This document shows positions 1-64,000 of a DNA stretch of 64,000 bases, piece by piece. The stretch spans positions 148,627 through 212,626 of the forward strand of contig CAWITU010000002.1 of assembly GCA_963839205.1 (NCBI GenBank). The letters are read 5' to 3'. Positions within the stretch are counted from its first letter, which is position 1. Each line of letters opens with the position of its first letter. The notes under the pieces were generated by a model. The model did no database searches, was not told the DNA's origin, and saw only the letters and a list, made by a program, of their open reading frames with translations. The translations under genes and the position numbers were made by a program. The DNA comes from an uncultured bacterium. Its GTDB lineage: Bacteria; Patescibacteriota; Minisyncoccia; Phycocordibacterales; CAWITU01.

Positions 1-270
1 GCAGGTGGAATAGTATATGTGAATCCAACCTATCCAACTGGGGGACAATTATCATCTGGAGTTTTTTTGAGTCAGGTTCCATACACTGGAGCAAGTTTAG
101 ACCTTAAAATGATTCTATTCCTTCTTGGCATGTTTATCTGGAGCGCTTTTGCAGCTTACTTTATAATCGGTTCTAGTAAAAAAAACCTCGTACTTTCCTC
201 AAATAACGACGATGTCTCCGATAGAATCCAAAAGTTCAAGCTTGAGAATTTGAGAAACAAGAAAATATAA
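1..270 (+). CDS. C-terminal part of a membrane-anchored/surface protein (5' end outside window)
   Basis: Frame is open to the window edge. It ends with ..LSQVPYTG, then a hydrophobic helix (ILFLLGMFIWSAFAAYFIIG), KK and a charged 35-aa tail. Confidence 0.4.
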   Translation, partial: AGGIVYVNPTYPTGGQLSSGVFLSQVPYTGASLDLKMILFLLGMFIWSAFAAYFIIGSSKKNLVLSSNNDDVSDRIQKFKLENLRNKKI

Positions 271-289
271 CCTTTGTTATAATTAATTT

Positions 290-829
290 ATGGATAATCC
301 AGAAATTGCGGTTTTCGGTGGTGGATGTTTTTGGTGTACCGAAGCAGTTTTTAAAATGCTTAAGGGAATAAATTCTGCCCAACCCGGGTATTCTGGTGGG
401 TATGTTGATAACCCAACTTATGACCAAGTTGTAAGTGGTACTACTGGTCATGCTGAAGTTGCTAAAGTGGAATTTGATCCAAAATTAATTTCATTTAGAG
501 ATCTTCTAACTGTATTTTTTGGAACTCATGATCCAACAACTTTTAACCGGCAGGGGAATGATGTCGGAGCCCAATACCGTTCAATGATTTTCTATGCCAA
601 TGAAGAACAGCGAAAAGAGGCGGAAGATTTTATCAAGGAAATTAATGAGTCTAATAAGGACGGCCGGCCAGTCGTTACTGAAGTGGTTCCACTTCAAAAA
701 TTCTGGCTGGCCGAAAACTATCATCAGGATTATTTCAGAACTCACCCTGGAAATCCATATTGCGAAATTGTCATTAATCCAAAACTTGAGAAGGTGCAAG
801 AACAGTTCTCTAAACTTTTGAAGGTGTAA
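290..829 (+). CDS. msrA: peptide-methionine (S)-S-oxide reductase MsrA
   Basis: GGCFWC active-site motif near the N-terminus. Full-length MsrA-like 179-aa ORF. Confidence 0.95.
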   Translation: MDNPEIAVFGGGCFWCTEAVFKMLKGINSAQPGYSGGYVDNPTYDQVVSGTTGHAEVAKVEFDPKLISFRDLLTVFFGTHDPTTFNRQGNDVGAQYRSMIFYANEEQRKEAEDFIKEINESNKDGRPVVTEVVPLQKFWLAENYHQDYFRTHPGNPYCEIVINPKLEKVQEQFSKLLKV

Positions 830-886
830 TATGTTGACTTAAACAACGTCCTAGATAATAATTAGAGTATCTAACTATTAATAAAC

Positions 887-2488
887 ATGAATAATTATTT
901 CAAGAAAGCTTTTGAGTTTATAAAAAAACCAGTAGGTATTATTTCGATCATTGTAGTGGTGGCGATCATCTCCATTGCTGTGGTTTTTATGATGTTATCT
1001 CCTAGTATTAAAAATAACATGTTTGTTGTTACTAAGCAGACTATAACAGATAACGTCTCTGCTACAGGCGCAATTAAGGCTGCTCAAAGTGTTGATTTAG
1101 CTTTTGTTGGATCGGGCCAAATATCTTCAATTAAAGTTGGTATAGGAGACCAAGTCACTGCTGGTCAGATTCTTCTGGAGCAAAATAACAATACTCTTTA
1201 TGCTTCACTTGAAGGAGCACAGGCAAATTTATCAGGGGAGGAAGCCACACTAAATCAATTAAAAATTGGTACAAGACCAGATCAGCTTGCCTTAGACGAA
1301 TCAGCTGTTTCGGCCGCCTCAACAAGTTTGGAACAATCTGAAAATGCTGTCCAGAGTGGAATTCAGAGCTCATATGTGGCGTCAGATGATGCAATTCATA
1401 ATCAGGTAGATCAATTTATGAATAATCCTCGAACTTCAAACCCGACGCTTGAGATAGTCGTAACAGACTCTTCTCTTCAGAATCAGATTGAAAGTGGACG
1501 TACTGTTGTTGAGGGAATTCTCTCAAATTGGCAAAGTAATTTAAGTACCTACCAATCAGACAGTGGAGCCAATCTAGATTCAGATGTTGTAACTGTTGAG
1601 ACGAACCTTTCTGCGATAACTGATTTCCTACAAAAAGTTTCAGAGGCTGTAAATAATATTACTCCATCTAATAACCCAAACCTTTCGCCAGCGACTATTA
1701 GTCAATATAAGTTAAGTATTACTACAGCAAGATCAAATGTTTCTGGTGCCTTATCTTCACTTATAGGTGGAGTTACAGCAGAAAAGGGAGCTGAATCAGC
1801 TTTGATTAGCGCAGAAGAATCACTCACCTTGGCTCAAAATGGTGCCACTGCGGATCAAATTGCTACTGAAGAATCCAAAGTTCAGGCAGACCAGGCTGTA
1901 GTTGATGGATACCAAGCTCAGATTGAAAATACAATTATGCGTGCTCCAATAGACGGTGTAATTACAAGACAAGATGCTAATCTTGGTGAAATTGCCACCC
2001 CTGGTACTACTCTTGTTTCTCTTGATTCAAATGCAAAGTTTCAAATGGATTTATATTTGTCAGAAAATGATATTGCGAATGTAAAAGTTGGACAACCTGC
2101 GACAGTAACTCTTGATGCACTTGCTTCTAGTACACCACTTTCTGCAACTGTCTTGAGTGTAAGTCCTGGGGCTCAAATGGAGAATGGAATGCTTTCCTAT
2201 AAGACAACTCTTCAAATTAATTCCGACGATCCGAGAGTAAAAGCCGGCATGAGTGCCAGTGCAAATATTACTGTGGGTAGTTCAACTGATGCACTTGTTA
2301 TTCCTCAAAGTGCGGTTATTACACAAGGTTCAAGCACTTACGTTCTCAAATATATGAATGGTTCGAAGCCAACGCTGGTGCCTGTAGCCCTTGGCCTGAA
2401 AGATGCTTCTGGCGTGGTCCAGGTACTATCTGGGCTCAATGAAGGAGATACAGTCGCAACATTTGGTTTAAACGCTTCAGGAAATTAA
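887..2488 (+). CDS. HlyD/membrane-fusion-family efflux adaptor protein
   Basis: N-terminal TM helix, lipoyl-like hairpin halves (VDLAFVGSGQISSIKV.., IMRAPIDGVITRQ), a long coiled-coil insert and a C-terminal beta-barrel-like region. Confidence 0.8.
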   Translation: MNNYFKKAFEFIKKPVGIISIIVVVAIISIAVVFMMLSPSIKNNMFVVTKQTITDNVSATGAIKAAQSVDLAFVGSGQISSIKVGIGDQVTAGQILLEQNNNTLYASLEGAQANLSGEEATLNQLKIGTRPDQLALDESAVSAASTSLEQSENAVQSGIQSSYVASDDAIHNQVDQFMNNPRTSNPTLEIVVTDSSLQNQIESGRTVVEGILSNWQSNLSTYQSDSGANLDSDVVTVETNLSAITDFLQKVSEAVNNITPSNNPNLSPATISQYKLSITTARSNVSGALSSLIGGVTAEKGAESALISAEESLTLAQNGATADQIATEESKVQADQAVVDGYQAQIENTIMRAPIDGVITRQDANLGEIATPGTTLVSLDSNAKFQMDLYLSENDIANVKVGQPATVTLDALASSTPLSATVLSVSPGAQMENGMLSYKTTLQINSDDPRVKAGMSASANITVGSSTDALVIPQSAVITQGSSTYVLKYMNGSKPTLVPVALGLKDASGVVQVLSGLNEGDTVATFGLNASGN

Positions 2489-2497
2489 AATAATAAT

Positions 2498-3211
2498 ATG
2501 AACAAGGAAGAAAAAATAATAAATAAAGAAGAAGAAATTTTGAACAGACTAGAAAAGGACGAAAAAATCCTGAAGGAAGATGAAAAGATCATCAAAAAAA
2601 ATAGCAGAAATGTTTGGATTAGTACTATTGTGTTGGCGGTTGTTATTATCGCAGCTACTGCCGGTCTTATCTATTGGAAAATTTCTTCCTCCCGCGTTTA
2701 TGTAGAAGATTCAACTATCACTGCACCTCTTATTGATTTAAGTCCTAGTGCTCCCGGCACTCTTCAGGCTGTTTATGTTAATGAAGGTGACACAATTGCC
2801 GCAAATACTCCAGTTGCTGAAGTTGGAACCAGTCTTATTTTTTCAAAAGTTGGAGGGGTTGTAGTAACTGTTAGAAATGATATCGGAAAGCTTGTAAATG
2901 CTGGCGATCCGGTTGTTACCATGATAGACCCAACTCAACTTCGAGTCGTCGGTCAGGTTCAGGAAGATAAAGGACTAAGTCAGATTGCTGTTGGTGATCC
3001 AGTTCAATTTACAGTTGATGCATTTGGTAGCCAAACATTTGATGGCGTTGTTGACGAAATTAGTCCAACCTCAGAAGCTTCGGATATTGTTTTTAGTATT
3101 TCAGATCAAAGAGAAGAACAAAATTTTGATGTGAAAGTACGTTTCGATACGTCAGAGTACAGTCAACTAAAAAATGGTATGTCTGCCAAGATGTGGATCT
3201 ATCATCAATAG
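2498..3211 (+). CDS. HlyD-family secretion/adaptor protein (EmrA-like position)
   Basis: KE-rich N-terminus, single TM, lipoyl-like motif (GTLQAVYVNEGDTI). Lies directly upstream of the MFS pump. Confidence 0.7.
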   Translation: MNKEEKIINKEEEILNRLEKDEKILKEDEKIIKKNSRNVWISTIVLAVVIIAATAGLIYWKISSSRVYVEDSTITAPLIDLSPSAPGTLQAVYVNEGDTIAANTPVAEVGTSLIFSKVGGVVVTVRNDIGKLVNAGDPVVTMIDPTQLRVVGQVQEDKGLSQIAVGDPVQFTVDAFGSQTFDGVVDEISPTSEASDIVFSISDQREEQNFDVKVRFDTSEYSQLKNGMSAKMWIYHQ

Positions 3212-3222
3212 AAAGCTAAATC

Positions 3223-4698
3223 ATGGATAAAACTACCCACAAGTGGATGATACTCACAACAGTTATCATAGGGACTTTTCTTGGTCGATTAGACCAAACG
3301 ATTGTTGGACTTGCTTTACCAAAAATCATCATAGACTTTGCGATTACTGTTACCGCCGCAGGTTGGATATCAACTGCTTATATTTTAGCTAACTCAATTT
3401 TTGTGCCAGTGTGGGGTAAGTTGGGAGACACCGTAGGTAGAAAAAAAATATACATACTTGGTTTTTCAATTTTTATTTTTGGTTCAGCTCTTGCGGGATT
3501 TTCATGGAATTTGGGATCAATGATTGTTTTTAGAATTATTCAGGCCATCGCCGCTTCAGCTGATTATCCAACGGCTATGGCTATTATTGCCGTGACTTTT
3601 GAACAGGGTAGAGAGCGCGCACAGGCGTTAGGCATTTGGACTTCTTCTTTTGCCGCCGCTGCAGTTTTTGGTCCTATAATTGGGGGACCATTGATTGACC
3701 TATTTGGTTGGAGATCAATATTTTTAGTTAACATACCGATTGGTATTATAGGAATACTCATGGCACTTTCGTACGTTCACGAATCTGTTTCGGATAGACC
3801 TACTTTCAAATTTGATATCTGGGGAGCTGTAACTTTGGGTGGTGCTCTTTCAACATTAACCTTAGTACTTGACCAAGGAAATACTTGGGGATGGTTCTCT
3901 CTTGATAGCCTTCTTTGTTATGCTGGCAGTATTTTGTTTGGAACAATCTTTTATTTTATTGAAAAAAATCATGAAGATCCGATTGTCGACTTTAAATTCT
4001 TCCAAGACTCTATTTTTGTTAATGTTCTTGGAAATAATTTTATAGTCTTCATGGGAATGTTCGGGGGAATATTTTTAATTCCAATTTTTGCCCAAACATT
4101 TCTTGGTTACACAGCCACAGAGTCTGGATTTCTACTAATGCCAATGGCCGCAGGTATTATGCTAGCTTCTCCTATTGGAGGTATGTTTGTTGGCCGTATA
4201 CAGCCGAAATATGTCATTTTTGCGAGTACCATTGTTGCTGGTATAAGTATTTATTTTCTATCTCATCTTGATCCGAGAAGTGGTCCGTTTGCAATTATGA
4301 TTCCGATGTTCTTTATGGCACTGGGTATGGGCTTTGGAATGCCACAAAGAACCGGTATCATCGCTTCAATCGTTCCAACTGCTGAGATCGGTATTGCCTC
4401 ATCAGTGTTAGCACTAGTTAGAAATATAGCTGGAGCTTTTGGTATTGCCATCTTCTCTGCAATTCTTAATACAACAGAAGGTGCTAACATTCTTCAATTT
4501 GCTAGAAATGCAGTTGTCAATACGACCGACCCAAATGTTTTGAAGGAAGTGACAAGTCTAATAATACTCAGAGCCCAAATCTCATCTTATGATTATGTCT
4601 TTGTAGTTGCCTCTATTGTTATTATCGTTGGAGCATTCACTGTTTTGTTTATGAAACCTATTGTCGAACAAAAAGGTACCAGTGTTATGGTTGAATAA
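3223..4698 (+). CDS. MFS transporter, DHA2 (EmrB/QacA-like, 14-TM) family
   Basis: 491 aa, about 14 hydrophobic helices, MFS motif-A-like GKLGDTVGRKK. Confidence 0.9.
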   Translation: MDKTTHKWMILTTVIIGTFLGRLDQTIVGLALPKIIIDFAITVTAAGWISTAYILANSIFVPVWGKLGDTVGRKKIYILGFSIFIFGSALAGFSWNLGSMIVFRIIQAIAASADYPTAMAIIAVTFEQGRERAQALGIWTSSFAAAAVFGPIIGGPLIDLFGWRSIFLVNIPIGIIGILMALSYVHESVSDRPTFKFDIWGAVTLGGALSTLTLVLDQGNTWGWFSLDSLLCYAGSILFGTIFYFIEKNHEDPIVDFKFFQDSIFVNVLGNNFIVFMGMFGGIFLIPIFAQTFLGYTATESGFLLMPMAAGIMLASPIGGMFVGRIQPKYVIFASTIVAGISIYFLSHLDPRSGPFAIMIPMFFMALGMGFGMPQRTGIIASIVPTAEIGIASSVLALVRNIAGAFGIAIFSAILNTTEGANILQFARNAVVNTTDPNVLKEVTSLIILRAQISSYDYVFVVASIVIIVGAFTVLFMKPIVEQKGTSVMVE

Positions 4699-4702
4699 AA
4701 AT

Positions 4703-5128
4703 ATGAAAGATAAACAATTTAACACATTAATACCACTTCTATTTAATGTCTCTCGTCTTATTCGAGAGAGGACGGATTCGGTGCGCCCTGACCTTGTTTC
4801 AGCACTTCGCTTGGAAACACTCCGATTCATTGAGGAGAAAAAACCAACCATGAAAGAACTTTCTGAATTCCTGCGAATTACACCACCTTCAACAACTACA
4901 CTTGTTAAATCATTGTGTAGTAAAAAACTTGTTATGCAGAAACACGAACCTAAAGATAAAAGAACGGTACGACTGTCCGTTACGAAATTAGGCAAACAAT
5001 CAATGGACAAATGCACATCAGGAAAGGTCATTTTCTTGAAAAAATTCTTCAATCATTTAACTTCGGGAGAACTAAAAATGATTATCTCAATTCTTAAAAG
5101 ACTACAGAAACAATATCAAACTTTATAA
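4703..5128 (+). CDS. MarR-family transcriptional regulator
   Basis: Winged-helix pattern (PTMKELSEFLRITPPSTTTLVKSLCSKKLV..DKRTVRLSVT). Start placed at ATG 4703 rather than the tracked 4661, to avoid overlap with the MFS gene. Confidence 0.8.
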   Translation: MKDKQFNTLIPLLFNVSRLIRERTDSVRPDLVSALRLETLRFIEEKKPTMKELSEFLRITPPSTTTLVKSLCSKKLVMQKHEPKDKRTVRLSVTKLGKQSMDKCTSGKVIFLKKFFNHLTSGELKMIISILKRLQKQYQTL

Positions 5129-6097
5129 ATTTTGGTTTGCCAAAATGCTTTTAACCATATTAATTGGAATAGCAAAGCTAATGTTGTTGGAGCCTACTGC
5201 GGTCGCTACGTTAATGGCAATTACGTTGCCAGAAAGATCTAGAAGAGGCCCTCCGGAATTGCCTGGATTAATAGCAGCATCGGTTTGAATTACACCTGTC
5301 AGTTGTTCGGTTGTTCCATTTTCGTCACTGGCTTCAATCGTTCTGTTAAGTCCTGAAATAACTCCAACAGACACCGAGTTGTTGTATTCCCCAAGAGCAT
5401 TTCCAATCGCAGCAACGCTTTGCCCAAGTTTTAATGTTGATGAATCTCCAAAGGAGACTACTGGATAACCAGTACCGTCTATTTTTACAACCGCAATGTC
5501 ATAGGTTGGGTCCCTGTATACAACAGTTGCGGTTTTTTGGCTACCGTTTGAAAGAAGTACTGTATAGACAGCGTTTGTGTCCGGAACCACGTGTTTATTT
5601 GTCACAATATACCCATTTGACCTAATAAAAAAACCTGTACCGGCAGCAACTTTTTGTAATGATTCTCCAATTTGTTTATAAACTGGAATTTGAATTCCAA
5701 AATTTTGATAATTAGGATCATTACCAAAAGGGTTCTCATAAGTTACCTGAAGTTGGGGAACATCTTCTGATTCAACAATTGAAACGACTTCAGGTGATAC
5801 TTTTGCAACCGCCGTAGTTAAAAGATTCTGACTAGAGTCAGATGCCACAGATTGGGAGTTTTGCTTCAGAGCTTCTGCTGTCTGAGTTTGTATTTTATTT
5901 ATAGTGGATGCTTCGCTTGAGGAGGAACTTAATATTGTGCTCTGAAAATTGTCCAATTCGTGTGTAAGCAGGGATACTTTTGAATTCAAATTATTAATTT
6001 CTTTAAAAACGTATACCCCTGAAATAACTGCGGCGATAGCCAATACTGCAACAACAGATATTAAAATTACCCTTATTTTTATATATTCTTTAAACAT
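5123..6097 (-). CDS. membrane-anchored trypsin-like serine protease (S1C/HtrA-like, no clear PDZ)
   Basis: N-terminal TM. Catalytic motifs TNKHV (His) and GNSGGPLLD (Ser). Confidence 0.85.
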   Translation of the reverse strand: MFKEYIKIRVILISVVAVLAIAAVISGVYVFKEINNLNSKVSLLTHELDNFQSTILSSSSSEASTINKIQTQTAEALKQNSQSVASDSSQNLLTTAVAKVSPEVVSIVESEDVPQLQVTYENPFGNDPNYQNFGIQIPVYKQIGESLQKVAAGTGFFIRSNGYIVTNKHVVPDTNAVYTVLLSNGSQKTATVVYRDPTYDIAVVKIDGTGYPVVSFGDSSTLKLGQSVAAIGNALGEYNNSVSVGVISGLNRTIEASDENGTTEQLTGVIQTDAAINPGNSGGPLLDLSGNVIAINVATAVGSNNISFAIPINMVKSILANQNL

Positions 6098-6178
6098 TTT
6101 ATATATTTACGATACTAAGACTAAATTAGTTGCTACTCATGACAAATCAAAATATGCCACTATGATATACTAAATTAT

Positions 6179-6646
6179 ATGACAAATACTCCACAAAGTG
6201 AGGCGGCAGACCTTAAAAGAAGAGAGGCCGAACACCAGCGACAAGAACAAGAGAGAAAGGATAAAGATCATAAAATGATTGATTTGAACCTTAAAAAAGG
6301 TTTGATTATTTCAACTGACAGAGAAATTAGAAGCAAGGAAGCTGAACTGGTTACTCTGTCTAGAGAATTAGCTGAACTAAAAAAGAAGGGGGACAGAAAT
6401 GTCCAAGATACTCGGGAGATTGATCAAAAAATTGAATTAGATAAGAAAGAGGTATCTAATCTGGAAAATGAAATATCACGACTTGTACAAGAGAAAAATA
6501 TTAATGAGAGAAGTATGGGGTCTGGGTCTAAGACTGCCACTATTGAAACAAAAATTAGAAATCTGCAAACACAGGTAGACCAACTAAATAAAAATAAAGA
6601 AACTCTGACTAGGGAAGCGAGTGAGCTAGAACGACTGGTGAGATAA
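6179..6646 (+). CDS. coiled-coil hypothetical protein
   Basis: 155-aa ORF rich in K/E/Q with heptad-like periodicity. No recognisable domain. Confidence 0.5.
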   Translation: MTNTPQSEAADLKRREAEHQRQEQERKDKDHKMIDLNLKKGLIISTDREIRSKEAELVTLSRELAELKKKGDRNVQDTREIDQKIELDKKEVSNLENEISRLVQEKNINERSMGSGSKTATIETKIRNLQTQVDQLNKNKETLTREASELERLVR

Positions 6647-7958
6647 GTGGGCAGATTTTTATAGGTAATTGAATTGTAAAACAAGTACCCTTGTTTGAGC
6701 TCTGAACTGAAATTTCTCCTGAAAAATCTTTCTCAATAATTTCTTTGGTAATTGAAAGGCCGAGACCAATACCTTTGTCTGCTGGTTTAGTACTAAAAAA
6801 TGGTTCAAATATTCGGCCAATATTTTCTTCCCTGATACCTTGACCGGTATCTTTTATTTTTATTATGGACATAGTTTTTTCCTTTTTAAGAATGATTGAT
6901 ACTGAAAAGTTCTTGTTGTTATCCGTTGATGAATCTAGAGCATTTGAAATTATATTGGTAATCATTTGGTTAAACCTTAGTGGATTTCCATACAGAACTG
7001 TATTCTTGTGCAAATCAGTGTGAATTCTAGCTTTACAGATTTTGGTCTTGTATGAAAAAACATCTATCACTTTTTGTATTTCCTCATAAGGATTAAAGAT
7101 TTCGCTTAGCTCCTTAGTCTGAATTTGATTTTGAGCAGCACACATAAATTTTTCAATTCGAGAAGCAATCTGTAAGGCGTTAGTAACATGTGAATCGCAA
7201 GTCTTTATTTCTTTAACATTTAAAATCATAGCCGAAAGAGGATTTATTATGTCGTGGAAAATTCCCGAAGATAATCTACCAAATTCAACAAAACGGTAGA
7301 GTTGAGACATTTTCTCAAATTCAGCATGCCTAAGTTCCTCCGTCCTAATTTTCACGATTGTCTCCAAAGAGTCTCTTTCCTTTTGTAATTTTACTTCTTC
7401 TAATGATTTGAAAATTTCTGTATTGTAGAGCCAGGAAATTCCCATAATTAGAAAATAGGTAATTATAAAAGGAAAAATATCATCAAAATCTATGGAATCA
7501 GTTCTCCAGCCTTGGTCCATCTGAATAATTCCGCGTGTATCGGTAAACCATAATATAAGTACTGTGAATGAAATGATGCCGGTCATTATAAACCCATACC
7601 TAGTGCCACATAGTATGTTTGAAACTACTATGACTAACGCATAACCTAAAATCGCTGCTGGTAAATTAATGCCCCATATATAGGAAAGGTAAGTGGGACT
7701 CAATAAATAGATCCACGTTAATTCGTAAGCAGCAGCCTCATAATATTTTGCTTTATATGTAGCTGAGACAAAAAGGAGAAGGCAAAGAAGAATGCCAAAA
7801 TCTGTAAGGTGCCAATTATTGTGAACTGAATTACGAATAATTTTATCTACTATAAACGCAAATTCTATGCCACCTATACATATGACAGAAAATATTAAAA
7901 GAATTTTAAGTATAAACCTTTGCCGATAAGTTTCTTCTAAATTCATTTTAAATCTCAA
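6609..7958 (-). CDS. sensor histidine kinase
   Basis: Multi-TM N-terminus, H-box FHDIINPLSAM, G-boxes DTGQGI and GIGLGLSI. Confidence 0.85.
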   Translation of the reverse strand: MRFKMNLEETYRQRFILKILLIFSVICIGGIEFAFIVDKIIRNSVHNNWHLTDFGILLCLLLFVSATYKAKYYEAAAYELTWIYLLSPTYLSYIWGINLPAAILGYALVIVVSNILCGTRYGFIMTGIISFTVLILWFTDTRGIIQMDQGWRTDSIDFDDIFPFIITYFLIMGISWLYNTEIFKSLEEVKLQKERDSLETIVKIRTEELRHAEFEKMSQLYRFVEFGRLSSGIFHDIINPLSAMILNVKEIKTCDSHVTNALQIASRIEKFMCAAQNQIQTKELSEIFNPYEEIQKVIDVFSYKTKICKARIHTDLHKNTVLYGNPLRFNQMITNIISNALDSSTDNNKNFSVSIILKKEKTMSIIKIKDTGQGIREENIGRIFEPFFSTKPADKGIGLGLSITKEIIEKDFSGEISVQSSNKGTCFTIQLPIKICPLISPVVLAHSLP

Positions 7959-8613
7959 GCTTGTAGCCCCTTCCTGGTAATGTTTTAATCATTTTTTTCT
8001 TGCCAGTATCAACTTTCTTACGAAGATTTAAAATATGAGCCTCAATTGTGTTTGAAAAAGGATCGCTCTCTCTGTTCCAGACATGCTCCAAAATCATTTC
8101 TCTCGATAAAACTTTTCCAACATTCCCCATCATGTATTCTAATAAAGAGAATTCTTTTCTTGTTAGATATATTTCACGTTTGTTTCTAATTACTCTTTGA
8201 GTCGATGGATCAAGTGTTAAATCAAGAATCTTCAAAATTGTTGGTTTAATTGTTGGGGGCCTACGGAGGATTGCCCGCACTCGAGCTAAAACTTCTTCAA
8301 AGAAGAAAGGTTTGGTTATATAATCATCAGCCCCCATATTAAGAATGCCAGTCTTAAGGGCTACCCCAGTTTTGACCGAAAGCATAATAATTGGTATTTC
8401 TTTGCCAGACGCTCGAATCTCCTGACAAATTTGAAAGCCGTCTTTTTTTGGTAAAACATTATCAAGCAGGATAATATCGTAACTATTTGTTCTAGCTAAA
8501 TAGGAACCCTCTTCTCCATCTTCGGAACCGTCAACCGCAAAGGAAGCTTGCTCAAAACCATTTTGGAGAGCATTTAGTATGTCTGGGTCATCTTCTACAA
8601 TAAGCATTCTCAT
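7948..8613 (-). CDS. OmpR/PhoB-family response regulator
   Basis: Receiver domain (LIVEDDPD ... ILLDNVLP ... K) plus winged helix (LTRKEFSLLEYMM). Its 3' end overlaps the start of the downstream kinase gene. Confidence 0.95.
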   Translation of the reverse strand: MRMLIVEDDPDILNALQNGFEQASFAVDGSEDGEEGSYLARTNSYDIILLDNVLPKKDGFQICQEIRASGKEIPIIMLSVKTGVALKTGILNMGADDYITKPFFFEEVLARVRAILRRPPTIKPTILKILDLTLDPSTQRVIRNKREIYLTRKEFSLLEYMMGNVGKVLSREMILEHVWNRESDPFSNTIEAHILNLRKKVDTGKKKMIKTLPGRGYKLEI

Positions 8614-8719
8614 ATTTTTATGAAAATTTAGTAAATAGAATATAAATTATACAACGAATAAAGTTAAAAATGTCAAAAAGTTGTCTTCATAATTTCTTCA
8701 TCTTTTTTACGAATGAAAA

Positions 8720-8747
8720 GGCGCTGGGCAAAATTATGCCCAGCGCC
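8720..8747 (-). terminator. rho-independent terminator after the 8764-9165 gene
   Basis: GGCGCTGGGC / GCCCAGCGCC 10-bp GC stem followed on the minus strand by TTTTC. Confidence 0.6.
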
Positions 8748-8763
8748 TGATTTTAGAGACTAC

Positions 8764-9165
8764 TTAGTTGGTGACTTCTAGTGGCGTATAAAGCCACTTT
8801 GGAACAGCGAGCTCACCCTCGGTCGAGATGGTGATAAGAGGATGCTCTTGGCCGATAGCCAGCAGAACCTTCTTGGTGTGGCTTTCCCAGTTCGGATCGA
8901 AGACCTCATTGTGGAGTCCTTCAAAGCAACTGTCTGCATCACTGCGGTCAAAGAAGAGTCCGACTGGTGGGAAGGCATGCATGGCACGCCGGCTCTTACC
9001 TAATTCCTCCAGTCTTTTGGGCGGTTCCGACAAAGGAGCTCTCTGGTGGTTAACCATATTGTATTTGAAGAGCCCCTGGCTAGTGATCGCAACGTAGAAG
9101 CCTCCTTGCAGGATTCCAGCCACAGGAATCATGGGATTCTTCTTGCCAGGCTGTTTTATGGCCAT
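8764..9165 (-). CDS. hypothetical protein in a GC-richer islet
   Basis: Start chosen at ATG 9163-9165, 8 nt after a GGAGG motif. Composition is visibly GC-richer than the flanks, which gives shadow ORFs on both strands. No domain recognised. Confidence 0.5.
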   Translation of the reverse strand: MAIKQPGKKNPMIPVAGILQGGFYVAITSQGLFKYNMVNHQRAPLSEPPKRLEELGKSRRAMHAFPPVGLFFDRSDADSCFEGLHNEVFDPNWESHTKKVLLAIGQEHPLITISTEGELAVPKWLYTPLEVTN

Positions 9166-9329
9166 TTTCATGACCTCCGGACTTGTGACCAAATCTATGA
9201 CCTTAATACGAAATATGGAGTACAACGTGACAAAATAAAATTGACCGACAAAAAAAGTTTCATAATTTAAAGTACTGACAACCTTTCTTGAGGCTGACAT
9301 TACCATCATTCCTTGTAATGTCAATAAAT

Positions 9330-9764
9330 TTATAGAGCCGATTTTATTAAATCGGAAATTGATTTTAATTCTGATTCAGGAGTATTTTCTCTTGGGCCTG
9401 GTCTATATAAAAATTTTCTTGGTTCATATTCTGTTATGCCCTCGTCACCACTTTTTCTTGGAAGCATGTGTAGGTGAAAGTGGGGAATTGACTGACCAGC
9501 AATTTTTTCTTCATTCCAGGCATAATTAAAACCTTGAGCACCAAAAGTTTTCGCTAATGCTGATTTCAATTTAATTCTAATTTCCTCAATCGCTTCTTTT
9601 TCGGCTAGTGTCAGATCTTCATATTTTGCTACACAACGAATTGGAAGGATTAGTGTGTGGCCAGGAACTACTGGAATATTTGTCGGAATTGCCCAAGCAG
9701 ACTCATTGCGAATGATTTCTCTTTCTTTTACTTCGGCTGAATTGCAATAAATGCAGGCTTCCAT
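9330..9764 (-). CDS. HIT-family (histidine triad) protein
   Basis: HFHLHMLP histidine-triad motif and an N-terminal CxxC. Confidence 0.9.
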   Translation of the reverse strand: MEACIYCNSAEVKEREIIRNESAWAIPTNIPVVPGHTLILPIRCVAKYEDLTLAEKEAIEEIRIKLKSALAKTFGAQGFNYAWNEEKIAGQSIPHFHLHMLPRKSGDEGITEYEPRKFLYRPGPRENTPESELKSISDLIKSAL

Positions 9765-9913
9765 GCATAGGATTCTATAGTATGAACTTTATAAAACAAG
9801 CAAAATCGGCATTTTAGATGAAATTTTTCTGAAAAAAGTCTAAAAAAGTCCTGAATGACGGCTTAAGATATGAGCGGTTGCATAACGAAATAAGCTATGG
9901 TACTCTTTCGCCT

Positions 9914-10411
9914 ATGACCGAGGAAACAACAATTGGCGATAATAAAGTATATGAGGCAGGATATTTGATCCAGCCAACTTTGGCTGAGGATCAGATCAGT
10001 GCTGAAGTGGTACTAATCAGAGATATTGTTGAGAAAAACAAAGGCGTTGTTATTTTTGAGGAATTTCCAAAACTCCGTCCTCTAGCTTATTCCATTTCTC
10101 CAACAACTTCTAAGGGCAGTTTTGACAGGGCTTATTTTGGTTTTCTTAAATTTACCGCTGAACCAGAAGATGCTAATTCAATAAAAGATATTCTTTCTAA
10201 AAAAGAAACAATCATTCGCTCTATTCTAATTAAAACAATCAAAGATAATACTATGTATGGTCCTAAGCTTGCTCGAAGTGATGGTGGAAGTAAACCAATT
10301 CGAAAGACGACCAAAGAACGTGGAGCATCTAAGGATTCAAAAGAAACCGCACCAGCTCCTATTAATGAAGTTGAGCTCGATAAAACTATTGAAGAATTAG
10401 TTGTTGAATAA
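9914..10411 (+). CDS. rpsF: 30S ribosomal protein S6 with C-terminal extension
   Basis: S6-like core (VYEAGYLIQP...FEEFPKLRPLAYSI). Conserved rpsF-ssb-rpsR order. ATG 9914 preferred over the tracked TTG 9878. Confidence 0.85.
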   Translation: MTEETTIGDNKVYEAGYLIQPTLAEDQISAEVVLIRDIVEKNKGVVIFEEFPKLRPLAYSISPTTSKGSFDRAYFGFLKFTAEPEDANSIKDILSKKETIIRSILIKTIKDNTMYGPKLARSDGGSKPIRKTTKERGASKDSKETAPAPINEVELDKTIEELVVE

Positions 10412-10416
10412 ATAAT

Positions 10417-10872
10417 ATGTATATAAACAAGGCTATAATCTATGGAAATTTGACAAGAGACCCTGAACTTAAGTCTCTACCATCTGGCCTACAGGTTGCA
10501 TCATTTGGGGTCGCTACAAACCGAGTTTATAAGGACAAGACTGGTGCTAAGCAAGAATCAACCGATTTTCATAATATCGTAGTTTTTGGAAAGCAGGCGG
10601 AGCTCGTTTCTCAATATTTGAAAAAGGGAAGTGGAATCTTTGTTGAAGGCAGAATGCAAACAAGGTCATGGGATGGACAAGACGGCCAGAAAAAGTATAG
10701 GATGGAGATCGTCGCTGACAGAATCCAGTTCGGACCAAAGGGTGGGTCCAGTAGCGGTAATTACGACAAGTCAGCTTCAGCTTCTAAAGCGCCAGCAAAA
10801 AGTGCTGCATCATCTGAAGAGGCAATACAATACCCAGAAGAAGAGATTAACGCAGAAGATATACCATTTTAA
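10417..10872 (+). CDS. ssb: single-stranded DNA-binding protein
   Basis: OB-fold SSB N-terminus ([15 protein letters not shown]), Gly/Ser-rich linker, acidic tail ending DIPF. Confidence 0.95.
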
Positions 10873-11135
10873 TGATAAAACAAAATTCAAAAAACATGCA
10901 GGCTAAACACATGCAGACCAATATTGCTCCAAAATCAAAACAGTGTTTTTTTGCGCAAAATAATATAAATCACATTGATTACAAGGATGTTGAGCTTTTG
11001 AAAAAGTTCCTTAATCCTCATGCTCGACTTCTTTCAAGAAAGAGAACAGGAGTTAGTGCTAAAAACCAAAGAAAGCTGGCTAATGCTGTAAAACGCGCTA
11101 GATTCATGGCCATTCTTCCTTTTGTTTCTAAATAA
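10872..11135 (+). CDS. rpsR: 30S ribosomal protein S18
   Basis: [46 protein letters not shown]. Its ATG (10872-10874) overlaps the last base of the ssb TAA stop. Confidence 0.9.
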
Positions 11136-11144
11136 TAAAAATAA

Positions 11145-12314
11145 ATGAGAAATGGGCTATTAGCTCTAGCTTGTTGCCTATTAGTTCTCCCATTATTTTT
11201 CGTATTCTCTAAAGAAGCTTCTGCTCAGACTCTTCTTCAAGATCAGGTGTCTTACATGAAGGCTAAGGTTATTTCCATTGATAGTAGTCATATGGAGGAG
11301 GTTCCTGGTACTGATACGGAAGAGAATTATCAGACCATACACGCCTTGGTTCTAGGTGGAACAGACAATGGTCAGACAGTTGTTCTTGATAATGATTATT
11401 TAAAACTTTCTGTCGGTGAAGAATTTTATCTAACTAAAACGGTTAGAGCAGAGGATGGCCAAATACTTTACGCTGTTTCTGATCCATATCGTTTGCCGGC
11501 ATTAATTTTCTTTGGAGTTTTGTTTTTGGTCTTGGTACTTATTTTTGGAGGCCTGCAAGGTCTCCGTGGACTCATTAGCTTAGCTGGAAGTTTTATTTTA
11601 ATACTGTATGTTCTTTTGCCAGGCATTCTTCATGGCTACTCACCAATTCTTTTAAGTATCGGGATTTCATCTCTTATAATTATTCTTGGTTCGTATATTA
11701 CCCACGGTTTCAACAAGACTACGAGCTCGGCGGTCATTGGAATGATAGTAACAGTTATCATAACTGGGGCTCTCGCTTATTGGGCAGTCACTTGGGCGAA
11801 CTTGAGTGGTTTTAATAATGAGGAGGCGACCTATCTGAATTTCGATACTCACGGTAGTATTAATTTTGTTGGCCTTCTCTTTGGTGGAATTATGATCGGT
11901 CTTCTTGGAGTTTTGTATGACATTGCTATTGGTCAGGCGATTTCTGTTGAGGAGCTCCACAAGGTCGCTCCTCATTTACCTCGCCTGACCATCTATAACC
12001 GCGCTATTCGCATCGGCAGGGAACATATAGGGGCCTTGGTTAATACTCTTGTTATTGCTTATGTTGGAGTTTCGCTTCCACTACTTCTTCTTTATTCAGA
12101 ATCTGCAACCGCTGGTTCTATCGGTCTTACAATTAATAGAGAAATATTTGCAACAGAAATAATCAGAACGCTTATCGGAAGCATCGGTTTGGTATTGGCT
12201 GTACCAATTACTACATTGATTACAACCCTTATATTAATTAGAACTACAGAAGCGCCTGCAGAAGTCGTTAAATTGGAGAAAGAAAAAATCGAGCACGCTG
12301 GGCACCATCACTAA
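11145..12314 (+). CDS. YibE/F-family membrane protein
   Basis: Signal/TM, an extracytoplasmic N-domain, then about 7 TM helices typical of YibE/F. Confidence 0.75.
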   Translation: MRNGLLALACCLLVLPLFFVFSKEASAQTLLQDQVSYMKAKVISIDSSHMEEVPGTDTEENYQTIHALVLGGTDNGQTVVLDNDYLKLSVGEEFYLTKTVRAEDGQILYAVSDPYRLPALIFFGVLFLVLVLIFGGLQGLRGLISLAGSFILILYVLLPGILHGYSPILLSIGISSLIIILGSYITHGFNKTTSSAVIGMIVTVIITGALAYWAVTWANLSGFNNEEATYLNFDTHGSINFVGLLFGGIMIGLLGVLYDIAIGQAISVEELHKVAPHLPRLTIYNRAIRIGREHIGALVNTLVIAYVGVSLPLLLLYSESATAGSIGLTINREIFATEIIRTLIGSIGLVLAVPITTLITTLILIRTTEAPAEVVKLEKEKIEHAGHHH

Positions 12315-12370
12315 GTTTCCCTAAAATATTTTTAACTTTTCTTCATATTGTTTATGATATGTTTTTTTGC

Positions 12371-12907
12371 ATGAAAAACATCACAAATACTGAGGTTACT
12401 TTACCTTCAGAAATTATTAAGGATAAGATCTATTTTATAAGAGGAAAGAAAGTGATGTTAGACAGAGATTTGGCAATTCTTTATGGAGTTCCAACCAAGG
12501 TTCTTAATCAGGCCGTAAAAAGAAATTTAGATCGGTTCCCTGAGGATTTTATGTTTGTGCTGAATGATGTGGAACTATTAAATTGGAAGTCACAATTTGT
12601 GACTTCCAATTCGACGCTTAAGCAAAGTCTTAGAAAACCACCGCTTGCTTTCACTGAGCAAGGAATCGCTATGCTTTCAAGTGTTTTAAACAGCAAAAGA
12701 GCTATACAAGTTAATATTCAAATAGTCAGAATATTCACTAAACTTCGGGAGATGATTGATATTTATAAGGAATTAAGGGAAAAAGTGGAGGAAATGGAAA
12801 AGAATAACGAAACTAATTTTAAGGAAATATTTAGAGTAATCAGACTACTTGTTAAAGTTGAAAAGAAGCCAAAAGGTAAAATGGGGTTTGAGACAGACCC
12901 GTTGTAA
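12371..12907 (+). CDS. ORF6N-domain protein (anti-repressor-like)
   Basis: IYFIRGKKVMLDRDLAILYGVPTKVLNQAVKRNLDRFPEDFMF motif. Paralog of 35775-36344. Confidence 0.8.
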   Translation: MKNITNTEVTLPSEIIKDKIYFIRGKKVMLDRDLAILYGVPTKVLNQAVKRNLDRFPEDFMFVLNDVELLNWKSQFVTSNSTLKQSLRKPPLAFTEQGIAMLSSVLNSKRAIQVNIQIVRIFTKLREMIDIYKELREKVEEMEKNNETNFKEIFRVIRLLVKVEKKPKGKMGFETDPL

Positions 12908-12922
12908 AGTTTTAAGCCCCAA

Positions 12923-13504
12923 TTAAGCGCCGACTCGTTCGCGGTAGTCACCACTTTCAGTATTGATTCGAATAACGTCACCTTGTCTTACAAACATTGG
13001 CACGTTAATAGTAGCTCCAGTCTCAAGTGTGACTTGTTTCAAAGCACCACTTGAAGTATTGCCTCTAACGGTATCAAATGCCTCAGTAACTTTAAGATCA
13101 ACTGTAATTGGAATTTTGACTCCAATAATTTTCTCTTCGTCTTCACTGTCTGTCCAGATTAATGCATCGGCGAGCATATTTCCTTTTAGAAATTTCATAC
13201 CGTTTGATAGGATTTCTTCTTTAAGCTCAAATCGTTTTGCCGCATCCTTTTCATCACAGAACCAATATTCACCCTTATTATGATATAAGTATTTGATCTT
13301 TCTTGTGAGGATATCAGCTTCTTCAACTTTTTCGGATTGATGAAATGATCTTTCAGTAACTCTGCCAGTTAAAAGGCTCTTTAACTTAGTCGCGTTAACT
13401 GGTTTTCGCTGTTGTTTTCGAAAGACATGAGAAGTGATAACTTCCCAAGGTTCGTTATCCAATATGATATATTTTCGCTCTGTTATTTCGTTGTATTCAA
13501 GCAT
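12923..13504 (-). CDS. efp: elongation factor P
   Basis: Full-length EF-P-like, 193 aa, three-domain pattern (..RKPVNATKLKSLLTGRV.. loop). Confidence 0.95.
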   Translation of the reverse strand: MLEYNEITERKYIILDNEPWEVITSHVFRKQQRKPVNATKLKSLLTGRVTERSFHQSEKVEEADILTRKIKYLYHNKGEYWFCDEKDAAKRFELKEEILSNGMKFLKGNMLADALIWTDSEDEEKIIGVKIPITVDLKVTEAFDTVRGNTSSGALKQVTLETGATINVPMFVRQGDVIRINTESGDYRERVGA

Positions 13505-13567
13505 AGTTCGGCTATATTACCGCATCTTTTGATAAAAATCAAAAGTATATAAGGTATAATTATCTTT

Positions 13568-14155
13568 ATGACTGAATCCGTATTAATCACCCTCCTAATC
13601 AAATATAAATATGAGATTCTTTTCCCAGGATTGGTCATTGAAGGCCCAATTCTAACTCTGCTAGCAGGCTTCCTGGCTACTCCGGCAGGTGGTTCAATTT
13701 TTAATTTAGCAACTTTATATTTTGTGGTTCTGTTTTCTGATGTCTTTGGTGATGTTTTGTATTACTCGGTTGGCAGGTGGGGAAGGGGGACAAAACTTTT
13801 TAAATGGCTTTTGTATAGAATGAAGCGAACGGAAGAGAGTTTTATCTTTGTCGAAGAATACTTTAGAGACCACGGTGGTAAAACACTGGCGTTGGCAAAA
13901 ATTACTCATGGTTTGGGTTGGCCAGTTATGGTCGCATCGGGAAGCGCCCGAATGAAATTCGGGCGCTTCTTTGCTTTTTGCTTTGCGACAAGTATTTTTA
14001 AATCAGCTGGCTTAATTCTTCTCGGCTATTTTTATGGACGAAGTTATGAGCTTGTAGATGATTACCTAAGTTATACCAGCTTCATAATTACCTCCGTTGT
14101 CATCCTTATTCTAGTTATCTATATAGTTAGGTCTTGGCGAAAGTCCAAAAAGTAA
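13568..14155 (+). CDS. DedA-family membrane protein
   Basis: About 195 aa, 4-5 TM, DedA/SNARE-associated pattern. Confidence 0.8.
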   Translation: MTESVLITLLIKYKYEILFPGLVIEGPILTLLAGFLATPAGGSIFNLATLYFVVLFSDVFGDVLYYSVGRWGRGTKLFKWLLYRMKRTEESFIFVEEYFRDHGGKTLALAKITHGLGWPVMVASGSARMKFGRFFAFCFATSIFKSAGLILLGYFYGRSYELVDDYLSYTSFIITSVVILILVIYIVRSWRKSKK

Positions 14156-15171
14156 TTACTTAAGACCCGCTTTTATTTCTTTGAGGATTTCATTTGCAAT
14201 TTTTGAGTTCTCTTTCAAAAATTGTCTTGTAGCATCATATCCTCTCCCTAGAATTTCCTCTTTATACTTGTATGAGTTTCCAGATTTGGAAATAATCTCC
14301 ATTTTTTCTCCAAGGGCGATGATTTCACCTTCCCTTGAGATTCCTTCGTTGTACATAAGATCAAATTCGGTCTGTTTGAATGGAGCGGCAACCTTGTTTT
14401 TGACTACTTTAACTCTGACACGGCCACCCATAATTTCTTCGCCTTTCTTAATCTGGGCAATGCGACGAATATCAAGACGCACTGATGTGTAGAATTTTAG
14501 AGCCTTTCCACCTGGTGTCGTTTCAGGATTGCCAAACATCACGCCAATCTGCATTCTAATTTGGTTAATGAAAATAACAATTGTTTTGCTCTTAGCGACG
14601 ATACTTGTGAGCTTACGAAGAGCTTGAGACATGAGTCTGGCTTGTTTACCAACATGCATTGCTCCCATATCACCCTCAATTTCATCTTTTGGAGTAAGGG
14701 CTGCGACTGAGTCTATAACGATTACATCCATCTTTCCTGATCTAACAAGTGATTCAACAATTTCAAGAGCTTGCTCACCTGTGTCTGGTTGAGAAATTAA
14801 CAGTTCGTCAATTTTTACACCAAGTCTTTTGGCGTATTCTGGGTCCATGGCGTGCTCGGCATCTATAAAAGCACAGATGCCATCTTTCTTTTGAGCCTCT
14901 GCAATGACATGAAGGGTAGAGTTGTCTTTCCAGATGATTCTGGTCCAAAGACTTCAATAATGCGTCCTCTAGGAAGACCACCGACTCCAAGAGCGGCATC
15001 TAATCCAATTGAGCCAGTCGAAATAGCATTAACATTAACTCTCGGTTTATCACCGAGCTTCATGATTGAATCTTCACCGAACTTACTTCTAATTTGTTTT
15101 AGAGTGTCTTCGACGTTTGTGACCCCAACTGTTTTATCTTCCTTTGGTTCTTTCTTTTTTCCAAATGCCAT
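14156..15171 (-). pseudogene. recA: recombinase RecA, reading frame broken once (near 14915)
   Basis: The N-part ends [10 protein letters not shown] (Walker A). The C-part, read in another frame, continues [34 protein letters not shown] single-base indel at cta-ccc-ttc restores a normal RecA. Confidence 0.9.
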
Positions 15172-15232
15172 AATTTTTTATTAAAACTAGACTAATAATA
15201 CTTCTTCTATATGAAATTTCTATAAAAATTTT

Positions 15233-15659
15233 CTAAAATTTAGATGAAGAAGTTCCTGCTTCGTTAGTAGACGTGGCTGTAGAAGAGCTCGTGGTGGCAG
15301 TTGTGATTGAGGCTTCATAATAAACCTCTAGATTTTTCTCGGTCTTTCTGCCGAATCTATCCTGCGCTTTCATAGTCAATTATAGTATAGCCAGGAGGGA
15401 GCAGCAATTTTTCATCAAAATTTCCACTCTGGTCCACTGATATTGGTCTGTCGTCAAGACTGATGGAGGTGATATTTTGGGCAACGCCCCTAATTTCAAT
15501 AAAAGATTGATTGAATACCTGACCATTAGTGGGGGAATCAATGCTTATTTCTGGGCCATTTATCAATTTTCTAGCTTGAAAATAAGCATAGCCACAAATA
15601 ACTATGACAAATAGTATGAATATGCTTAATCTTAGAAGGAATTTGGCGTCTCGGTTCAT
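15233..15659 (-). pseudogene. TM-anchored hypothetical protein with Thr/Ser-rich tail (one apparent frameshift near 15357)
   Basis: The tracked ORF 15357-15659 continues in another frame as DRFGRKTEKNLEVYYEASITTATTSSSTATS.. to a TAG at 15233. Its ATG overlaps the ftsK TGA stop (ATGA). Confidence 0.45.
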
Positions 15660-17887
15660 TCGATTTCTTCAGGTACAGCTCCTTCATAGCCCATAACTTC
15701 ACGAGGTTTGGCACCGTTTGATGGTCCAATAACTCCTCGCTCTTCAAGCATGTCCATTAGTCTGGCAGCCCTGGCGTAACCGACGCCTAATTTGCGTTGC
15801 AAGTACGAAGTTGAGGCTTTACCGGCCTTAACGATAGTTTCTCTGGCTTCTTCGTATAGGTCATCGTCGTCATCGAGCGACTGATCATCAAAATTTACTG
15901 AATTAAGGGTGTCATTTTTTTCAACAGCATCTCCGGAAATATTGATATCACTGGTTGGTAGGGCATCTCTGTAGGAATCAATTAAATACTTAACAACTTT
16001 CTTAACTTCCATTTCTGAGATGTAAGCCGATTGAATTCTTTGTGGATTAGACATTTCGCCAGAAAGATAAAGCATGTCTCCGGCGCCGAGGAGCTCCTCG
16101 GCGCCTCTCATATCAAGAATGGTCCTAGAATCAATCTGTGAAGCCACCTGGAGAGCGATTCTGGCTGGTACGTTAGCTTTGATAAGACCAGTAATAATGT
16201 CTACAGATGGTCGCTGTGTGGAAAGGATGAGATGGATACCGACGGCGCGACTCATTTGAGCTAGTCTTACGATAGCTGACTCCAATTCTCTTGGATAGGC
16301 ATGCATGATATCAGCCAACTCATCGATAATGATGACTATATATGGAAGAGTCTCCACAAATTCCTCATTTTCACCATCCTTTTTATTTGTCGCTATCTTC
16401 TTGAGTTTTGGTTCAAGAATGTTCTTGTGATATGACTCAATATCTCGAACAGATTCATTTTCAAGAATGTTATATCGTCTATCCATTTCTTTCGCTGCCC
16501 ATTTCAAAGCAAGAATAGCTTTCTTGGCGTCAGTAATTACAGGAGTTAATAGGTGAGGAATTTTATTATAAAGAGTAAGTTCAACACGCTTTGGGTCAAC
16601 CATAATAAATCGCATGTTCTCTGGTGCGTTTCTATAAAGTAGGGAAGTGATAATTGTATGAATAGCGACTGACTTTCCTGATCCAGTTGCACCAGCTACA
16701 AGGAGGTGAGGCATTTTAGCTAAGTTAGCAAAATGAGACTTCCCAGAGATTCCTTTACCAAGTCCAATCATCAAAGGTTTTTCTGACTTCTGAAATTCCT
16801 CTTGAGATAGGAGTGTTCCGAGCCCAACTGTTGTCTTAATAGTATTTGGAATTTCAATACCAACTAATGATTTTCCTGGAATTGGTGCTTCAATACGAAT
16901 AGGGTGGGCGGCCAAGGCCAATGAAAGATTATTTTGAAGCCCAATAATTTTGGAAAGTTTGACCCCTTCTGCTGGTTTCAAAGCGTAACGAGTAACCGAT
17001 GGTCCAATTGAAATTTCATCCATTTCAACATTGATGCCGAAATTCTGCATTGTTCGTTTGATGATGTTTGAGTTGGCTTTGATATCTCCGACTCCTGGCT
17101 TCCCTCGGTCATTCTCAAGTAATGAAAGCGATGGGGGAATGTAAACAGAGTTGAGACGTCTAATTGCTGATACCTCAATACCTTCTTCTTTATCAATTTT
17201 AGGTGCTATAGCTTTTTTGAAGAAACCAGCCGCTTTTACTTTCTCCTCCTTTGTTTCTTCAGCTGGGACTTCCTCATCAACTTCTTCTTTTTCCATTAAC
17301 GCTTCCTCAGCAATTTCGTTTGGTTTTGAAACGAAAAGTTTTCTCCAAATATAAACAAAAACATTTCCGATTGCTGAGAATGATAATTTGGTATCGAAGA
17401 TAATGAAAAGAGAAATGATAGATAGTGCTCCAAGCAAGATTGCCGAAGCTTCAACATCAAAAAGTTTTACAAGGGGCTCGGCGATAATCTTTCCAACAAT
17501 TCCACCTTGTTCATATGAGTAGAGACTGATTAGTCCAAGACCTGACAAAAACAAAAGAAGACCACCAACAACTCTTAAGCTTGAAAATCTTTTTTCCGGT
17601 TCATTCCAGAAGCTGATGCCTAGTAGAATCAAAACGATTGGAATAAGAAAATATCCGAGTCCGAGAAGATATGAAAAGAAAGAATAAAGGGCATCTCCAA
17701 CTGGTCCAGCTCTTCCGTGAAGAGGTAATCCAGTTTGCCAAGCAGAGAGCAGAAAGAAGATTGAGATGACGAAAAGTAAGATTGCGATGATAGCGTGTGC
17801 AGTGTCTTGTTTTAATTCTTTTAGTACGTTGATAGAGTGGCCGTTGCCGTTATTTTTCTTTTGGTTTTTGTTATCATTTTTTGCCAT
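15656..17887 (-). CDS. ftsK: DNA translocase FtsK/SpoIIIE
   Basis: 4-5 N-terminal TM helices, linker, motor domain with Walker A GATGSGKS, C-terminal gamma winged helix (SYLQRKLGVGYARAARLMD). Confidence 0.95.
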   Translation of the reverse strand: MAKNDNKNQKKNNGNGHSINVLKELKQDTAHAIIAILLFVISIFFLLSAWQTGLPLHGRAGPVGDALYSFFSYLLGLGYFLIPIVLILLGISFWNEPEKRFSSLRVVGGLLLFLSGLGLISLYSYEQGGIVGKIIAEPLVKLFDVEASAILLGALSIISLFIIFDTKLSFSAIGNVFVYIWRKLFVSKPNEIAEEALMEKEEVDEEVPAEETKEEKVKAAGFFKKAIAPKIDKEEGIEVSAIRRLNSVYIPPSLSLLENDRGKPGVGDIKANSNIIKRTMQNFGINVEMDEISIGPSVTRYALKPAEGVKLSKIIGLQNNLSLALAAHPIRIEAPIPGKSLVGIEIPNTIKTTVGLGTLLSQEEFQKSEKPLMIGLGKGISGKSHFANLAKMPHLLVAGATGSGKSVAIHTIITSLLYRNAPENMRFIMVDPKRVELTLYNKIPHLLTPVITDAKKAILALKWAAKEMDRRYNILENESVRDIESYHKNILEPKLKKIATNKKDGENEEFVETLPYIVIIIDELADIMHAYPRELESAIVRLAQMSRAVGIHLILSTQRPSVDIITGLIKANVPARIALQVASQIDSRTILDMRGAEELLGAGDMLYLSGEMSNPQRIQSAYISEMEVKKVVKYLIDSYRDALPTSDINISGDAVEKNDTLNSVNFDDQSLDDDDDLYEEARETIVKAGKASTSYLQRKLGVGYARAARLMDMLEERGVIGPSNGAKPREVMGYEGAVPEEIE

Positions 17888-18085
17888 TGTCTAAATATTA
17901 TACATCAACTCCACCTTACGGTTCATTCTTTCGATAAAGCGAAAAAGAAAGGCACTTCTTTGAAGCCTTACTTGCATTTCAAAATGTCTTATATATAATT
18001 CGAGCTACGTTTTAACTTTGACTCCATGTCCTTAACAAGAGGCGACTCTTATAAAGGACAAATCATAAAAGACACATAAAAAGTC

Positions 18086-18913
18086 ATGAATAATCAAGAC
18101 AATAAGCCATTAGGTGATAACCAGCAAAATAGTAACCAAATAGGGAATCTTTCTATTTTTGAAGGTAAAAGACATCACGCTTATTTCCATGAAAAGATTC
18201 AGAAACTTCTCATTGCCATCTATCTAGTCACTGACCTTATAAAAGACAGCGAGCCAATCAAGTGGAAGATCCGCGAAAGGGTATTGGAGCTCCCACCAAT
18301 TAACTTGTCCTTGATAGATGCTTTTGGGGATGAGAAAAGAATTGCATTTCGCGACATGTCGGCTATCTGTCTTGAAGTAATTTCAATGATAGAAGTTGCT
18401 TTACATTCAGGGTTAATTTCCCGAATGAATTTCGAGCTTATCAAGACTGAGATGATTGCCGTTCTCGCACTCATGGAAGAAAGACTTGGATATAAAATTG
18501 GTGCATCAAATCTGGTACTTTCAGAAAATTTCTTTAAGACAGACGAGACACTACTTGAGCCAGACGCCCCAGCCCTATTTACTCTAAATCAGGGTAATCC
18601 TCCTAAAGGACAAAGTGAGTATAAAGGACATTATAAAGGACAACAGACGATTAAGGACATTAAACCTTTTGGCCACTCAAACAGTACTACTGCTAGGAAT
18701 ACCGCAACAAACAATGAAGATAAACGTCTTAGACAGAGAGCCATTGTTGATCTTATTAAAAAATTGAAAAGAGAAGTCACCATAAAGGACTTACTTTCTG
18801 GTGTGTCTGGCTGTAGTGAGAAAACTATCCAAAGGGAACTTATTGCCCTAGTTGATAAAGGTGTCCTTAAGAAGACGGGGGAAAGACGTTGGAGCAAATA
18901 TTCCCTGAATTAG
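18086..18913 (+). CDS. hypothetical protein with C-terminal winged-helix (DeoR-like HTH)
   Basis: C-terminus VTIKDLLSGVSGCSEKTIQRELIALVDKGVLKKTGERRWSKYSL. The rest is unrecognised. Confidence 0.5.
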   Translation: MNNQDNKPLGDNQQNSNQIGNLSIFEGKRHHAYFHEKIQKLLIAIYLVTDLIKDSEPIKWKIRERVLELPPINLSLIDAFGDEKRIAFRDMSAICLEVISMIEVALHSGLISRMNFELIKTEMIAVLALMEERLGYKIGASNLVLSENFFKTDETLLEPDAPALFTLNQGNPPKGQSEYKGHYKGQQTIKDIKPFGHSNSTTARNTATNNEDKRLRQRAIVDLIKKLKREVTIKDLLSGVSGCSEKTIQRELIALVDKGVLKKTGERRWSKYSLN

Positions 18914-19423
18914 GGAGGTAGGGATAGAAAGCCCAATTTATTGACTTGTTTTGTCAAGGGCGGTATTATTAAAAAACCAGCAAAATCAAGGTTATCCACA
19001 CAAAGTGTTTGGTTTGAGCTAGTCATTGATTTATAATTTGCTGTAAGGACGAAGCATTTTTGCTAACGTCTTTACAGCAGATTAGAAAGAGAAGGATTCA
19101 GAGCGAATAAGCCCATTGACAATCCGTAGAAAATGTTAGAAATCAGACTTACTGAAAAGTAAGTCAATTAGATATTACTGAAATTTCCGCAAGTTTAAGT
19201 CATGGTAGATCTCTAGAAATTCAGTCTTCATTCGTAACTAATCTTTTGACTTCACGTCGAAAAAATTTGAAGTTGAAAGAGTAGTAAAAGTAGTGACGAA
19301 CACACATTGTCAGTTGTCGAACTGATTAGTTTGTCATTTTAGAAAGACGATTCATCCGCTTCCAAACATTATTAACAATTAGTAGATAATTGGAAGAAGA
19401 ATCGTTAATCAATAATTATAATT

Positions 19424-22400
19424 ATGAGTAATAAATTAAGAATAATCATTGGAGGTGTCGCCGCTTCTGCTGTCGCTCTTAGTGCCATCATTTCACTTGG
19501 TACTGTTGCTACTGCTTCTGCCGCTTCCTTCAGTGGATACACTTTCTCCGCTCCTCTTAAACAAGGATCAAGCGGTCAGGAAGTTTTGGAACTTCAGCAG
19601 GTTCTTAACTCGAACCCTGCAACACAAGTTTCAACAACAGGTGCTGGTTCCCCTGGTAATGAAACAACTTACTTCGGAGGCCTAACCAAAGCTGCAGTTA
19701 TCGCTTTTCAGAATCTTTATGCATCAAGCGTTCTTACACCACTTGGCCTGACATCAGGTACAGGATATGTAGGAGCTGCCACATTGGCAGAGCTTAATGC
19801 TATTGCTGCTGGTAGCCCAACTACAGTTACAACAACAACTGCTGGATGTGCTGCGGGTGCTGCTTTCAGTTCAACAACTGGACAGCCATGCACAACAAGC
19901 ACAACTACAGGTACAGTAACAACATCAGGAAATGTCACAGCTTCTCTTGCTGCTGACAATACTCCTGCTCGTTCTATTGTATTGGGTCAGTCTTCAGCTG
20001 AACTAGCTAGATTCGTCTTCAGTGGTAATGGATCAGTTACAAACGTAACTCTCCAACAGACTGGACTTTCTGCTTACAACAACACATTAAACAATGTCTA
20101 CCTATACAATGGTGGAACTCGTTTAACTGATTCAGGTTCAGTATCTTCAAATGGTGTCATTACTTTCAACAATCCAGCTGGATTGTTCACAGTAAGTGGT
20201 AGCATGGAAGTTACTGTCCGCGCCGACCTTGTTCCTGCTAGTCAGAACAGTGGTCAGACTGGAACTGTAGGTGTTGAACTTACAGGCTTTGCTGTTAACA
20301 GTGGTACTGAAGCTACAACAGCTTTGAATGGCAATTTGATGACAATCATCAATGTCACTCCTGCTCAAGTTACCTTTACACAACCAATCAGTAATCCAGT
20401 AGCTCCAGGCAATACTGTTAGTGTAAATGCTGGTACAACTAACTATACAATTTGGTCAAATACTCTCGGTGTTTCAACCCGAGCCGTTGATCTATATGAT
20501 GCAACATTCCAAATCGTAGGTTCAGCCCCAGCAAGTTCATTTGCTAACATCAAACTTTATGTTGATGGAACACAAGTTGGAAATGCTGGAACAATCCAGA
20601 ACATTAGTGGAAGCAGTTACATTGTCTTCGACGAAACTTCAAACCCATATGTAATCTCAACAGGTTCACATGATCTAGAAGTTAGAGCTGACATTGTCGG
20701 TGGTGCAAGTGATAACTTCACTGTCGCTATCCGAAATCCTGCTGACTTGATGTTACAAGACTCACAGCTTGCTGGTGTCTTCGTTGCTCCATCAACAACA
20801 ACTGTTGGTGTCGCTGCAATTCCTGGTAACACAGTAGAAGGAACAATTGACATTAACCAGGGTTCAAACTCTGTAACTAATGATCCTAACTTTACAACAA
20901 CAACTCTTTCTAGTGGATCAACAAATACGACAATTGCGTCGTATGTCTTCACTGGTTATGGTGAAAATGTAAAGATTTCTTCATTGAATGTTCTCCCACA
21001 ACTTACTGGTAGTTCTCTTGGTAACAGTTTGAACAACGTTTCACTTTATGCAAACGGTGCTCAGATTGGTTCAACTCAGAATTACAATGGAAATGGTACA
21101 CCTTTGTCCTTTAATCTCGGATCATCTTTGATTATCCCAGTTGGACAATCAGTTACAGTTTCTGTAAAAGCTGACTTGATTAATTCAACAAGTAGTAATC
21201 CTTACACAAGTGGTAATTTGGATGTCCAGTTGAGTTCTGTTACCTCTGGAAATGCTCAGGGTCAGAGTTCACAACAGTTGGCAACAATTCCTGCTTATGG
21301 AACTTATGTTCAAAGCCCAACTTTGACTATCGGTGGTAATTCAGTAACTGTTTCTGCAAACTCTGCTTACTCAAACCAGACAGTTGCTCCAAATACCGCA
21401 GCCTTCAAGGTTGGTTCATATACCATTCAAGCTGGCTCATCTGATAGCTTTAGAGTTACAAACTTGGTAGTCGGTGTTACTTCAAGTGCTGGGCTTACAA
21501 ACTAATCTTGCTAACTTGAAGGTTGTCGGAACTGGTATTGCAGTTAATCCTGTAAATCCACAAGGTTCAAACAACTTCTCAACTAACTTCACTATTCCTG
21601 AAAATGGTTCAACTCAAGTTGATGTCTATGCTGATGTTGGTGCCTCAATTGGTACTGCTTCAACAACATTGACTGTAACTGGTACAACCGTTTCAGGTAA
21701 TGTAAGTACAACAACTGCTGCTGTTAATGGTCAGAATATCTCAATCTCAACAGGTCAGCTTTCTACTCCAACAATTGTTACCTCAAATACTGCGGTATCA
21801 CAATATGTTGTTGGTGGAACCTCACCTCAGATTGCTGAGTACAACCTTGTATCAACTTCAAGTCCTGCTACTGTTCAAGAATTGCAGTTCACAGTTTCTG
21901 GTTCACAATCAGGTACTGTCAGTGCAGTTACTTTGAAAGTTAATGGTACGACTGTTGGTGGTCCTATTACTGTAAACAATGGTGTTGCCGACCTTTCAGG
22001 TCTTAACATCGCTGTTCCAGTAAGCAATGCCGGTATCTATCTTGATGTAGTTCCTACCTTTGGTGGAGTTGGTATTAACCAACCTGTCTCCTCTGGTGCT
22101 ACTACAACAATTGCTCTTACCTACCTCAAATCAATTTCTGGTAGCGTAACGACAGTTAATAGCACATTGAATGTTGGTTCAGGAAGCACAATTACATTAG
22201 TATCTTCAAAGCCTACAATCAGTATCGCAACACCATCAAATGTTACGTTAACTGCTGGTTTGGTTGAAGTTGCTGATGTAACAGTATCTGCTGACAGTAA
22301 TGGTTCAATCGGTCTTGCACAATTACCAATCAAAATCTCAACTGGTAACATCGCTCTAGGAAGCACCCAGCTTGTCGTTAAGGTTGGTGGAGTTCAGCTT

Positions 22401-22715
22401 TCAACAAATGTGTTGTCAGCCGCAAGCTCAACATTGTCAAGCACCAGTTCAAACGCTAGTGGTAACATAACCTTCAACACTGATAACAATGGACAAGGTT
22501 ATATCATCAGCGCCGGTCAGTCTGTAACCTTCCAGGTCTTCGCTACTCTAACAGGTGGTGGTGCATCAGGTACTACAGATTCAACTGTTACTTCGATTGG
22601 TACAAATACCAGCTTCAAGTGGATTGATATAAATGGAAATGCAACTCATCAACTCGATGGTTCAGCCATTTACAACTATCCAACTGGGCAGTCTTACTTG
22701 TCTCGATCTAACTAA
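19424..22715 (+). CDS. large repetitive cell-surface protein (PG-binding domain + about 8 beta-rich modules); one apparent frameshift near 21485
   Basis: Signal/anchor MSNKLRIIIGGVAASAVALSAI.., PG_binding_1-like segment (GSSGQEVLELQQVLN...LTKAAVIAFQ), Thr-rich linker, then repeated modules of about 110-130 aa ending ..V(R/K)AD(L/I). The two tracked ORFs join as ..SSAGLTN/NLANLKVVG. Confidence 0.7.
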
Positions 22716-22728
22716 CCTCTTGTGAATC

Positions 22729-22890
22729 TTCTGAAATAGGGAAACTTATTTCGGCCCCACTTCGCTCCTTCGGAGCTTCGACGGGGCAGGAAGATTTGGT
22801 TGAGAAAAGCCCTTCCGCTTTAAGCGGAAGGGCTTTTCTTTTTGCCAGTAATTTAATTTGGTACGTCTCTAGAGTAACTAGTATTGATTT
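22729..22890. repeat. copy A of a roughly 160-nt structured intergenic repeat (contains a terminator)
   Basis: TTCTGAAATAGGGAAACTTATTTCGGCCCC..GCTCCTTCGGAGC..GATTTGGTTGAGAAAAGCCC-hairpin-TTTTCTTTTT..ACGTCTC..TAGTATTGATTT. About 85% identical by eye to 23600-23757. Confidence 0.8.
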
Positions 22891-22964
22891 ATGATTTTGG
22901 TTTGAGTGTAACTTGAAACTTTTCAGTTATAGTCAAAGTATTATAGATAAGCTATAATCGACAT

Positions 22965-23291
22965 ATGAAAAAAGATACAAGCAATAGGGCCTTAATATTT
23001 GCCGGAATTACTGTATCTCCAGAGGAGAGTTTTAGGGTTGGTTTAGAAATCAAGAAGATAGGGGGACTGACTTTCAGCAAGATTAAAAGAAGCAAAGAAG
23101 GTTGGTTTACCCAATGCGACCAGGTTCCAGGCATTATTGCTGGTAATACTAATCCCAATCCAGACAATGTTGAAATTGAAGCTCATATCCGACAGGCAAT
23201 AATTGCAGCTTTTAATATAAAAGTTGTCGGAGAAACTTCCATTGAGTCTCCTTTTAGGTTCGAGTATGACAGTGTCTCACATAAGGAATAG
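22965..23291 (+). CDS. HicB-like antitoxin-fold protein
   Basis: GWFTQCDQVPGIIAGNTNPNPDNVEIEAHIRQAIIAAF resembles the HicB/UPF0150 N-domain. A HicA-like ORF follows after 5 nt. Confidence 0.55.
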   Translation: MKKDTSNRALIFAGITVSPEESFRVGLEIKKIGGLTFSKIKRSKEGWFTQCDQVPGIIAGNTNPNPDNVEIEAHIRQAIIAAFNIKVVGETSIESPFRFEYDSVSHKE

Positions 23292-23296
23292 GGGAA

Positions 23297-23590
23297 ATGG
23301 TCAGTTCAGGAATTACAAATCGTGAGCTGAAGAAGAGGCTGGGCAATATTGGTCAAAAGGAGTGGCTGAAACTTGCCAAAGACAATGAACTTTTGGTTCT
23401 ATCTGGTAAGAGCGGTTCTCATTACATTAACATTAGAGATCCAAAAAATTCTGATCCAAAAGATCCTCGTGGATTAATCACTACACTGATTCCCAAACTA
23501 TTTAAACAAGCTAATGAAGAAATTTTCAAAAGATTTCTTAAATATGGCCTTTCAGAAAATGATATTTGGAAGGGATTAGGAATGATGTAA
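23297..23590 (+). CDS. HicA-like (YcfA-type) putative toxin, divergent
   Basis: SGKSGSHYINIRDP motif (GSH core) and a C-terminal ..GLSENDIWKGLG similar to HicA C-termini. Confidence 0.45.
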   Translation: MVSSGITNRELKKRLGNIGQKEWLKLAKDNELLVLSGKSGSHYINIRDPKNSDPKDPRGLITTLIPKLFKQANEEIFKRFLKYGLSENDIWKGLGMM

Positions 23591-23599
23591 TTTTCTAAA

Positions 23600-23757
23600 T
23601 TCTGAAGTAGGGAAACTTATTTCAGCCCGCCTTCGCTCCTTCGGAGCTTCGGCGAGGCAGGGAGATTTGGTTGAGAAAAGCCCCCATAATGGGGGCTTTT
23701 CTTTTTGGGAGTAATCAAGGTTGTGTTATTACGTCTCGAAGTTAATAGTATTGATTT
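23600..23757. repeat. copy B of the roughly 160-nt structured intergenic repeat
   Basis: Same order of blocks as 22729-22890. The terminator stem differs in sequence (GCCCCCATAATGGGGGC versus GCCCTTCCGC..GCGGAAGGGC) but remains a hairpin. Confidence 0.8.
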
Positions 23758-23784
23758 TAGGTATTAATTTGCTATATTTATATC

Positions 23785-23873
23785 GTGCCTGTGGGCGAAA
23801 GCCCCGTTCAGCTAAGGTATTTCTAAGCTGAAGGCAGGCATAACAAAGGTACCGCCTCCGAGCGGTATTTTTG
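23785..23873 (+). ncRNA. candidate small structured RNA (three-way junction + intrinsic terminator)
   Basis: TTGATT-16nt-TATATT promoter-like boxes upstream. P1 TGCCTG/CAGGCA, P2 GGGC-GAAA-GCCC, P3 TTCAGCT/AGCTGAA, then a TACCGC/GCGGTA hairpin + TTTTT. Confidence 0.35.
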
Positions 23874-23965
23874 TTACTCATCAAGAAATCCTGTCCAGCA
23901 CTACATACTTAAAAGTTGGTGTCATAATTTGAAACTCAGCGCGTCTGGTGTTAGTATAGAAAGGT

Positions 23966-24286
23966 ATGAAAAATAATTTAAAACAAGGTTCAATACGAAC
24001 AATCATATTCAAAGAAGATGACATATGGTATGCCGTTGGTCTTGAGTTTAATATTGTGACCGAGGGAGACACCCCTGAGATGGCGTCTTTCAATCTTCAT
24101 GAGGCTATTTCAGGTTATGTAGAATCTCTACAACATAGTAAGGTAGGAGGAATGAGGACTGAGGCCACTCTAAACCAGAAGTCTGATCCTGAATATGAAA
24201 AGCTTTGGGATAAGCTAGAAGGCAATAAGCCTATTCCATCTCCGTACCATGTACATTCATTTGGTAGATTTCTTTTATCTAAATAA
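23966..24286 (+). CDS. hicB: HicB-family antitoxin
   Basis: IWYAVGLEFNIVTEGDTPEMASFNLHEAISGYVESL matches the HicB N-domain pattern. Immediately upstream of a clear HicA. Confidence 0.65.
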   Translation: MKNNLKQGSIRTIIFKEDDIWYAVGLEFNIVTEGDTPEMASFNLHEAISGYVESLQHSKVGGMRTEATLNQKSDPEYEKLWDKLEGNKPIPSPYHVHSFGRFLLSK

Positions 24287-24295
24287 TCATACTAA

Positions 24296-24526
24296 ATGCC
24301 GAATGGCCTAATGAATTGGACATTTGACGATGTAATTAAATTTCTAAAGAGACATTCTTTCCTCTATAACTATACGAAGGGAAGTCACTATTTCTATATT
24401 GGCTCTCATGGTGGCATCTCAAGACAAGTTGCTGTCCCATTTCACGGAAGTAAGAGCATAAAGCCAAGGACACTAAAGGGTATTATCCTCCAGTCTGGCA
24501 TATCAAAGGAAGAATGGATGAAATAA
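24296..24526 (+). CDS. hicA: HicA-family mRNA-interferase toxin
   Basis: VIKFLKRHSF...KGSHYFY...VAVPFHGSKSIKPRTLKGIILQSGISKEEW is the canonical HicA/YcfA pattern. Confidence 0.8.
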   Translation: MPNGLMNWTFDDVIKFLKRHSFLYNYTKGSHYFYIGSHGGISRQVAVPFHGSKSIKPRTLKGIILQSGISKEEWMK

Positions 24527-24604
24527 ATAAGGATGTAAGTCGTAACAAAATACAAGCTATCACGTCTTATTATGTAAGAGTATTAAAAGTTTAATTATAA
24601 AAAT

Positions 24605-25096
24605 ATGGATAAAAATTCCAAGATTGTCTGGACGGTTGTGGCTGTTGTAGTAATCATTATTTTGGGTATTTGGATTTGGACAGCTAATAGCGTGTCAGTA
24701 ACTCCTGTAACTGATACAGGGACGGCTACAACGACTGCAACAACAACTGTTGCAACTACTACAGTTCAGGCTGCTGAAGTTGGACTTACAGCCGGACAAC
24801 CAGCTATCGCTTATGAGGACGCGCTCTCACTTTATGCTAATGAGCGAATCCAGTTTAGTAATCCGGGAGCTACTGCGACTTGTCAGGCGCTTCCAACTGC
24901 AGTGACTTTCCGATCTGGTGTTTCGTTTATGCTTGATAACAGATTAGATAGAACTGCCGTTATCCATTTCACAACTGGTGTTGTTTATACACTACCTGCC
25001 TATAGTTTTGAAATCATTACTCTAAATAGCATTCATTCATACAATGTTGATTGTAATGCCTCCCAGAACGTAGTTACTGTATCTATCCAGAAATAA
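24605..25096 (+). CDS. TM-anchored secreted hypothetical protein with Thr-rich linker
   Basis: N-terminal TM (IVWTVVAVVVIIILGIWIW), TGTATTTATTTVATTTV linker, globular C-domain. Confidence 0.5.
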   Translation: MDKNSKIVWTVVAVVVIIILGIWIWTANSVSVTPVTDTGTATTTATTTVATTTVQAAEVGLTAGQPAIAYEDALSLYANERIQFSNPGATATCQALPTAVTFRSGVSFMLDNRLDRTAVIHFTTGVVYTLPAYSFEIITLNSIHSYNVDCNASQNVVTVSIQK

Positions 25097-25110
25097 GAAG
25101 GAAAACAAAA

Positions 25111-25145
25111 AGAGCCCCGACATTATCGGCGGGGCTCTTTGTTGT
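25111..25145 (+). terminator. rho-independent terminator
   Basis: AGAGCCCCG..CGGGGCTCT hairpin followed by TTGTTG. Confidence 0.6.
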
Positions 25146-25156
25146 ATAATATCTGA

Positions 25157-25309
25157 ATGTTAGACAAAGCTTCAATTAAATTCATCTTCGGCTTCCTCGG
25201 AATCGTCTTCATCAGCTTCCTTATCTTTATTGCTGTCGGTTTCTACAAAAAATTCGTTGGTGACGACAGTACCGCTATCTGTTGTACGGCCTCAACTTCA
25301 GTTCAGTAA
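25157..25309 (+). CDS. possible 50-aa small membrane protein (not in ORF track)
   Basis: ATG 25157 ... TAA 25307-25309 translates to MLDKASIKFIFGFLGIVFISFLIFIAVGFYKKFVGDDSTAICCTASTSVQ, with one clear TM helix. Confidence 0.3.
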   Translation: MLDKASIKFIFGFLGIVFISFLIFIAVGFYKKFVGDDSTAICCTASTSVQ

Positions 25310-25376
25310 AATTACATCATATTTTCTTTAACTAATTTTTAAGCGTTTTTCATGCGCCTCTTGTTATAAAGATGGC

Positions 25377-28324
25377 ATGAAAAAAATAATTAAATTAGGT
25401 TCCGGTATTTTACTATCGACACTTTTTATTATTGGTAATGCTCATGCTTCAACCATTGTTTCGGGCGATATCACAACCGATACCACTTGGACCGAATCTG
25501 GCAGTCCATACATTCTTTCAAATATTATTCAAGTGGCGCCTGGGGCGACTCTAACTATTGACCCAGGCACCACGATTCAATTTGATCCAAGCCCCGATAA
25601 CCAATCAGTTTTTATTGCTGATAATGGAACAATTAAGGCGCAAGGAGATATTGATAATCCGGTAAAATTCAATGGAGTTGGTCTTTATTTTTATTCAGCA
25701 AGCTCAACATTGCGAAATCTCTCTTTTGAAAATGCGGGTTCCGCTATTTCTTTATTCGGCGGAAGCCATATTGATGCAAATAATATTTTAGTTGTTAACA
25801 CGTCTGGGAAATCCAGCAATTCAAATTTATGAGAATTCTTATCTTTCACTTGCCAGTAGTACTATCACCAACAGTCACGGTCAGTACGCTGTTGAAATTT
25901 ATGAATCAAATGCAGACATATCAAGTTCAACATTCTCAGGCGGAGATAACGTGGGGTTCGGGCTATATGGTGCTAATTTGAAATTAGATCATTCTGTTAT
26001 CAGCCATTTTACATCAGGTCTCTATTCTTTTGATGAAGTTGGTTCTTCAAGTACATTTGTCTCAATCAGAAATTCAGAAATATCAAATAATCAGTTTGGA
26101 ATTAAGTCTTGGGGTAATGGCAATAATTTTTCAATATCGACGAGTACCATTTACGGCAATACTTCCTACGGAATTTATAATTATGATTCTAACCAACTAT
26201 CTGCCGAAAATAATTGGTGGGGAGATCCATCTGGCCCGAAGAATCAAACAGCTAATCCAAAAGGTATGGGTAATTCAGTTTCAGATAATGTTTTAGTTTC
26301 ACCATGGCAAGTTTCCTGGCCACCAGTTTTAAAAGATCCATGCTGTTCTAATGTTTTATTTATTCCAGGAATTGAGACAAGTCGGCTATATTCAGGAAAT
26401 TCCACAACAACCGAAAAGCGCTTGTGGGAACCAAATATGATTACAAGCACAGTTCCAAAACTTTTTCTTAATACAGACGGGACAAGTCAGGATTCATCAA
26501 TTCACGTCAAAGACGTTATTGCTACGAGTAGTATTTGTAATTGCTTTCTTGATCAAGATGTTTATGCAGATTTCAATTCCTTCATGGATTTACTGAAGAA
26601 AAACGGAACCATAAACGATTGGCAAACTGTTCCGTATGATTGGCGTCTGGATATGAATAGCGATATTGATAACGGCATACAATACCCAAATGGCGTTATT
26701 TGAATATCATAGATCAGTTGAGATCCGAAGCTAGTTCATCAAAGACTCATAAGGTGACAATAATTACTCATAGTAATGGTGGGACTATTTGCCAAATTGC
26801 TTTTATATAAACTTGAGCAGATGAAAATTAAATCAGAGTGACAATTTAATTGACTCAATCGATAAGGTAATTATGGTGGCTGCTCCACAAATAGGAACTC
26901 CTGATGCTCTTGGCGCACTCCTTCACGGGGATGATCAGTCCATTGGTTACGGCGGTTATATCTTGAATGGCACAACGGCCCGGAGTCTCGCTGAAAACAT
27001 GCCGACCGCATATGCATTATTACCTTCATCTGCGTATTTTCAAAATGCCAGTGACACAGTAATAAGTTTTGATGAAGGGGCAAAGAAAATATCAGGATTT
27101 TCACACTATGGTTCTGCGATCACCGATAAGAGCACTCTAAGTAATTTTCTACTGAGTAATAACGATTCAAGAACTAAGCCACCTGCGAGCGATTTAAACG
27201 ATCCAAATATTTTAAATAGTAGCTCTAATAGTGAAGGCCGATCGAGCTTCACTCTATAATTGATAATTTTGTCGCTCCATCATCAACTCAGATTTATAAG
27301 ATAGCGGGTGTTGGCGTGGATACATTAAAAAGTATTGATTATTCAACGGCAGAAGATTGTACCATTCCATATATTCTCAATTGTAAAAATGTACTGACAA
27401 GGACTTTAGCAAAGAACCGCTCTGGGTGACGGCACGGTTATAAGTAAGAGTGCAATCTACGGAGGGGGCCAAGGTTTCTATGTAAACTTGCTCAAGAAGA
27501 ATATGGATTCTAGTACTAATTATAATCACCAAACAATTATGGAGGTTCCAGAGGTGGATCAATTTATCCAAAATATATTTACTAATGCAACTCAGACCCC
27601 GAATTATATTACTTCTATACCGGCTGATGTATCAAACACAAACAAACTTGAATTAAGTGTTCACTCGCCGGTTTCACTGGATGTTTATGATCAAAACGGC
27701 AGACATGTTGGTTTATCAAAAATTGCTTCATCAACACCCGATGGTAGTTTTATTGATACTCAAATACCAAATAGTCAGTATTATCAGATTGGAGATGATA
27801 AATATATAACTATTCCAAATGCCGCAAACTATACAGTAAAACTTCAAGGACAGGCGCAAGGTTCGTTCACACTAGATACCGAGACTTTAAGTGGGGATAA
27901 TGTTGTGTCATCAAGTAGCTTTGAAGACGTACCGGTTTCAACATCGACTGAGGCAACTCTTTCAATTTCTTCTAGTATACCCGTCGCTAGTAGCACTCTA
28001 TCAGTTGATTTGAATGGTGATGGTAAATCTGATTATGTTTTGAAATCAGATCAATCTGGCGATTTAAATCTATATCTACAGAGTATTAAAAATATGATTA
28101 CCGGTTTAGGCCTAACTTCAAAGATCCAAGATGAATTATTTATGAAATTGGATAAACTCTCGGCTCAGTATAAAAGTGGTAAAATTAAAGATGTTGAAAG
28201 GAAGATCAAAGAATATATTTATCGGCTCAAAAAAGAAGAAGGACCACGTCATCGAATTAATGCAACAGATAGGGACGAGCTCGTGACTATCTTCCAAGAT
28301 TTCCTAAATGATTTAACACCATAA
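25377..28324 (+). pseudogene. secreted parallel-beta-helix + alpha/beta-hydrolase (lipase-like) protein, fragmented by at least 5 frame changes
   Basis: Signal peptide MKKIIKLGSGILLSTLFIIGNAHAS, beta-helix repeats and NNWWGDPSGP, nucleophile elbow ITHSNGG (in a third frame near 26770), then VIMVAAPQIGTP. The pieces lie in frames 0/1/other/2. Confidence 0.7.
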
Positions 28325-28325
28325 T

Positions 28326-28649
28326 ATGATTCTTTATAAAATATGTTACGTTGTTCTAAGTCTGCAGGTACTACTTCTTGGAATTCTTGCTCTTATTGGT
28401 TTACATAATCCGGCCATCTGGGTCTTTGGACCTTTGTTTATCGGAATGCCATTGTCCGCCTTAAATCTTTTCTTGATTATCTATACAAATTTTCGGCCAG
28501 AGTATTTTAATCAACCAATCGTTAGTAAAAGATTATTTCAGATGTTAGTAATCGGATTTATTCTGTTTATTATGAATTTCTTTTGTTATTTTTGGTGGCT
28601 ATACGTTGGTTCTCAAGGTCTCTGGCACGGCTTAGGCAGTATAGGATAA
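28326..28649 (+). CDS. small integral membrane protein
   Basis: 107 aa with 3-4 hydrophobic helices. Confidence 0.5.
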   Translation: MILYKICYVVLSLQVLLLGILALIGLHNPAIWVFGPLFIGMPLSALNLFLIIYTNFRPEYFNQPIVSKRLFQMLVIGFILFIMNFFCYFWWLYVGSQGLWHGLGSIG

Positions 28650-28704
28650 TTACAATTATATTGGGTCTCTTTATTTTCCAGCTTAAATCGTCTATAGTTC
28701 TCAT

Positions 28705-30424
28705 ATGAAGAGTGCTCTTATCAGGCTAAGATTTGTCTCGGTAATAATTATTCTCATTGGTCTGGTTCTTATTGTAAGACTTTTTTCTCTGCAGGTAGTA
28801 TCCGGTTCGGACTTTAGAGATGAAGCAAACCAACAATACATAGCACCGACTAGCAATATATACGACAGAGGTTCAATCTTTTTCCAGGATAAAGATGGAA
28901 ATCTTTTGGACGCTGCAAATCTTGAGAATGGATATATTATGGCGATTAATCCTGAATTGGTTACCGATCCAGAAGGTGAGTATTCTAAGATTCAAAATAT
29001 TTTACCTACTGACCACACCACATTCATCCAGAAGGCTACAAAGAAAAACGATAAATATGAACAAATTGCTGATAGAGTAAATTCAACAACTACTAATGCC
29101 GTGATTGCCTTGAATCTTCCAGGAGTAAGTTTTTATCAAGAAAAATGGCGTGATTATCCACTAAGTACGCTAGCCTCCCAGGTTATTGGATTTGTCGGCT
29201 ATGATGGGAATATTCTTGATGGGAGATACGGATTGGAAAAATATTACGACAGTACTTTGGAAAGGACCAACCAAGATCAAAATGTGAATCCTTTTGCTGC
29301 TCTTTTTGCTAGTATTCCTTCAGTTATAAATTGTGATTCCAACGCAAAAGAGGGTGACATTGTAAGTACGATTGATCCGAACGTTGAATCCTATCTTGAG
29401 CAAGAATTACAGACATTACAAGATGACTACCATTCAAAAATTTCTGGCGGAATTATTATTGACCCAAATACAGGTACAAATATATGCCATGGCTGGTAAT
29501 CCATCTTTTGATCCAAACACTTATCAAGATGTTGATGACATTGGAGTTTACACTGATCCACTGGTTCAGAATGTTTATGAACTTGGTTCAATTATGAAAT
29601 CAGTGACGATGGCAATTGGAATTGATACAGGAGCAGTTACCGCTACAACTACTTATGATGATACGGCCTCAATCACTTTAAACGGTAAGACAATTCACAA
29701 TTGGGATCTTACTAGTCACGGACTTATAAATATGCAAAAAGTCTTGAATGACTCTCTCAACGTTGGTGCGGCTTATGTCGAAAGTAAAACCGGTAATCAG
29801 AAGTTTGCAGATTACATGTTTAATTTTGGTTTTGGTGGAAAAACTGGTATCGATTTACCTGGTGAAGCCACTAATCTCGTAGCCAACTTAAAAAGTTCTC
29901 AAGATGTTAACTATGCGACAGCGGCTTTCGGGCAGGGTATTGCGGTAACTCCAATTTCAATGGTTCGCGCTTTGAGTGCGCTAGCAAATGGAGGCTATCT
30001 CATTACACCTCATATCATAAGCCAAATACAATATACAGATGGCACTGTTGAAAATATTAATCCACCAAAAGGGGCACAAGTTATCTCAACTTCAACATCA
30101 AAAATTATTACAGGAATGCTTGTAAATGTGGTGGACCAAGCTATGGATGCCGATGTTGGAGGTGGATTGAAACAGGCTCATTACGCAATTGCGGCAAAAA
30201 CTGGAACCGCCCAACTTGTTGATACTCAGGATGGTGGTTATTATGATAATCGATTTCTACATTCTTTCTTTGGCTATTTTCCAGCAAATAATCCACGTTT
30301 TCTCATCTTTCTTTTCACTGATGATCCACAGGGGCAGGAACTGGCTGTCCATACTCTAGCATTTCCTTTCATAGACATTGCTAAGTTTATGATAGGCTAC
30401 TATAGTATTCCACCAGATAGATAA
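28705..30424 (+). pseudogene. penicillin-binding protein 2 / FtsI-type transpeptidase (one apparent frameshift near 29475)
   Basis: N-terminal TM and dimerisation domain. Transpeptidase motifs S-I-M-K (SxxK), SLN, KTGT. The junction reads IIIDPNTG/QIYAMAGNPSFDPN. Confidence 0.85.
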
Positions 30425-30428
30425 AATC

Positions 30429-31511
30429 ATGAAAAACAAAATACTTTTTACAATTATTTTTATAGTTATCCTCGGGATTGTATTCTTTGAGATTTTTCAT
30501 GATCACAATCCGTCGTCAGTCTCCAAGATAGTTGATTCTGATACGGCTACAACAAGCGCCGCAGATCAACTTCCTGCTGAAGCACTTCTCCAAAGTAATT
30601 ACTACGTTTCTCAAACTTTCAATAACTGTGGGCCGTCAGCACTTTCAATGGCCCTATCTTTTTACGGCATCCAAGCAAGTCAGCAGACAATTGCCGATGA
30701 CATTCGTCCCGATAATAATTTAACTGGACATAATGATGATAAATCAACTTCTCCTGATCAGATAGTACAGGAAGCAGAGAAGTATAGATTGGTTGCTTAC
30801 TACTTACCAAACGGAAATATTCAAACTCTAAAGGAATTTATTTCAAATGGTATTCCGGTAATTACGAGGACCTTTCTGAATACCCAGGAAGACTTTGCGC
30901 ATTATCGAGTAATTAAGGGTTACGATGATGCAACTGGAGAAATTATAGATGAGGACGGATTTCAAGGGCCGAATGCTCGTTTTTCCTATAGTGATTTTAT
31001 GACTCTTTGGCAACCCTTCAATTATGAATATGTTGTTATGGTAACTCCAGACAAAGAAGCTCTGGTCCAAAAAATTTTGGGAAAGGAATTTGACTCAAAT
31101 GTCGCGTGGCAGGATGCCGTTCAAACAGCAAAGCAAGCTTTAAACCAAAATCCTAATTCTGTTTATGCTTCTTTTGATCTCTCAGTTGCGCTTTATCACA
31201 CGGGTGATTACCAAGATTCCGTTAATCAATTTGAACAAGTTCAAAATCAGTTATCGGAACATGCCTTGTGGTATCAAATTGAACCTATTGAAAGTTATTA
31301 CGAGCTCGGAAATTATTCAAAAGTTTTTTCACTAAGTAACGCTATCTTAAATGACGGTAATCCAGCTTTTCCAGAATTGTATGTCCTTCAGGGTGAGAGT
31401 TATCTCAAGGAGAGGAATACGGTATCAGCTAAATCTTCATTTGAGCAAGCTTTGGTGTACAATAAAAACCTTCAAAGCGCTAAAGATGCTCTGAATTCTC
31501 TCAATAACTGA
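30429..31511 (+). CDS. C39-like cysteine peptidase domain protein with C-terminal TPR repeats
   Basis: TM, NNCGPSALSMALSFYG (papain-like Cys), HYRVIKGYD (His), TPR-like C-terminal third. Confidence 0.7.
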   Translation: MKNKILFTIIFIVILGIVFFEIFHDHNPSSVSKIVDSDTATTSAADQLPAEALLQSNYYVSQTFNNCGPSALSMALSFYGIQASQQTIADDIRPDNNLTGHNDDKSTSPDQIVQEAEKYRLVAYYLPNGNIQTLKEFISNGIPVITRTFLNTQEDFAHYRVIKGYDDATGEIIDEDGFQGPNARFSYSDFMTLWQPFNYEYVVMVTPDKEALVQKILGKEFDSNVAWQDAVQTAKQALNQNPNSVYASFDLSVALYHTGDYQDSVNQFEQVQNQLSEHALWYQIEPIESYYELGNYSKVFSLSNAILNDGNPAFPELYVLQGESYLKERNTVSAKSSFEQALVYNKNLQSAKDALNSLNN

Positions 31512-31546
31512 AACAAAATGGGTATCCTACGTCGTATATAATATAT

Positions 31547-32110
31547 ATGGCCACTAATCGGTCTAAAAACGGTGTGATGAAACGCTATGCGTGGCTTTTT
31601 GTCGGTTTATTTGTCCTTCTCTGTGTCATTTTGGTATCCCAAATCTCAAATCAGTCCACATATGTATCTTCCGATATTTCTACTTCTTCAGCCCCACTGG
31701 TCTCAAATGTAGTAGCATCTAATAGTAACCCAACCACATCTGGTCCGGAAGTTATTATTGATGGAACGGATATATCTGTGGACCTCTCAACTACAACTGC
31801 AGAGATTGATCAGGGATTATCTGGACGTCCGACTTTGGGTGCTTTGGACGGAATGTTTTTTGTTTTTAATTCTGCAAAGTTATATCGTTTCTGGATGCCG
31901 GATATGAATTTTCCGCTAGATATGATTTGGATTGGATCTGATATGAAAGTTGTTGATATAAGTAAAGATGTACCAACCACTTTTGATCCCGCTCACCCAA
32001 TTTTCTATAGCCCAAAGATTCCGGCGCAATATGTGCTTGAAGTTAATGCTGGATTTAGTGACGCTCATAATATTGCGCCGGGCGATAGTGTAAATTTCTC
32101 ATCTATATAA
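31547..32110 (+). CDS. DUF192-domain protein, membrane anchored
   Basis: FWMPDMNFPLDMIWIGSDMKVV ... YVLEVNAGF is the DUF192 pattern. Confidence 0.75.
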   Translation: MATNRSKNGVMKRYAWLFVGLFVLLCVILVSQISNQSTYVSSDISTSSAPLVSNVVASNSNPTTSGPEVIIDGTDISVDLSTTTAEIDQGLSGRPTLGALDGMFFVFNSAKLYRFWMPDMNFPLDMIWIGSDMKVVDISKDVPTTFDPAHPIFYSPKIPAQYVLEVNAGFSDAHNIAPGDSVNFSSI

Positions 32111-32112
32111 AC

Positions 32113-33171
32113 ATGAAAATAATTTCCGTAGAAGAAGATAAAAAGAAAGAGTGGAATACTTTTGTTTCTGACAATTTTCCGCCAGTCGGTGCATTTCTAC
32201 AAAGCTTTGAATGGGGAGACTTCAAAGCCAAATTAAATTTTCCAGTTAAAAGGTATGCTGTTACTTCTGATGGCCTTTGGGTAGGATGTCTTCAACTTGA
32301 GACACATTCACTACCCTTTGGTTACAAGTATGGATATGTCCCGCGTGGGCCAGTTTTAAAAAAAGACATTTGGCATGATGCTAAATTAACAGAACAAATA
32401 TTTATAGAAATAACTAGATATTTGAAACAGCAATGTCCACTTTTTGTTTTTGTTCGTTTTGAACCACCTTATAAAAATTCTTTTAGTTGGTATAAAAGTA
32501 AACCATTTAATATTCCTTCGTATTATATTCAGCCTCGATTTAATCAAATAGTGTCTGTTGTCCAGACAGAAGAGCAATTGAAAGCTGGGATGGTTGCTGA
32601 TGTACGGCATGACCTTCGGGCAGCGGAAAGATTAGATATAAAAACTTGTGTTAAAGATTCTCTGAATGAATTTGATGATAAAGCTTTTGAAGCCATGAAG
32701 AGTGATACCTCAAAGAGAAGTGGTAAACAAATATTTCCAAACGATACCTATTTCTCTTTTTTATATTCAATTTTCAAAAATAGAAGTGGTATTGAAGAGG
32801 CTTCTCCATACATCAGATTTTTTATTGCAACAAAAGAGGATTCACCAGTTGCAATATACCTAGCGATTTTCTTTGCTCATACAGTTACCTATCTATACGG
32901 GGCCTCGTATTCTGGTTCAAAATCAAAAAGGGCCCCGGCCTATCTTCATTGGGGAGCGATTCAGGAAGCTAAAAAAGCTCAATTTCACTATTACGATATT
33001 GGAGGAGTTGATGAAGTCCTGTGGCCGGGGCTCACTTTCTTCAAGAAACAATTTGGTGGTAAGACTCTTGAATATGTTGGAGTAGTGGACTTTATCATTA
33101 ACCCTTTTCTATACAGTTTGTATTCTATTTTTAAGCGATGTTTATTAGCTACCAAACTTTTAAAGGAATAG
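32113..33171 (+). CDS. FemAB-family peptidoglycan interpeptide-bridge aminoacyltransferase
   Basis: FLQSFEWGDFK start and two GNAT-like halves, typical of the FemA/FemB/FemX family. Confidence 0.8.
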   Translation: MKIISVEEDKKKEWNTFVSDNFPPVGAFLQSFEWGDFKAKLNFPVKRYAVTSDGLWVGCLQLETHSLPFGYKYGYVPRGPVLKKDIWHDAKLTEQIFIEITRYLKQQCPLFVFVRFEPPYKNSFSWYKSKPFNIPSYYIQPRFNQIVSVVQTEEQLKAGMVADVRHDLRAAERLDIKTCVKDSLNEFDDKAFEAMKSDTSKRSGKQIFPNDTYFSFLYSIFKNRSGIEEASPYIRFFIATKEDSPVAIYLAIFFAHTVTYLYGASYSGSKSKRAPAYLHWGAIQEAKKAQFHYYDIGGVDEVLWPGLTFFKKQFGGKTLEYVGVVDFIINPFLYSLYSIFKRCLLATKLLKE

Positions 33172-33174
33172 TTT

Positions 33175-33335
33175 GACAATTTTGTTATTATCAGTAAACT
33201 GCTCTACATAAGGCCAGAGACAACAGGCGACCAATAAGTCCTGTCTAGGCGATAGTTTTGAACTTTGTTCAGAACTTTCCGATCTACAATCGGCCTTACA
33301 AGGTCGATTATTTATTTGTCTAAAACAAATACACA
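33175..33335 (+). promoter_or_regulatory. rplJL promoter (TTGACA-16-TAAACT) and structured 5' leader (possible L10-leader-type autoregulatory RNA)
   Basis: TTGACA at 33175, then a roughly 130-nt leader with long-range AAGGCC/GGCCTT pairing and internal hairpins before the rplJ ATG. Confidence 0.3.
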
Positions 33336-33824
33336 ATGCCATTATCAAGAGAAAAAAAGAAAGGAATACTCGAAGATTTGAAAAGCCATTTGGTTAAAGC
33401 CAAAAGTGCTGTCTTCGTAAATTTCCACGGTTTATCTGTCGGTGACGCCACTTCACTTCGTAAGTCTTTAAAGACTGCTGGGGTTGATTATGTTGTTGCT
33501 AAAAAATCTTTGGTTAGGAAAGCTTTGTCAGATTCAAAAATTGAAGGAACACTTCCTCAGTTGGATGGGGAATTGGCAATCGCTATGAGCCAAGATCTTA
33601 TTGCTCCAGCTCGTGGAGTTTATGAGTATCAGAAAAAACTTGATGGAAAGGTAGCGATTCTCGGAGGAATTTTTGAAGGGGAATATAAAGACAAAGAGGC
33701 CATGGTCTCTATTGCTTCAATTCCACCTCTTCAAGTTCTTTACGGTCAGTTCGTCAATCTTATTAACTCTCCGCTTCAGGGTTTGGTTATTGCATTAAAT
33801 GCAGTAGCTGAAAAGAAGCAATAA
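33336..33824 (+). CDS. rplJ: 50S ribosomal protein L10
   Basis: L10-like sequence, with the rplJ-rplL order conserved. Confidence 0.95.
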
Positions 33825-33846
33825 TTATTCATTAAAATTTATTAAC

Positions 33847-34251
33847 ATGTCAGAAGACACAACAAATACTGGAGTAGTTGAAACTCCTTCAAAGTTCAAA
33901 ACGGTTGTTGATTCAATCGAAAAAATGTCAGTTATCGATCTTCATGAATTGGTAAAATTCTTGGAGGTAAAGTTCGGAGTATCAGCCGCTGCTGTCGCAG
34001 TTGCTGGTCCTGCAGCCGGAGCTCCTGCTGAAGAAGAGAAATCAGCCTTTACTGTTGAATTAACAGATTCTGGTGCAAACAAGATTTCAATTATCAAAAT
34101 TGTTAAGGAAGTTTTGGCTCTTGGCCTTAAAGAGGCTAAGGATCTCGTTGATGCCGCCCCTTCTAAGCTTAAAGACGGTATGAAGAAGGATGAAGCAGAA
34201 GCTCTCAAGAAAAGAATTGAGGAAGCTGGCGGAAAGGTAACATTGAAATAA
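33847..34251 (+). CDS. rplL: 50S ribosomal protein L7/L12
   Basis: Ala-rich hinge ([19 protein letters not shown]) and conserved C-domain ([19 protein letters not shown]..). Confidence 0.97.
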
Positions 34252-34277
34252 GCTTGTAGATACTAGCTTATAGAATA

Positions 34278-34316
34278 AAAAAAGGGCCTCAGCCTTCGGC
34301 TGAGGCCCTTTTGTTT
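34278..34316 (+). terminator. rho-independent terminator of rplJL
   Basis: GGGCCTCAGC-CTTCG-GCTGAGGCCC followed by TTTTGTTTG. Confidence 0.8.
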
Positions 34317-34349
34317 GTTAAAGTGGCTCAAAACTGTTATATTTTCTGC

Positions 34350-34928
34350 ATGGAAATTCTCGGAAAACTATTCGGATCAGTAGCTCGGGTAAAAATAATG
34401 AGGCTTTTTCTGTCTAATCCAGAATTGGTTTTTGAGTCAAAGGACGTCGCTCTCAAATCTAAAGTAACTCCCAAAACTGCGAGAAGGGAATTAAACGCTC
34501 TCAAGTCAGCAGGGCTAATAAAATCCTCAAGTCGGTCAAAAAATACGTCCTTCTCGTTGAACCAGTCGTTTCAATTCATCGAACCGATCAAGGTCCTTCT
34601 TGTAAATCTCGGGTCAGGTACTCATCAAGATATTACTAAGCGCTTGCTTTCCGTTGGTAGAGTTAAAGTAATTATGCTTTCGGGTATTTTTGCTCATAAT
34701 TGGGACGGTAGGATAGATATTCTTGTGGTGGGGGACAAAGTTAAACCCAATCTTCTTACAAAGGTTATTAAATCCATTGAGTCTGAAATTGGCAAAGAAG
34801 TCCATTATGCGGCTCTAGATACTGCCGATTTCTACTACAGAATGGGTATTGGCGATAAACTGGTTAGAGACGTTCTGGACTATCCACATCAAATTGTCCT
34901 TGATAAATTGGGTATTTTCCGTAAATAG
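34350..34928 (+). CDS. hypothetical protein with N-terminal winged-helix-like domain
   Basis: ARVKIMRLFLSNPELVFESKDVALKSKVTPKTARRELNALKSAGLIK. ATG 34350 is preferred because the tracked start lies inside the rplL terminator. Confidence 0.5.
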   Translation: MEILGKLFGSVARVKIMRLFLSNPELVFESKDVALKSKVTPKTARRELNALKSAGLIKSSSRSKNTSFSLNQSFQFIEPIKVLLVNLGSGTHQDITKRLLSVGRVKVIMLSGIFAHNWDGRIDILVVGDKVKPNLLTKVIKSIESEIGKEVHYAALDTADFYYRMGIGDKLVRDVLDYPHQIVLDKLGIFRK

Positions 34929-35023
34929 GCTATCCACAGCGCTCCTAAAGAACTTACCACTAAGCCCAATTAGCTTGGTATAATGTATGTATTATTAATT
35001 AGTAGTTTAACTTATAAATACGC

Positions 35024-35723
35024 ATGACATTCCAAGATTGGGGTAATGTCTTAAGTACTTCCTTCCAAGGACTTTGGTACGGGAGTGCTTGAATACATTC
35101 CTAAAATTATTGTTGCCTTGATCATTTTTGTGATCGGCTGGGTTATCGGGGCTTTTATTGGAGAACTTATCGAACAGCTCTTTAAGTCTATCAAAGTTGA
35201 TATTGCCTTGAGAAAAGCTGGAGTTGAAGGCGTCCTCAATAAAGGAGGTATTTCTTTGAATTCTGGAAAATTTGTTGGTGAACTCGTAAAGTGGTTTATC
35301 ATTGTTGCTTTTCTTGTAGCATCATTTGATGTTCTTGATCTTACACAGGTCACCATCTTTCTTCAGCAGGTTGTTATTGGTTACTTGCCTCATGTTATTG
35401 CTGCCGTTCTTATTCTTATTGTCGCTGCTATAATCGCTGAAGCTGTTCAGAAAGTAATTGCCTCTTCAGTTAGAGCTGCTGGTGTTAGATACGGTAATCT
35501 TATGGGCAATGTTGCTAAATGGGCTATTTGGATTTTCGCAATCCTCACCGCTTTTGTTGAACTTGGTATTGCCGCTCAATTGATTGAGACCTTGTTCACT
35601 GGAGTTGTTGTGGCTCTTTCTCTCGCTTTCGGTCTTTCCTTCGGTCTTGGAGGACAGGACGCCGCTGCTCAATACATTGAGAAAGTACGTACTGAAATTG
35701 CTGACAGACATCACAATATTTAA
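35024..35723 (+). pseudogene. conserved-TM-helix repeat membrane protein (MscS-N-terminal-like); apparent frameshift near 35080
   Basis: ATG 35024 gives MTFQDWGNVLSTSFQGLWYG.., which continues in the tracked frame as VLEYIPKIIVALIIFVIGWVIG. The helix-loop unit is repeated. Confidence 0.6.
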
Positions 35724-35742
35724 TTTAACGAAAGTTTAATGA

Positions 35743-35776
35743 AAAAGAGGCGGCCCTTTGGGCCGCCTCTTTTGTT
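35743..35776. terminator. bidirectional terminator between convergent genes
   Basis: AAAAAGAGGCGGCCC-TTT-GGGCCGCCTCTTTTGTT. Confidence 0.8.
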
Positions 35777-36344
35777 ATAAATTTGTCTTCAAATTAGAAG
35801 TTCTAAACCCTAATTTTTCTTTTGGTTTTTCTTCTTCCTGAATAAGTTGTCTCAGTGCCTCAAATACTATTTTAAATTGCCCATCATACTTCTGCTCTAG
35901 TTTTTCTATTTTATTTTGCAAATCTTTGTGAGAAAGGAGAAGCTCCCGAAGTTTACTAAAAATTCTCATAATTTGAATATTTACATTAATTGCCCTTTCG
36001 CTATTTAATACTGTAGAAAGCATGGCTACTCCTTGTTCGGTAAATGCAAATGGCAGTTTTCTTCGACCGCCATATTCAGTCAAACTTGATGTCGCAAATT
36101 GCGACTTCAAGTTTCGGTTTTCATCTTTAGTAAGTTGAAACATAAAATCTAGAGGAAATCTGGTCATGTTTCTTCTCACCGCTTCGTTTAACCTTCTGGT
36201 TTCAACTTCATAAAGTTCAGCCAAATCATAATCCAACATTACTTTTTGGCTTCTAATAATATAGATCTTATTGTTAATTTTACTTTCTATAGTTGTTATA
36301 CCTTGTGTCATCTTAGAATCATGGTTTTTCATGCCGGTATTCAA
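35775..36344 (-). CDS. ORF6N-domain protein (anti-repressor-like), paralog of 12371-12907
   Basis: IYIIRSQKVMLDYDLAELYEVETRRLNEAVRRNMTRFPLDFMF. Roughly half the residues are identical to the other copy by eye. Confidence 0.8.
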   Translation of the reverse strand: MNTGMKNHDSKMTQGITTIESKINNKIYIIRSQKVMLDYDLAELYEVETRRLNEAVRRNMTRFPLDFMFQLTKDENRNLKSQFATSSLTEYGGRRKLPFAFTEQGVAMLSTVLNSERAINVNIQIMRIFSKLRELLLSHKDLQNKIEKLEQKYDGQFKIVFEALRQLIQEEEKPKEKLGFRTSNLKTNL

Positions 36345-36407
36345 TCATATTAAGATGAAATTTTTATGAGGAAATAGGGGTTATTTGTACCCAAATTATC
36401 CCCAGGC

Positions 36408-36435
36408 TTGACTTTGAATGCGTCCCGACTATAAT
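36408..36435 (+). promoter_or_regulatory. sigma70-type promoter of the 23S-5S unit
   Basis: TTGACT (36408-36413), 16-nt spacer, TATAAT (36430-36435). Same hexamers as the 16S promoter. Confidence 0.65.
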
Positions 36436-37243
36436 AACCATCACGACTGAATTATGTTAAAAACATCCAATTTTAAGCGGCCAAAATAACAGCTATTTTT
36501 AACTGTTGTCTTGAGAAGACCGCTAAAAGCGGTTTTTTTAATAACATAACCGACTGTAACTTGAAAAAATAATCCCGCAGCAACGTTCCCTTTTATACAA
36601 GGGGTCTTTAAGACGTTGAACAGCGGAAACAGGTAAATTCCAAACAGTAAGTTTGGAATAGTAGAATAAACAAAAAACGTGGTTTTTAAATATCCTAATA
36701 GGATATTAAGAGCGTATGGTGGATGCCTAGACTCCAAAGAGGCGATGAAGGACGTGGCGTAGCTTACGATAAGCTTCGGGGAGGTGCCTAGCAACCTTTG
36801 ATCCGAAGATTTCCGAATGGGGAAACCCCACTTGATTTAATTCAGGTGATCTCTTCGCAAGAAGAGGAGCAAACCCGGGGAAGTAAAACATTTCAGTACC
36901 CGGAGAAAAAGAGACTAATAAGAATTTCCTAAGTAGCGGCGAGCGAAAAGGAAGAAGCCCAAACTCAGCCTTCCTATAGAGGGCACTCGTAAACTCGTTT
37001 ACTCGAGTATGCGTCGTACACTCTATTGGGTGGCTGGGGGTTGTAAGGTGACAGTCGTATTTGATACAAAGAGTTACAAAATAATTCGTTAATAGAAAAC
37101 GCTGGAAAGCGTTGCCCTAGAGGGTAATAGCCCCGTACATGAAAATGAATTATCTCTAACTGTCATTCTTGAGTACTTCGAGACACGAGTGGCTCGGAGG
37201 AATCTGCCGGAACTAACCGGTAAGGCTAAATACTCTTGGAGAT

Positions 37244-37282
<39 letters not shown>

Positions 37283-38721
37283 GCCCGACGAGGGCAGTGA
37301 AATAGATCTGAAACCATACGTTTACAAGGTGTCGAAGAGGTGCTTGCACCTCGACGGCGTGCCTATTGAAGAATGAGCCAACGAGTTGATGCATATTGCA
37401 GACTAAGCCCGAGAGGGTGGAGTCACAGGGAAACCGAGCGTGAATAGCGCGTAAGTATTATGCATCAGACCCGAAGCCAAGTGAGCTTGTCATGTGCAGG
37501 GTGAACCAGGGAGAAATCTCTGGGGAGGCCCGAACCGGTAAGCCGTTCAATACTTTCGGACGACATGTGATAAGAAGTGAAAAGCTAATCGAACTTGGTA
37601 ATAGCTGGTTCTCTCCGAAATAGCTTTTGGGCTAGCGTCGGATGTTCCTCTTAGGGGTAGAGCACTGGAAGGTCTCGACAGGTCGAAAGATCGCGAGACC
37701 TATCAAACTCCGAATACTAAGAGTTAAGAATCCGGCAGTTAGACTGCGGGGGCTAAGCTCCGTCGGTCAAAAAGGAAACAGCCTAGATCTCAAGTTAAGG
37801 TCCCTAAATTTATGCTAAGTGCACTTAAGGCGGTGAAATTTCTCTGACACTGAGGAGGTTGGCTTAGAAGCAGCCATCCTTTAAAGAAAGCGTAACAGCT
37901 CACTCAGTAAGAGATTTCGCACCGAAGATAATCGGGGCTAAGCATAGTACCGAAACTGAGGGTTTATTTTGTCTTAGGACAAAGTGAGCGGTAGGAGAGT
38001 ATTCTAATCTGCTGTGAAGGTAAAGGGGTGACCCATACTGGAGCGTTTAGAAGTAAGAATGTTGGCACAAGTAACCACAATGCGAGTGAAAAACTCGCAC
38101 GTCGAAAGATCAAGGTTTCCTTGGCAATGATTGTCAGCCAAGGGTTAGTCGGGCCTAAGGGGATGGCGAACGCCGAACCCAATGGACACATGGTTAATAT
38201 TCCATGACTTCTTCATTTTCTGATGGAGTGACAAAGGTCAGTATTGTACGCGATTTATGGATTATCGTTATTGGATTAAGGGTGTTTTACAGGCAAATCC
38301 GTAAGACATAAGCCCAAGATCAGATAAAATGCTTCGCTTAGGCGAAGATAATGTACAAAAGCGGCCTTTCAAGAAAAGCTTCTAAAGATAAAAATGAAGG
38401 AACCGTACCGCAAACCGACACAGGTGATCAGCTCGAGTAGAGCAAGACGAACGAATGAGAGGTCCCCAAGGAACTCGGCAAAAAAGCAGCCGTAACTTCG
38501 GAATAAGGCTTGCCCTTTGTTAACTCAAAGGGCCGCAGCTAAAGTATCTCTGGCAACTGTTTATCAAAAACACAGCTCCCTGCGAACTCGTAAGAGGATG
38601 TATAGGGGGTGACACCTGACCAATGCCAGAAGGTCAAATATCGACGTTGATAGTAGCAATATTATTGGTGATTGATATAAGCCCTGGTGAATGTCGGCGA
38701 TAACTATAATCGTCCTAAGGT

Positions 38722-38956
38722 TCTCAACTGATTCTTTTTGAATGAGTTGAGAAGGACTGGGACGATCATAGGAAATGATAAATAGTTTTAATAATCAAAG
38801 TTAATTACACAAAAGCTACCTACAATGCAGTAATGTATTGTTAGTCCAATATGGTTAATAAGAGACCAACACCATACATCCTAAACAATTTTGCAACGGA
38901 CTTGTCCTCTGCGAAGTCGAAGGATGAAGATAGAGTCCAACTTGAAGGAATAGTTG
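38722..38956 (+). other. 235-nt group-I-like intron/IVS in 23S after U1931
   Basis: The flanks join to CCTAAGGT|AGCGAAATTCC (conserved sequence). The insert follows a T and ends in G. R/S-like blocks AAGAGACCAACA and AAGATAGAGTCC. No ORF. Confidence 0.65.
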
Positions 38957-39619
38957 AGCGAAATTCCTTGTCTGGTAAGTTCAGACGCGCACGAATGGTG
39001 TAATGACTGGAGAACTGTCTCGGGGACTTGTTCGGTGAAAATACAATACCGGTGAAGATGCCGGTTACCTGCAGTTAGACGAAAAGACCCCAGAAGCTTT
39101 ACTACAACTTGGTATTGAGGATATGTTTTTGATGCGTAGCATAGTGGTGAGACTTTGAAGTTTTGTTCTCGGATAAAATGGAGTCAACAGTGAAATAGCC
39201 ATCTTTAAAAATATATTTTCTAACCTCATCGGTAAAAACGGTGAGAGACAGTACCTGGCGGGTAGTTTTAGTGGGGCGCTATCCTCCTAAAGAGTAACGG
39301 AGGAGTTTATTAAGGTTAGCTAGGCGCGAATGGAAACCGTGCCGATAGTGTAATGGCATAAGCTAGCTTGACTGCAAGACGGATATGTCGAGCAGGTGCG
39401 AAAGCAGGACATAGTGAACCGACGGTCCGTATTAGATGCGGCCGAAGATTATCAGACAAAAGCTACTCTGGGGATAACAGGCTGGTTGCGCCTAAGAGTC
39501 CAAATCGACGGCGCAGTTCGGCACCTCGATGTCGGCTCATCATATCCTGGGGCTGGAGAAGGTCCCAAGGGTTTGGCTGTTCGCCAATTAAAATGATACG
39601 CGAGCTGGGTTCAGACCGT

Positions 39620-39916
39620 TCAGAATCGAATTTTTTCGGTTTTGGACCGTCTGAATCGTCGAGGAAATATTATTGTTGCGACCACGCAATATCTGTTAAC
39701 TTGTCCATCACGGCGGCCATAAGGAGAAATTCTTGTGTGCACAGCTGACTTATATCGGTGAATTCCACATTCTATGAAAAGAAGTGCGAGGACGCCTAGG
39801 GAAAATAAAACGAAATTTTATTGCCCGTAGAGACTAAACGTCAGCCATCTTCGTTTGAATTTATTCAAAACAGATGATTACATAGTCCATTCCACACAGT
39901 GATGTGTGAAAAGAAG
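39620..39916 (+). other. 297-nt group I intron in 23S after U2593 (peptidyl-transferase centre)
   Basis: The flanks join to GGGTTCAGACCGT|CGTGAGACAGGTT. The insert follows a T and ends in G. R-like GTAGAGACTAAACG (39827-39840) pairs via GACTA/TAGTC with S-like ACATAGTCC (39880-39888). No ORF. Confidence 0.75.
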
Positions 39917-39968
39917 CGTGAGACAGGTTGGTCTCCTATCTACTGCAGGCGTTGATTTTTGAGAAGAT

Positions 39969-39999
<31 letters not shown>

Positions 40000-40310
40000 T
40001 GACCTCTGGTGTGTCGGCTGTCCTGCCAAGGGCACTGCCGAGTAGCTAAGTCGGGAAAGGATAAACTCTGAAAGCATCTAAGAGTGAAGCCTACTTCAAG
40101 ATTAGAAATCGTAAGACCCGTAGGAGATGACTACGTTGATAGGCGCTAGGTGTAAGACAAGCAATTGTTTCAGCCGAGGCGTACTAATTGTCATTCCTAT
40201 TAGGAAATTTGGAAGTCACGCATTTGTTTATCGGCGCAGGCGAATATCAGTTGAAAAGGTTTTGCGCCACAGAATACCTGTTTAAATAAATTAAAGATCG
40301 AACGTTCAAT

Positions 40311-40419
40311 TCTGGTGATTTGGCGGAAGGGCAACACCTGTTCTCATTCCGAACACAGAAGTTAAGCCTTCTTGCGGCGATGATACTCTTTTGGAGGGGA
40401 AAGTAGCTAGTCGCCAGTA
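40311..40419 (+). rRNA. rrf: 5S ribosomal RNA
   Basis: TCTGGTGA..CCGAACACAGAAGTTAAGC..TCGCCAGT with paired termini, about 100 nt after the 23S. Confidence 0.9.
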
Positions 40420-40446
40420 TCGAGCGTTTGATCTCATTAAATACAG

Positions 40447-40475
40447 AAAAAGCTCCCTTTAATGGGAGCTTTTTC
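40447..40475 (+). terminator. terminator of the 23S-5S unit
   Basis: AAAAAGCTCCC-TTTAAT-GGGAGCTTTTTC. Confidence 0.8.
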
Positions 40476-40557
40476 ATTTTGACTTTATATATCATAGATG
40501 ATACTGTTCTGCGGAATCATTTTGTTCAAACCATTAAATCTGAAGGAGGTGAGTTGA

Positions 40558-40866
40558 ATGGCGAATATTCTATTTGTTGGTTATGGCTATGACGAGGCAC
40601 ACAGGTTGCGCATAAAGGTCGGGGAGATTTTGAAGGAAATTTCCTTGGATAAGGAGTCGATTACCACGGTGGTTCAAGCACAAACTTATCCTGCCGACGT
40701 TTGGCAAAGTGCTGATATGCCTAAACTGGAGGCCCCGTTCATAATGGTCAGGGATACTGACCTGGTTAAGGCCAGAAAAATTGCTGAAATTATCAATGAA
40801 CGTCTGGTTCAGGACGTTGAGATGCAGATAATTGAGGCTTTTTTCCCCAAAAAACCTGCAACGTAA
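40558..40866 (+). CDS. hypothetical protein (GC-richer, strong SD)
   Basis: 102-aa ORF preceded by GAAGGAGGTGAGTTGA-ATG. No recognised domain. Confidence 0.5.
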   Translation: MANILFVGYGYDEAHRLRIKVGEILKEISLDKESITTVVQAQTYPADVWQSADMPKLEAPFIMVRDTDLVKARKIAEIINERLVQDVEMQIIEAFFPKKPAT

Positions 40867-40935
40867 TAAAAGAAAATCAAAACCGAAAGCCCACTTGGGT
40901 GAGTAGGTTTTTCTTTTGTCTGTTATAATATCTCC

Positions 40936-41706
40936 ATGTCATCTTGGGCTCAAAGAAAACAAGTTACCTACGCCAGCATCATAATTATTGTTTTTTTGTT
41001 GATAATTGGAATTCCAATTTATTTTGCATTCTTCAGACATGCACCAAGCTGTTTTGATGGGATTCAAAATCAAGGTGAGGTGGGTGTTGATTGTGGTGGG
41101 CCATGTTCTAAGCTCTGCCCTGACGAAGCACAAAATCCAGTAACTCATTGGACCAGATTTTTTGAAATATCTCCTGGAGTTTATTCAGTAGTGGCGGATG
41201 TTGAAAATCCAAATATAGGAACTTTTGCCGATAATGTTCCTTATTCCTTCAAATTATATGATGAAAATAATGTTCAGATTGCTGAAATTGATGGATCAAC
41301 ATTTATTTTACCAGGAACGCAATTTCCGATATATGAAGCCGGACTTCTTACGGGGGATAGAATTCCTGTAAGAGCCGATTTTGAATTTACTGCGACTCCT
41401 GATTGGCAGAAGAAAAGCTATTCTTTACCCGGGTTAGCAATCATTAATCAATCATTTAGCGCTAGTTCTTCGCCTAGACTGGAGGCCGATGTTCAGAATC
41501 AATCTGATTACACGATAACAAATATTGAACTTATTGCTTTGGTTTATGACGAGAACAACAATGCAATCGGAGCATCCAAGACAATCATCGATTCTTTAGC
41601 ACCAAAAGCGACAGGTAATGCAGTATTTACTTGGCGCGATCAATTTTCTAGTACATCTTCTAAAGAGGTTATTACCCCTGTCGTCTATCCCACTTTCAAG
41701 CAGTAG
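40936..41706 (+). CDS. TM-anchored extracytoplasmic hypothetical protein with Cys-rich motif
   Basis: TM (IIIIVFLLIIGIPIYFAFF), then CFDGIQNQGEVGVDCGGPCSKLCPDE and a beta-rich domain. Directly upstream of rodA. Confidence 0.5.
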   Translation: MSSWAQRKQVTYASIIIIVFLLIIGIPIYFAFFRHAPSCFDGIQNQGEVGVDCGGPCSKLCPDEAQNPVTHWTRFFEISPGVYSVVADVENPNIGTFADNVPYSFKLYDENNVQIAEIDGSTFILPGTQFPIYEAGLLTGDRIPVRADFEFTATPDWQKKSYSLPGLAIINQSFSASSSPRLEADVQNQSDYTITNIELIALVYDENNNAIGASKTIIDSLAPKATGNAVFTWRDQFSSTSSKEVITPVVYPTFKQ

Positions 41707-41709
41707 TTT

Positions 41710-42855
41710 ATGGAGAAAGCCCTTCAGAAATCATGGTATGGAGCTATGCGTGTAGATTGGGTTCTTTTAGGTGCTTGCATCCCAATTCTTCTAGCAGGGT
41801 TAGTAACAATGAGTTCATTTGGTACTGGAGATAATCATTTCTTCACTCACCAATTAGTTTGGATTGTTGTTTCCCTAGTAGTATTTTTTGTCTTGAGCCG
41901 AGTTGATTTTAGTTTTTTAAGACGGACGAATGTTGTTGTTACTCTTTTCATCACCTCGTGTGTTGTTTTGATTTTTCTTTTCGTGCTAGGACACACCTCA
42001 AGAGGAGCTAGAAGTTGGTTTACTTTTGGCGGGGTTGCGTTTGAGCCAGCCGATCCGATTAAACTTATTTTAATTATTATTTTGGCAAAATATTTCTCCA
42101 GACGTCACACTGAAATTCGAAATATTCGCCACATCATTGTTTCTGGTTTTTATGCATTTACTATTTTTACTTTGATTCTTATTCAGCCAGATTTTGGTTC
42201 GGCGATTATTATTTTCCTTATCTGGTTCGGAATGATTATGGTTTCAGGTATTTCTAAAAAACATCTATTAATCGTTATTCTGGTTGGTTTAATTGCGACA
42301 GCCGGACTTTGGCAGTTTGGCTTTAAACAATTTCAAAAAGATAGAATATTAAACTTCCTTCACCCATTAGCGCACATTTCTGGAAGTGGTTATAACGCCT
42401 ATCAATCTATGATAACTGTTGGTTCTGGTCAGGTTTTAGGAAAGGGGATTGGATATGGAACTCAATCTCGACTAAAATTCTTACCGGAGTATCAAACTGA
42501 CTTTATTTTTGCTGCTTTTGCTGAAGAGTGGGGATTTGTTGGAGTTTTAATTATTTTCACTCTTTTTGGAATTGTTATTTGGCGTATTCTATTTAATGCA
42601 ATGAGAGGGTCAACTAATTTTGAAATTCTGTATGGTGCAGGGTTGGCGATATTTTTTATGAGCCATCTGTTTGTAAATATCGGTATGAATGTTGGTATCT
42701 TGCCCGTGACTGGAATCACGGTTCCCTTTATGAGTTATGGAGGAACACATCTTTTGACAGAATTTACAGGGCTTGGAATTCTTATGGGTATGAGACGATA
42801 TTCTCGTGCGGCCCACAAGGATGTCATTCAGAATGAATTTTTAGGAATGGCTTAG
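41710..42855 (+). CDS. rodA: FtsW/RodA/SpoVE-family peptidoglycan glycosyltransferase
   Basis: 10-TM SEDS pattern (PDFGSAIIIF, LPEYQTDFIFAAFAEEWGF, PFMSYGG). Confidence 0.9.
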   Translation: MEKALQKSWYGAMRVDWVLLGACIPILLAGLVTMSSFGTGDNHFFTHQLVWIVVSLVVFFVLSRVDFSFLRRTNVVVTLFITSCVVLIFLFVLGHTSRGARSWFTFGGVAFEPADPIKLILIIILAKYFSRRHTEIRNIRHIIVSGFYAFTIFTLILIQPDFGSAIIIFLIWFGMIMVSGISKKHLLIVILVGLIATAGLWQFGFKQFQKDRILNFLHPLAHISGSGYNAYQSMITVGSGQVLGKGIGYGTQSRLKFLPEYQTDFIFAAFAEEWGFVGVLIIFTLFGIVIWRILFNAMRGSTNFEILYGAGLAIFFMSHLFVNIGMNVGILPVTGITVPFMSYGGTHLLTEFTGLGILMGMRRYSRAAHKDVIQNEFLGMA

Positions 42856-42859
42856 CTAT

Positions 42860-43990
42860 TTAGTTGCTTTTGTAGAGAAGAAAAGTTTTCTCAAGCATTT
42901 GGTTTAGAGAAAACTTTTCTTCGACTTTCTGGCGAAGCCGCGAAGCCATTCGCGCGGCTTCGCCCCTATTTTTCATAATGTATTCAATACCTAACTTAAT
43001 GTCTTCTGGGTTTTTTGGCTTCACCAATATGCCGGTCCTCATGTTCTCAATAATTTCTGGAATTCCACCCGCCTTACTTGCTACCACTGGCATCTCGGCA
43101 AGCCCAGCTTCTAGCAGAACGTAAGCTAGGCCTTCATAAAGAGAGGTGAGTGCGAATATGTCAAAAGCCTTTAATAGAGAGGCGGCATTGTCTATGTGTC
43201 CTGTTAAAAAAACAGAATGATTAAGGTGTAGTTTGTTAATTAGAGTCTCTAAATTTTTTCTCTCCTCTCCCTCGCCAATTATTATCAATGTAAAAGCGAA
43301 AGGTGCTTTGTATAGGGATTGAATAAGGTACTCTAAACCCTTGATGTGATGCAATTCCGCAATAGCGCCTATCCAGACGCTATTGACTTTCGAGAAGCTT
43401 CTAATTAATGGTTGAAATCCAATTATCTTATTTCTGGCAGTCAGTTTTTCAACAAAATCAATTTGATCTACACTGTTATTAATTACAGTTATTTTATTTT
43501 TTATTAATGGCCATGTCTCAATTTCTTTTTTTAATTCGTGAGAAACGGCAATTACATTGTGTGAGAGTAGAAAAGTTATGTAGTAGGATAATCTAATAAA
43601 CCACTTTGAGATAGAGCTGCGGTTTTCCTTAAAAGCTAAGCCGTGTAAAGTAAAGACTATTTTTTTAATTCCGCATAATCTTCCAGCGAGAGCCCCCATA
43701 GCACCCATCTTTGAACTATTAACATGAAAGACATCTGGTTTTTCTTGTCTTAAAATCTTCCAGAGTGTAAAAAAACTATTGAAATCTTTAGATATTGAAA
43801 TATCCCTACTAAGAGTATCAAGAGAAATAGTTTTAATATGTGCTTGGTCAAGTTTTGCCTTCAAAACTCCATTACCGCCGAGTAATACGAGAGTTTGGTT
43901 TTTATGTTTTGTGGAATGAATAGCAAGATCGTACACATATCGTTGGGCTCCACCCCAATTTGATTTAGTAATGGCGTAAATGATTTTCAT
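42860..43990 (-). CDS. GT4-family (GT-B) glycosyltransferase
   Basis: MKIIYAITKSNWGGAQRY start and C-terminal YEGLAYVLLEAGLAEMPVVASKAGGIPEII (E-x7-E region). Start trimmed to ATG 43988-43990. Confidence 0.85.
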   Translation of the reverse strand: MKIIYAITKSNWGGAQRYVYDLAIHSTKHKNQTLVLLGGNGVLKAKLDQAHIKTISLDTLSRDISISKDFNSFFTLWKILRQEKPDVFHVNSSKMGAMGALAGRLCGIKKIVFTLHGLAFKENRSSISKWFIRLSYYITFLLSHNVIAVSHELKKEIETWPLIKNKITVINNSVDQIDFVEKLTARNKIIGFQPLIRSFSKVNSVWIGAIAELHHIKGLEYLIQSLYKAPFAFTLIIIGEGEERKNLETLINKLHLNHSVFLTGHIDNAASLLKAFDIFALTSLYEGLAYVLLEAGLAEMPVVASKAGGIPEIIENMRTGILVKPKNPEDIKLGIEYIMKNRGEAARMASRLRQKVEEKFSLNQMLEKTFLLYKSN

Positions 43991-44046
43991 GCTTAATAAA
44001 TTAGATACCTTGAAAATAGAGCCTATATGACATATCATTATGCACT

Positions 44047-45402
44047 ATGAACTTCTTTAAGAGAAGAGAGGCCTCCCTTCTTCTTCTGGGCGACATTATC
44101 TTTCTAATTTTAGCACTCTGGCTAAGCCTTTTTGTAAGGTATTTGGCATTTCCCTCAACCACATTATTCATTGGCCACCTCGTTCCATTTTCCATACTTT
44201 TTGTCGTATTTGTTTTGATATTTTTTATAAGCGGTTTGTATGAGAATCATACGACTGTTTTAAGAAATAAATTACCTTCACTTATCTTGAATGCACAGAT
44301 AGTGAATATCCTTTTGGCAATTTCTTTTTTCTATTTTATTCCTTACTTTGGAATTACACCGAAGACGAATCTATTTATTGATCTTATTATTTCATCTATA
44401 GCAATTTTCTTTTGGCGTTTGTATATATTTCCTCTTTTTCATATTGGGAAAAAGGCAAAAGCACTTCTAATCGGTACTGGTTCAGAAATTAGCGAACTAC
44501 AAAATGAGGTCAATAATAATGATCGATATCCTTTAAAATTTGTTCATTTTATAAATGTTGATGGTCTTGAAAAAATTGATACTCAGAAAGAAATTGTAGA
44601 CAGAATACATAAGGAGGGTATAACGGTTGTGGTAATTGATTTGTATAATCCAAAGATTCAGCCATTGTTGTCTAAATTTTACAGTTTAATTTTTTCTGGG
44701 GTCACTTTTATTGAACAATATCGAGTATATGAAACTATTTTTGAAAGAGTTCCTTTTTCATTGCTTACTGAAAGTTGGTTTTTGGAAAATGTTTCAACTC
44801 AGTCCGAATCAATTTATGACGCTTTCAAACGAATCGTAGATATTCTTTTGTCTCTAATTTTAGGAATAATTTCGCTATTACTTTATCCGTTTGTTTGCAT
44901 AGCAATAAAGATAGACGACGGTGGTCCTATTTTTATAAACCAAGTACGTGTCGGAAAGGGGAGAAGACCAATAAATATCTTGAAGTTTAGAACCATGCAA
45001 AAGAGTGAGGATGGGGTCTGGATTGGAGAGACTGAAAATAAAATTACAAAAGTCGGATCATTTTTAAGAAATACTAGGATTGATGAATTACCACAGCTTT
45101 GGAATATCATCCGTGGTGATTTATCTCTGATTGGGCCAAGACCGGATCTAATTGGTCTAGAAGAGAGGCTACAAAAAGTTATCCCATATTATAGTAGCCG
45201 CTATTTAATTAAACCGGGTCTCTCTGGTTGGGCCCAAATTAAGCAAGATTATGAAGGGGGCAATATTAGCCCACAGTCCATTGATGAAACCAAAATGAGA
45301 TTAGCCTACGATCTTTATTATGTTGAAAACCATTCATTCTTTTTAGATATAAAAATTGCACTGCTTACAATTAAGATACTTTTGTCTCGACTTGGTAGGT
45401 AG
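44047..45402 (+). CDS. polyprenyl-phosphate sugar-phosphate transferase (WbaP/EpsB-like bacterial sugar transferase)
   Basis: 4-5 N-terminal TM helices and a C-terminal Bac_transf domain (DELPQLWNIIRGDLSLIGPRP, KPGLSGWAQI). Confidence 0.9.
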   Translation: MNFFKRREASLLLLGDIIFLILALWLSLFVRYLAFPSTTLFIGHLVPFSILFVVFVLIFFISGLYENHTTVLRNKLPSLILNAQIVNILLAISFFYFIPYFGITPKTNLFIDLIISSIAIFFWRLYIFPLFHIGKKAKALLIGTGSEISELQNEVNNNDRYPLKFVHFINVDGLEKIDTQKEIVDRIHKEGITVVVIDLYNPKIQPLLSKFYSLIFSGVTFIEQYRVYETIFERVPFSLLTESWFLENVSTQSESIYDAFKRIVDILLSLILGIISLLLYPFVCIAIKIDDGGPIFINQVRVGKGRRPINILKFRTMQKSEDGVWIGETENKITKVGSFLRNTRIDELPQLWNIIRGDLSLIGPRPDLIGLEERLQKVIPYYSSRYLIKPGLSGWAQIKQDYEGGNISPQSIDETKMRLAYDLYYVENHSFFLDIKIALLTIKILLSRLGR

Positions 45403-45426
45403 AGTTATATTCGCTATACTTCATAA

Positions 45427-46473
45427 ATGAACAAGAAACTTCGACTTTTTATAACAGGGGGCTCTGGCTATGTTGGTGCCATGCTTGCCCAACAATTTTC
45501 TGCTCTAGATGAAGTAGAATCGATTGTTTGTTTGGACAAGGAGCCAATGTCAGAACTTTTGATTGGTAATTCTAAAATTCATTTTATTCAGCAGAATTTA
45601 GGTGATGACGGCTGGCAATCGGAGGTGTCTAAAGAAAATCCGGGTGTGGTTATACATACCGCTTGGCAGATTAGGAATTTATATGGAGAAGAAGAGAAGC
45701 AGTGGAAGTGGAATGTTGAAGGAACAGATAAAGTTTTTGATTTTGCTCTCTCAACTCCCTCGGTGAAAAAACTGATATATTTCTCTACAGTCGCTTCATA
45801 CGGGGCTTTTCCTCAAAATACCGTTGACCATTTTTTCAAAGAGGAAGAGGGCTTTCGTAAGACAAATTATCTATATGCCGAAGAAAAACGGGTGTCCGAA
45901 GAGCACCTAGAAGAAAAATATAAAAACTATCTCGCAAAAGTCGGTAAAGACACAGCCAAACTACCCCAAGTTTTTATTGTCCGCCCAGCAGCTATAACAG
46001 GTCCTCGCGGTAGATATATGAGGATAAGATTTGGATTACAGTCCGCCCTGTCTGGTCAGCTTACGGGATCATGGGCTTATAACATTGTCACCGCTATGGT
46101 GTCATTTGTTCCAATTACACCAAAGTGGTGTAGACAATTTATCCATGAGGATGACGTTACTGATATCGTTAAACTCTTCACCTTCTCAGATCTTAAGGGA
46201 ACATACGAAGTCTTTAATATCTGTCCCCCAGGAAAAGTTGTTCTTGGTAAAGATATGGCTCAAGCGGTAAATAAAAAAACACTCATGGTCTATCCATGGA
46301 TGGTTAGGTTAGCTTTTTTTTGGTTCTGGCATTTGACGAGAGGGAAGATAACCACTTCCCCAGGGGGTTGGAAATCATACTCATTTCCAATTGTTGTCGA
46401 TGGCTCAAAACTTACAAAACAATACGGTTACATATACAAATATCCTTCATCTGGATGCATTCAGAAAAGTTGA
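45427..46473 (+). CDS. NAD-dependent epimerase/dehydratase-family protein
   Basis: ITGGSGYVGAML Rossmann motif and YAEEK (YxxxK). Confidence 0.8.
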   Translation: MNKKLRLFITGGSGYVGAMLAQQFSALDEVESIVCLDKEPMSELLIGNSKIHFIQQNLGDDGWQSEVSKENPGVVIHTAWQIRNLYGEEEKQWKWNVEGTDKVFDFALSTPSVKKLIYFSTVASYGAFPQNTVDHFFKEEEGFRKTNYLYAEEKRVSEEHLEEKYKNYLAKVGKDTAKLPQVFIVRPAAITGPRGRYMRIRFGLQSALSGQLTGSWAYNIVTAMVSFVPITPKWCRQFIHEDDVTDIVKLFTFSDLKGTYEVFNICPPGKVVLGKDMAQAVNKKTLMVYPWMVRLAFFWFWHLTRGKITTSPGGWKSYSFPIVVDGSKLTKQYGYIYKYPSSGCIQKS

Positions 46474-46510
46474 AGGAAGATACGCTAAATACGTTACAAA
46501 AAAATAGACA

Positions 46511-46543
46511 AAAAGGGCCCCGCCAAAAGTTGGCGGGGCCATT
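46511..46543. terminator. bidirectional terminator between convergent genes
   Basis: AAAAGGGCCCCGCC-AAAAGT-TGGCGGGGCC. Confidence 0.75.
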
Positions 46544-46545
46544 AA

Positions 46546-46992
46546 TTACGGGAGCATTTGTCGACCGAACAAAATTCTAAAAAAATTTCCAATCCAAGCT
46601 ATAGGTTCCTTAAGCATTCCTTTCCAGTCGCTCCATATCCAGACCGGAACAAATTTCAATTTAATGTTCTTGGTGTCACCGAAGTGATACAGCACGAGAC
46701 CGTAAACTCTCGGTAGGTGCCAAAAACGAACGACCACTATAAGTTGAATCTCGTTCTTGCGGACTAAAGGTCTCAGAAAATCCTTAAGCCTTTTGACCTC
46801 GCCCTCCGTATTGAAGCTACTTGCCTCGAGAGAGGTGACGTTTTTGACCCCGAGTCTCCCAAGATAATGTGCCATTTTGTGTGACAACACTACATTGAAC
46901 TTTGGGCTCCGCCCAGCAGCAACGACTATTTGTGGGTAACTGTTTTTTGCGATTTTTTCAATCAGCAGTTCAATCTTGTCACAAACCGCCAT
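46546..46992 (-). CDS. DUF218 (YdcF/SanA-like) domain protein
   Basis: ..LEASSFNTEGEV.. DUF218-like core. The frame stays open upstream to 47067 (..KTIIFGIAADLK..) behind a GGAGGTGA motif but has no canonical start there, so the true N-terminus is uncertain. Confidence 0.55.
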   Translation of the reverse strand: MAVCDKIELLIEKIAKNSYPQIVVAAGRSPKFNVVLSHKMAHYLGRLGVKNVTSLEASSFNTEGEVKRLKDFLRPLVRKNEIQLIVVVRFWHLPRVYGLVLYHFGDTKNIKLKFVPVWIWSDWKGMLKEPIAWIGNFFRILFGRQMLP

Positions 46993-47165
46993 GCTCTGAT
47001 CACCTAGAAAGACTTGGTTATTAGTGCACTTAAGGTCTGCAGCGATACCAAAGATGATTGTCTTAAGTTAAAATCACCTCCTTTTTTCTGCACGATACTA
47101 CACCATATTAATTAAGTCAATATTGGTTTGGACTCAAAATCGTTATAGTATGGGCCAATACTGAA

Positions 47166-49417
47166 ATGATTAAAACAAGAGTTATTGCCGCTTCGATTGT
47201 ACTTCTGGCCTTGGTCATTGGTGCTTTCAACTATTATTCCGAATTTAAACCGGCATCTTTTGTCGGTGGTTTTCCTTTTAAATTAGGTCTAGATTTAAAT
47301 GGTGGTTCAGAGCTTACATATCAAGCGGATGTTTCTAAAGTTGATCCAAGCGATGTTGCTGGATCTATGCAGGCTCTACATGATGTCATTGAAAATAGAA
47401 TTAATGTTTTCGGTGTTTCCGAACCGGTTGTTGAAACTCAAGAGGCGACACTTCTAAATGGACAGAAAATCCAAAAGTTAATTGTTCAGCTTCCTGGCGT
47501 TACGAATGTTAATGAAGCAATTTCAATTATCGGCCAGACACCGGTTTTGGAATTTCGTTTAGTAAATCCAGCTAAGGCAAAACTTATTACAGCTTCTTCA
47601 ACCCAAGCTGATATTGACGCCGCTTTCGTTCCAGTTGGTCTTACAGGCAGATATTTACAAAGTTCACAAATTCAATTTGATTCACAAAGTGGACAGCCAG
47701 TTGTGTCTTTAAATTTTAATACTGAAGGCGCTGCGATTTTTGCTTCAACAACTAAAAATAATATTGGTCAGATGTTGGCGATATTCTTGGACGGCAAAAT
47801 TATTTCTAGCCCAGTAATTCAGCAGGAAATTGATAACGGTCAGGCCCAAATATCAGGTGGTTCAATGACTGCGTCAGAAGCCAAGACTTTGGCTCAGAAT
47901 TTGAATTATGGTGCACTTCCAGTTCCAATCACACTTATTGGTACTCAGACAATTGGTGCCTCACTTGGTATTGATGCCTTGAATAGAAGCGTTAAAGCTG
48001 GTATTATAGGCTTTGCAATAATCGTTCTATTCCTTATCCTTTGGTACCGATTGCCGGGACTATTGGCAGGAATTTCACTTTCAATATACGTTCTCATGAT
48101 GCTCGCAATCTTTAAGTTGGTTCCAGTAACACTTACCGCAGCTGGACTCGCAGGTTTCGTTCTCTCTATCGGTATGGCTGTTGATGCGAACATTCTTATC
48201 TTTGAAAGAATGAAAGAAGAACTTCGAAATGGTAGAACTCTAGAGGATGCGACACGAGAAGGATTCACACGAGCTTGGACATCCATCCGTGACGGAAACC
48301 TATCAAGTATTATTACTGCAATCATCTTGTTCTGGTTCTCCAGCACCTCAGTTATCAAAGGTTTTGCTTTAATCTTCGGAGTTGGAGTTTTGGTAAGTAT
48401 GATTACAGCCATCAGTATTTCTAGAACATTCCTATTGGCTGTGACACCAAAGAGTAATTCAAAATTTGTGAGATTTTTATTCAGTAACGGATTTAATTTA
48501 ATAATCATGTTCGTCATTAAATACAGAAAAATATTCTACTCATTCTCAGCACTGCTCGTGGTTATTTCAATCGCCTCACTTTTAATTTGGGGCCTTCATT
48601 TCGGAGTTGATTTCACCGGTGGTTCAGTTTTAAATGTCTCATACTCTCCAGCACGTCCATCATTGGATATAATTAATGCTCAAGTTAAGCCTCTTTCCTT
48701 ACAATCAACTAAATTCAGCCAAGCGGAAACAATGGTTACATAATTACGACTAAAGCACTTACAGAAGATCAACATCAAGGTCTTCTAAATGCCATTTCTC
48801 CTAGTGGAAGTTCAACGCTCACGGTTGATAGTTATAATACAGTTGGTCCGATACTTGGTTCGGAACTAGAAGGGAAGTCAATCGTCTCAATTATTTTAGT
48901 TATTATGGCCATTGTTCTTTTCATAACCTGGGCTTTCCGAAAAGTTTCGGAACCTGTTTCTTCCTGGATCTATGGTCTCATCGCCATTTTTGATTTGATT
49001 CACAACGTTATCGTGCCTGTGGGTATCTTTTCAATTGTTGGACATTTCTTGCACTTCCAAGTAGATACACTTTTCGTTAACGCAATTTTGGTTATTCTTG
49101 GTTTTTCTATTCACGATACGATTGTTGTATTCGATAGAACTCGTGAGAATTTGAAATTAAATAGAGAACATAATAAGAAAGAATCTTTTGATAACGTTGT
49201 TGGGCGAAGTATTAGTCAGACTATGGTCAGATCAATCAATACTTCACTTACAGTAGTATTTACACTGCTTATCCTGTATTTCTTCGGCTCAACTACTACC
49301 AGAGACTTCTCGATGGTTCTTCTCGTTGGTATCGTGGTTGGTACCTATTCCTCAATCTTTTTGGGTTCTCCTCTCCTAGTTACTATTGAAAAGTGGCAGA
49401 ATAGAAAGAAAAACTAA
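47166..49417 (+). pseudogene. secDF: fused protein-export membrane protein SecD-SecF (one apparent frameshift near 48730)
   Basis: SecD periplasmic domain and 6 TM, then a SecF N-terminus in the same ORF. The frame changes at ..SQAG/NNGYIITTKALTEDQ.. and the SecF TM bundle continues to 49417. Confidence 0.9.
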
Positions 49418-49434
49418 TAATTTAGGCTAAAAGC

Positions 49435-49462
49435 TTGACTCTATCTAGCGGCCGTATATAAT
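49435..49462 (+). promoter_or_regulatory. sigma70-type promoter of the 16S unit
   Basis: TTGACT (49435-49440), 16-nt spacer, TATAAT (49457-49462). A roughly 370-nt structured leader follows. Confidence 0.65.
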
Positions 49463-49837
49463 ACCCCCTACGTCCTTAATGGGCGGTTCTTTGAAAATTA
49501 TCTGTCTAAAATCACGATTTATCTTGAATTTAGACAGATTGAAATATTGCCCTGTGTAGCTTTAGCGTAGAGCGGGTAGGACCGAGAACGTATTAACGCT
49601 CTGTATTGCCTCCTATCGAGCAGCTATGGAGGGAAAACGTGCAAGTCAATTAAAATATTTTTTTGTTCTCCCGCGGAGCTCGTCAGAGCAAAGTGGGAGT
49701 AAATAATTCCAAAAACAATGATCAATTGTTGGATGAGCTAGGATCAAACTTGTTGGTGAAATATAAATTTAGATTAAGTACTATTTTTTATTTTGCCTCA
49801 TTCTAATAAATATAAGTATTTATACTTTTTATTTAAT

Positions 49838-51324
<1,487 letters not shown>

Positions 51325-51493
51325 TGAATACGTCTCACGTTCTTCGTAAGAAGGGCGTGGGGCTGACAGTGTCGATGTTGCGGGTTCCAATTGGACTCAC
51401 AACGGATAATGATGAATAATCCTTAAAAATCATTGGACATTTGGGAAAGACCAGAAAATAAAGAATGAGGCAAAATAAAGGATGGTACTGAAT

Positions 51494-51524
51494 AGAGAGG
51501 GCGGCCCAAAGGGCCGCCCTCTCT
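51494..51524 (+). terminator. terminator after the 16S trailer
   Basis: AGAGAGGGCGGCCC-AAA-GGGCCGCCCTCTCT. Confidence 0.75.
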
Positions 51525-51819
51525 TGCTATTTGTATAAGTTTATGATATAATCCTTAGACAAATAAACATTAGCCTACTTGAAAGGGGGTGTAGGGCATT
51601 GATCAATAATGAAACAAGTACTCCAGAAATAAGAATCTAGAGGATGAAATTCGTCCTTATGGTTCTCCTATCTCCCTTCGTGGTCTTTACGGTGTGGGCA
51701 ATCGCTTGCACGTATCATGAGTCTCTACAGGAGATAGGGAGTCGAGCCGGCGTGGAAACATTCGCGCCGGCTCTTTCTTTTTCCTGCATCTTTTGTTATC
51801 TTAAGGAAGCTTCTTTTGC

Positions 51820-51895
51820 GCGCGCATAGCTCAGTTGGTAGAGCATTCGACTGATACTCGAAAGGTCCTAGGTTCGAACCCTAGTGCGCGCACCA
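51820..51895 (+). tRNA. tRNA-Ile (anticodon GAT), CCA encoded
   Basis: Manual cloverleaf: acceptor GCGCGCA/TGCGCGC, D arm GCTC-AGTTGGTA-GAGC, anticodon loop CTGATAC, T arm CTAGG-TTCGAAC-CCTAG, ACCA. Confidence 0.9.
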
Positions 51896-51969
51896 TTTTT
51901 ATTTTATACAGAGAAGACCTTTTCATCAGAAAGTATTTGTGATATATTTTTTTAGAAAAGGGGAGCTCC

Positions 51970-52344
51970 ATGATTTCATCTATACGTGCTGTGTCGGTTA
52001 CTCGTGTTGTGCCAGTCGTTCTTTATCTTTTCCGAAAAGTATTAATTCCCCCCGAAGCCTATCTAAAATTAAGATTGAGAAAATTTGAAAATTGGCTAAA
52101 AGCCTATCCTGGAAGAATGCGATTAGCTGAATTTGAGGAGGATGCTAAACTTCAACTTGATGATCACCTTGAGACTGTCAGACAAGCCTATCGGCTCTAC
52201 TTAAAAAGTGATGGTTATACTTATATTAGTTTCCCGGGAGTAAGGTTTATTTTTCAAAGGCCTGAAGCAGAAATCAATGAGCTAACCGTTCATTGTGTGC
52301 TCTGGAAAATCAGAGCTACTCAATTAGGCTGGTCCATAATATGA
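51970..52344 (+). CDS. hypothetical protein (SD-bearing)
   Basis: 124-aa ORF preceded by AAAAGGGGAGCTCC-ATG and followed by a GC-rich terminator. No recognised domain. Confidence 0.45.
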   Translation: MISSIRAVSVTRVVPVVLYLFRKVLIPPEAYLKLRLRKFENWLKAYPGRMRLAEFEEDAKLQLDDHLETVRQAYRLYLKSDGYTYISFPGVRFIFQRPEAEINELTVHCVLWKIRATQLGWSII

Positions 52345-52377
52345 CCGGCGGCGCGCTCCAAAACGCGCCGCCGGCTT
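52344..52377 (+). terminator. rho-independent terminator
   Basis: ACCGGCGGCGCG-CTCCAAAA-CGCGCCGCCGGCTTT. Confidence 0.75.
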
Positions 52378-52397
52378 TACTTTTAATTAATATAAAA

Positions 52398-53451
52398 ATG
52401 CAAAATAAAAAAACTAAATATAATTGCCACAATTGGTCCTGCTACTGAAAGTCAGTCACAGTTAGAAAAACTACTCAAAGCGGGTATGACTTTCATGCGC
52501 CTAAATTTTTCGCATGGTGATTTTGAAGAGCATGCTAAGAAAGTTAAGAATCTAAAGAAGGCTTCCAAGGCTACTCATATGAAGGCAATAACATTTCAGG
52601 ATCTCGGGGGACCAAAAATACGAACTGGAGAATTTCATACTCCAAGTGGTAGGGCCCATATTGAAGCAGGTGAAAAGTTTATACTTACCACTTTAAAAGC
52701 AAAAGGAGATGGAACCCGAGTTCATATAACTTACAAGAAATTACCAAAAGAAGTTAAAGTCGGTCATCGAATTATGCTTGATGATGGAAAAAAGGAATTG
52801 GATAGTTACTTCCATAAAAGGAACAGAGATTATTACTAAAGTAATCGTCGGTGGGGAACTCAAAGGGAGACGCGGAGTTAATCTTCCTGATACCAATCTT
52901 TCAATCAGTTCACTAACATCGAAAGATAAAAAAGATTTAATTTTTGCTATTAATCATAAACTTGATTATGTCGCGCTTTCATTTGTCAGGATCCTTCTGA
53001 TGTGATTGAACTTCGCAAAATTCTTAAAAAAGCTGGATCAAAAGCTGGTATCATTGCGAAAATAGAAACACCTCAGGCTGTAGACCATATTGATGAAATT
53101 ATAAAATTATCTGACATGATTATGGTAGCGAGAGGAGATTTGGCAGTTGAAATTCCTGCTGAAACAGTTCCATTGGTTCAGAAAATGATTGTTAGAAAAT
53201 GTAATAAGGCTGGTAAGCCAGTCATTGTGGCCACTCAGATGTTTGAATCAATGATCCATGCTTCAACACCAACTCGCGCCGAAGTCTCAGATGTGGCTAA
53301 TGCGGTCTTGGACGGCGCAGACGCTGTTATGCTCTCAGAAGAAACCACTTTAGGTTCTTATCCGATTGAATCAGTAGTTATGATGAATAAAGTAATTACT
53401 GCAACTCAAAAGGAAATGCGAAATCCTCATTTTCTTAAACACATAGTCTAG
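52398..53451 (+). pseudogene. pyk: pyruvate kinase (A/B domains only), about 3 apparent frameshifts
   Basis: [78 protein letters not shown] 52398 is out of frame across a 7-A run. Further frame changes near 52805 and 52995. Confidence 0.85.
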
Positions 53452-53487
53452 ATAGTAGAATTTTGTTATTGTATCAATTGGCAAAAT

Positions 53488-53574
53488 GCCGATGTGGTGA
53501 AATTGGCAAACACGTAGTGTTCAGAACGCTATGGGCGCAAGCCCTTGGAGGTTCAAGTCCTCTCATCGGCACCA
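53488..53574 (+). tRNA. tRNA-Leu (anticodon CAG), class II, CCA encoded
   Basis: Acceptor GCCGATG/CATCGGC, anticodon loop TTCAGAA, long variable arm TGGGCGCAAGCCCTT, T loop TTCAAGT. Confidence 0.9.
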
Positions 53575-53577
53575 ATT

Positions 53578-53650
53578 CGGAGCATAGTGTAACGGCTAAC
53601 ATACACGATTCGGGTTCGTGTGATTCTGGGTTCGAATCCCAGTGCTCCGA
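53578..53650 (+). tRNA. tRNA-Pro (anticodon CGG), CCA not encoded
   Basis: Acceptor CGGAGCA/TGCTCCG, anticodon stem-loop CACGA-TTCGGGT-TCGTG, T arm CTGGG-TTCGAAT-CCCAG. Confidence 0.9.
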
Positions 53651-53677
53651 TGTAAGAGGCGAATCCCAGTGCTCCGA
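53633..53677 (+). repeat. 18-nt direct duplication of the tRNA-Pro 3' end
   Basis: CGAATCCCAGTGCTCCGA occurs at 53633-53650 (inside the tRNA) and again at 53660-53677, separated by TGTAAGAGG. Confidence 0.9.
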
Positions 53678-53700
53678 AAACAGAAGTTGAAGTTAATGAT

Positions 53701-53946
53701 ATGTTGGTTTATAGTAGTGTCATGAATAAACATCTGATTGTTGCAATTTTAGGGTTAGTTTCATTTCTTTTAATTTTTCCAAGTTTTCCGATTATGTGGA
53801 AACTTTATTTCTTTGCAATTTCAGGCCTCGTGCTTTGTTGGATTGGTACAACACTTTATTTTCAAGACCGAAAAGAAGCCAAAAATAAAAGAGGCAGTAG
53901 ACCTATGTTGGAAGAAGCAAAAACATTCGTTGAGAATGTTGTATAA
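53701..53946 (+). CDS. small two-TM membrane protein
   Basis: 81 aa with two hydrophobic helices and a basic C-terminal tail. Confidence 0.45.
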   Translation: MLVYSSVMNKHLIVAILGLVSFLLIFPSFPIMWKLYFFAISGLVLCWIGTTLYFQDRKEAKNKRGSRPMLEEAKTFVENVV

Positions 53947-53960
53947 TTAGCTCATAGATA

Positions 53961-55763
53961 ATGAATAATGAGGAAAAAGTAACTTATTTTGCCGAGACCG
54001 ACTCGCGCAACAAGCGGATTCCTTTTGGCATCAAAAATAAGGATAGATCTCGCCACACTTATGTGATTGGTAAAACTGGCATGGGTAAATCAACTTTGCT
54101 TGAGAATATGGCTGTTCAGGATATTAAAAACGGCGAAGGCTTTGCTTTCATTGATCCTCACGGAAAATCAGCCGATCTTCTTCTTGAATATATTCCAGAG
54201 TCGCGAATTAAGGACGTACTGTACTTTGCGCCATTTGATATGGAGTACCCAGTCTCCTTTAATGTGATGGAGGATGTAGGGGCTGACAAAAGGCATCTTG
54301 TTGCAAATGGTTTGATGAGCGCTTTTAAAAAGATTTGGGTTGACGCTTGGTCAGCTCGTATGGAATATATTTTGAATAATATTCTGTTGGCCCTCCTTGA
54401 ATATCCAGATTCAACTTTGATTGGTGTTAACAGAATGTTGGCGGACAAGGATTATCGAAAGAAAGTCGTTGATAATATTACTGACCCGTCGGTTAAATCT
54501 TTTTGGGTTGATGAATATGCTAAATACACTGATCGTTTTGCTGCCGAAGCCGCACCTGCAATTCAAAACAAAATTGGACAGTTCGTTTCTAATCCGCTCG
54601 TTAGAAATATTATTGGTCAACCAAAATCAACTTTTGATATTAGAAAATTGATGGATGAGAAAAAAATTCTCATTATTAACCTTTCCAAAGGAAGAGTGGG
54701 TGAATCAAATGCCAACCTTTTGGGGAGTATGCTTATCACTAAGATTTATCTAGCGGCAATGTCTCGAGCCGATCTAAGTGAAGATGAACTTAAAACCAGG
54801 CCCCATTTTTATCTCTATGTGGACGAATTTCAAAACTTTGCTAATGAATCATTCGCAGACATTCTTTCTGAGGCTAGAAAGTATAAATTAGATTTAACTG
54901 TAGCCCATCAATATATTGAGCAAATGTCGGAAGAGGTGAGGGCGGCGGTTTTCGGAAACGTTGGTACGATGATTGTCTTTAGAGTGGGTGCTTATGATGC
55001 TGAAGTATTGGAAAAAGAATTTGCACCACAATTTACAGCGGAAGATCTAGTTAATCTTGGTTTTTGTCAGATATATTTAAAATTGATGATTGATGGGGTA
55101 AGTTCATCACCTTTCTCGGCCGTAACATTACCGCCAATTAAAAGGGAAGCAACTTCTTTCCATAATCAGATAATTGAAAGTTCCAGAGATTCTTATGCTA
55201 GACCTCGTAATGTTGTTGAAGAAGAAATTAAGATTTGGCATGCTCCAATTGAATCACCAAGACCCGCTCAAGCCCCAAGATCTGCTTTTGTGGACAAGAA
55301 GACTATTCCAACAACTCAAAATCAGTCACCAAAATTTACAGCGCAGCAACCCAGAGAATCAATTAACCGAGATAGAAAACCATTCGCACCTCCGCTTCCA
55401 CCACCTGCTCCGGTTCAACAAACACCAGCTCAGACTCGACAAGCGGAGCGTAATGTTCGAGATTCACGTGAGACTGAGATTCGAAAGGCGATGTCATTGG
55501 ATTATTTAAAACCAAAGGTTGAACCTGAAAAGAAAAAAGAGCCAAGTGCTCAAAATATTGCAGACTTAAGAGCGGCACTTCTTTCGGTATTGCCAGCAGA
55601 ATCAATTAAGCAGACCCAGCCACCAGCTCCTCAACCTAAGCCTAAAATGCTAGAAGTAAAAAAAGAGGAGACTACTGCTGTTCAAAATAATGAAGCTAAG
55701 ACAAAAGAGGTTCCGGAGGAGGTTCTAAGAAAAATATTACATGTCGATGAACCCGAAAGTTAA
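53961..55763 (+). CDS. TraD/VirD4-like (type IV coupling-protein family) P-loop ATPase with Pro/Gln/Lys-rich tail
   Basis: Walker A GKTGMGKST, Walker B-like HFYLYVDEFQNF, AHQYIEQM. The C-terminal roughly 190 aa are low complexity (PPLPPPAPVQQTPAQT..). Confidence 0.65.
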   Translation: MNNEEKVTYFAETDSRNKRIPFGIKNKDRSRHTYVIGKTGMGKSTLLENMAVQDIKNGEGFAFIDPHGKSADLLLEYIPESRIKDVLYFAPFDMEYPVSFNVMEDVGADKRHLVANGLMSAFKKIWVDAWSARMEYILNNILLALLEYPDSTLIGVNRMLADKDYRKKVVDNITDPSVKSFWVDEYAKYTDRFAAEAAPAIQNKIGQFVSNPLVRNIIGQPKSTFDIRKLMDEKKILIINLSKGRVGESNANLLGSMLITKIYLAAMSRADLSEDELKTRPHFYLYVDEFQNFANESFADILSEARKYKLDLTVAHQYIEQMSEEVRAAVFGNVGTMIVFRVGAYDAEVLEKEFAPQFTAEDLVNLGFCQIYLKLMIDGVSSSPFSAVTLPPIKREATSFHNQIIESSRDSYARPRNVVEEEIKIWHAPIESPRPAQAPRSAFVDKKTIPTTQNQSPKFTAQQPRESINRDRKPFAPPLPPPAPVQQTPAQTRQAERNVRDSRETEIRKAMSLDYLKPKVEPEKKKEPSAQNIADLRAALLSVLPAESIKQTQPPAPQPKPKMLEVKKEETTAVQNNEAKTKEVPEEVLRKILHVDEPES

Positions 55764-57108
55764 GGCACTCATTGAGGGAAAGAAAATAACTGTTATGGGC
55801 CTCGGCCTACTCGGCCGAGGCCTTGGTGATGTCCGTTTTTTAGCTTCTCATGGAGCTATACTTACTGTCACCGATCTTAAATCTAAAGAAGCACTCAAAG
55901 AGAGTCTGGCTTCACTTCAGGATATTCCAAATATAGTTTTTCATCTCGGAGGCCACGTTCCTCAAGATTTTAAAAATTGCGACATGGTTTTAAAAGCCGC
56001 TGGAGTTCCACTAGATTCCCCCTACATTGCTGAGGCTAGGAAGAATAATATACCGATTGAAATGAGTTCTGCTCTTTTTACAAAATATGCAGAGGTGACA
56101 GTGATTGGAGTCACAGGTACAAGAGGGAAATCAACGGTGACCCACCTCATCCACAATATGTTGGTAAATAATTTTGAAGGTTCTGATACCGAGGTGTTTC
56201 TTGGTGGAAATGTGAAAGGAATTTCCACATTAGCTCTTTTTGATGAAATTAAAAAAGGGGACTACGTTGTTCTTGAACTTGATTCATGGCAACTACAAGG
56301 TTTTGGTGAAGATAAGATAAGTCCCCATATTGCGGTATTTACGACATTCATGCCTGACCACATGATTTACTATAAAAATGATATGAATCTTTATCTTGAA
56401 GATAAGGCAAATATTTTTAAATTTCAAAATGGTAATGATTTCTTGGTGCTCGGAGAGCAGGCAGTGGACTTGATAGAGGAAAAATATGCTGGAGTTATTA
56501 AATCAAAGAAAATAATTGCAAAAAATAGCGACATTCTGAGTAATACTAGAATCCGTATCCCCGGAGAACATAATATAAATAATATTTCTGTCGCAACTCA
56601 GGTCGCAAAAGCTTTAAATATTTCTGATTCGGTCATTAGAAGAAGTATTGAATCATTCAAGGGTGTGCCTGGAAGGTTAGAATTTTTAGGCGATAGGGAT
56701 GGTGTAAAAATTTATAATGATACAAATGCGACTTCACCTGAGGCAACCATTGTTGGTCTGAAAGCACTCTCGAAAGATAAGAATATTGTTCTAATTATGG
56801 GAGGGCACGATAAAGCACTAGATATGGCTGAGCTGATTAAAGAGATTCCGAACCACTGTAAGAAAGTAGTTATCCTGCCTGGGACCGGAACGGATCGTGT
56901 TTATGAGTCTATCGTTGGGACTAATGTGCCTGTAGAGAAGGCAAATGACTTGGCCGAAGCCGTGGGAAGTGCCTTGGCTTCGGCCACATCTGGTGACATT
57001 GTCCTCCTAAGCCCTGCTTTTGCCTCATTTGGCCTGTTTAAGAACGAATATGACCGGGGTGATCAGTTTAATATCCTTGCTAAAAAATGGCTTAGCAAAG
57101 GCGTATAG
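55741..57108 (+). CDS. murD: UDP-N-acetylmuramoyl-L-alanine--D-glutamate ligase
   Basis: Rossmann-like N-domain (ITVMGLGLLGRG) and Mur ligase P-loop GVTGTRGKST. Full three-domain length. Confidence 0.9.
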   Translation: MSMNPKVKALIEGKKITVMGLGLLGRGLGDVRFLASHGAILTVTDLKSKEALKESLASLQDIPNIVFHLGGHVPQDFKNCDMVLKAAGVPLDSPYIAEARKNNIPIEMSSALFTKYAEVTVIGVTGTRGKSTVTHLIHNMLVNNFEGSDTEVFLGGNVKGISTLALFDEIKKGDYVVLELDSWQLQGFGEDKISPHIAVFTTFMPDHMIYYKNDMNLYLEDKANIFKFQNGNDFLVLGEQAVDLIEEKYAGVIKSKKIIAKNSDILSNTRIRIPGEHNINNISVATQVAKALNISDSVIRRSIESFKGVPGRLEFLGDRDGVKIYNDTNATSPEATIVGLKALSKDKNIVLIMGGHDKALDMAELIKEIPNHCKKVVILPGTGTDRVYESIVGTNVPVEKANDLAEAVGSALASATSGDIVLLSPAFASFGLFKNEYDRGDQFNILAKKWLSKGV

Positions 57109-57170
57109 TTTAGGTAATTATCCTCATATCCATTTGATTTATCCCTTGTTTGTGATATAATAGGCAACGT

Positions 57171-57458
57171 ATGAAAAACAGACATTCAAACGGGAACAGC
57201 GGTTTCATTTATGCGGCTTTTCTGGTTTTGGGAGCACTTTTCATCTTAGCTTCAGGGGTTTCAACCCTCTTAAGTGATGGAGGAAAAGCTGACCCAGGAG
57301 ACCTCTCAGGGGCTACTCCTTTTACTGTGGCTGCAGTAGCAACAAGTACAGCAACCTCAACAGATGATCTAGTTGCCTCAAGTAGTGTGGATATGACAGC
57401 TTCGTCTACAGCAACCACAACTATTGATTCAACTTCTACAGCAACTTCAAGTAATTAA
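57171..57458 (+). CDS. small TM-anchored Ser/Thr-rich protein
   Basis: TM (FIYAAFLVLGALFILASGV) followed by a low-complexity tail, ATSTATSTDD..SSTATTTIDSTSTATSS. Confidence 0.4.
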   Translation: MKNRHSNGNSGFIYAAFLVLGALFILASGVSTLLSDGGKADPGDLSGATPFTVAAVATSTATSTDDLVASSSVDMTASSTATTTIDSTSTATSSN

Positions 57459-57497
57459 TCTTAGTTAGTAAGAGATTTTGTACTATAATAGGTTTCT

Positions 57498-58768
57498 ATG
57501 AAAGAGGAAATAAATATTTCTGATATTAAAAATGTCTACTTTATAGGCATTGGTGGTATTGGCATGTCCGCTTTAGCTCTCTATTTAAAACACCTTGGGA
57601 AGAATGTTGTCGGTTCTGATACTGGCTTCGCTTCGTATGAAAATTTAGTTGAAACTGGTATAGATGTTCACAAAGATTATGACTCAACCAGAATAACTTC
57701 TTCGTATGATGTTGTTGTTTATACTTTAGCAACTCCGAAAGATAATGAAGAACTTTTGAAAGCGGGTGAGTTGGGACTGCCAATCTTCACTTATGCTGAA
57801 ATGTTGGGTTTGGTCTCAAAGAATAAAAAAACTATCGCTATCTCGGGCACTCACGGTAAGACAACTACCACCGCCATGGTCGCTAAAGTATTAATTGATG
57901 CCGGCCTTTCACCAACTGTTATTGTTGGAAGTTTACTTAATTATCCTTTTGGCCAATCAGAAAAGAAAACTAATTTTATTGCAGGCGATAGTGAATACTT
58001 TGTCGTTGAGGCGTGTGAATATAAAAGATCATTTTTAAATTTATATCCATATATTTTGGTAATAACAAATATCGAAGCTGATCATTTAGATTATTATAAG
58101 GACCTCAGTGATATTCAAGAGGCATTCAAGGAGTTGTCAGATAAGGTGCCGAAAGATGGTCCATAATCACTTCAGCGGAATATGACAAGTATATTCAGTC
58201 AGTACCACCTTTAATGAAACCAGGAGAACATAATCGGAAAGATGCTGCTGCGGCATATGCTGTGGCTAAGAAACTTGGAATTCCAGAGGAGGTGATAAAG
58301 AAATCACTTGCTGATTTTCCAGGAACCTGGCGACGGTTTGAATACAGGGGAAAAACTCAAATTGGCGCCTTAATTTATGATGATTATGGTCATCACCCAA
58401 CCGAAATTAAAGCTACATTAGAAGGAGCCAGAGAATTGTTTGGAGATAAAAAAATAATTGCCGTTTTTCAACCTCATCTATACAGCAGAACTAAAGATCA
58501 CCTTCGTGATTTTGGTGAAGCGTTCACAGATGCAGATAAAGTTATTATTGCTCCAATCTTTGCTGCAAGAGAACCATTTGATGATTCAATCTCTTCTGAG
58601 ATGCTAGCTGAAGAAATAAATAAAAATGAAACTGGAAAAGCCCGCGCTATTTCATCTTTCGATGAAATAGCGCGGGCACTTCTTTCTGAAATTTCTTCAA
58701 ACGACGTAATAATTACTATCGGCGCAGGTGATATCTACAAAGTCATTGATCATCTGATGAATAAGTAG
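57498..58768 (+). pseudogene. murC: UDP-N-acetylmuramate--L-alanine ligase (frameshift near 58165; shortened central segment)
   Basis: GIGGIGMSALA, ISGTHGKTTTTAM, NIEADHLDYY, then after a frame change ..PGEHNRKDAAAAYAVAKKLG..GTWRRFEY..DDYGHHPTEI. Confidence 0.85.
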
Positions 58769-58776
58769 ATTAAAAT

Positions 58777-59913
58777 TTATCCGTTGAGTATTGGTTCTAG
58801 TCTTTGAAATAAATCCAAAGCATTGCGAAAAGTCTGGTCCATATTAAAATATTTATAATTGGCCAATCGCCCTACAAAATAGATACCATTATCTTCTAAC
58901 TTTTCAGCTTCAATTTTATACTTATCGTAAATTGAGCGATTATTTGCAGATGGAACAGGATAATATGGTTCACCGTCCCAAGTTGGATACTCGCGCACGA
59001 TTGTTGTTTTTGGATTTATCTGTTTTGTTTGATGCTTATACTCAACTATTCTTGTAAAGGGTATTGAAATGTCTGGATAGTTTTCTTGCACAACCTCCTG
59101 AAAAAATTCTTGATTCAATGTTTCCTCTTCGAAACGAAGTGATCTATATTCTAATTTACCAAGTTCCTCTTTAAAATATGAATCAATCTTACCTGTAAAA
59201 AATAGCTTATGGTATGACACAGAACCCTGAATTTCTTCCCAGCTAGTGTTAAGTCTAATCTCTATATTTTGACGATTAAGCATATTTTCAAAAATCTTAG
59301 TGTATCCATCCTTTGGGTAATATTGATATTTGTCAGTAAAGTATCTGTCGTCATGGTTTTTTCTAATTGGAATTCTGTCCATAACACTTGGTTCAAGTTC
59401 TCTTGGACTTTTATCTCATTGCTTGGTCGTGTAATTCTTAAGCATCTTTTCATATAATCTTTTACCAGCTCTTTTTAGTGCGGATTCCTCAGAATTTTGA
59501 GGTATTTCTATTTTCTCGACCTCTTTGTCTAACCATTTCTCCATGTCAGATTCGTCTTTAATCCCAGCATTAAAAATAATATTCACCGTATCCATGTTTA
59601 TAGGCATCGGTACTTTTTTGCTGTCTACATGACTTAATACCTTAGCCTCAAATGGCACCCAATCCGAAAATTTCTGAACATACTGCCATACACCTTCGTC
59701 ATTCGTTCTGAAATAATGTGGCCCATATTTTGAAATTCTAATTCCAGATTCATTATCCTGATCATAACAGTTTCCACCTATATGATTGCGTTGTTCTATA
59801 ACAAGAATTTTTATTTCTTTATTTTGTGCGTACCTTTCTGCAAGAGTTGCTCCAGATATTCCAGCCCCAACAATAACAATATCCCACCTTTCTTTGGTTA
59901 AGGTAGTCTTCAT
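58777..59913 (-). pseudogene. glf: UDP-galactopyranose mutase with in-frame TGA at a conserved Trp
   Basis: FAD motif VGAGISGATLAERYA. The two tracked ORFs are in the same frame, separated only by TGA (59416-59418) in ..NYTTKQ*DKSPRELEPSV.., where UGMs have KQW. Confidence 0.85.
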
Positions 59914-60776
59914 TTTCTTAATTCCGTATCAATTTTTTGGAAGATAGCCGAATCAATATTCAAATCAAATTTACGAGCAAACAATTCGGGAGTTTTTTTA
60001 AGTGATTCAAGATCATGAACAGTGAAGGTTGCGGGATAGGGGCCATAGGGCTTGGACCAGTCTACGTAGGTTAAGTTTTTATTAATAATGTTTCCCTTGA
60101 TATCATCGTTGCTATTTAATAGTACTGTTTGAAAGAATAATTCATCAGCTAAATAGACATGTTTAAAGAAATTCAAAAAAACTACATTATTGTTTGAAAA
60201 GTTCACTAAATATTCGGCAACTGATCTTGGGCAACCAAACCAGAGTTCACCACCATATGCCTTGTAATTTAATGGTATCTTTCTGCGTGGTAAGAAGAAA
60301 TTCATTATATTTTCAATTCTTCTCAGATACCTATTGCGCGAAACAAACAAATGATATCGCTTAAAGCGGTGCGTTCCACCACCTTTCCAGCTTGAAATGG
60401 GTAGGGCAGTAAAGGACATAAATGTTTTGTCCCTGTTCTTGCCCAAGTAGTCTATAATTTCTCGAGTTGTTTTAATTGGGTAATCCTGACCACTTAAAAG
60501 ATACAAATAATCAGGATCTATCCTTTCAATTGCAAACTTAAAAGCACTCAATACCGCCCCAAGAACATTACCCCATTTAGATTCTATTTGCGGAGCAAAA
60601 AATACTTTAGAAATGTTTGCAAGTTCTTGCTCAAATTGCTTTATTCCAACTTTTTTATCAACGTGAATGACAAAAAAGCTATTTTCAGATTGGAGGCTAA
60701 GTACAAGCTTTTTTAGCTGGATTGGGTTTTTGTGAACTAAGATAACATATGATATTTTTATATCTGAGTCGCTCAT
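59910..60776 (-). CDS. GT14-family (core-2/I-branching type) glycosyltransferase
   Basis: ISYVILVHKNPIQLKKLVLSL...FFVIHVDKK and the downstream Branch-domain pattern. Confidence 0.75.
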   Translation of the reverse strand: MSDSDIKISYVILVHKNPIQLKKLVLSLQSENSFFVIHVDKKVGIKQFEQELANISKVFFAPQIESKWGNVLGAVLSAFKFAIERIDPDYLYLLSGQDYPIKTTREIIDYLGKNRDKTFMSFTALPISSWKGGGTHRFKRYHLFVSRNRYLRRIENIMNFFLPRRKIPLNYKAYGGELWFGCPRSVAEYLVNFSNNNVVFLNFFKHVYLADELFFQTVLLNSNDDIKGNIINKNLTYVDWSKPYGPYPATFTVHDLESLKKTPELFARKFDLNIDSAIFQKIDTELRK

Positions 60777-60860
60777 TGTATTTGTTGGTTTTCATTATAC
60801 AATAGAACAATATTAATTACAGAATTACTATGAAAGTTGACGCTGAGGACTAAATAATCT

Positions 60861-61706
60861 ATGACAAAACCAATTCTCAGTATATTTTATGTTGTGGGTG
60901 GTGGCGACGAACACTATACCAATCTAGAGCGGAGTATAAAAAGTTTGGAGGAAAGGCTCGGGGTTCCATATAAAGTGGTAGTACTTGAGGTTGGTGAGCG
61001 CCTAGTTTCTACTCTAGGAGTCACCGTTTATCACATTTCTCCATTCGAGAAATCACAAGGAAGAAAAATGGATTTTAAGTTTTGGCAGCAGAAATACACT
61101 ATAGGTGATTATATTGATACCGAATACGGCCTCTATCTAGATACTGACACAGTTCTTGTACAGGATAATTTTGCGGAGATTATGCCTGCAATTGGAAATA
61201 AATTTGGTGTGGCGTTACATTTTTGGTCACCGAATTTTTGGCGCTATGGACGTTTGGCTATTCCTTTAAAAAATGCCTGGCGATTCATTATGTTGATGAG
61301 AAAGCTCGACGTGGGTTTGAGTACCCCATTCTTTGCAGGGGGAGCGTTCATTTTTAAAAATATTGAACAGAATAGACGTCTCCTTAAAGAGGTTCTTTCT
61401 CTTTATGACTATGTTTATCCTGGAGTATCAAATTATTTCAAAGGCATTACTGACGAAGTTTTTTTTAGTGCACTATTGTGGAAAGAGAACAAATTTGTTT
61501 CAATTGGTGGCGGCTTCAATCATTCTTGTATGGGGGATGAATTTATGCCATTGCGTATCGAAAATAATGTTATTTATGGAAAAAATGCCAATGAGGCCAA
61601 ATGGAGGAAAGTAACTTTTTTTCACTGCGATCCATCCAGAAGGGACCCATCCTTGCCTTATCAAGGTAAGTTAAAGGAGCTAGTACGCAGGGTATGGTTT
61701 ATGTAG
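60861..61706 (+). CDS. putative GT-A-fold glycosyltransferase (DxD)
   Basis: 281 aa with YLDTDTVLV (DxD-like). Sits inside the glycan locus. Family not recognised. Confidence 0.4.
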   Translation: MTKPILSIFYVVGGGDEHYTNLERSIKSLEERLGVPYKVVVLEVGERLVSTLGVTVYHISPFEKSQGRKMDFKFWQQKYTIGDYIDTEYGLYLDTDTVLVQDNFAEIMPAIGNKFGVALHFWSPNFWRYGRLAIPLKNAWRFIMLMRKLDVGLSTPFFAGGAFIFKNIEQNRRLLKEVLSLYDYVYPGVSNYFKGITDEVFFSALLWKENKFVSIGGGFNHSCMGDEFMPLRIENNVIYGKNANEAKWRKVTFFHCDPSRRDPSLPYQGKLKELVRRVWFM

Positions 61707-61779
61707 GCCAATTATTTATAATATGCATTGCCTTGGCAACGGTTATACAATGTACAGATGACACCAGTCAACAAATTTC

Positions 61780-62467
61780 ATGAATAAAATAAGCGTCATT
61801 ATGCCGGCATATAATGCTGAGCGTTATATAAAAGATTCCATAGAAAGTATTCTAAACCAGAGCGAACGTGATTTTGAATTTATCATAGTAGATGATGGAT
61901 CTACAGATAAAACTTCATTGATTATTTCTTCTTTCTCAGACCCACGACTTAGAGTTTTTAAAATTAATCATTGTGGTCTTATTTACTCATTAAATTTTGG
62001 AATCTCTAAGGCAAATGGTGAATATATTGCTCGAATGGATGTTGATGATATTTCAGAACCAAACCGTCTCAAAAAACAGGCTGATTTTCTTGATGACCAT
62101 CCAGATATAGCCCTGTGTGGTAGTTTCGCTACAATCATTGATGAAAATGGAAAAGTAAAAGGGAGGTTGGAATATTCGCCGATAGAAGATAAAAATATTA
62201 GGAGATATGCTCTACTCCATAATCCATTTATTCATCCAACGATTATGATTCGTAAGAAAGTTTTCGATTCAGTCGGGATGTATAAATCACTTTTTCAAGC
62301 ATGTTGAAGATTATGAATTATGGACTCGAGTACTCAGAAAATATAAAGGAGCAACATTATCTGAAGCTCCTTTTAAATATCGCATTCATGAAAACCAAAT
62401 TACAAAGAGAGGAAATTTTGAGATGAGATTGCGTGGCCATATATGTAAGGTTATTAGCATTCTATAA
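61780..62467 (+). pseudogene. GT2-family glycosyltransferase (one apparent frameshift near 62300)
   Basis: ISVIMPAYNAERYI..IIVDDGSTD..ARMDVDD, then after a T5 run the frame changes to ..FKHVEDYELWTRVL..YRIHENQITK. Confidence 0.85.
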
Positions 62468-62473
62468 GAATAT

Positions 62474-63269
62474 TTATATTTTAATCCAAGCTACTGGAAC
62501 AATGTCTGAATCTTCTTTTAGTTGAAACCATTTTTTTGGAGCAATCACTATTTTCTCTGAATTTGAATTAAGCCAAGCAGCCCACCAACTAAATGAAGAG
62601 TTGGCTATTATTTGATTTTGCACGAACTCATTAAATGGATTTCTTCATAATCTTTAATTACGTGCGTTTGATACCAAAATTATAGGTTCACAAAATTAAT
62701 ATTTTTTTTTGCCCATTCAATATCATCCGAAAAAATAAAAAACGTGGGGGATTGAACTTTTTCTTTAATGTATTTAACTGCCTTTTTATAATATTCCAAA
62801 TCACAAATTCCATGGTACGCGTTGGTTTTTTGGTCCGTAACATAATCACCACGTCGGATGTGGACTGCGATTGGACTCTGGACTCTGAATAATTAGATCT
62901 GATATTTTATTTGAGTCGCTCGCCAGTGGCAGTTTCAGTGTAAAATCTTCTCGAATAATTTCCTCAATATCCTTGAAATATTTCTCATTCTGGTAATGTG
63001 GGTAGGTGGTGAACAGCTTTTTGGATTCCTTTTTGATAAAATCTTTTTAAATAATTTTTTTTACTAGGTTTAAAAACAACAGCTTGTATATTAAATACAT
63101 CTAAACCAAATCTACGAGAAGTATCTATTTTTTCTGGAAAAATCAAATATTCTAGGTCAAGTATTAATTTCTGGTTTTTTTTAATACTCTGACTTTTACC
63201 TTTAGCATATTGAAACATCTGATTTCCGAGGCCTCCACTAAGATATTGAACAAATGCCCTGTCCACCAT
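62474..63269 (-). pseudogene. GT11-family alpha-1,2-fucosyltransferase, at least 4 frame disruptions including a 7-bp tandem duplication
   Basis: [49 protein letters not shown] are recovered from three frames. GACTCTG is duplicated at 62874-62887. Confidence 0.85.
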
Positions 63270-64000
63270 ATTTTTTCTGATAATGTTTCTTAAGTAATTC
63301 TTAATATAGCTCAAAAATATAATAAGTTTATCCCTTGAAGTCATTTGAATGTTTCTTAAGAAAAAATGTCCACCATATTTTTTCTTGTCTCTCATTAGTA
63401 TTATTGGACCATACGGTAGAACCATTCCTTCTGGATAAGCAAACGAAGGTAATAATATTTTTGTTTCGTCTAATCTTGACGATAAGTATTTGTTCCAATG
63501 GGATTCATCGTGCCATATTGCAGTAATATTTTTTTTAGTGTCATTATCAATATCATTCTGTAATTGTTTTATTGCAGCACAAAACACCTTACTACTTCCA
63601 CCATTTATTGCTCCCTGAAAATATGGTTCATTATCTTTAGGGGTAAAGAATGCTTTAGACATAGGATTGGATTCAAAAGGCTTTTCATTAATTAAAGCGT
63701 TGGAATATCCTGGATGAGTAACCGCAACAAAATTTTCCTTACCGCTTGGTAGTATTTCATTACTTGCTAATGGCTTGATAAATAAAGTATTTGCGTTGAA
63801 ATAAAAAATAAAATCGAATTGGGCGATTTCATCAATATCGTCGAGAACATCTCGTAACGTCTCAAGGTATTATTTGGCCAACCCAAGTCTTCTTGATAAA
63901 TTTTTTTTACGTTTAGGTTATTCTGGCATTCAAATTCGATATTGGAGCATCAGTAAAAACAAAGTATTTTTTTTGCGCCCCAGAAATAAAATATTCCTCA
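63270..64000 (-). pseudogene. GT6-family glycosyltransferase (NXN type), 5' end outside window, 2 apparent frameshifts, no stop before the GT11 ORF
   Basis: EEYFISGAQKKYFVFTD, LGWPNNTLRRYEMF, FDFIFYFNANTLF (NAN instead of DXD), AIWHDESHWNKY, PIILMRDKKKYGGH. Confidence 0.8.

Follow-up and report, generated by a model that had tools for sequence, protein, structure and literature searches.

How are start codons chosen in a bacterium whose 16S rRNA carries no anti-Shine-Dalgarno (anti-SD) sequence? This question is raised by the 64-kb stretch of DNA analyzed here, referred to as the window, in which a first-pass annotation had seen hexamers resembling a -10 box just ahead of many ATGs and had taken them as a sign of widespread leaderless mRNAs. 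Our analysis favors this reading: with a probability of roughly 0.78, the hexamers lying 6 to 9 nt before ATGs are sigma-70 -10 elements giving leaderless mRNAs in a Parcubacteria genome that lacks the anti-SD.

Origin of the window and comparison data

The window was assigned to Parcubacteria (CPR/Patescibacteria) from matches to its FtsK protein, the best of which, at 58 to 64% identity, belong to Taylor-, Zambryski-, Nomura- and Yonathbacteria and to Paceibacterota MAGs; an exact-sequence look-up of this protein returned no identical record. The bacterium has a small genome, which is AT-rich (38% GC). Gene calls were crude, the first ATG of each long open reading frame (ORF) being taken as its start, which yielded 73 starts in the window. 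As the window sequence contains at least five single-base frameshifts, single box-to-ATG spacings might be 1 nt off. The relatives consist of 80 related Parcubacteria loci (1.43 Mb), none with a 16S gene. As a separate observation, made in the window only, rplJ-rplL (33336-34251) are not preceded by rplK-rplA, a hint that the organism may be among the lineages devoid of ribosomal protein uL1.

The 16S rRNA tail and SD motifs

The 3' end of the 16S rRNA gene departs from the expected sequence as follows.

51311..51324, + strand: 16S rRNA 3' tail, GGAATATTTCAAAT where GGATCACCTCCTTA is expected; anti-SD absent

The tail reads GGAAUAUUUCAAAU, with CCUCC(U) missing from the 3' end, and a search of the + strand from 49613 to 54392 found no CCTCC. 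CCUCC is likewise absent at the anti-SD position in 28 of 28 metagenome contigs sharing the helix-45 variant of the window (CACGG), and the missing anti-SD invoked in the first-pass annotation is real and common to the whole clade. A contrast of contigs with and without anti-SD is confounded by GC content. The earlier remark that most other starts show no GGAGG-like motif also holds across the window: GGAG, GAGG or AGGA occurs at -20 to -5 in 6 of 73 starts, and the two control regions examined gave counts of 2 and 8. Among the relatives, SD cores precede 8.3% of starts, a frequency equal to that of control regions and hence no enrichment.

Two substitutes for the SD helix were considered and rejected. 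Pairing of the altered tail with a new upstream motif is not borne out in the window, where 5-mers complementary to the tail show no enrichment close to starts (near versus far, 15 versus 14 for internal genes and 20 versus 28 for first genes). The related loci do show an excess (181 versus 109 and 463 versus 363), which is due to generic A/T-rich 5-mers (AAATA, AATAT and AATTT among them); for the tail-specific GAAAT, their starts show no such excess (13 versus 16 and 18 versus 28). A mini-hairpin of the tail was the other candidate, and its predicted energies are weak (0 to -6.7 kcal/mol) and its structures inconsistent.

Boxes placed against start codons

All 11 hexamers and ATGs originally listed are present in the window. 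The gap between box and ATG is 6 nt at ATGs 290, 22965, 25377, 28705, 34350, 40936 and 45427 and 7 nt at ATGs 6179 and 13568, in agreement with the spacing of 6 to 7 nt first described; the two sites set apart for a spacing of 8 to 9 nt have gaps of 8 (ATG 57498) and 9 (ATG 57171). The sites, together with further candidates, are as follows.

278..292, + strand: TGt-TATAAT, gap 6, ATG of msrA; leaderless-type start, in-frame TAA at -6
6166..6181, + strand: TGa-TATACT, gap 7, ATG of a 155-aa ORF; divergent from protease gene 5123-6097 (- strand)
9762..9777, - strand: TAGAAT, gap 7, ATG of a HIT-family gene; extra candidate, absent from the earlier list
13555..13570, + strand: TATAAT, gap 7, ATG of a VTT/DedA-domain gene; divergent from efp
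17885..17902, - strand: TATAAT, gap 9, ATG of ftsK; predicted leader of at most 2-3 nt
22930..22967, + strand: TAGTCA-17-TATAAT, gap 6, ATG of a 108-aa ORF
23929..23968, + strand: TTGAAA-17-TGt-TAGTAT, gap 8, ATG of a 106-aa ORF; extra, weaker candidate
25365..25379, + strand: TGt-TATAAA, gap 6, ATG of a 151-aa ORF
28693..28707, + strand: TATAGT, gap 6, ATG of a PBP gene (dimerisation domain)
34280..34352, + strand: 15-bp bidirectional terminator (34280-34312), TTGTTA-17-TGt-TATATT (34315-34343), gap 6, ATG 34350
40924..40938, + strand: TGt-TATAAT, gap 6, ATG of a 256-aa ORF; ftsW/rodA downstream
44010..44049, + strand: TTGAAA-17-TATCAT, gap 8, ATG of a sugar transferase gene
45392..45429, + strand: TTGGTA-17-TATACT, gap 6, ATG of an epimerase gene; in-frame stop at -3
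57134..57173, + strand: TTGATT-16-TGa-TATAAT, gap 9, ATG of a 95-aa ORF
57484..57500, + strand: TATAAT, gap 8, ATG of murC; Mur ligase domain from residue 13

The TATAAA at 25365 is the weakest of the listed sites, as the conserved final T is missing. At 44010..44049, the -10 box is at the same time the reverse complement of codons 1 and 2 of the divergent gene 42860-44038 (- strand).

Enrichment over chance

The juxtaposition of box and ATG is real and far above chance. Allowing up to one mismatch to TATAAT, a box lies at gap 6 to 9 before 21 of the 73 window starts, compared with 5.35 +/- 2.2 after dinucleotide shuffling of each start's own 60-nt upstream region, and none of 2,000 shuffles reached 21. 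With a strict box, for which T1, A2 and T6 are required, the same gaps are occupied at 15 of 73 starts (2.8 +/- 1.7 in shuffles). Exact TATAAT at gap 6 to 8 ranks at the top of the 20 permutations of A3T3, with 5 hits in the window and 31 in the related loci. Set against these AT-matched controls, as the first-pass annotation had suggested, the spacing is clearly non-random in both window and relatives. A start-agnostic count, taking any ATG that opens an ORF of at least 80 codons, was diluted by internal Met codons, and tests on first ATGs and on TGn-anchored motifs were used instead.

It could be argued that AT-richness, or an ORF definition that enriches in-frame TAA or TAG ahead of the first ATG, generates the pattern. 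Hits of the TAAAAT type with one mismatch do carry a stop codon, which falls in frame at gaps 0, 3, 6 and 9, where the ORF definition favors them, and a period-3 ripple is visible in the gap distribution. The peak of exact TATAAT, however, falls at gaps 6 and 7, while its internal TAA would need gap 5 or 8 to be in frame, and neither this test nor the TGn-anchored one is affected by the in-frame-stop bias. In the latter, which is free of annotation, the 667 TGnTAnnnT motifs in the 1.43 Mb of relatives are followed by ATG at gap 6 in 53 cases over a baseline of about 11, and at gaps 7, 8 and 9 in 20, 19 and 23 cases; GTG, TTG and CTG give no spike. The same pipeline applied to 100 kb of Bacillus anthracis pXO1 (33-35% GC), an AT-rich control that uses SD sites, found SD-like cores ahead of 41 of 100 genes and 3 boxes at gap 6 to 9 for a baseline of 4.4, hence no peak. 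Together with the shuffles and permutations, these results largely refute an origin in chance or artefact, which we regard as extremely improbable.

Promoter character of the boxes

The window contains its own promoter references in front of the rRNA genes, and the box sites match both.

49435..49462, + strand: 16S rRNA promoter, TTGACT-16-TATAAT; in-organism promoter reference
36408..36435, + strand: 23S rRNA promoter, TTGACT-16-TATAAT

TGn precedes the hexamer at 6 of the 11 listed sites. In 110 sites from the relatives, the two TGn positions carry T at 0.55 and G at 0.51 (background, 0.30 and 0.20), and a weak T-rich, TTG-like signal appears at -23 to -20, the canonical -35 spacing. The sites thus show the features of sigma-70 extended -10 promoters, namely TG at -15/-14, TAnnnT and, when present, a -35 element at 16-18 nt. 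They share with such promoters the TG one base before the hexamer, the weak or dispensable -35 and the spacer of 16-18 nt; the promoter itself is ordinary, and only its placement against the start codon is special. A generic scan for TTGACA-N16-18-TATAAT found sites no more often than in shuffles (57 versus 54.5, 49 versus 49.6 and 53 versus 51.4), so that the assignment as promoters rests on position and not on motif count, and the scan served for single sites only.

Conservation among orthologues depends on the gene. For ftsK, a box at gap 5 to 9 is found in 37 of 76 orthologues, 30 of these with TGn. An extended -10 lies within 66 nt of the start in 64 of 78 orthologues, at gap 6 to 9 in 32 and at gap 11 to 44 in another 32. 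In the family of the gene at 34350, a box at gap 5 to 9 is kept in 13 of 25 orthologues; other gene families retain it in 0 of 76 to 3 of 60, most at 5% or less.

It is conceivable that the hexamer acts in translation on mRNAs with leaders, as an A/U-rich non-SD motif of the kind known from Bacteroidetes or as a partner of the altered 16S tail. The tail is itself A/U-rich, the region from -11 to -3 is A-rich and G-poor upstream of all genes, including internal ones, and 8.9% of internal genes in the relatives carry a box at gap 5 to 9. On the other side, TGn and -35-like signals stand at sigma-70 spacing, the same element drives rRNA genes, which are not translated, and the spike is specific to ATG and sharp to one nucleotide. 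The distance of the ftsK element, anywhere from 6 to 44 nt before the ATG, shifts too widely for a ribosome-binding site, and the tail-complementary 5-mers described above point in the same direction. We consider a translational role of the hexamer very unlikely.

Start codons and transcript ends

The reading as leaderless-type promoters also depends on the ATGs being correct. In 10 of the 11 listed sites, the stretch that separates the ATG from the preceding in-frame stop contains no other ATG, GTG or TTG, so that the coding region cannot reach further upstream. Pfam domains begin 6 to 12 residues past the ATG in msrA (PMSR domain from residue 7), the epimerase and MurC.

Promoters could nevertheless be real while the ATGs are wrong, or most transcripts could arise from promoters further upstream, and ordinary leaders would result. 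Gene starts were, after all, predicted from sequence, and several sites lie 24 to 62 nt past a same-strand gene with no terminator detected. Where a box follows the preceding gene at a mere 24 to 39 nt, as several do, leaderless mRNAs may be accompanied by read-through transcripts that have long leaders. Besides the closed reading frames and the early domain starts, the enrichment at the first ATG speaks against this alternative, as it would not be expected if these ATGs were irrelevant, and at site 34350 a strong terminator stands just before the promoter. Ordinary leaders at these genes are judged very unlikely.

Mechanism and reach

Taken together, enrichment, TGn, the match to the rRNA promoters, the succession of terminator, promoter and ATG at 34350, and conservation support the leaderless interpretation at the level of sequence. 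The boxes would be -10 elements of the sigma-70 type, often extended by TGn and accompanied by a poor -35 or none. RNA polymerase initiates about 7 nt past the -10 box, which would place the 5' ends of the transcripts at the A of AUG or 1 to 3 nt ahead of it. For binding such mRNAs, ribosomes could then rely on the AUG at the 5' end together with initiator tRNA, and SD pairing would be unneeded. For the box genes, we infer both a transcription start at or near AUG and this mode of ribosome binding.

On our best reading, the leaderless type would comprise about 15-16 of about 41 genes that come first in a transcription unit (about 35-40% of units), corresponding to about 20% of all genes. The remaining first genes have recognizable -10 boxes 13 to 31 nt upstream, which would yield short leaders. 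Operon-internal genes start 1 to 14 nt past the preceding stop codon, after an A-rich, G-poor gap; they show this composition bias and no localized motif, and presumably rely on loading at unstructured leaders or on termination-reinitiation. In the relatives, a box is found on 17.6% of first genes, compared with 8.9% of internal genes (p=9e-4); in the window alone, the difference between 7 of 34 first genes and 3 of 19 internal genes is not significant. As the pattern is limited to this share of genes and units, leaderless initiation does not explain the SD-less start of the other genes. The tie between the leaderless pattern and loss of the anti-SD is an argument from coherence, not a shown cause.

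Relation to known initiation systems

Leaderless architecture is known in other bacteria, and what appears new here is a probable case in Parcubacteria; a literature search found no report of leaderless transcripts for Parcubacteria, Patescibacteria or CPR. The closest counterpart is group C of GeneMarkS-2 (Actinobacteria, Deinococcus-Thermus), in which a Pribnow-type -10 lies 6 to 8 nt before the starts of operon-first genes and a quarter to half of operons are of leaderless type, with AUG starts (PMC6028130). The window shares the -10 spacing, the share of operons and the AUG starts. It differs in being from an AT-rich CPR genome and in that the other genes of group C use SD sites, whereas the window has no SD enrichment and a 16S rRNA without anti-SD.

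Initiation of the Bacteroidetes type (GeneMarkS-2 group B) resembles the window in its A-rich, G-poor upstream regions and in the lack of SD at internal or leadered genes. Bacteroidetes 16S rRNA retains the anti-SD, whereas it is gone from the 16S rRNA of the window. Group B has a single non-SD motif close to the starts of operon-first and internal genes alike, which, as it also precedes internal genes, cannot be a promoter (PMC6028130). In this it is unlike the localization of a -10 at the start in the window.

Loss of the anti-SD in a subgroup of Parcubacteria has already been published (Tsurumaki et al. 2022, RNA 28:1041; PMC9297842), with the conclusion that SD helices cannot form and with the manner of initiation left unstated. 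Common to that report and the window are a 16S 3' end without CCUCCU, the affiliation with Parcubacteria, and rRNA insertions; the juxtaposition of putative leaderless promoters and ATGs and the absence of SD motifs before genes go beyond it. For a considerable part of the genes, a promoter set against the AUG could offer a concrete and testable answer to the choice of start codon that the report had left open, with the remaining genes also doing without SD. In practice, starts in these genomes will be wrongly placed by gene finders built around SD sites, and CPR genes may not be expressed in hosts that depend on SD. The lineage also presents a natural case for SD-free initiation on a reduced ribosome.

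It could be speculated, with the odds evenly balanced, that a whole clade within Parcubacteria gave up SD/anti-SD pairing entirely, using AUG 5' ends for about one-third of units and short A-rich, G-poor spacers or reinitiation elsewhere. If true, bacteria of this lineage would initiate translation on a minimal ribosome in a way that is wholly independent of SD and in part archaeal in style. The clade is marked by the helix-45 variant CACGG/UCGUG and by a 16S tail that is rich in A/U and fits the pattern GGAWUAWUUCAA; as a conserved replacement, this tail might have taken on a role of its own.

Results

The source organism is, on FtsK (15656-17887, minus strand) sequence, a member of the Parcubacteria (CPR/Patescibacteria), because its best relatives, at 58-64% identity, are MAGs named Taylorbacteria, Zambryskibacteria, Nomurabacteria, Yonathbacteria, Paceibacterota, and Parcubacteria. 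The same FtsK search supplied our sample of relatives, 80 loci totaling 1.43 Mb.

All eleven TATAAT-like hexamers that the first-pass annotation had reported just upstream of ATGs were recovered, with their start codons, exactly where it had placed them. In a crude gene set (rRNA masked; long ORFs free of mutual overlap, each taken from its first ATG), the distance from hexamer to ATG, here called the gap, peaks at 6-9 nt in the window. Counting strict TAnnnT boxes (one mismatch or none) gives 6 at gap 6, 3 at gap 7, 4 at gap 8, and 2 at gap 9, where all other window ATGs give an expectation of 0.2-0.5 per position. Boxes with at most one mismatch stand at gap 6-9 of 21 of the 73 starts, compared with 5.35 ± 2.2 when the 60 nt upstream of each gene are shuffled with dinucleotide content preserved (0 of 2,000 shuffles reached 21), and strict boxes at 15 of 73, compared with 2.8 ± 1.7. 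Among the 20 A3T3 permutations at gap 6-8, the AT-matched control proposed in the annotation, exact TATAAT ranks first in both the window (5 matches) and the relatives (31 matches). On a 100-kb stretch of the Shine-Dalgarno (SD)-using Bacillus anthracis plasmid pXO1 (33-35% GC), the identical pipeline gave no -10 peak, with 3 boxes versus a baseline of 4.4; it did recover SD-like cores upstream of 41 of 100 genes versus 7 in a control region. One artefact was separated: the ORF definition favors stop-containing hexamers (e.g., TAAAAT) at gaps 0, 3, 6, and 9. The exact TATAAT peak falls at gaps 6 and 7, where the internal TAA is out of frame, and tests anchored on the extended -10 (TGn) are independent of gene calls.

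Several independent lines point to these hexamers being sigma-70 promoter elements. Aligned on the hexamer, 110 sites from the relatives are enriched for TGn (T 0.55 and G 0.51, versus backgrounds of 0.30 and 0.20) and carry a weak T-rich/TTG-like signal at -23 to -20, the place expected for a -35 element with a 16-18 nt spacer; TGn is present at 6 of the 11 window sites. Both rRNA promoters contain TATAAT, which is therefore the organism's -10 element in an untranslated setting.

Three promoters in the window
36408-36435, 23S rRNA promoter, TTGACT-16-TATAAT
49435-49462, 16S rRNA promoter, TTGACT-16-TATAAT
34280-34352, 15-bp bidirectional terminator, immediately behind it TTGTTA-17-TGtTATATT, 6 nt, ATG

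In an annotation-free test of 667 TGnTAnnnT motifs at any place in the relatives' loci, 53 motifs have an ATG at gap 6, and 20, 19, and 23 have one at gaps 7, 8, and 9, over a baseline of about 11 per offset, while GTG, TTG, and CTG show no spike after these motifs. An AUG-specific peak, one nucleotide sharp, is what would be expected if transcription start were tied to the start codon. Of 78 ftsK orthologues, 64 have an extended -10 no more than 66 nt from the ATG, at gap 6-9 in 32 and at gap 11-44 in the other 32; a promoter can shift as far as gap 44, whereas a ribosome-binding site could not. Across the relatives, the ftsK promoter reads TGnTAAAAT or TGnTATAAT and switches between leaderless and leadered positions, and leader length is, judging by these positions, evolutionarily labile in the clade.

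The start codons themselves appear correctly placed. At 10 of the 11 sites, the interval from the upstream in-frame stop to the ATG holds no ATG, GTG, or TTG, and Pfam domains begin 6-12 residues past the ATG in MsrA, the epimerase, and MurC. The reading frames leave these coding regions no upstream extension and little room for a downstream start. Sites with a short intergenic distance may receive read-through transcripts from upstream genes. The box is gene specific and kept across orthologues.

Box at gap 5-9, number of orthologues carrying it
ftsK, 37 of 76, 30 with TGn
Family of 34350-34928, 13 of 25
recA C-terminal part, 0 of 76
15357-15659, 2 of 77
rpsF, 1 of 57
18086-18913, 3 of 60
rplJ, 1 of 36

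In the relatives, boxes precede 17.6% of first-in-unit genes versus 8.9% of internal genes (p = 9e-4), a contrast for which the window is too small.

The 16S gene ends in ...GUCGUAACAAGGCACGGGUAGCGGAAGCUGCUCGUGGAAUAUUUCAAAU, and its tail, GGAAUAUUUCAAAU, occupies the position of E. coli GGAUCACCUCCUUA, bearing out the earlier claim of a missing anti-SD; the plus strand of 49613-54392 contains no CCTCC. The helix-45 loop variant was also searched for in metagenomes, yielding 120 contigs. CCUCC is absent from the anti-SD position in all 28 that share the window's CACGG/TCGTGG stem, and likewise in contig L121 (TACGG); GGATCACCTCCTT is present in 85, most of the remaining contigs. The tails of the 28 read GGAWTAWTTCAA... 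or GGATCATTTTTT.... The replacement tail (51311-51330; 28 contigs among L084-L200) is semi-conserved as GGAWTAWTTCAA(N)TTGAA or GGATCATTTTTT, and a small hairpin is possible, with weak predicted energies of 0 to -6.7 kcal/mol.

The lack of SD-like motifs at most starts also held: GGAG, GAGG, or AGGA lies within -20 to -5 of 6 of 73 window starts, and SD cores occupy this interval at 8.3% of the relatives' starts and in 10.4% of control regions. The -10 box precedes 14 of 102 starts on anti-SD-less contigs versus 4 of 292 on anti-SD contigs, and SD cores are enriched threefold on the latter, both contrasts being confounded by GC content. A textbook SD, GAAGGAGGTGA, stands 5 nt upstream of the ATG of a 102-aa ORF (40540-40866, no Pfam match), directly past the 5S gene and its terminator; odd in a genome with no anti-SD, it could reflect chance, recent acquisition, or a non-gene.

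Discussion

The proposal of widespread leaderless mRNAs is supported at the sequence level. After curation by hand, about 15-16 of about 41 unit-first genes of the window are leaderless-type candidates, but leaderless initiation would serve only about one-fifth of all genes. The rest would then have to use another SD-independent route, perhaps unstructured A-rich leaders or termination-reinitiation.

Gene starts by type
Leaderless-type ATGs: 290, 6179, 9764 (minus), 13568, 17887 (minus), 22965, 23966, 25377, 28705, 34350, 40936, 44047, 45427, 57171, 57498; possible member, 13504 (minus)
Short-leader genes, clear TATAAT-type box 13-31 nt upstream: 7948-8613 (minus), 47166, 51970, 53961, 59910-60776 (minus), 61780
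rplJ: leader of about 130 nt, promoter TTGACA-16-TAAACT

Internal genes start 1-14 nt past the previous stop, after an A-rich, G-poor spacer with T at -1. In the window, motifs complementary to the new 16S tail are not enriched; among the relatives, the near-start excess of tail-complementary 5-mers is purely generic A/T-rich 5-mers, and tail-specific GAAAT shows no excess near starts.

Two arrangements can be added. Divergent starts 8 nt apart (44033-44049) belong to a GT4 glycosyltransferase (44038, minus) and a sugar transferase (44047, plus), whose -10, TATCAT, is the reverse complement of the former's first two codons, ATGATA. Directly past the terminator behind the 16S gene (region 51494-51895), a strong promoter, TTGCTA-17-TGaTATAAT (51524-51552), has no ATG at 6-9 nt and is followed by a small hydrophobic ORF (51644-) and, just ahead of tRNA-Ile, a second terminator-like hairpin (51744-51773).

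GeneMarkS-2 group C, typical of Actinobacteria and Deinococcus-Thermus, is defined by a Pribnow box lying 6-8 nt ahead of the start codon in 25-50% of operons, its other genes using SD sites (PMC6028130). The box position is alike here, whereas the other genes are not SD using. The anti-SD motif is lost in a subgroup of Parcubacteria (detection rate, 48%), overlapping uL1-lacking lineages, and the authors remark that SD helices are probably not formed there (PMC9297842). Upstream of rplJ-rplL (33173-34251) lies a FemAB-family gene and not rplK-rplA, a context compatible with, though no proof of, such a lineage. As group C architecture and anti-SD loss are already known, the mechanism itself is not new; among the papers searched, we found none linking Parcubacteria or CPR with leaderless transcripts, and leaderless-type starts in this group would usefully fill a stated gap.

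Conserved genes of the window (38% GC) contain at least five single-base frameshifts, and five such genes are split by frame changes.

Frame-split genes
14156-15171, minus strand, recA
28705-30424, PBP (dimerisation and transpeptidase domains)
47166-49417, secDF
52486-53451, pyruvate kinase
57498-58768, murC

For three of them (secDF, murC, and the PBP gene), one base added or removed rejoins the frames cleanly. The pattern speaks for indels introduced during sequencing or assembly, or for pseudogenes.

The rRNA set is unlinked in the window: protein genes occupy the roughly 9.4 kb that separate 23S-5S from the 16S gene downstream.

rRNA genes
36696-40204, 23S rRNA, 3509 nt versus a 2925-nt model
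40311-40419, 5S rRNA
49834-51324, 16S rRNA

The 23S gene exceeds the bacterial model length by about 580 nt, which suggests an insertion; ORF 39368-39748 within it has no Pfam match. The window also holds two paralogous ORF6N-domain genes, at 12359-12907 and 35775-36332 (minus).

Follow-up and report, generated by a model that had tools for sequence, protein, structure and literature searches.

Our analysis indicates that two direct repeats of approximately 165 nt, located at positions 22723-22890 and 23596-23761 (spacing of 871 nt) of a 64,000-nt stretch of CPR (Candidate Phyla Radiation, Patescibacteria) DNA, referred to here as the window, probably represent a native intergenic module, placed between a surface-protein gene and a gene encoding a 163-aa protein, that was duplicated locally upon insertion of a small gene cassette (cassette 1). 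Since cassette-free relatives keep the same architecture at this place, the upstream repeat (copy A) would correspond to the native module and the downstream repeat (copy B) to its local duplicate. What appeared to be an exotic structured cassette boundary would then become an ordinary arrangement, a native hairpin-terminator-promoter module duplicated around a toxin-antitoxin-like insert, and the locus would offer a clean, dated case of small promoter-bearing cassettes settling in intergenic regions of reduced CPR genomes and leaving their neighbours undisturbed. The wider value of the analysis lies in one of its by-products, a widespread hairpin family whose core is present in both repeat copies (the P3-core family).

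Architecture of the repeat

A repeat search of the window identified an 84-nt direct repeat (22729-22812 versus 23600-23683) with 92% identity at an offset of 871 nt, together with a distal 32-nt block with 75% identity between the copies, and the MAFFT alignment of copies A and B gave a mean column identity of 85%. Repeat and similarity searches detected no further full copies in the window. An independent Logan assembly (L001) equals window positions 22810-25095 with one mismatch, which shows that the repeat did not arise from misassembly. The repeat coordinates and block order proposed by the first-pass annotation were correct according to the repeat search, the alignment and the independent assembly. 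This annotation had also placed copy A directly after the surface-protein stop codon and copy B directly after that of a hicA-like gene, and we found gaps of 8 nt and 5 nt, respectively. The features of both copies are as follows:

22713-22715, stop codon of the surface-protein gene; copy A starts 8 nt further on
22723-22890, + strand, copy A, putative native 3'UTR-terminator-promoter module of the surface-protein gene, in the same position as the intergenic module of cassette-free relatives
22725-22796, + strand, predicted three-way junction of copy A (minimum-free-energy and centroid folds)
22725-22731 paired with 22790-22796 (AAUCUUC/GAAGAUU), + strand, P1 of copy A
22732-22753, + strand, P2 of copy A, with a GAAA tetraloop
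22754-22787, + strand, P3 of copy A (34 nt)
22760-22780, + strand, invariant 21-nt P3 core of copy A, CTTCGCTCCTTCGGAGCTTCG, a widespread hairpin core similar to REPs (repetitive extragenic palindromes)
22802-22843, + strand, predicted terminator A (A-tract, GC stem, U-tract) with top CCCUUCCGCUUUAAGCGGAAGGG
22863-22890, + strand, distal block A, ACGTCTC ... AGTATTGATTT
23596-23761, + strand, copy B, which starts 5 nt past the stop codon (23588-23590) of a 97-aa ORF
23597-23602, + strand, P1 5' strand of copy B
23603-23624, + strand, P2 of copy B
23625-23658, + strand, P3 of copy B (core at 23631-23651)
23662-23668, + strand, P1 3' strand of copy B
23673-23706, + strand, predicted terminator B
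23731-23761, + strand, distal block B
23751-23778, + strand, promoter-like site (promoter scan) spanning the copy B end, TTGATT-16-TATATT with a TG extension

Each copy comprises three parts, including a three-way-junction hairpin cluster, an intrinsic terminator and a promoter-proximal block. Both copies fold better on the + strand, with free energies of -66.8 kcal/mol for copy A (z = -7.1 versus shuffles) and -55.8 kcal/mol for copy B (z = -4.9 versus shuffles). In the predicted fold, P1, P2 (capped by a GAAA loop) and P3 form a three-way junction, and the terminator follows. P1 is weaker in copy B than in copy A, and P2 combines its GNRA (GAAA) loop with G-U pairs, among them the A-to-G change that distinguishes copies A and B. 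Both terminators share the lower stem (AGAAAAGCCC/GGGCTTTTCT) and differ in their tops; as expected of intrinsic terminators, stems of 14-18 bp are followed by UUUUCUUUUU downstream of a gene in each case. A simple terminator scanner missed terminators A and B, probably because the U-run is interrupted by a C, so that the allowed offset of 0-2 nt contained no 5-of-8 T window. Two further possibilities were considered and rejected. Pairing of the P3 3' strand with the 5' strand of the terminator, as in an antiterminator, amounts to only 4 bp and is not kept in copy B. For a hammerhead or other ribozyme, CUGAAGU resembles CUGANGA, but the GAAA core strand is absent and there is no Rfam hit.

The identity between copies A and B is uneven, being 92% in the junction and 75% in the distal block, with entirely different terminator tops. 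A simple neutral duplicate does not predict such a pattern, which suggests selection, gene conversion or the arrival of an already diverged copy.

The distal block of copy A carries a -35-like TTGATT (22884-22889) that has no -10 partner because cassette 1 DNA directly follows. The pattern ACGTCTY-N9-10-AGTATT occurs at exactly three sites in the window (22863, 23731, and 24562), with 0 expected in shuffles, in a test that is post hoc as the pattern was taken from these very three sites. The third site corresponds to the weaker third match (about 24563-24595) noted in the first-pass annotation, which is thus real as a bipartite motif. A CGTCT-containing sequence also precedes the orthologous 166-171-aa gene in the relatives described below.

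Native origin of the module and insertion of the cassettes

The DNA between and downstream of the two copies contains the following features:

22891-23595 (about), + strand, inserted cassette 1, absent from the syntenic site in relatives
22930-22958, + strand, predicted cassette 1 promoter, TAGTCA-17-TATAAT, with the -10 box 6 nt ahead of the ATG (promoter scan)
22965-23291, + strand, 108-aa ORF of cassette 1
23297-23590, + strand, 97-aa ORF of cassette 1
23785-23875, + strand, RNA2, a candidate structured RNA between copy B and cassette 2 (fold of -46.9 kcal/mol, z = -5.9)
23785-23841, + strand, predicted RNA2 three-way junction with a GAAA loop
23842-23875, + strand, predicted RNA2 terminator
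23966-24526, + strand, inserted cassette 2, absent from the syntenic site in relatives
23966-24286, + strand, 106-aa ORF of cassette 2
24296-24526, + strand, HicA of cassette 2 (Pfam HicA_toxin, E = 2e-11)
24562-24595, + strand, third partial copy, comprising the distal block alone (ACGTCTT ... AGTATTAAAAG), immediately ahead of the 163-aa gene
24605-25096, 163-aa gene

Four related CPR lineages (L151-154, L155-158, L159, and L160) keep the gene order of this locus and carry neither cassette. The shared order consists of FtsK, a gene of ~250 aa, a PG-binding surface protein of ~1000 aa, the 166-171-aa gene, an LCAT/beta-helix gene, L10, and L12. In these relatives, the gap between the surface-protein gene and the small gene is 111-203 nt long, and leads from the surface-protein stop codon through one or more hairpins and a terminator into a CGTCT-containing promoter region and the 166-171-aa gene. 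The predicted folds consist of the hairpin(s) and an A-tract/GC-stem/U-tract terminator (z = -6.8 to -8.4). Two stretches are common to L159 and the window, namely CTTGTGA(A)TCT(T)C on the 5' side and, running up to the terminator, GCAG..AGA..T.GT.G..AAAAGCC. The P1 strands are conserved in L159, where a single U-A pair is missing from both strands. The hairpin sequences of the orthologous 3'UTRs are otherwise unrelated, and the 21-nt P3 core is absent from them. At the level of sequence comparison, these data demonstrate the native origin of copy A, the insertion of both cassettes, and the hairpin-plus-terminator architecture of the site; judging from the same alignments, vertical inheritance accounts for P1 and the terminator at the locus.

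The cassette 1 gene pair is present in four other, unrelated genomic contexts with 61-73% identity, each homologue having its own TATAAT-N6-7-ATG promoter layout, and neither the repeat nor a terminator of its own accompanies the pair in any of these four contexts. The flanks of these homologous cassettes (L139, L144, L149, and L150) contain no repeat and no three-way junction, and their blastn-short similarity to the repeat is no longer than 12-13-mers. Exact-sequence look-ups of the window proteins returned a single match, a short contig from Logan that belongs to the same organism.

The first-pass annotation had labelled the cassettes HicBA-like. This label is sustained for cassette 2 by its Pfam HicA match, but cassette 1 lacks a significant match: its proteins have no Pfam or NCBIfam hit, and its comparison with the window HicA by hhalign gave a non-significant match (probability of 44%) around a GSHY motif. 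The top PDB hit of its AlphaFold model (pLDDT 86.6) is HicA 6g26_F, with an E-value of only 0.35, and structural hits of its 108-aa partner are weak (E = 0.08-0.8) and correspond to dsRBD folds and 2dsy (TTHA0281), which we take to be a member of the HicB-like UPF0150 family. A HicBA identity of cassette 1 is plausible.

Considering these data together, we propose that a small promoter-bearing toxin-antitoxin-like pair (cassette 1) inserted into the intergenic region and that the module was duplicated as copy B. The junction, which starts a few bases past the stop codon, and the Rho-independent terminator would end the upstream transcript and guard its 3' end from degradation, this transcript being the surface-protein mRNA for copy A and the cassette 1 mRNA for copy B, and the distal block (ACGTCTY-N9-10-AGTATT plus the -35-like TTGATT) may help to start the next transcription unit. 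We infer termination, stabilisation and promoter activity from sequence features; with such functions, cassette 1 would be insulated on both sides and the downstream genes would keep their terminator-promoter unit. Candidate routes to the flanking duplication are a Campbell-type integration of a circle bearing a diverged module copy, or an accident during replication or repair. Both P3 and the terminator A top would be lineage-specific additions drawn from the widespread REP-like hairpin family. No standard insertion mechanism yields a flanking duplication of 168 nt.

Among the readings offered by the first-pass annotation, a shared 3'-UTR stabiliser plus promoter/operator module is best supported, as four cassette-free lineages show the same architecture in the same place. 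A different explanation treats the 871-bp unit formed by cassette 1 and one repeat as a mobile circle, with the structured repeat serving for site-specific or homologous recombination in the manner of attC or genomic-island att sites. The direct repeats do flank a demonstrable insertion, for which Campbell-type integration is the simplest route; the copies are diverged and mosaic, as expected from recombination of incoming and resident sequences; and REP-like hairpins are known hot spots of recombination and insertion (PMC3733652). However, we consider this explanation unlikely, given that the repeat is native in cassette-free relatives and missing from homologous cassettes elsewhere, and that no copy of the unit follows cassette 2. 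An attC identity was rejected, as the core sites are absent: the sole 3'-half GTT is GTTGAGA and the 5' end of copy B lacks RYYYAAC. Likewise, no recombinase was found within ~10 kb, as the 17 larger ORFs scanned at 12.9-33.2 kb include no integrase, transposase or RAYT. Thus, the earlier cassette-boundary or recombination reading stands in that the repeat flanks inserted DNA, but not in making the repeat a part of the mobile unit.

A regulatory role was also weighed, in which the three-way junction acts as a riboswitch- or attenuator-like cis-regulatory RNA, or as the source of a 3'UTR-derived small RNA, controlling read-through into the toxin-antitoxin cassettes or their expression. The layout is aptamer-like, with a GNRA-loop three-way junction directly before a terminator; the junction (92%) is more conserved between the copies than the rest of the repeat, and RNA2 provides a second junction-plus-terminator RNA just downstream. 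Against this, the folds show no evident antiterminator pairing, Rfam yields no match, the unrelated hairpins in the 3'UTRs of relatives imply that there is no conserved ligand pocket, and a separate promoter lies past the terminator for each cassette, which together make such a role improbable. That the whole 160-nt unit is a small non-autonomous (MITE- or REPIN-like) element that transposed twice is very improbable: the P3 core family is repeated in many genomes, sometimes in ORFs or terminator tops, but it is the 21-nt core alone that recurs, neither the 64-kb window nor 148 kb of related CPR loci yielded more copies, and P1 and the terminator appear to be inherited with the locus. In the sequences searched, which for the source genome comprise 64 kb of a contig of at least 279 kb, the whole unit was found only here, as a simple local duplication, an outcome that the first-pass annotation had itself set against its proposals, and its idea of a non-autonomous element is not supported for the 160-nt unit and may apply to the 21-nt P3 core. 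A native module duplicated upon cassette insertion is the preferred reading.

The P3 core hairpin family

In agreement with the earlier remark that no described family matches, the repeat and its junction had no hit in Rfam at the gathering threshold, nor did RNA2, and the best permissive hits matched terminator hairpins or generic terminator stems only (queries: the window, 15 hairpin loci, and one tRNA-linked module). Full-text literature searches with the hairpin sequence strings found no paper, and the REP and palindrome literature offers an analogy in architecture only. Searches of IMG/VR gave 13 chance hits with a 17-mer and none with a 20-mer, JGI metagenomes gave 4 chance hits with GATTTGGTTGAGAAAAGCC, none carrying the rest of the element, and blastn against plasmids and phages gave no match to the module. 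Neither the databases searched nor the related loci, including 148 kb of CPR loci without a module copy, yielded P2, the junction strands or the distal block.

An internal 18-mer of the 21-nt P3 core is present at more than 120 genome loci from many phyla, with covarying outer stems. The core recurs in Alphaproteobacteria, Acidobacteria, CPR phyla, Dependentiae, Planctomycetes, and others, often exactly 4 nt past tRNA or tmRNA genes. Many of these loci lie in a strongly covarying three-way-junction module of ~110 nt, which is not in Rfam and was not found in full-text literature searches with its sequence strings. Members of the family are sometimes located in terminator tops or inside ORFs, including long ORFs of 1162 aa (L099), 645 aa (L127) and 489 aa (L132) that, by inspection, are apparently real genes with in-frame insertions; the first of these presumably encodes a ribonucleotide reductase. 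A CAGG "tail" following P3 was considered as a further feature of the family and rejected. Relatives without the P3 core carry GGCAGG (L155) or GCAG (L159), so the tail is probably native sequence.

We compared the window copies with R1, a covariance model of the widespread tRNA-linked module. Both contain the exact 21-nt core, that is, the invariant R1 core GCUCC-UUC-GGAGC flanked by UUC/UUC, and score 34.4 and 28.2 bits, whereas 30 full matches score at least 45 bits. The remaining R1 features (an N-CCUUC/GAAGG-N' helix, a GGCU-GGCA-AGCC hairpin, and a hairpin H2 with a G(A/U)A x GAA loop) are not present in the window copies as such: the long-range helix is cut to 3 bp, the second hairpin is unpaired, and only the terminator A top resembles H2, where the covariance-model alignment places it. 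Relative to the ~110-nt module, both window copies match only in part.

It is possible, although we propose it only tentatively, that the 21-nt core defines an uncatalogued cross-phylum family, whose ~110-nt form is a junction plus hairpin with a first helix that takes the CCA end of the tRNA or tmRNA, and whose shorter forms reside in terminator tops, 3'UTRs and, apparently, long ORFs. Such a family could be a new hairpin-targeting miniature mobile element or an RNA motif in tRNA/mRNA 3'-end metabolism, newly acquired in the CPR 3'UTR of the window, where it possibly helped to cause the 168-nt duplication. If truly undescribed, the module would be a candidate for a new RNA motif or for a miniature mobile element, and would deserve separate study.

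Comparison with known systems

Like Rickettsia palindromic elements, the P3-core family, although not its window copies, is found within long ORFs, but it has no sequence relationship with them and extends over many phyla. With integron attC and genomic-island att sites, the window shares structured direct repeats that lie right after stop codons and flank an inserted toxin-antitoxin-like cassette. Unlike attC sites, the repeat lacks R''/R' cores, its candidate R' (GTTGAGA) ending in A rather than in a pyrimidine, and it folds into a three-way junction and a separate terminator instead of a single long hairpin. In addition, the scanned ORFs encode no integrase, the repeat is native DNA and not cassette DNA, and only one cassette is bounded on both sides.

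A closer likeness exists with REP, BIME and REPIN sequences, as P3, an imperfect palindrome of 34 nt, is intergenic and lies just past a stop codon, and members of the P3-core family are intergenic, in either orientation, and form clusters of 2-4 per 8 kb. Similar to GTAG-3 REPs (PMC3733652), members of the family consist of an outer stem, trinucleotides that are not complementary, and a short inner hairpin flanked by GC. However, one end of REP elements bears a conserved GTAG or CGTC tag that stays unpaired (Di Nocera et al. 2013, PMC3733652), and neither P3 nor the family consensus has such a terminal tag, G(T/A)AG being confined to an internal loop. In contrast to classical REPs, it is the inner core that is invariant and the outer stem that varies, and the core is identical across many phyla. 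REPs also reach high copy numbers, but the 64-kb window contains P3 only twice, and 148 kb of related CPR loci do not contain it.

Finally, the repeat resembles intrinsic terminators combined with 3'UTR stabiliser hairpins, in which an A-tract, GC stem and U-tract follow a structured region a few bases past the stop codon. It differs from these systems in that the stabiliser is a three-helix junction with an imported REP-like hairpin, and in that the unit and the upstream block of the next promoter are present twice, around an inserted cassette.

Repeat structure and genomic setting

Our analysis largely explains the approximately 165-nt direct repeat (copy A, 22723-22890; copy B, 23596-23761) : a native hairpin-terminator-promoter module was duplicated locally around an inserted cassette that is toxin-antitoxin-like. 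Re-reading of the window bore out how the first-pass annotation had described the repeat sequence. A repeat search of the window recovered an 84-nt direct repeat (22729-22812 versus 23600-23683; 92% identity, 871-nt spacing) and a distal 32-nt block with 75% identity, and alignment of the full-length copies with MAFFT gave a mean column identity of 85%. The differences cluster in a single hairpin's outer stem, at the top of the terminator and in a segment rich in indels 3' of the U-run. No third full copy is present within the 64-kb window. The independent Logan assembly L001 matches window positions 22810-25095 with one mismatch and extends from copy A's terminator across copy B, so an assembly artefact does not account for the repeat.

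On the plus strand, copy A is predicted to fold into a three-way junction (helices P1, P2 and P3) followed by a terminator. Both copies are far more stable than shuffled controls, at -66.8 kcal/mol (z = -7.1) for copy A and -55.8 kcal/mol (z = -4.9) for copy B; the minus-strand folds of both copies are weaker, and copy B loses P2 on that strand. In addition, the junction contains a GNRA loop and G-U pairs, and an A-to-G difference between the copies keeps its pair solely in plus-strand RNA. The terminators of the two copies have identical lower stems and U-tracts and entirely different tops.

Predicted features in and near the repeat
22725-22731 with 22790-22796, plus strand: P1 of copy A, AAUCUUC/GAAGAUU
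22732-22753, plus strand: P2 of copy A, hairpin with GAAA tetraloop
22754-22787, plus strand: P3 of copy A, predicted fold
22802-22843, plus strand: terminator of copy A, predicted fold
23785-23875, plus strand: RNA2, small structured RNA candidate with three-way junction, GAAA loop and its own terminator (z = -5.9)

Copy A starts 8 nt past the stop codon of a surface-protein gene (19424-22715) with a PG_binding_1 domain, and is followed by cassette 1 (108-aa and 97-aa ORFs), copy B, RNA2, cassette 2 (a 106-aa ORF and HicA, the latter confirmed by Pfam), a partial distal block and a 163-aa gene. RNA2, for which Rfam gave no match, lies directly 3' of a promoter-like TTGATT-16-TATATT site and 5' of cassette 2. 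The pattern ACGTCTY-N9-10-AGTATT occurs at exactly three sites in the window, each preceding one unit, versus none expected by chance, the pattern having been drawn post hoc from these same sites.

The genome is of the CPR/Patescibacteria type, as indicated by the long 23S match, a 23S-5S pair unlinked from 16S, and homologues named "Patescibacteria group bacterium". The 23S match spans 3509 nt and exceeds the 2925-nt model, so the gene probably carries at least one insertion; the 23S-5S pair (36696-40419) lies approximately 9 kb upstream of the 16S gene (49834-51324) on the same strand. Several genes in the window are split or truncated (19424-22715, 25377-28324, 28705-30424 and 14156-14848): the surface protein is divided between two frames (693 and 413 aa), the LCAT/beta-helix gene is broken into four fragments and PBP2 into two overlapping ORFs, and RecA starts at profile position 92. 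The orthologues of L151, a syntenic locus from a related lineage, are whole (surface protein, 1058 aa; LCAT, 1013 aa), and the splits reflect either assembly indel errors or gene decay. Elsewhere, at 53578-53690, the final 18 nt (CGAATCCCAGTGCTCCGA) of a tRNA gene recur 10 nt 3' of the gene, which may be the att-type trace of an element that integrated or was excised.

A native intergenic module and an inserted cassette

Starting from proteins homologous to the 163-aa product (54-59% identity), we identified syntenic loci in four related lineages (L151-154, L155-158, L159 and L160). The longest, L151 and L152, have the order FtsK, an approximately 250-aa protein, a surface protein of approximately 1000-1065 aa, a 166-171-aa gene, LCAT/beta-helix, L10 and L12; the shorter loci represent matching parts of this order, and in every one the small gene follows the surface-protein gene. 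The gap between these two genes is 111-203 nt in all four lineages, with no cassette in any of them, so cassettes 1 and 2 are insertions in the lineage of the window.

The relatives' intergenic regions are built like the window repeat: a stop codon, at least one stable hairpin and a terminator consisting of an A-tract, a GC stem and a U-tract (z = -6.8 to -8.4), with a CGTCT-containing sequence (CGTCA in L160) 5' of the small gene. Furthermore, L159 is alignable to copy A, with CTTGTGATCTC in common with CTTGTGAATCTTC of copy A and GCAGAGA..TAGTCGCAAAAAGCC corresponding to GCAGGAAGATTTGGTTGAGAAAAGCC; between the two, P1 differs by one U (5' strand) and one A (3' strand) that were lost together. 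On this sequence comparison, copy A is the vertically inherited 3'UTR-terminator-promoter module of the locus. Copy B starts at P1, without the native CTTGTG lead-in, and is therefore the duplicate.

The gene pair of cassette 1 is found in four different contexts (L139, L144, L149 and L150), namely one between dus and a DNA polymerase III delta'-like gene, one between rpsR and efp, and two others that are unrelated; at L150 the adjoining gene has a phage SU10-adaptor domain. In all four, the pair carries a TATAAT-type box of its own, 6-7 nt 5' of the ATG, and none has the repeat or a terminator of its own. In a related Patescibacteria genome, the L144 homologue (4660-5282; 66% identity) is flanked by rpsR and efp; the efp-recA-ftsK neighbourhood there is the counterpart of the region that precedes the window's cassette by 5-10 kb, so the pair relocates inside a conserved region. 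The conserved upstream region of the cassette (TTTGAGT; TTTGACT in homologues) begins a few bases from the right end of copy A, and its second ORF ends 5 nt short of copy B. The inserted DNA is therefore approximately 22891-23595, bounded by a 168-nt target duplication. In copy B a 16-nt spacer separates a -35-like TTGATT from TATATT, and in copy A TTGATT runs straight into cassette DNA, a layout that fits a landing just 3' of the -35 box.

The ORFs of cassette 1 had no match in Pfam or NCBIfam. The 97-aa protein has 17 homologues besides itself (49-73% identity); it aligned with the window's HicA around a GSHY motif at an hhalign probability of 44%, and the top PDB match of its AlphaFold model was HicA 6g26_F, a weak match (E = 0.35). 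The best matches of the 108-aa model, also weak (E = 0.08-0.8), were dsRBD folds and 2dsy (TTHA0281), which we take to be HicB-like (UPF0150). A HicBA identity for cassette 1 is plausible, but none of these matches is significant.

Of the readings proposed in the first-pass annotation, a shared 3'-UTR and promoter module is the best supported, by the architecture of this locus in four cassette-free lineages and by the L159 alignment. A site-specific cassette boundary or recombination site is weakened, as the repeat is native to the locus and absent from homologous cassettes, attC core sites are missing and no integrase was found; the 17 larger ORFs scanned between 12.9 and 33.2 kb encode housekeeping or envelope functions (EF-P, RecA, FtsK, PBP2, FemAB and others) or have no family match, with no recombinase or transposase among them. 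The proposal that the whole unit is a non-autonomous mobile element is contradicted by its lack of occurrence elsewhere in anything searched. The junction could also be read as a riboswitch-like element or small RNA, against which stand the absence of an antiterminator, of a pocket conserved in orthologues and of an Rfam relative.

As a 3'-UTR and promoter module, the junction and terminator would fold at the 3' terminus of the preceding mRNA, ending that transcript and shielding it against 3' exonucleases; the distal block would be part of the next unit's promoter. After duplication, a terminator would stand both before and behind the promoter-bearing cassette 1, which brings none itself, and the units downstream would retain their upstream block. 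The copies have diverged unevenly (junction 92% identical, terminator top replaced, distal block 75%), which could result from selection acting on the junction, from gene conversion, or from a circle with a diverged copy having integrated.

A widespread hairpin family

The repeat itself is of modest interest; the potentially new part is a widespread hairpin and three-way-junction family to which the core of P3 belongs. We scanned a genome collection (596 Gb) with an 18-mer inside P3, TCGCTCCTTCGGAGCTTC, and identified at least 120 loci, compared with approximately 17 expected by chance (our own estimate, for both strands and uniform base composition). Carriers among the matches listed include Alphaproteobacteria, Acidobacteriota, several CPR phyla, Dependentiae, Planctomycetota, Kiritimatiellia, Methylomirabilota and others. 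At least five of six outer-stem pairs form in 72 of the 118 unique matches listed, versus 18% with shuffled partners, and 30 different outer stems occur among the matches listed. At least 26 of the 121 instances listed start 4-5 nt past the 3' end of a tRNA or tmRNA, whose CCA thereby joins the stem. A generic form (outer stem, G(A/T)A-GC ... GC-GAA, outer stem), with variable inner loops and on either strand, was found with paired flanks 122 times in 0.9 Mb versus 13 in an offset control, in clusters of 2-4 copies per locus.

In 12 tRNA-linked cases, the RNAalifold prediction is a three-way junction made up of a long-range helix (CCA-N-CCUUC with GAAGG-N'-UG, in which the N/N' pair covaries), a core hairpin (GCUCC-UUC-GGAGC) and a second hairpin (GGCU-GGCA-AGCC), followed by a hairpin H2 whose internal loop is G(A/U)A x GAA. 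R1, a covariance model derived from these 12 sequences, gave 30 full-length matches (at least 45 bits), including CPR loci not beside tRNAs (L023, L041, L123 and L132).

Full module
L078:6007-6120, minus strand: ~110-nt module, example; 29 further loci, e.g. L082, L045, L120, L059, L023, L041 and L109

The module is present in many phyla and often begins 4 nt after a tRNA or tmRNA, with the CCA end in the first helix. In the R1 alignment, which is fitted to the model and favours structure, 96% of cells are paired and 19 of 26 pairs have both-sided changes, versus 6.7 in shuffles; sliding the partners along the alignment lowers pairing to 37-55%. Searches of Rfam, and of plasmid and phage sequences with the hairpin family, gave no match, and no paper was found in published full texts for strings of the hairpin sequence.

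Both window copies contain the exact 21-nt core and score 34.4 and 28.2 bits against R1, with the long-range helix and second hairpin missing; H2 aligned solely to the top of terminator A (CCCUUCCGCUUUAAGCGGAAGGG). Since the core is absent from the orthologous 3'UTRs of all four relatives and from 148 kb of other CPR loci, the best reading of P3 is that this lineage acquired a family fragment inside a native, P1-closed 3'UTR structure. It either predates the duplication or was homogenised between the copies later.

Other instances were also noted. At L095 (approximately 590-640) and L105, from Uhrbacteria and a Patescibacteria MAG, the same 20-nt core tops ordinary intrinsic terminators (AAAATCCCCC-core-GGGGGATTTTT), which suggests that the core either inserted into existing hairpin loops or was recruited to cap terminators. 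By inspection, copies also lie inside long ORFs at L099:2270-2372 (Peribacteria), L127 and L132, the L099 ORF (1162 aa) resembling ribonucleotide reductase by eye. Identical sequence surrounds the core in MAGs of different phyla, L028 (Lentisphaerales) and L081 (Saccharibacteria), probably through binning contamination or a common mobile contig.

If the L099, L127 and L132 ORFs are real genes, their copies would be in-frame insertions, by analogy with Rickettsia palindromic elements. The family is also similar to GTAG-3 REPs in its stem, non-complementary trinucleotides and GC-flanked short loop (PMC3733652), but differs from REPs in having no GTAG/CGTC tag and in combining an invariant core with variable outer stems.

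Follow-up and report, generated by a model that had tools for sequence, protein, structure and literature searches.

The window, that is the whole 64,000-nt stretch of DNA analysed, carries a 23S rRNA gene at 36696-40204, located with the Rfam model LSU_rRNA_bacteria (3509 nt against a model of 2925 nt). 5S rRNA (40311-40419) and 16S rRNA (49834-51324) were located with Rfam as well, and tRNAs follow the 16S gene at 51820, 53488 and 53578; the rRNA genes are unlinked and lie in an unusual order, with 23S-5S (36696-40419) upstream of 16S on the same strand and about 9.4 kb away from it. The G+C content of the window is 38.5%, and the exons of its 23S gene share 87% identity with their counterparts in a Minisyncoccia MAG and in a Zambryskiibacteriota MAG. 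Relative to E. coli the 23S gene contains three insertions of 106 nt (36978-37083), 235 nt (38722-38956) and 297 nt (39620-39916). The first lies in domain I, after E. coli position ~287, and related CPR loci carry insertions of 70-100 nt at roughly this position. The third, also without an ORF and located at the L2593 site, gave a match to Intron_gpI of 38.1 bits (below 50) in which P4-P6 aligns, and looks like an ordinary small group I intron.

At the second insertion, local alignment to LSU_rRNA_bacteria left a block of 238 nt unaligned, and alignment with E. coli 23S rRNA in MAFFT placed 235 nt, 38722-38956, after position 1930 of the 2902-nt RefSeq copy. This position was taken as the conventional U1931 (counted from m5U1939, with an offset of +1). 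The insertion point is thus between U1931 and A1932 in E. coli numbering (U1931 by our own +1 offset), the site of the L1931 lineage; independently of numbering, the junction is the same as that of classical introns, e.g. in Thermosynechococcus (L115). Removal of 38722-38956 restores CCUAAGGU joined to AGCGAAAUUCC. The joined flanks read CGUCCUAAGGU followed by AGCGAAAUUCC, and no shifted boundary gives the same sequence; neither terminal base of the insert equals the adjoining exon base, which makes the boundaries unambiguous. The split of the 23S gene after U1931 by 235 nt, which the initial annotation had proposed, was therefore borne out by Rfam, by MAFFT and by the restored junction, and the insert is, as had also been noted, preceded by T and ends in G. 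The earlier statement that it contains no ORF longer than about 30 aa held as well: no ORF wholly inside the insert exceeds 20-21 aa, a 50-aa ORF (38851-39003) that runs over the 3' junction had no Pfam match, and an ORF scan combined with Pfam found no endonuclease ORF within the insert. The folding energy of the 235 nt is -59.9 kcal/mol (z = -3.8). With this folding z-score and 41 related copies that have a common fold and compensatory changes, the element is far beyond chance.

Relatives at L1931 and the P4-P6 domain

One genome per species was scanned for the pattern AACTATAANNGTCCTAAGGTB (the 5' exon, then anything but A). At least 120 other loci with insertions share the junction, classical L1931-type introns among them, and two families, A and B, were distinguished among the matches listed. 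Family B is the classical type, which begins with UAAC followed by GCUAGCCUUAGUAAAAC and is found in many phyla. Introns of family A open with a hairpin and then AAGGACUGGGACNGUUAU, and at their 3' end AAGAUAKRGUCC precedes a short hairpin and the final base; the loci of this family with an organism name are nearly all from Patescibacteria/CPR MAGs, with a few automated labels of other groups. A locus labelled as a Woesearchaeota archaeon MAG (L011, JBBIPM010000104.1) has a bacterial-type 23S junction and a classical 631-nt L1931 intron, and may be a binning error. Further family A members were added by a metagenome scan, whose pattern was not specific enough (some 90 of 120 loci proved to be classical L1931 forms or ordinary group I introns at other sites). 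Among these metagenome matches, a sample biased by the pattern, no minis were found at sites other than L1931. The working set comprised 61 family A introns, of which 19 are 'full' forms with a normal P4-P6 and 42, including the window intron, are 'minis' of 178-353 nt.

Between the 5' strands of P3 and P7, full forms contain J3/4, P4, P5 and P6 (74 nt to several hundred), as in the layout CAUGGC-UAUAU-GCUGGGAA...AUCAGCAGGGAAG...CCCUC-AGAGACCA, and a full form scored with Rfam (L145, 42.6 bits) aligns through P4, P5 and P6. In 42 of 42 minis only 5-7 nt are found there (UAAUAA in the window intron), and the 88 positions that the Rfam model has between the two strands of P3, comprising P4, P5, P6 and the P7 5' strand, face 7 nt in the alignment. 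The P4-P5-P6 arrangement between P3 and P7 that marks group I introns is thus absent from the window intron and from all 42 minis. The linker at 38772-38814 cannot hold P4-P6, since it is reduced to just 21 nt in the smallest mini (L029, 178 nt in total). The minis keep the catalytic and substrate domains and have lost the entire P4-P6 domain; that they are group I derivatives devoid of the scaffold is very probable.

Some full forms encode LAGLIDADG_1 proteins (E = 1e-23 and 1e-27), which argues for descent from mobile introns. Eleven of the 19 end in A, C or U and not in G (L047, L060, L104, L106, L071, L145, L163, L142, L010, L090 and L096), and in four of these (L047, L060, L104 and L106) U-A replaces G-C at the G-binding position of P7, as the sequences were read. 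A precedent for non-G ends is a Coxiella 23S intron that, by the title of a 2007 report by Raghavan, reportedly has no terminal G. Among the minis, L190 (metagenome contig Ga0306872_103282) lies in a host with a divergent helix 69 region (AAGAGACUACCGUAAGGU); Pa and PX are seemingly absent from it, and the altered exon has its complement in the 5' end of this mini (AGUCUCGGUGG).

Fold, guide sequence and exon clamps

For the comparative fold, 23 minis, extended by 18 nt on the 5' exon side and by 12 nt on the 3' exon side, were aligned (mean column identity 52%); the structure was written from the window sequence (Table 1) and then scored. Of all cells, 93.0% were paired, versus 34.5-42.8% when the partners were slid by 1-3 columns. 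Compensatory changes were found in 38 of 70 pairs, versus 18-28 of 67-70 with slid partners, and the covariation score was 0.445 versus 0.07-0.09; none of 500 shuffles reached the observed values. RNAalifold, run without a given structure, recovered the exon pairing, Pa, P10, P2, P3 and P8. Exons and core hardly vary, so the support for P1, P10 and P7 comes from conservation.

Table 1. Features of the L1931 intron and its exon partners (window coordinates).
Feature	Position	Strand	Remarks
Whole intron, L1931 site of 23S rRNA	38722..38956	+	235 nt; junction restored on removal; placed by Rfam and MAFFT
5' exon target CUAUAAUCGUCC	38704..38715	+	Exon -18 to -7, helix 69 loop and 3' strand; complementary to 38760-38771
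P1 5' exon strand AGGU	38718..38721	+	5' splice site after U38721; paired in 22-23 of 23 aligned sequences
5' terminal hairpin Pa	38722..38752	+	13 bp, UUUUU loop, from the first intron base; 13/13 pairs covary; recovered by RNAalifold
PX 5' strand GGACU	38754..38758	+	Pairs with 38843-38847
Second exon-binding sequence GGACGAUCAUAG	38760..38771	+	Pairs with 38704-38715; RNAalifold agrees
A-rich linker	38772..38814	+	Variable length; conserved UAAAYA motif, two columns invariant and one nearly so
Internal guide sequence GCUACCU	38815..38821	+	Exact complement of the ligated exons (AGGU joined to AGC); 94 nt into the intron
P2 hairpin	38822..38841	+	8 bp, GNRA loop GUAA; 8/8 pairs covary
PX 3' strand AGUCC	38843..38847	+	Pairs with 38754-38758
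P3 hairpin	38850..38876	+	UAUGGU (38850-38855) pairs with ACCAUA (38871-38876); 5/6 pairs covary
P3 loop, 15 nt	within 38850..38876	+	UAAUAA, then P7 5' strand G[A]GAC (38862-38866), then CAAC
P8	38878..38925	+	Base AUCCU/AGGAU and extended inner hairpin; 4/5 basal pairs covary
J8/7 (GAAGAUAGA) and P7 3' strand (GUCC)	38926..38938	+	Near-maximum Rfam posterior probabilities
P9 (AACU/AGUU)	38939..38955	+	3/4 stem pairs covary; loop AGGAAU (38946-38951)
Terminal G (omega G)	38956..38956	+	3' splice site after it; G in 42/42 minis
3' exon	38957..38968	+	AGC (38957-38959) in P10; AUUCCU (38963-38968) with the P9 loop

The check proposed with the initial annotation, a search with Rfam RF00028 (Intron_gpI), returned a match of 23.7 bits (E = 4.4e-4 in a 371-nt search) that covers P3, P8, J8/7-P7 (GAUGAAGAUAGAGUCC) and P9 and does not reach the curated gathering score of 50; Rfam scans that rely on thresholds will accordingly miss or mislabel minis. 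The blocks that had been likened to the group I R/S core were identified as core elements: AAGAGACCAACA (38860-38871) includes the P7 5' strand G[A]GAC, and AAGATAGAGTCC (38927-38938) is J8/7 with the P7 3' strand. The catalytic domain (P3/P7 pseudoknot, P8 and J8/7) is present, with covariation in P3 and P8 and largely invariant P7 and J8/7. Invariant columns of the insert in the 23-mini alignment comprise most of J8/7 (five of nine columns, AAGA and one A), both P7 strands (all four columns of the 3' strand), much of the guide, part of the P9 loop and the terminal G. P7 consists of G38862-C38938, the bulged A38863 and G38864-C38937; the G and C of the latter are invariant in the 23 sequences, and this pair, after the bulged A, is the predicted G-binding position. 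What stands of the original description as an ORF-less group-I-like intron after U1931 is the site, the boundaries, the lack of an ORF and the ancestry; a standard group I architecture is what the insert does not have.

PX is found in the variants GGACU/AGUCC, UGACU/AGUCA and GGAUU/AAUCC, with one covarying pair in the 23-mini alignment and more in the larger set. RNAalifold extended P2 by pairing CU of the guide with AG of AGUCC; this was rejected because the variants GGAUU/AAUCC and UGACU/AGUCA fit PX only. A reading of the three GGAC/GUCC repeats as P3, P4 and P7 (P3 = 38754/38902, P7 = 38896/38935) was dropped because covariation among the homologues differs from it. A long imperfect hairpin (38703-38773) can be drawn from 19 nt at the end of the 5' exon and ~50 nt at the start of the intron, and plant and animal microRNA-precursor models gave weak, chance-level matches to it (E = 1.3-9.6); these are explained by the exon pairing together with the Pa hairpin. 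The P2 loop is of the GNRA type in nearly all minis (exceptions include UAAA in L154 and L240), and its sequence (38830-38833 in the window) tracks the P8 helix (38878-38882/38921-38925): GUAA occurs with CC:GG tandem C-G pairs, GUGA (two related members, L093 and L109) with CU:AG, a C-G/U-A step, and GAAA with either. Matching of a GNRA loop type to its receptor helix is a known rule, which this pattern fits. It hints at a loop-helix tertiary contact between P2 and P8, and the evidence is thin since there are only two GUGA cases.

A P1/guide pairing had been sought by eye without success in the initial annotation; the guide is nevertheless present, far from the 5' end of the intron. P1 is made by its ACCU and the 5' exon, which places A opposite U-1; P10 is made by its GCU and 3' exon bases 1-3, and is paired in all 23 aligned sequences. 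The intron ends in the G that group I introns have at this point, and the guide is complementary to both exons in all 42 minis. RNAalifold pairs U-1 with A32, so that the candidate partners of U-1 are A32 and A97. A simple P1 formed by continuing Pa into the exon was rejected: apart from U-1:A32 no pair forms there, with G, G and A opposite the next exon bases.

Opposite the splice-site U, every mini (42 of 42) has A and every full form (19 of 19) has G; the minis thus have a guide and a U-A pair at the splice site in place of the U·G wobble usual in P1. Since U accepts A and G alike as partners, a neutral site should show a mixture of the two across such divergence. The clean split suggests selection in both classes, and may also stem from a single ancestral event. 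In group I structures the wobble is read by J4/5 in the P4-P6 domain, and its loss in the minis is plausibly explained by the absence of the domain in which this reader sits.

Both exons are contacted by further intron segments (Table 2). Across 58 members, on average 11.1 of the 12 bp of the pairing with helix 69 can form; this pairing has three covarying pairs in the 23-mini alignment, and seven exon variants are matched by intron variants. The P9 loop is complementary to nucleotides +7 to +12 on the 3' exon side, and P9 loops match their own exon variant better than the other variants. By this covariation the minis are shown to hold both exons through a helix-69 clamp and a P9-loop clamp.

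Table 2. Exon variants and the matching intron segments.
Clamp	Exon segment	Exon variant	Intron variant
Helix 69	5' exon, -13 to -7	ACGGUCC	GGACUGU
Helix 69	5' exon, -13 to -7	AUCGUCC	GGACGAU
Helix 69	5' exon, -13 to -7	AUCGUUC	GAACGAU
Helix 69	5' exon, -13 to -7	ACUGUCC	GGACAGU
Helix 69	5' exon, -13 to -7	ACCGUCC	GGACGGU
Helix 69	5' exon, -13 to -7	AUUGUCC	GGACAAU
Helix 69	5' exon, -13 to -7	ACGAUCC	GGAUUGU
P9 loop	3' exon, +7 to +12	AUUCCU	AGGAAU
P9 loop	3' exon, +7 to +12	AUACCU	AGGUAU
P9 loop	3' exon, +7 to +12	UUUCCU	AGGAAA
P9 loop	3' exon, +7 to +12	GUACCU	GGGUAC

Removal of the minis from 23S rRNA

The insert is best explained, with somewhat better than even confidence, as a reduced descendant of the CPR/Patescibacteria L1931 group I lineage that is still spliced by the group I route. 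This route is the most economical one because the G-binding pair, J8/7, a guide for both exons and the terminal G are all conserved, and the comparative data make removal of the minis by group I chemistry likely. Guanosine bound in P7 would attack after U38721 in the first step; in the second, the terminal G would replace the guanosine and the exons aligned by the guide would be ligated, after which helix 69 and its neighbouring helices would fold. The exon clamps and the 5' junction would take over the positioning done by P4-P6 and by the wobble receptor. In the drawn structure hardly any linker is left where PX, the helix-69 pairing, P1 and P2 converge, and these helices would form a four-way junction. 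Pa begins exactly at the 5' splice site, and the rigid junction, rather than a wobble read by J4/5, would mark the point of cleavage and hold P1 against the core. That the minis form an autonomous natural subclass derived from group I introns, 178-250 nt in length, without P4-P6 or the U·G wobble and with splice sites placed by the four-way junction and the exon pairings, is put forward tentatively; full autonomy in splicing, judged from the sequences, is somewhat doubtful.

The strongest rival is a catalytically dead relic, which would fold partly like a group I intron and be removed by host or phage-derived protein machinery, be cut without ligation, or be retained. The scaffold domain and the U·G wobble are indeed absent, and the 11 full forms without a terminal G indicate that the lineage tolerates departures from the canon. 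The L1931 intron of Simkania is on record as 'unspliced', reportedly, by the title of a 1999 paper by Everett. Degenerate group I introns of lichen fungi, according to the summary of that work, fail to splice in vitro and are yet removed in vivo (PMC8527467). Against a relic, the terminal G, the G-binding pair, J8/7 and the two-exon guide are kept in 42 diverged minis, and folding away would need none of these; CPR genomes are small, and no LAGLIDADG homologue was found in the 64-kb window. The site between helices 69 and 71 lies at the subunit interface, where a retained insert of 235 nt is hard to reconcile with the location. A relic is on this evidence unlikely, while carrying appreciable weight.

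Two further explanations would supply the missing scaffold from elsewhere in the precursor or from within the mini, and both are very improbable. P4-P6 of another intron in the precursor (here that at L2593, 39620-39916) might dock on the mini core and complete it in trans; a second group I intron with P4-P6 does exist in the same 23S gene, and P4-P6 can be supplied in trans to the Tetrahymena ribozyme in vitro. In no fewer than eight loci (L073, L077, L093, L196, L123, L155, L182 and L203), however, the 23S gene has no insertion of 200 nt or more besides the mini, so help from a second intron does not serve as a general answer. Alternatively, the insert might be an ordinary group I intron with a mis-assigned P4-P6, for instance with PX/P2 as a relocated P4-P5: PX and P2 form a stacked two-helix unit with a short A-rich linker to P3, which could fill the place of the scaffold in three dimensions. 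PX/P2 is not P4-P6, however, since full forms have PX/P2 and in addition a canonical P4-P6 between P3 and P7; moreover, the strand order would be unlike that of every group I layout, and L029 has no spare nucleotides. Least probable of all is an RNase III-type IVS or an expansion segment: although such insertions are common in CPR 23S genes (PMC11270868) and the long imperfect hairpin at the 5' junction could be taken for one, the ends of the insert are not paired in a long stem that replaces an rRNA hairpin tip (the 5' end is a hairpin of its own and the 3' end is P9), the site is the conserved single-stranded linker between helices 69 and 71, cleavage in the long hairpin would cut helix 69 itself, and the group I core motifs and guide are present and conserved.

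Whichever way the minis are removed, they are a natural family without P4-P6 and the U·G wobble that is nonetheless held by selection in many lineages. To our knowledge, both features are treated as universal for group I introns and their catalysis, and few RNA folding domains have been studied as much as P4-P6. Should the minis prove to self-splice, they would be a minimal natural group I catalyst; they would count as the smallest group I-type ribozymes in nature and parallel the engineered 'minimal catalytic domain'. They would also show how a scaffold can be replaced by a junction together with exon clamps, and would provide very small splicing modules to engineer with. Without self-splicing, CPR bacteria, whose genomes measure about 1 Mb, would need a new way to remove a dead intron from the large subunit.

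Comparison with known systems

A literature search of incomplete coverage returned no natural group I intron without P4-P6 and none with a family-wide U-A pair at the splice site. A survey of rRNA insertions in CPR bacteria names position 1931 as often occupied, with LAGLIDADG_1 genes there, and puts the number of ORF-less group I introns of 23S genes at 222 (Rfam, E-value 1e-5), without structures; its supplement does not itemise the insertions at 1931 (Tsurumaki et al. 2024, PMC11270868). The full forms of family A were likely counted there as group I introns at 1931. By a rough rescaling of E-values, the minis may pass the cut-off of that survey and sit in its count as well.

Classical L1931 group I introns occur in Simkania, Thermotoga, Synechococcus and organelles, including those of green algae (PMC1995217). 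They are like the minis in insertion point, in the P7 and J8/7 signature and in the type of guide (GCU + NCCUUAG in theirs, GCU + ACCU in the mini), and their long forms carry LAGLIDADG genes. They differ in a length of 250-750 nt, a full P4-P6, a guide located no more than ~20 nt from the 5' end and the U·G wobble. In the starts of classical introns that were inspected, short of a dedicated comparison, the family A 5' hairpin, GGACU with the helix-69 stretch and the AGGAA P9 loop were not seen. The full forms of family A (such as L145, L071, L035 and L044) share with the minis Pa, PX, the helix-69 stretch, the guide, the GNRA-capped P2, P3, P7, P8 and P9 with the AGGAA motif in its loop; they differ in the presence of J3/4 and P4-P6, in G opposite the splice-site U (19/19), in the LAGLIDADG_1 genes of some and in the non-G ends of 11 of 19.

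The shrunken group I introns of lichen fungi have a mean length of 233 nt and, as summarised for that study, no self-splicing in vitro (PMC8527467). Like the minis they lie in rRNA genes and are shrunken; by the same summary, they have lost sequence needed for catalysis and are removed in vivo. They differ in being eukaryotic nuclear introns in other rRNA genes, and the summary through which they were compared names no loss of P4-P6 combined with a U-A pair. An engineered td ribozyme from which P4-P6 was removed, as cited at second hand, keeps about 1/1000 of its activity (Ikawa 2000, cited in PMC2879505), so a group I core alone can be catalytic. It resembles the minis in that the P3-P7 core is kept and P4-P6 is gone. 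It is a laboratory deletion and ~1000-fold slower, whereas selection maintains the minis as a natural family, which in addition has exon clamps and a U-A pair at the splice site.

Follow-up and report, generated by a model that had tools for sequence, protein, structure and literature searches.

The analysed stretch of DNA, referred to here as the window (64,000 nt in its entirety), carries a single visible copy of the 23S rRNA gene on the plus strand (36696-40204), followed downstream by a 5S gene (40311-40419, plus strand), and the 16S gene (49834-51324, plus strand) is not linked to the 23S gene. The 23S-5S block (36696-40419) lies 9.4 kb upstream of a 16S-tRNA-Ile block (49834-51895) on the same strand, with protein genes such as those for FtsW/RodA and a glycosyltransferase in between, and a gene for an ORF6N-domain protein (35775-36344, minus strand) is located directly upstream of the 23S gene. 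The window is densely packed with bacterial genes and includes tRNA-Leu(CAG) and tRNA-Pro(CGG). Its 23S sequence is 78-82% identical to Paceibacterota/Patescibacteria loci versus 69% to E. coli, and the downstream FtsW/RodA gene occupies the same position as in Patescibacteria loci with inserts at site 2593, both comparisons being biased by a reference set that comprised only loci picked for having such an insert. These features make it probable that the host is a Patescibacteria (CPR) bacterium. A chloroplast origin of the stretch was ruled out by the bacterial gene density, the two tRNAs, and the best 23S identity, which is to Patescibacteria MAGs. Compared with E. coli, about 106 extra nucleotides are present near 23S position 288 (36978-37083), which appear in the Rfam alignment as expansions of 53 nt and 16 nt in two helices with no intron signal; this segment may be an expansion or an intervening sequence.

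The 23S gene is interrupted by a 297-nt insert at 39620-39916 (plus strand), which a preliminary description made from the sequence had placed after U2593. The conserved block GAGCUGGGUUCAGACCGU breaks off at 39619/39620 and continues as CGUGAGACAGGUUGG from 39917, and the exon flanks, once joined, read GAGCTGGGTTCAGACCGT|CGTGAGACAGGTTGG. The placement is borne out by these joined flanks, by the bacterial LSU covariance model, which jumps 301 nt at the insert, and by a pairwise alignment with E. coli rrl, in which the insert follows position 2591 of a 2902-nt copy; since the numbering of that copy, as read from the printed sequence, runs 2 below the standard, the site corresponds to U2593, and the insert falls exactly between U2593 and C2594, the insertion site of the L2593 lineage. 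The flanks do restore the conserved block, as had been stated, but A2590C is not the sole difference from E. coli: U2586C is also present, and the block has CAGGTTGG where E. coli has CAGTTCGG. Likewise as first read, the insert is preceded by T39619 and ends in G39916. The splice boundary has only one possible placement: the intron begins with T and the 3' exon with C, the 5' exon ends in T and the intron in G, and any shift would therefore alter the mature 23S sequence. On either side lie the 5' exon end (G2581-U2593, 39607-39619, plus strand) and the start of the 3' exon (C2594 onward, CGUGAGACAGGUUG, 39917-39930, plus strand). The insertion point is situated in the peptidyl-transferase centre, within the conserved 7-bp stem of helix 93 and not at the helix tip.

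A local search with the general group I model of Rfam (RF00028, Intron_gpI) matched 39693-39909 over the full model (1-253), with a score of 38.1 bits and an E-value of 2.5e-8. The covariance-model check that had been proposed earlier is thus passed by E-value and missed by the curated gathering cut-off of 50 bits, at which the insert received no RF00028 report. The whole intron family lies just below this cut-off, because five relatives at site 2593 score 33-49 bits in an Rfam scan of seven loci; the published survey of CPR introns, according to its available text, likewise relied on E-values for the Rfam group I model (PMC11270868). Folding of the intron with short flanks gave a z-score of -6.2. 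The full-length match, together with homologous introns at the same site and covariation of the core including P7, sustains the earlier assignment to group I. The 23S gene has another insert, 235 nt long (38722-38956), between CCUAAGGU and AGCGAAAUUCC at site 1931. Preceded by U and terminating in G, it has no obvious ORF and gives a weak RF00028 match (23.7 bits, E 3.8e-4); its initial hairpin is followed by AGGAC, the complement of exon GUCCU. This insert is probably a second small group I intron.

The Rfam alignment and the MFE fold were used to name the core structure of the 297-nt intron, which was evaluated in an alignment of 30 intron cores (alignment A1). In this alignment, the named structure (P2-P9, including the P3/P7 pseudoknot) is paired in 96.3% of cells, compared with 34-41% when the partner strand is slid by 1-3 columns, and the covariation score is 0.459 versus 0.07-0.11 for the slid controls; compensatory changes occur in 28 of the 45 pairs, and the observed values were matched by none of 500 shuffles. 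The conserved core of P3-P8, P4-P6, and the P3/P7 pseudoknot is therefore maintained by compensatory changes. On the plus strand, it begins with the P2 hairpin (39717-39739), which is capped by a GAAA tetraloop (39726-29) and shows compensatory changes in all six pairs, followed by the 5' strand of P3 (GCUGAC, 39744-39749), which pairs with 39840-39845 and varies in a compensatory manner at 6 of 6 pairs. The P4-P6 domain consists of P4 (39755-60/39793-98) enclosing P5/P5a (39763-73/39780-90) within 39755-39798, and of P6/P6a (39799-39826), in which GGG pairs with CCC (P6, 39799-801/39824-26) and AAUAAAA with UUUUAUU, both elements being drawn from the fold and the alignment. The segment 39827-39845 contains J6/7, the 5' strand of P7 (GACUA, 39832-36), and the 3' strand of P3 (GUCAGC, 39840-45). 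P8 (39846-39876) is formed by CAUCU/AGAUG (39846-50/39872-76) and an inner stem (39854-59/39864-69), with compensatory changes in 5 of 5 pairs, and is followed by the 3' strand of P7 (UAGUC, 39883-39887) and by the P9 hairpin (39893-39908, CACACA-GUGA-UGUGUG), which has a GNRA loop and compensatory changes in 5 of 6 pairs. The R element GTAGAGACTAAACG (39827-39840) and the S element ACATAGTCC (39880-39888) were located correctly in the preliminary description, and the P7 that it had proposed (GACTA/TAGTC, 39832-36 with 39883-87) is 100% paired in the alignment, with A-U/G-C and U-A/G-C switches at two pairs; P7 crosses P3, as the group I pseudoknot requires. Features relevant to subgroup assignment are the presence of P2, a short P5, GNRA loops on P2 and P9, and the absence of P7.1/P7.2. 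The sole irregularity in the window core is the C39756 x U39797 mismatch in P4; no other sequence of the 30 is unpaired there. It is a lineage trait and not a sign of decay, given its recurrence in L130, a relative from a metagenome. The idea that J5/4 of the window intron has lost 3 nt was rejected, because the P4/P5 register is instead off by a single pair and leaves a 2x2 AA/GA internal loop.

The intron belongs to a large group of inserts at the same position. A scan for GAGCTGGGTTYARAMCGT with any base except C after it, which covered each prokaryotic species with one genome and chose loci by insert presence, gave at least 120 loci with a base other than C after U2593, and at least 92 loci carry inserts of 213-840 nt at site 2593. 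Among the matches listed, 91 of 92 such inserts have G as their last base, corresponding to the omega-G that G39916 represents in the window, and the boundary of the one exception (L010) was apparently mis-set by the scan; the hosts, again among the matches listed, are mostly Patescibacteria MAGs, along with Acidimicrobiia, Omnitrophota, and others. By blastn, the window intron core matches dozens of these inserts (best E 4e-14, for L018; also L078, L110, and L108), and the relatives can be aligned end to end, which establishes RNA homology with the L2593 lineage. Two types of intron are found at the site. Type 1 starts with AAAUUACAUUGCGUUC or similar, is about 730 nt long, or 280-380 nt in ORF-less copies, and has an ordinary P1 beside the splice site. 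Type 2, with about 60 loci among the matches listed, including the window, usually starts with U-N-A-G, is 213-840 nt long, and has its guide far inside the intron. Type-1 introns that start with AGAUCACACUGCG or AAAUUACAUUGCG occur as a form of about 735 nt with a LAGLIDADG gene and as a short form without it; the short inserts (282-379 nt; L027, L035, L063, L068, and L103) come from related Acidimicrobiia and other MAGs, and the coexistence of the two forms looks like repeated endonuclease loss. The smallest family members are L006:5201-5413 (minus strand, 213 nt) and L057:5800-6045 (minus strand, 246 nt), which we take to be among the smallest group I-like introns encountered; the former retains the exon-binding strand, the guide UACGGCGG, and P3-P8, and its 3' end is reduced. 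Other size variants include a 560-nt member on a metagenome contig (L129:439-998, minus strand), whose P6 region contains a GC-rich ORF of about 65-70 aa without apparent resemblance to a LAGLIDADG protein, and a 507-nt member with a different P6 insert (L123 and L127). In metagenomes, an exact 31-nt pattern of the window intron found no match, and a core-pattern search recovered 9 more relatives, none near-identical to the window copy. Eight loci (L001, L012, L046, L049, L079, L096, L098, and L111) have no insert and naturally carry U at 2594 (CGU-UGUGAGAC or UGCGAGAC); the occurrence of U2594 in some archaea and a few bacteria indicates that C2594 is not universally conserved.

The window copy encodes no endonuclease. 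The longest ORF within the insert is 40 aa, on the minus strand, and tblastn with the endonucleases of two relatives found no endonuclease remnant in the window, in agreement with the initial reading of an intron without endonuclease; no Pfam match was obtained for a mechanical ORF (39368-39748) that runs across the junction within the rRNA gene. Relatives that do encode an endonuclease, for which a search at the same 23S site had been suggested, were found: those of 700-840 nt, in both types, encode proteins of 143-206 aa with a LAGLIDADG_1 domain. One such endonuclease aligns over its full length with I-CreI (E-value 1.5e-20), I-MsoI, and I-CvuI; for the long relatives as a set, the E-values against these three enzymes range from 1e-14 to 1e-33, again over the full length. 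The single-motif LAGLIDADG gene of these relatives has no counterpart in the window copy, and the empty tblastn result implies that the latter is an ORF-less form of the I-CreI-site intron. With no endonuclease gene of its own, the intron has no independent mobility; its inheritance has presumably been vertical.

A candidate internal guide, UCACG|GCGG (39708-39716, plus strand), adjoins P2 on its 5' side, 89 nt into the window intron. UCACG (39708-12) is complementary to the 3' exon CGUGA, forming a predicted P10, and GCGG (39713-16) is complementary to the 5' exon CCGU (39616-19), forming a predicted P1 in which U2593 is in a wobble pair with G39713 and which P10 directly adjoins. A contiguous P10|P1 guide exists at one site in the intron and appeared in 147 of 20000 shuffles (0.7%), and CACGGCG is invariant and immediately 5' of P2 in all 30 sequences of alignment A1. 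In one relative (L029), the guide motif is located 9 nt from the splice site and gives a conventional P1 with U·G. The guide P1 of the window intron is only 4 bp long, with A2589 opposite C39717, and it is beyond the reach of the covariation test because the exon bases are invariant. Further upstream, UAACUUGUC (39697-39705, plus strand) pairs with the 3' exon GACAGGUUG (2599-2607) in the MFE fold, with a duplex energy of -15.8 kcal/mol compared with -11.1 +/- 2.8 kcal/mol for shuffles, and similar pairing is seen in about half of the relatives; a role as an extended P10 is a weak possibility. The fold also contains a peripheral 7-bp hairpin with an ACCA loop (39674-39691, plus strand), whose TTGCG-ACCA-CGCAA portion (39676-39689) had been likened to a reduced P4-P6. 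This comparison does not hold: the true P4-P6 lies at 39755-39826, and the hairpin is a variable element of the P1 loop upstream of the guide, in a region between the exon-binding strand and the guide that ranges among relatives from nearly absent to more than 100 nt; it is missing in L006, L075, L090, and L108.

At the 5' junction, the sequences GACCGTTCAGAATCG (39614-39628) and GACCGTCTGAATCG (39645-39658) form the direct repeat that had been noticed without explanation; the repeat itself is real, but its second copy begins 26 nt into the intron and not about 35 nt as had been estimated. The 52 nt from 39607 to 39658 fold into a single hairpin (-30.2 kcal/mol, z -7.8) of 23 bp, 12 exon bp and 11 intron bp, in which exon G2582-U2593 is paired with ACCGUCUGAAUC (39646-57). 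The second exon-binding strand as a whole, ACCGUCUGAAUCG (39646-39658, plus strand), can pair with exon G2582-U2593 except at C2591, where C faces C, and the apical hairpin (39620-39645, plus strand), in which intron bases 1-11 pair with bases 16-26 (39635-45) around a UUUU loop, stacks directly onto the exon-intron helix in the MFE fold. The direct repeat is the two strands of this near-palindromic, conserved exon-intron hairpin: both strands read GACCGU because GAC-C-GUC around the central C x C mismatch is self-complementary. A target-site duplication, or any other repeat at the DNA level, was rejected, as the second copy is the complementary strand of the hairpin, with many G·U pairs.

Conservation of the hairpin was assessed in an alignment of 60 relatives (alignment A2), where the exon-pairing site was picked by best complementarity. 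The helix is 89.9% paired in these relatives, a value whose exon half leans towards pairing because the site was chosen by complementarity and whose intron-intron half is unaffected by this choice. The latter half (columns 14-25/30-41 of A2), which was not used in locating the site, covaries strongly. Exon and intron also covary with each other: exon position 2588, which is G or A, faces intron C or U in 37 G-C, 21 A-U, and 2 G-U pairs, with none of the 60 relatives unpaired. The frequent G·U pairs indicate that pairing takes place in the RNA of the plus strand. Opposite U2593, the hairpin has A in 51 of the 60 relatives and G in 9, and C2591 is unpaired in 46 and C2590 in 11. The hairpin thus holds the splice site in a pair other than a wobble, and its weakest part coincides exactly with the four bases of P1. 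It is read as an auxiliary or alternative helix and not as the catalytic P1, because U2593 faces A and C2591 is usually mismatched.

The opposite assignment would make the long 5' hairpin the catalytic P1, with cleavage after the U2593-A pair and CACGGCGG serving only for P10 or a tertiary contact. Several observations favour it: the stability of the hairpin far exceeds that of the 4-bp helix, its pairing is conserved and covaries, and a purine capable of pairing is always found opposite U2593. The assignment is nonetheless improbable. Group I introns almost universally cleave at a U·G wobble, and this assignment would mean a U-A pair in 85% of relatives; it also leaves the systematic weakening at the P1 bases unaccounted for, and it conflicts with L029, which uses GCGG directly and has no hairpin. 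In addition, the P10 strand is contiguous with GCGG and not with the hairpin strand, so that only GCGG gives the canonical side-by-side alignment of the exons. A one-base shift of the splice site that would create a U·G in the long hairpin was also rejected, because it would make C the last intron base or lengthen helix 93, and the first intron base also differs among relatives. We favour the GCGG guide as the catalytic P1, since it is the only guide contiguous with P10, the only one that gives U·G, and the one used by the relative without the hairpin.

If GCGG is the catalytic P1, the two pairings of the 5' exon must be reconciled. A nested energy model puts the cost of forcing P1 at about 19.5 kcal/mol compared with the long hairpin, which suggests that the pairings are alternative states or that they coexist as a pseudoknot in which the clamp, i.e., the exon-binding strand of the hairpin, holds 2582-89 and the guide holds 2590-93. 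It is conceivable, though on balance doubtful, that the CPR L2593 family uses two exon-binding elements, a minimal guide and a P1-loop clamp that acts as a switch or exon holder. Under such an arrangement, the guide would provide a 4-bp P1 and a 5-bp P10 from a position 60-300 nt into the intron, and the clamp would bind 12-13 exon nucleotides, be weakened at the four P1 bases, and form a pseudoknot with P1 in the active state. The clamp could prevent misfolding of the helix 90-93 strand or time splicing relative to ribosome assembly. We know of no earlier description of a dual exon-binding arrangement in group I introns.

A further possibility is that the insert is a decayed group I intron that has lost self-splicing and is either cut out by host RNases, leaving a fragmented 23S, or retained in the mature rRNA. 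The RF00028 score below the Rfam cut-off, the C x U mismatch in P4, the very short P1 in competition with a much more stable hairpin, and the lack of an encoded endonuclease or maturase could all be taken as signs of such decay. Each of the first two, however, loses weight within the family, as the window score falls inside the range of the relatives and the P4 variant recurs in the independent relative L130, and all core helices are intact, with the guide and the terminal G conserved. Moreover, the insertion splits the stem of helix 93 beside A2602, where retention is expected to be very harmful to the ribosome. Published cases point both ways: the title of reference 28 in PMC11270868 reports a 23S group I intron of Simkania that remains unspliced, whereas the available text of that paper, citing Brown et al., describes CPR rRNA inserts as removed from transcripts. 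Decay is accordingly considered quite unlikely. Still less credible, to the point of being nearly dismissed, is a non-intron origin as an expansion segment or RNase III-type intervening sequence with group I-like motifs: short non-intron inserts do occur in bacterial, including CPR, 23S genes (PMC11270868, available text) and 106 additional nt are present near position 288 of the gene studied here, but the insert splits the conserved 7-bp stem and does not replace a helix tip with a simple extended stem, and it combines a full-length covariance-model match and a full group I core, nine covarying helices including the P3/P7 pseudoknot, a terminal G together with a guide sequence, and endonuclease-bearing homologues at the same site.

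The insert is thus best explained, with a probability of about 0.88 on the sequence evidence, as an ORF-less group I intron of the L2593 CPR family with a standard core and guide-based P1 and P10. As judged from the family, its RNA would adopt the P3-P8 and P4-P6 domains, the P3/P7 pseudoknot, and GNRA-capped P2 and P9. GCGG would bind exon CCGU and present U2593 in the U·G wobble of P1, and UCACG would bind the 3' exon CGUGA as P10. Free guanosine would then attack after U2593, the terminal G39916 would take the place of the guanosine in the P7 pocket, and ligation of the exons would restore helix 93. The P1 loop would be large (88 nt) and contain the second exon-binding strand, apparently a family-specific feature, and the long hairpin would hold the 5' exon and open locally at the four P1 bases upon invasion by the guide. 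The preliminary conclusion that the ribosome of this organism depends on splicing at its catalytic centre is a reasonable inference, given that its only visible 23S gene is interrupted there, in addition to the second small insert at site 1931; functional ribosomes very probably need RNA splicing in this organism. As an instance it adds little, because splicing-dependent 23S rRNA is already established as a general trait of Patescibacteria. The anatomy of the family, with its distant guide, covarying exon clamp, and members down to 213 nt, could interest RNA specialists, as a source of small natural ribozymes and as a case in which competition between exon pairings can be tested.

Introns at this site have been published for several lineages. 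In the available text of Tsurumaki et al. (J Bacteriol 2024, PMC11270868), group I/LAGLIDADG introns are described as recurring at position 2593 of CPR 23S genes and as clustering around the peptidyl-transferase centre, and the first notice of CPR 23S inserts is credited to Brown et al. 2015. These introns resemble the window intron in site, host group, and detection by Rfam E-value, and LAGLIDADG_1 ORFs are present in part of the copies, unlike in the window copy; no description of RNA secondary structure, a distant guide, or an exon-pairing hairpin was found in the available part of PMC11270868. In cyanobacteria, L2593 introns are documented in Synechococcus C9, S. lividus C1, and Thermosynechococcus (Haugen et al. 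2007, PMC1995217, available text). They share the site and the group I class with the window intron and are linked to single-motif LAGLIDADG genes, but they are about 745 nt long, all with a full endonuclease gene, in contrast to the 297 nt of the window copy, and they have a short P2 and an extension of about 65 nt comprising P7.1/P7.2 (PMC1995217). In Patescibacteria, group I introns of tRNA genes are described as self-splicing in vitro in the available text of PMC13011429, and no description of a distant guide combined with an exon-clamping hairpin was found in the available parts of PMC1995217 or PMC13011429.

Structurally, the window intron differs from the cyanobacterial L2593 introns in that the 3' strand of P3 runs straight into P8, without P7.1/P7.2, and in its large structured P1 loop. 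The chloroplast introns of I-CreI, I-MsoI, and I-CvuI are linked to the present family through their enzymes, which resemble the endonucleases of the long relatives of the window intron at the protein level. Their insertion site is presumably also 2593. Chloroplast 23S introns such as Cr.LSU of Chlamydomonas reinhardtii, which we take to belong to subgroup IA3, encode an endonuclease, unlike the window copy. As site-2593 introns in CPR, cyanobacteria, and chloroplasts have already been published, the distant guide and the exon clamp are the only part with some novelty. For the competition between exon pairings, the nearest parallel is the Tetrahymena rRNA intron, in which Woodson and Cech reportedly described an alternative 5' exon pairing, P(-1), that competes with P1. 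In both cases, a stable helix of the 5' exon competes with a short catalytic P1; the Tetrahymena competitor is formed within the exon, whereas that of the window pairs exon with intron, is much longer (12 exon and 11 intron bp), lies in the P1 loop, and covaries across the family.

Follow-up and report, generated by a model that had tools for sequence, protein, structure and literature searches.

Pairing between the Shine-Dalgarno (SD) sequence and the anti-SD is the textbook mechanism for start-site selection in bacteria. The stretch of DNA analyzed here (the window, 64 kb in length) carries a 16S rRNA gene whose 3' tail lacks CCUCC, which raises two questions: what stands in the place of the anti-SD, and how would such a ribosome find its start codons? 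The explanation that we regard as very probable is that the source organism is a member of Parcubacteria/Paceibacteria, that this clade has lost both the anti-SD and the Era-binding GAUCA and has gained an A/U-rich tail, and that translation starts independently of SD sequences. This explanation covers 64 kb of genome and the rrs copy within the window. Below, we discuss the tail and its distribution, the signals found upstream of genes, and the alternative readings that the same evidence bears on.

The 16S rRNA gene lies on the forward strand at 49834–51324, boundaries set by a full-length match to Rfam RF00177 (model positions 1–1533) that scores 1350 bits against a gathering score of 50 and has all helices present; the conserved tail reaches a few nucleotides beyond, to about 51329. 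Helix 45 (51288–51311, forward strand) is intact, as a sequence-only reading of this DNA had held. In a local Infernal alignment it forms a 10-bp stem, with CACGGGUAGC (51288–51297) pairing with GCUGCUCGUG (51302–51311) around a GGAA loop (51298–51301). The tail that follows, G-AAUAUUUCAAAUUGAAUA at 51312–51330, aligns to the consensus GGAUCACCUCCUU but is missing CCUCC. Column by column, the 14 nucleotides past helix 45, GGAAUAUUUCAAAU, match the model's GGAUcACCUCCUUu in the local Infernal alignment, with UUUCA standing for CCUCC and GAAUA for the Era-binding GAUCA; the tail letters GAATATTTCAAATTGAATACG are located at 51312–51332. The resulting CCUCC-less 3' tail, which belongs to a kind designated type I below, spans 51312–51329 on the forward strand (G-AAUAU-UUCA-AAU-UGAA-U), and ~17 nt past helix 45 are conserved. 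The earlier claim that CCUCC is absent from the tail is therefore borne out, and the related claim that neither CACCTCC nor CCTCC occurs between helix 45 and the processing stem can be extended: CCTCC, CACCT and ACCTC are all absent from 51313–51819, that is, up to tRNA-Ile at 51820. The sole partial anti-SD match in this interval is CTCCT at 51665, and ATAATCCTTAA, which the same reading had placed near 51415 as the nearest match, sits at 51416–51426. All coordinates and sequences given in that reading are correct. The window's 16S rRNA consequently differs from a canonical 16S rRNA, which has CCUCC inside the ~13-nt tail past helix 45, and also from the Bacteroidota type, in which an anti-SD is present but unused.

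The surrounding rRNA genes are unlinked and follow an unusual order: 23S-5S (36696–40419), 9.4 kb of protein genes (FtsW, glycosyltransferases and SecDF among them), and a stand-alone 16S (49834–51524) with its own processing stem and terminator-like hairpin, with tRNA-Ile lying ~300 nt beyond the hairpin. The 23S rRNA (36696–40204) measures 3509 nt against a 2925-nt model, indicating several insertions, one of them ~55 nt long at 36973–37025; a 126-aa open reading frame (ORF) at 39368–39748 lies inside the 23S gene, where no Rfam intron family is matched. Within the 16S gene, the 515F primer region is altered by a C-to-A change (GTGCCAGCAGCAGCGGTAATAC, 50288–50309), and the 341F region reads CCTACGGGTGGCCGCAG (50140–50156). 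Because these universal-primer sites are altered, standard amplicon surveys may under-detect the lineage.

The window has a G+C content of ~38%. Among the loci listed, its closest 16S sequences come from Paceibacterota/Parcubacteria MAGs at no more than 86% identity, and the homologues of a neighboring epimerase are labelled Paceibacterota, Parcubacteria or Giovannonibacteria. These similarities identify the source organism as a deeply branching member of Parcubacteria (GTDB Paceibacteria = Minisyncoccia; CPR/Patescibacteria), an affiliation drawn from 16S and protein similarity.

The search for relatives took a single genome for each GTDB species and used a pattern in which the 5' flank, top and loop of helix 45 were fixed and the lower stem and downstream sequence were left free; it yielded at least 120 loci. 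The helix 45 of the window, CACGGGTAGCGGAAGCTGCTCGTGG, recurs in at least 108 loci, all of which lack CCTCC and all of which carry Patescibacteria-type labels. Among the matches listed, 12 loci with a different lower stem retain AUCACCUCC / ATCACCTCC, the exception being L067, which has AUCAUCUCC / ATCATCTCC; Magasanikbacteria and one Bdellovibrionota MAG are among these anti-SD-keeping loci. The anti-SD-less matches listed include the named lineages Nomura-, Zambryski-, Taylor-, Kaiser-, Adler-, Lloyd-, Jorgensen- and Staskawiczbacteria, and the cultured Minisyncoccus archaeiphilus likewise lacks an anti-SD. The exact helix-45/tail 27-mer of the window, GCTGCTCGTGGAATATTTCAAATTGAA, is found in 17 separately deposited metagenome contigs, whose downstream sequence differs from one contig to the next and from the window. 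Aligning the 3' ends of related 16S genes, a check proposed in the sequence-only reading, thus recovers the CCUCC-less tail in at least 108 loci, and the window shares with anti-SD-less Parcubacteria/Paceibacteria its affiliation, the missing CCTCCT and the clade's tail. Judged by these sequences, absence of the anti-SD is a trait of the whole Parcubacteria/Paceibacteria clade, in which the tail has evidently been replaced rather than left to drift.

The replacement tails among the loci listed are of two kinds. Type I, with the consensus A-W-U-A-W-UUCA-NNN-UGAA-A, includes the window and is also found in loci labelled Nomura-, Zambryski-, Taylor-, Kaiser- and Adlerbacteria. Type II reads AUCAWUUAUUU (AUCAUUUAUUU) and includes Minisyncoccus archaeiphilus PMX.108 (locus L042). 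It is further seen in L105 and 16 other loci, with Microsyncoccus archaeolyticus, Staskawicz- and Jorgensenbacteria among its carriers. Type II tails keep AUCA and have no hairpin potential; they look like a canonical tail after C-to-U decay.

If the anti-SD has been lost, SD sequences would be expected to leave little trace upstream of genes. Starts were assigned as the first ATG of the longest ORFs, a naive assignment that blurs signals, and the SD-like 4-mers GGAG, GAGG and AGGA were counted at −20 to −4, with −60 to −44 as the control region. They precede 4 of the 62 window genes (6%) against 5 of 62 (8%) in the control region (p = 1), and 73 of 498 genes against 61 of 498 in related anti-SD-less loci (p = 0.31). 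The same script applied to 50 kb of E. coli returns 17/40 (42%) versus 5/40 (12%; p = 0.005). This E. coli region was taken as the positive control because anti-SD-bearing CPR loci provide too few genes (44 ORFs); in that small sample, the counts are 6/44 and 2/44 (p = 0.27). The duplex energy between the mRNA and a canonical tail shows no dip 5' of the start codon in the window genes. The SD-enrichment analysis that the sequence-only reading had called for, run here on the window's 62 genes, thus finds no enrichment where E. coli is positive, and its suggestion that SD-independent initiation has gone to completion is supported at the scale of the 64-kb window. Individual SD-like sequences do occur: a 102-aa ORF at 40558–40866, which starts 139 nt after the 5S gene and has no Pfam or NCBIfam match, carries a perfect SD, GAAGGAGGTGA, 8 nt before its ATG, and the ORF at 51970–52344, just 3' of tRNA-Ile, is preceded by the SD-like AAAGGGGAG. 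In related loci, AAGGA is mildly enriched upstream (29 vs 7).

The only strongly enriched upstream motif is instead a −10 promoter box. TATAAT-like boxes were scored when starting at −15 to −10, with starts at −45 to −40 as the control. They are present in 17 of the 62 window genes (27%) versus 3 of 62 (5%) in the control (p = 0.001), and in 113 of 498 versus 26 of 498 genes of the relatives (p = 5e-16), while E. coli gives 1/40 versus 3/40 (p = 0.62). The position of the box peaks at −12. TATAAT itself is the top enriched upstream 6-mer (57 vs 5), and TATACT and ATAAT are enriched as well. Within the window, forward-strand TATAAT hexamers end 6 nt 5' of the ATG at 278–283 (upstream of an msrA-like gene at 290), at 22953–22958 (an ORF at 22965) and at 40924–40929 (a gene at 40936). 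From a hexamer at −12 to −7, transcription would be expected to begin at the A of the ATG, and a −10 box ~6–7 nt from the start codon is the spacing by which leaderless genes are recognized. We infer from this spacing a leaderless-mRNA signature in about one quarter of the genes. For 12 more of the 62 genes, the gene upstream on the same strand is no more than 25 nt away or overlaps, an arrangement compatible with translational coupling or re-initiation. One short gap separates rpsF (bS6) from ssb, which follows 5 nt later (9878–10872). The TTG start assigned to rpsF at 9878 is probably wrong, because the Pfam S6 match begins at residue 25 of the ORF; the 273-nt gap 3' of ssb could hold rpsR, and the one arbitrary frame inspected there (10900–11144) has stop codons.

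Taken together with the tail, these observations suggest a way in which translation might start in this organism. The ribosome would choose start sites independently of SD sequences. In about one quarter of the genes, where the −10 box ends ~6–7 nt before the ATG, transcription would begin at or beside the A of the AUG, and the resulting leaderless mRNAs would be bound by ribosomes through their 5' AUG. Many other genes, which lie 1–25 nt from an upstream gene or overlap it, may be reached by re-initiation or coupling. Upstream of the remaining genes, the sequence is A/U-rich and a poor pairing partner. The replacement tail itself would not pair with mRNA; its ~17-nt conservation, its self-complementary core, the variable hairpin beyond it and the GUCG(A/G)U motif may instead point to a role in 3'-end maturation or in docking at the 30S platform.

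The tail has some features that a functional element could be expected to have. Its information content is high at positions 1–10 and fades past ~17, and its self-complementary core, UUCA/AAU/UGAA (51318–51328, forward strand), could form a 4-bp mini-hairpin. In a register-free count, hairpins of at least 3 bp with a G-C pair are possible in 79 of the 88 distinct type I tails versus 20 ± 3.8 in mononucleotide shuffles, and hairpins of at least 4 bp in 48 of 88 versus 6.9 ± 2.4, counts that come from related sequences and so are not independent. Twelve distinct stems are represented, including UUCA/UGAA, UUCC/GGAA, UCC/GGA, UCCA/UGGA, CUCA/UGAG and UUUC/GAAA. Because the MAFFT tail alignment is ungapped and therefore unfit for differing loop lengths, a covariance model was built and the 88 tails were realigned, leaving out 15 spurious weak matches. 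Double changes on this alignment are confined to two pairs and three cells, and the percentage paired is 96.6 versus 95.6 in column shuffles, with columns nearly invariant and variant registers gapped out. The mini-hairpin has a computed ΔG of +0.2 kcal/mol at 37 °C and −1.4 kcal/mol at 15 °C. Given the kinship of the sequences, the weak covariation and the marginal ΔG, we describe the core as a conserved, self-complementary motif that could form a hairpin, and we do not regard the helix as proven.

The RNA beyond the tail is also organized. The pre-16S processing stem is formed by an inverted repeat of 32 nt (I1, 88% complementary) with its 5' strand at 49773–49804 and its 3' strand at 51462–51493, both on the forward strand, the latter beginning where it had been placed from sequence inspection; a structured trailer of ~130 nt separates it from the tail. 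The first trailer hairpin (51332–51363, forward strand) begins 3 nt past the conserved tail and has 14 bp and a GUAA loop, with a folding energy of −22.3 kcal/mol (z = −3.8). Its counterparts in relatives are unrelated in sequence and comparable in stability (mean z = −2.2 across 101 distinct sequences). It is followed by GUCGAU (51371–51376, forward strand), an instance of a clade motif, GUCG(A/G)U, which is found as GTCG(A/G)T 15–140 nt past helix 45 in 92 of the 126 anti-SD-less loci listed versus 5.9 expected, at a median distance of 50 nt. A second trailer hairpin occupies 51377–51403 on the forward strand; in relatives, the hairpins are often topped by CUCGAUCGAG or CUCGUACGAG. The order of tail, stable hairpin of variable sequence, GUCG(A/G)U and second hairpin is conserved across the clade (loci L002–L137), which suggests a clade-specific route of 3'-end maturation, and the trailer architecture may be the corresponding processing signal. 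Directly 3' of the processing stem, a G+C-rich perfect hairpin of 14 bp (51494–51524, forward strand; inverted repeat I3) resembles a terminator. At the other end of the transcript, the 16S leader at 49734–49767 is complementary to 49826–49859 over 34 nt (76%), covering about the first 25 mature nucleotides including AGAGUUUGAUCCU; this pairing looks like a helix between the precursor leader and the 5' end.

These features invite a stronger proposal, which we put forward as speculative and probably incorrect: that the anti-SD has been replaced by a functional module comprising the tail or mini-hairpin, the stable hairpin and GUCG(A/G)U, acting either as a 3' extension of the 30S subunit or in Era-independent maturation. 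If the module served maturation, it would define an Era-independent pathway specific to Paceibacteria; if it were a retained extension of the 30S subunit, the ribosome would be biased toward leaderless or re-initiating mRNAs. For the loss itself, a rationale is offered by the specific recognition of GAUCACCUCC by Era (PMC10582724), together with a 2025 study in which der and rplA are missing from Paceibacteria and era from most of them (PMC12641178): both GAUCA and CCUCC could then drift.

The particular version of this proposal in which the tail, the trailer hairpin and GUCGAU are kept in the mature rRNA, replace the SD helix at the platform and mRNA exit and actively favor leaderless (70S-type) initiation appears improbable to us. 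The clade-wide conservation of the tail-hairpin-GUCG(A/G)U-hairpin order and the unusual distance of the processing stem, ~130 nt downstream, speak for this version. However, processing signals that are cut away typically take the form of hairpins of variable sequence beside a mature end, hairpin 1 is missing from type II relatives such as Minisyncoccus, and the proposal is built on sequence.

A further reading retains base pairing and changes only its letters, such that the A/U-rich tail, AAUAUUUCAAAUUGAA, would pair with a co-evolved A/U-rich motif located upstream of, or just inside, coding sequences. We consider this highly unlikely. Conservation of ~17 nt of the tail across the clade does imply some selection, and the upstream regions are A/U-rich. 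Nevertheless, enrichment at −20 to −1 is seen for none of the 5-mers or 6-mers that could pair with the tail, which argues that there is no replacement SD/anti-SD pair. Across −60 to +18, the computed duplex energy between mRNA and the organism's own tail does not dip at the start; the own tail pairs no better than shuffled tails, and −21 to −9 is the weakest-pairing part. The motifs that are enriched are promoter boxes at a fixed distance, and earlier surveys saw no variant anti-SD with a matching variant SD (PMC6107228).

There is very little to recommend the idea, raised in the sequence-only reading, that an intervening sequence separates helix 45 from the real tail, whether the true anti-SD is displaced by an intron or made by processing or splicing. 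CPR rRNA genes often hold insertions, as the 3509-nt 23S gene here does relative to its 2925-nt model, ~130 nt of structured RNA lies between the tail and the processing stem, and one relative, L040, carries GGATCACCTCC 383 nt 3' of helix 45. This idea is rejected because CCTCC is absent from 51313 to tRNA-Ile, Rfam finds no intron family, and CCTCC within 400 nt downstream occurs at chance level in the 108 relatives listed (11 loci vs 13 expected), at scattered positions of which none is fixed. Furthermore, the nucleotides adjoining helix 45 are the best conserved of the tail, unlike an insertion junction, and nothing identifies the sequence between helix 45 and the tail as an intron or intervening sequence. 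The L040 motif (L040:4215–4230, minus strand), an 11-nt match to the canonical tail inside a G+C-rich stretch, is missing from the sister locus L119 and is treated as an isolated, non-conserved curiosity.

Equally negligible is the chance that the tail is an assembly or sequencing artefact, or that the gene is a pseudo-rRNA gene decaying along with its genome. Frameshifts do split at least five of the window's protein genes, and one frameshift fits a missing A in an A-run, but the departure from the canonical tail is a substitution block and not an indel, the remaining 16S scores 1350 bits with complete helices, the same 27-nt helix-45/tail occurs in 17 separately deposited metagenome contigs, and close variants occur in at least 108 genome loci. 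Because the block consists of substitutions and is reproduced in other deposited contigs, the tail is not a frameshift-type error, and the possibility allowed for at the outset of an assembly error at 51312–51330 does not hold. The split genes encode SecDF (47166–49417), pyruvate kinase (52400–53451, in three frames), RecA (14156–15171), MurC (57498–58768) and a penicillin-binding protein (28705–30424), and the SecDF break is the one that fits a missing A, in the A-run near 48712. These five splits are either assembly indel errors or pseudogenes, and single-base indels may be present elsewhere in the window.

The preferred reading, a clade-wide loss of the anti-SD with SD-independent starts, is in its core already known: two reports (Tsurumaki 2022 and PLoS One 2024) describe a part of Parcubacteria as having lost the anti-SD. 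A class that lacks the rRNA half of the SD/anti-SD pair is a natural experiment in SD-free translation, and its existence is already published. The window makes a modest addition. It brings the clade another deeply branching member, it indicates that the replacement tail is conserved and not the product of random drift, and its promoter spacing suggests that leaderless mRNAs partly make up for the loss. In the limited literature searched, the conserved replacement tail, the trailer architecture and the leaderless promoter signature are undescribed in Paceibacteria, and nothing specific was encountered on leaderless translation or ribosome structures in Patescibacteria. Since a type II relative, Minisyncoccus archaeiphilus, is in culture, the mature 3' end and the mode of initiation are directly testable. 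There are also practical implications, as anti-SD-based annotation of 16S 3' ends and gene finders that assume SD sequences may mishandle such genomes.

Among known systems, Mycobacterium and Deinococcus are rich in leaderless genes and place the −10 box a short, fixed distance ahead of the start codon. Unlike the window organism, they keep a canonical anti-SD, along with SD sequences for their leadered genes. The leaderless state proposed here is deduced from promoter spacing, for about one quarter of the genes. Mammalian mitochondrial mRNAs are also leaderless. Mammalian mitochondrial 12S rRNA likewise lacks an anti-SD (PMC10582724), in an organelle rather than a bacterium such as the window's, and Nanoarchaeia combine a 16S rRNA lacking the anti-SD with leaderless mRNAs (PMC10783764) and belong to another domain.

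In bacteria, tails without the consensus CCUCCU are found in Flavobacteriia/Bacteroidota, Mycoplasma, Carsonella, Hodgkinia and Nasuia (Lim 2012; PMC6107228), and, as in the window, SD sequences are unenriched and no compensating new SD is seen in Flavobacteriia/Bacteroidota, Mycoplasma and insect endosymbionts (PMC6107228). Across a wider survey, Amin 2018 counted 128 taxa elsewhere with a variant or absent anti-SD and no matching variant SDs (PMC6107228). All of these lineages (Flavobacteriia/Bacteroidota, Mycoplasma and the endosymbionts) are unrelated to the window organism; many Bacteroidota keep an unused anti-SD, whereas here it is gone in all listed loci that share the window's helix 45.

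The closest counterparts are the anti-SD-less Parcubacteria, which resemble the window in clade, in missing CCUCC(U) and in SD-scarce genes (PMC9297842, PMC10783764), and to none of whose loci listed here is the window's 16S more than 86% identical. In Tsurumaki 2022 (RNA 28:1041), CCTCCT is present in only 48% of Parcubacteria, and the anti-SD-less members overlap a group lacking uL1 in which SD helices presumably do not form (PMC9297842). Campbellbacteria and Wolfebacteria are described in the second report as lacking CCUCC and being scarce in SD sequences (PLoS One 2024, PMC10783764). The generalization offered in the sequence-only reading, that even lineages making little use of SD sequences retain the anti-SD, therefore meets published exceptions that include this very clade (PMC9297842, PMC10783764). 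That the Parcubacteria clade has lost Era, Der and uL1 fits the loss of the Era-binding GAUCACCUCC. In the window (32113–34251), rplJ (33336–33824) and rplL (33847–34251) are preceded by a FemAB-family gene and not by rplK-rplA, an arrangement that is consistent with loss of uL1 but is not proof of it. Whereas the published accounts of Parcubacteria, in the parts available, give the absence of the motif only, the window adds to them a conserved tail, a structured trailer and a promoter spacing that suggests leaderless mRNAs.
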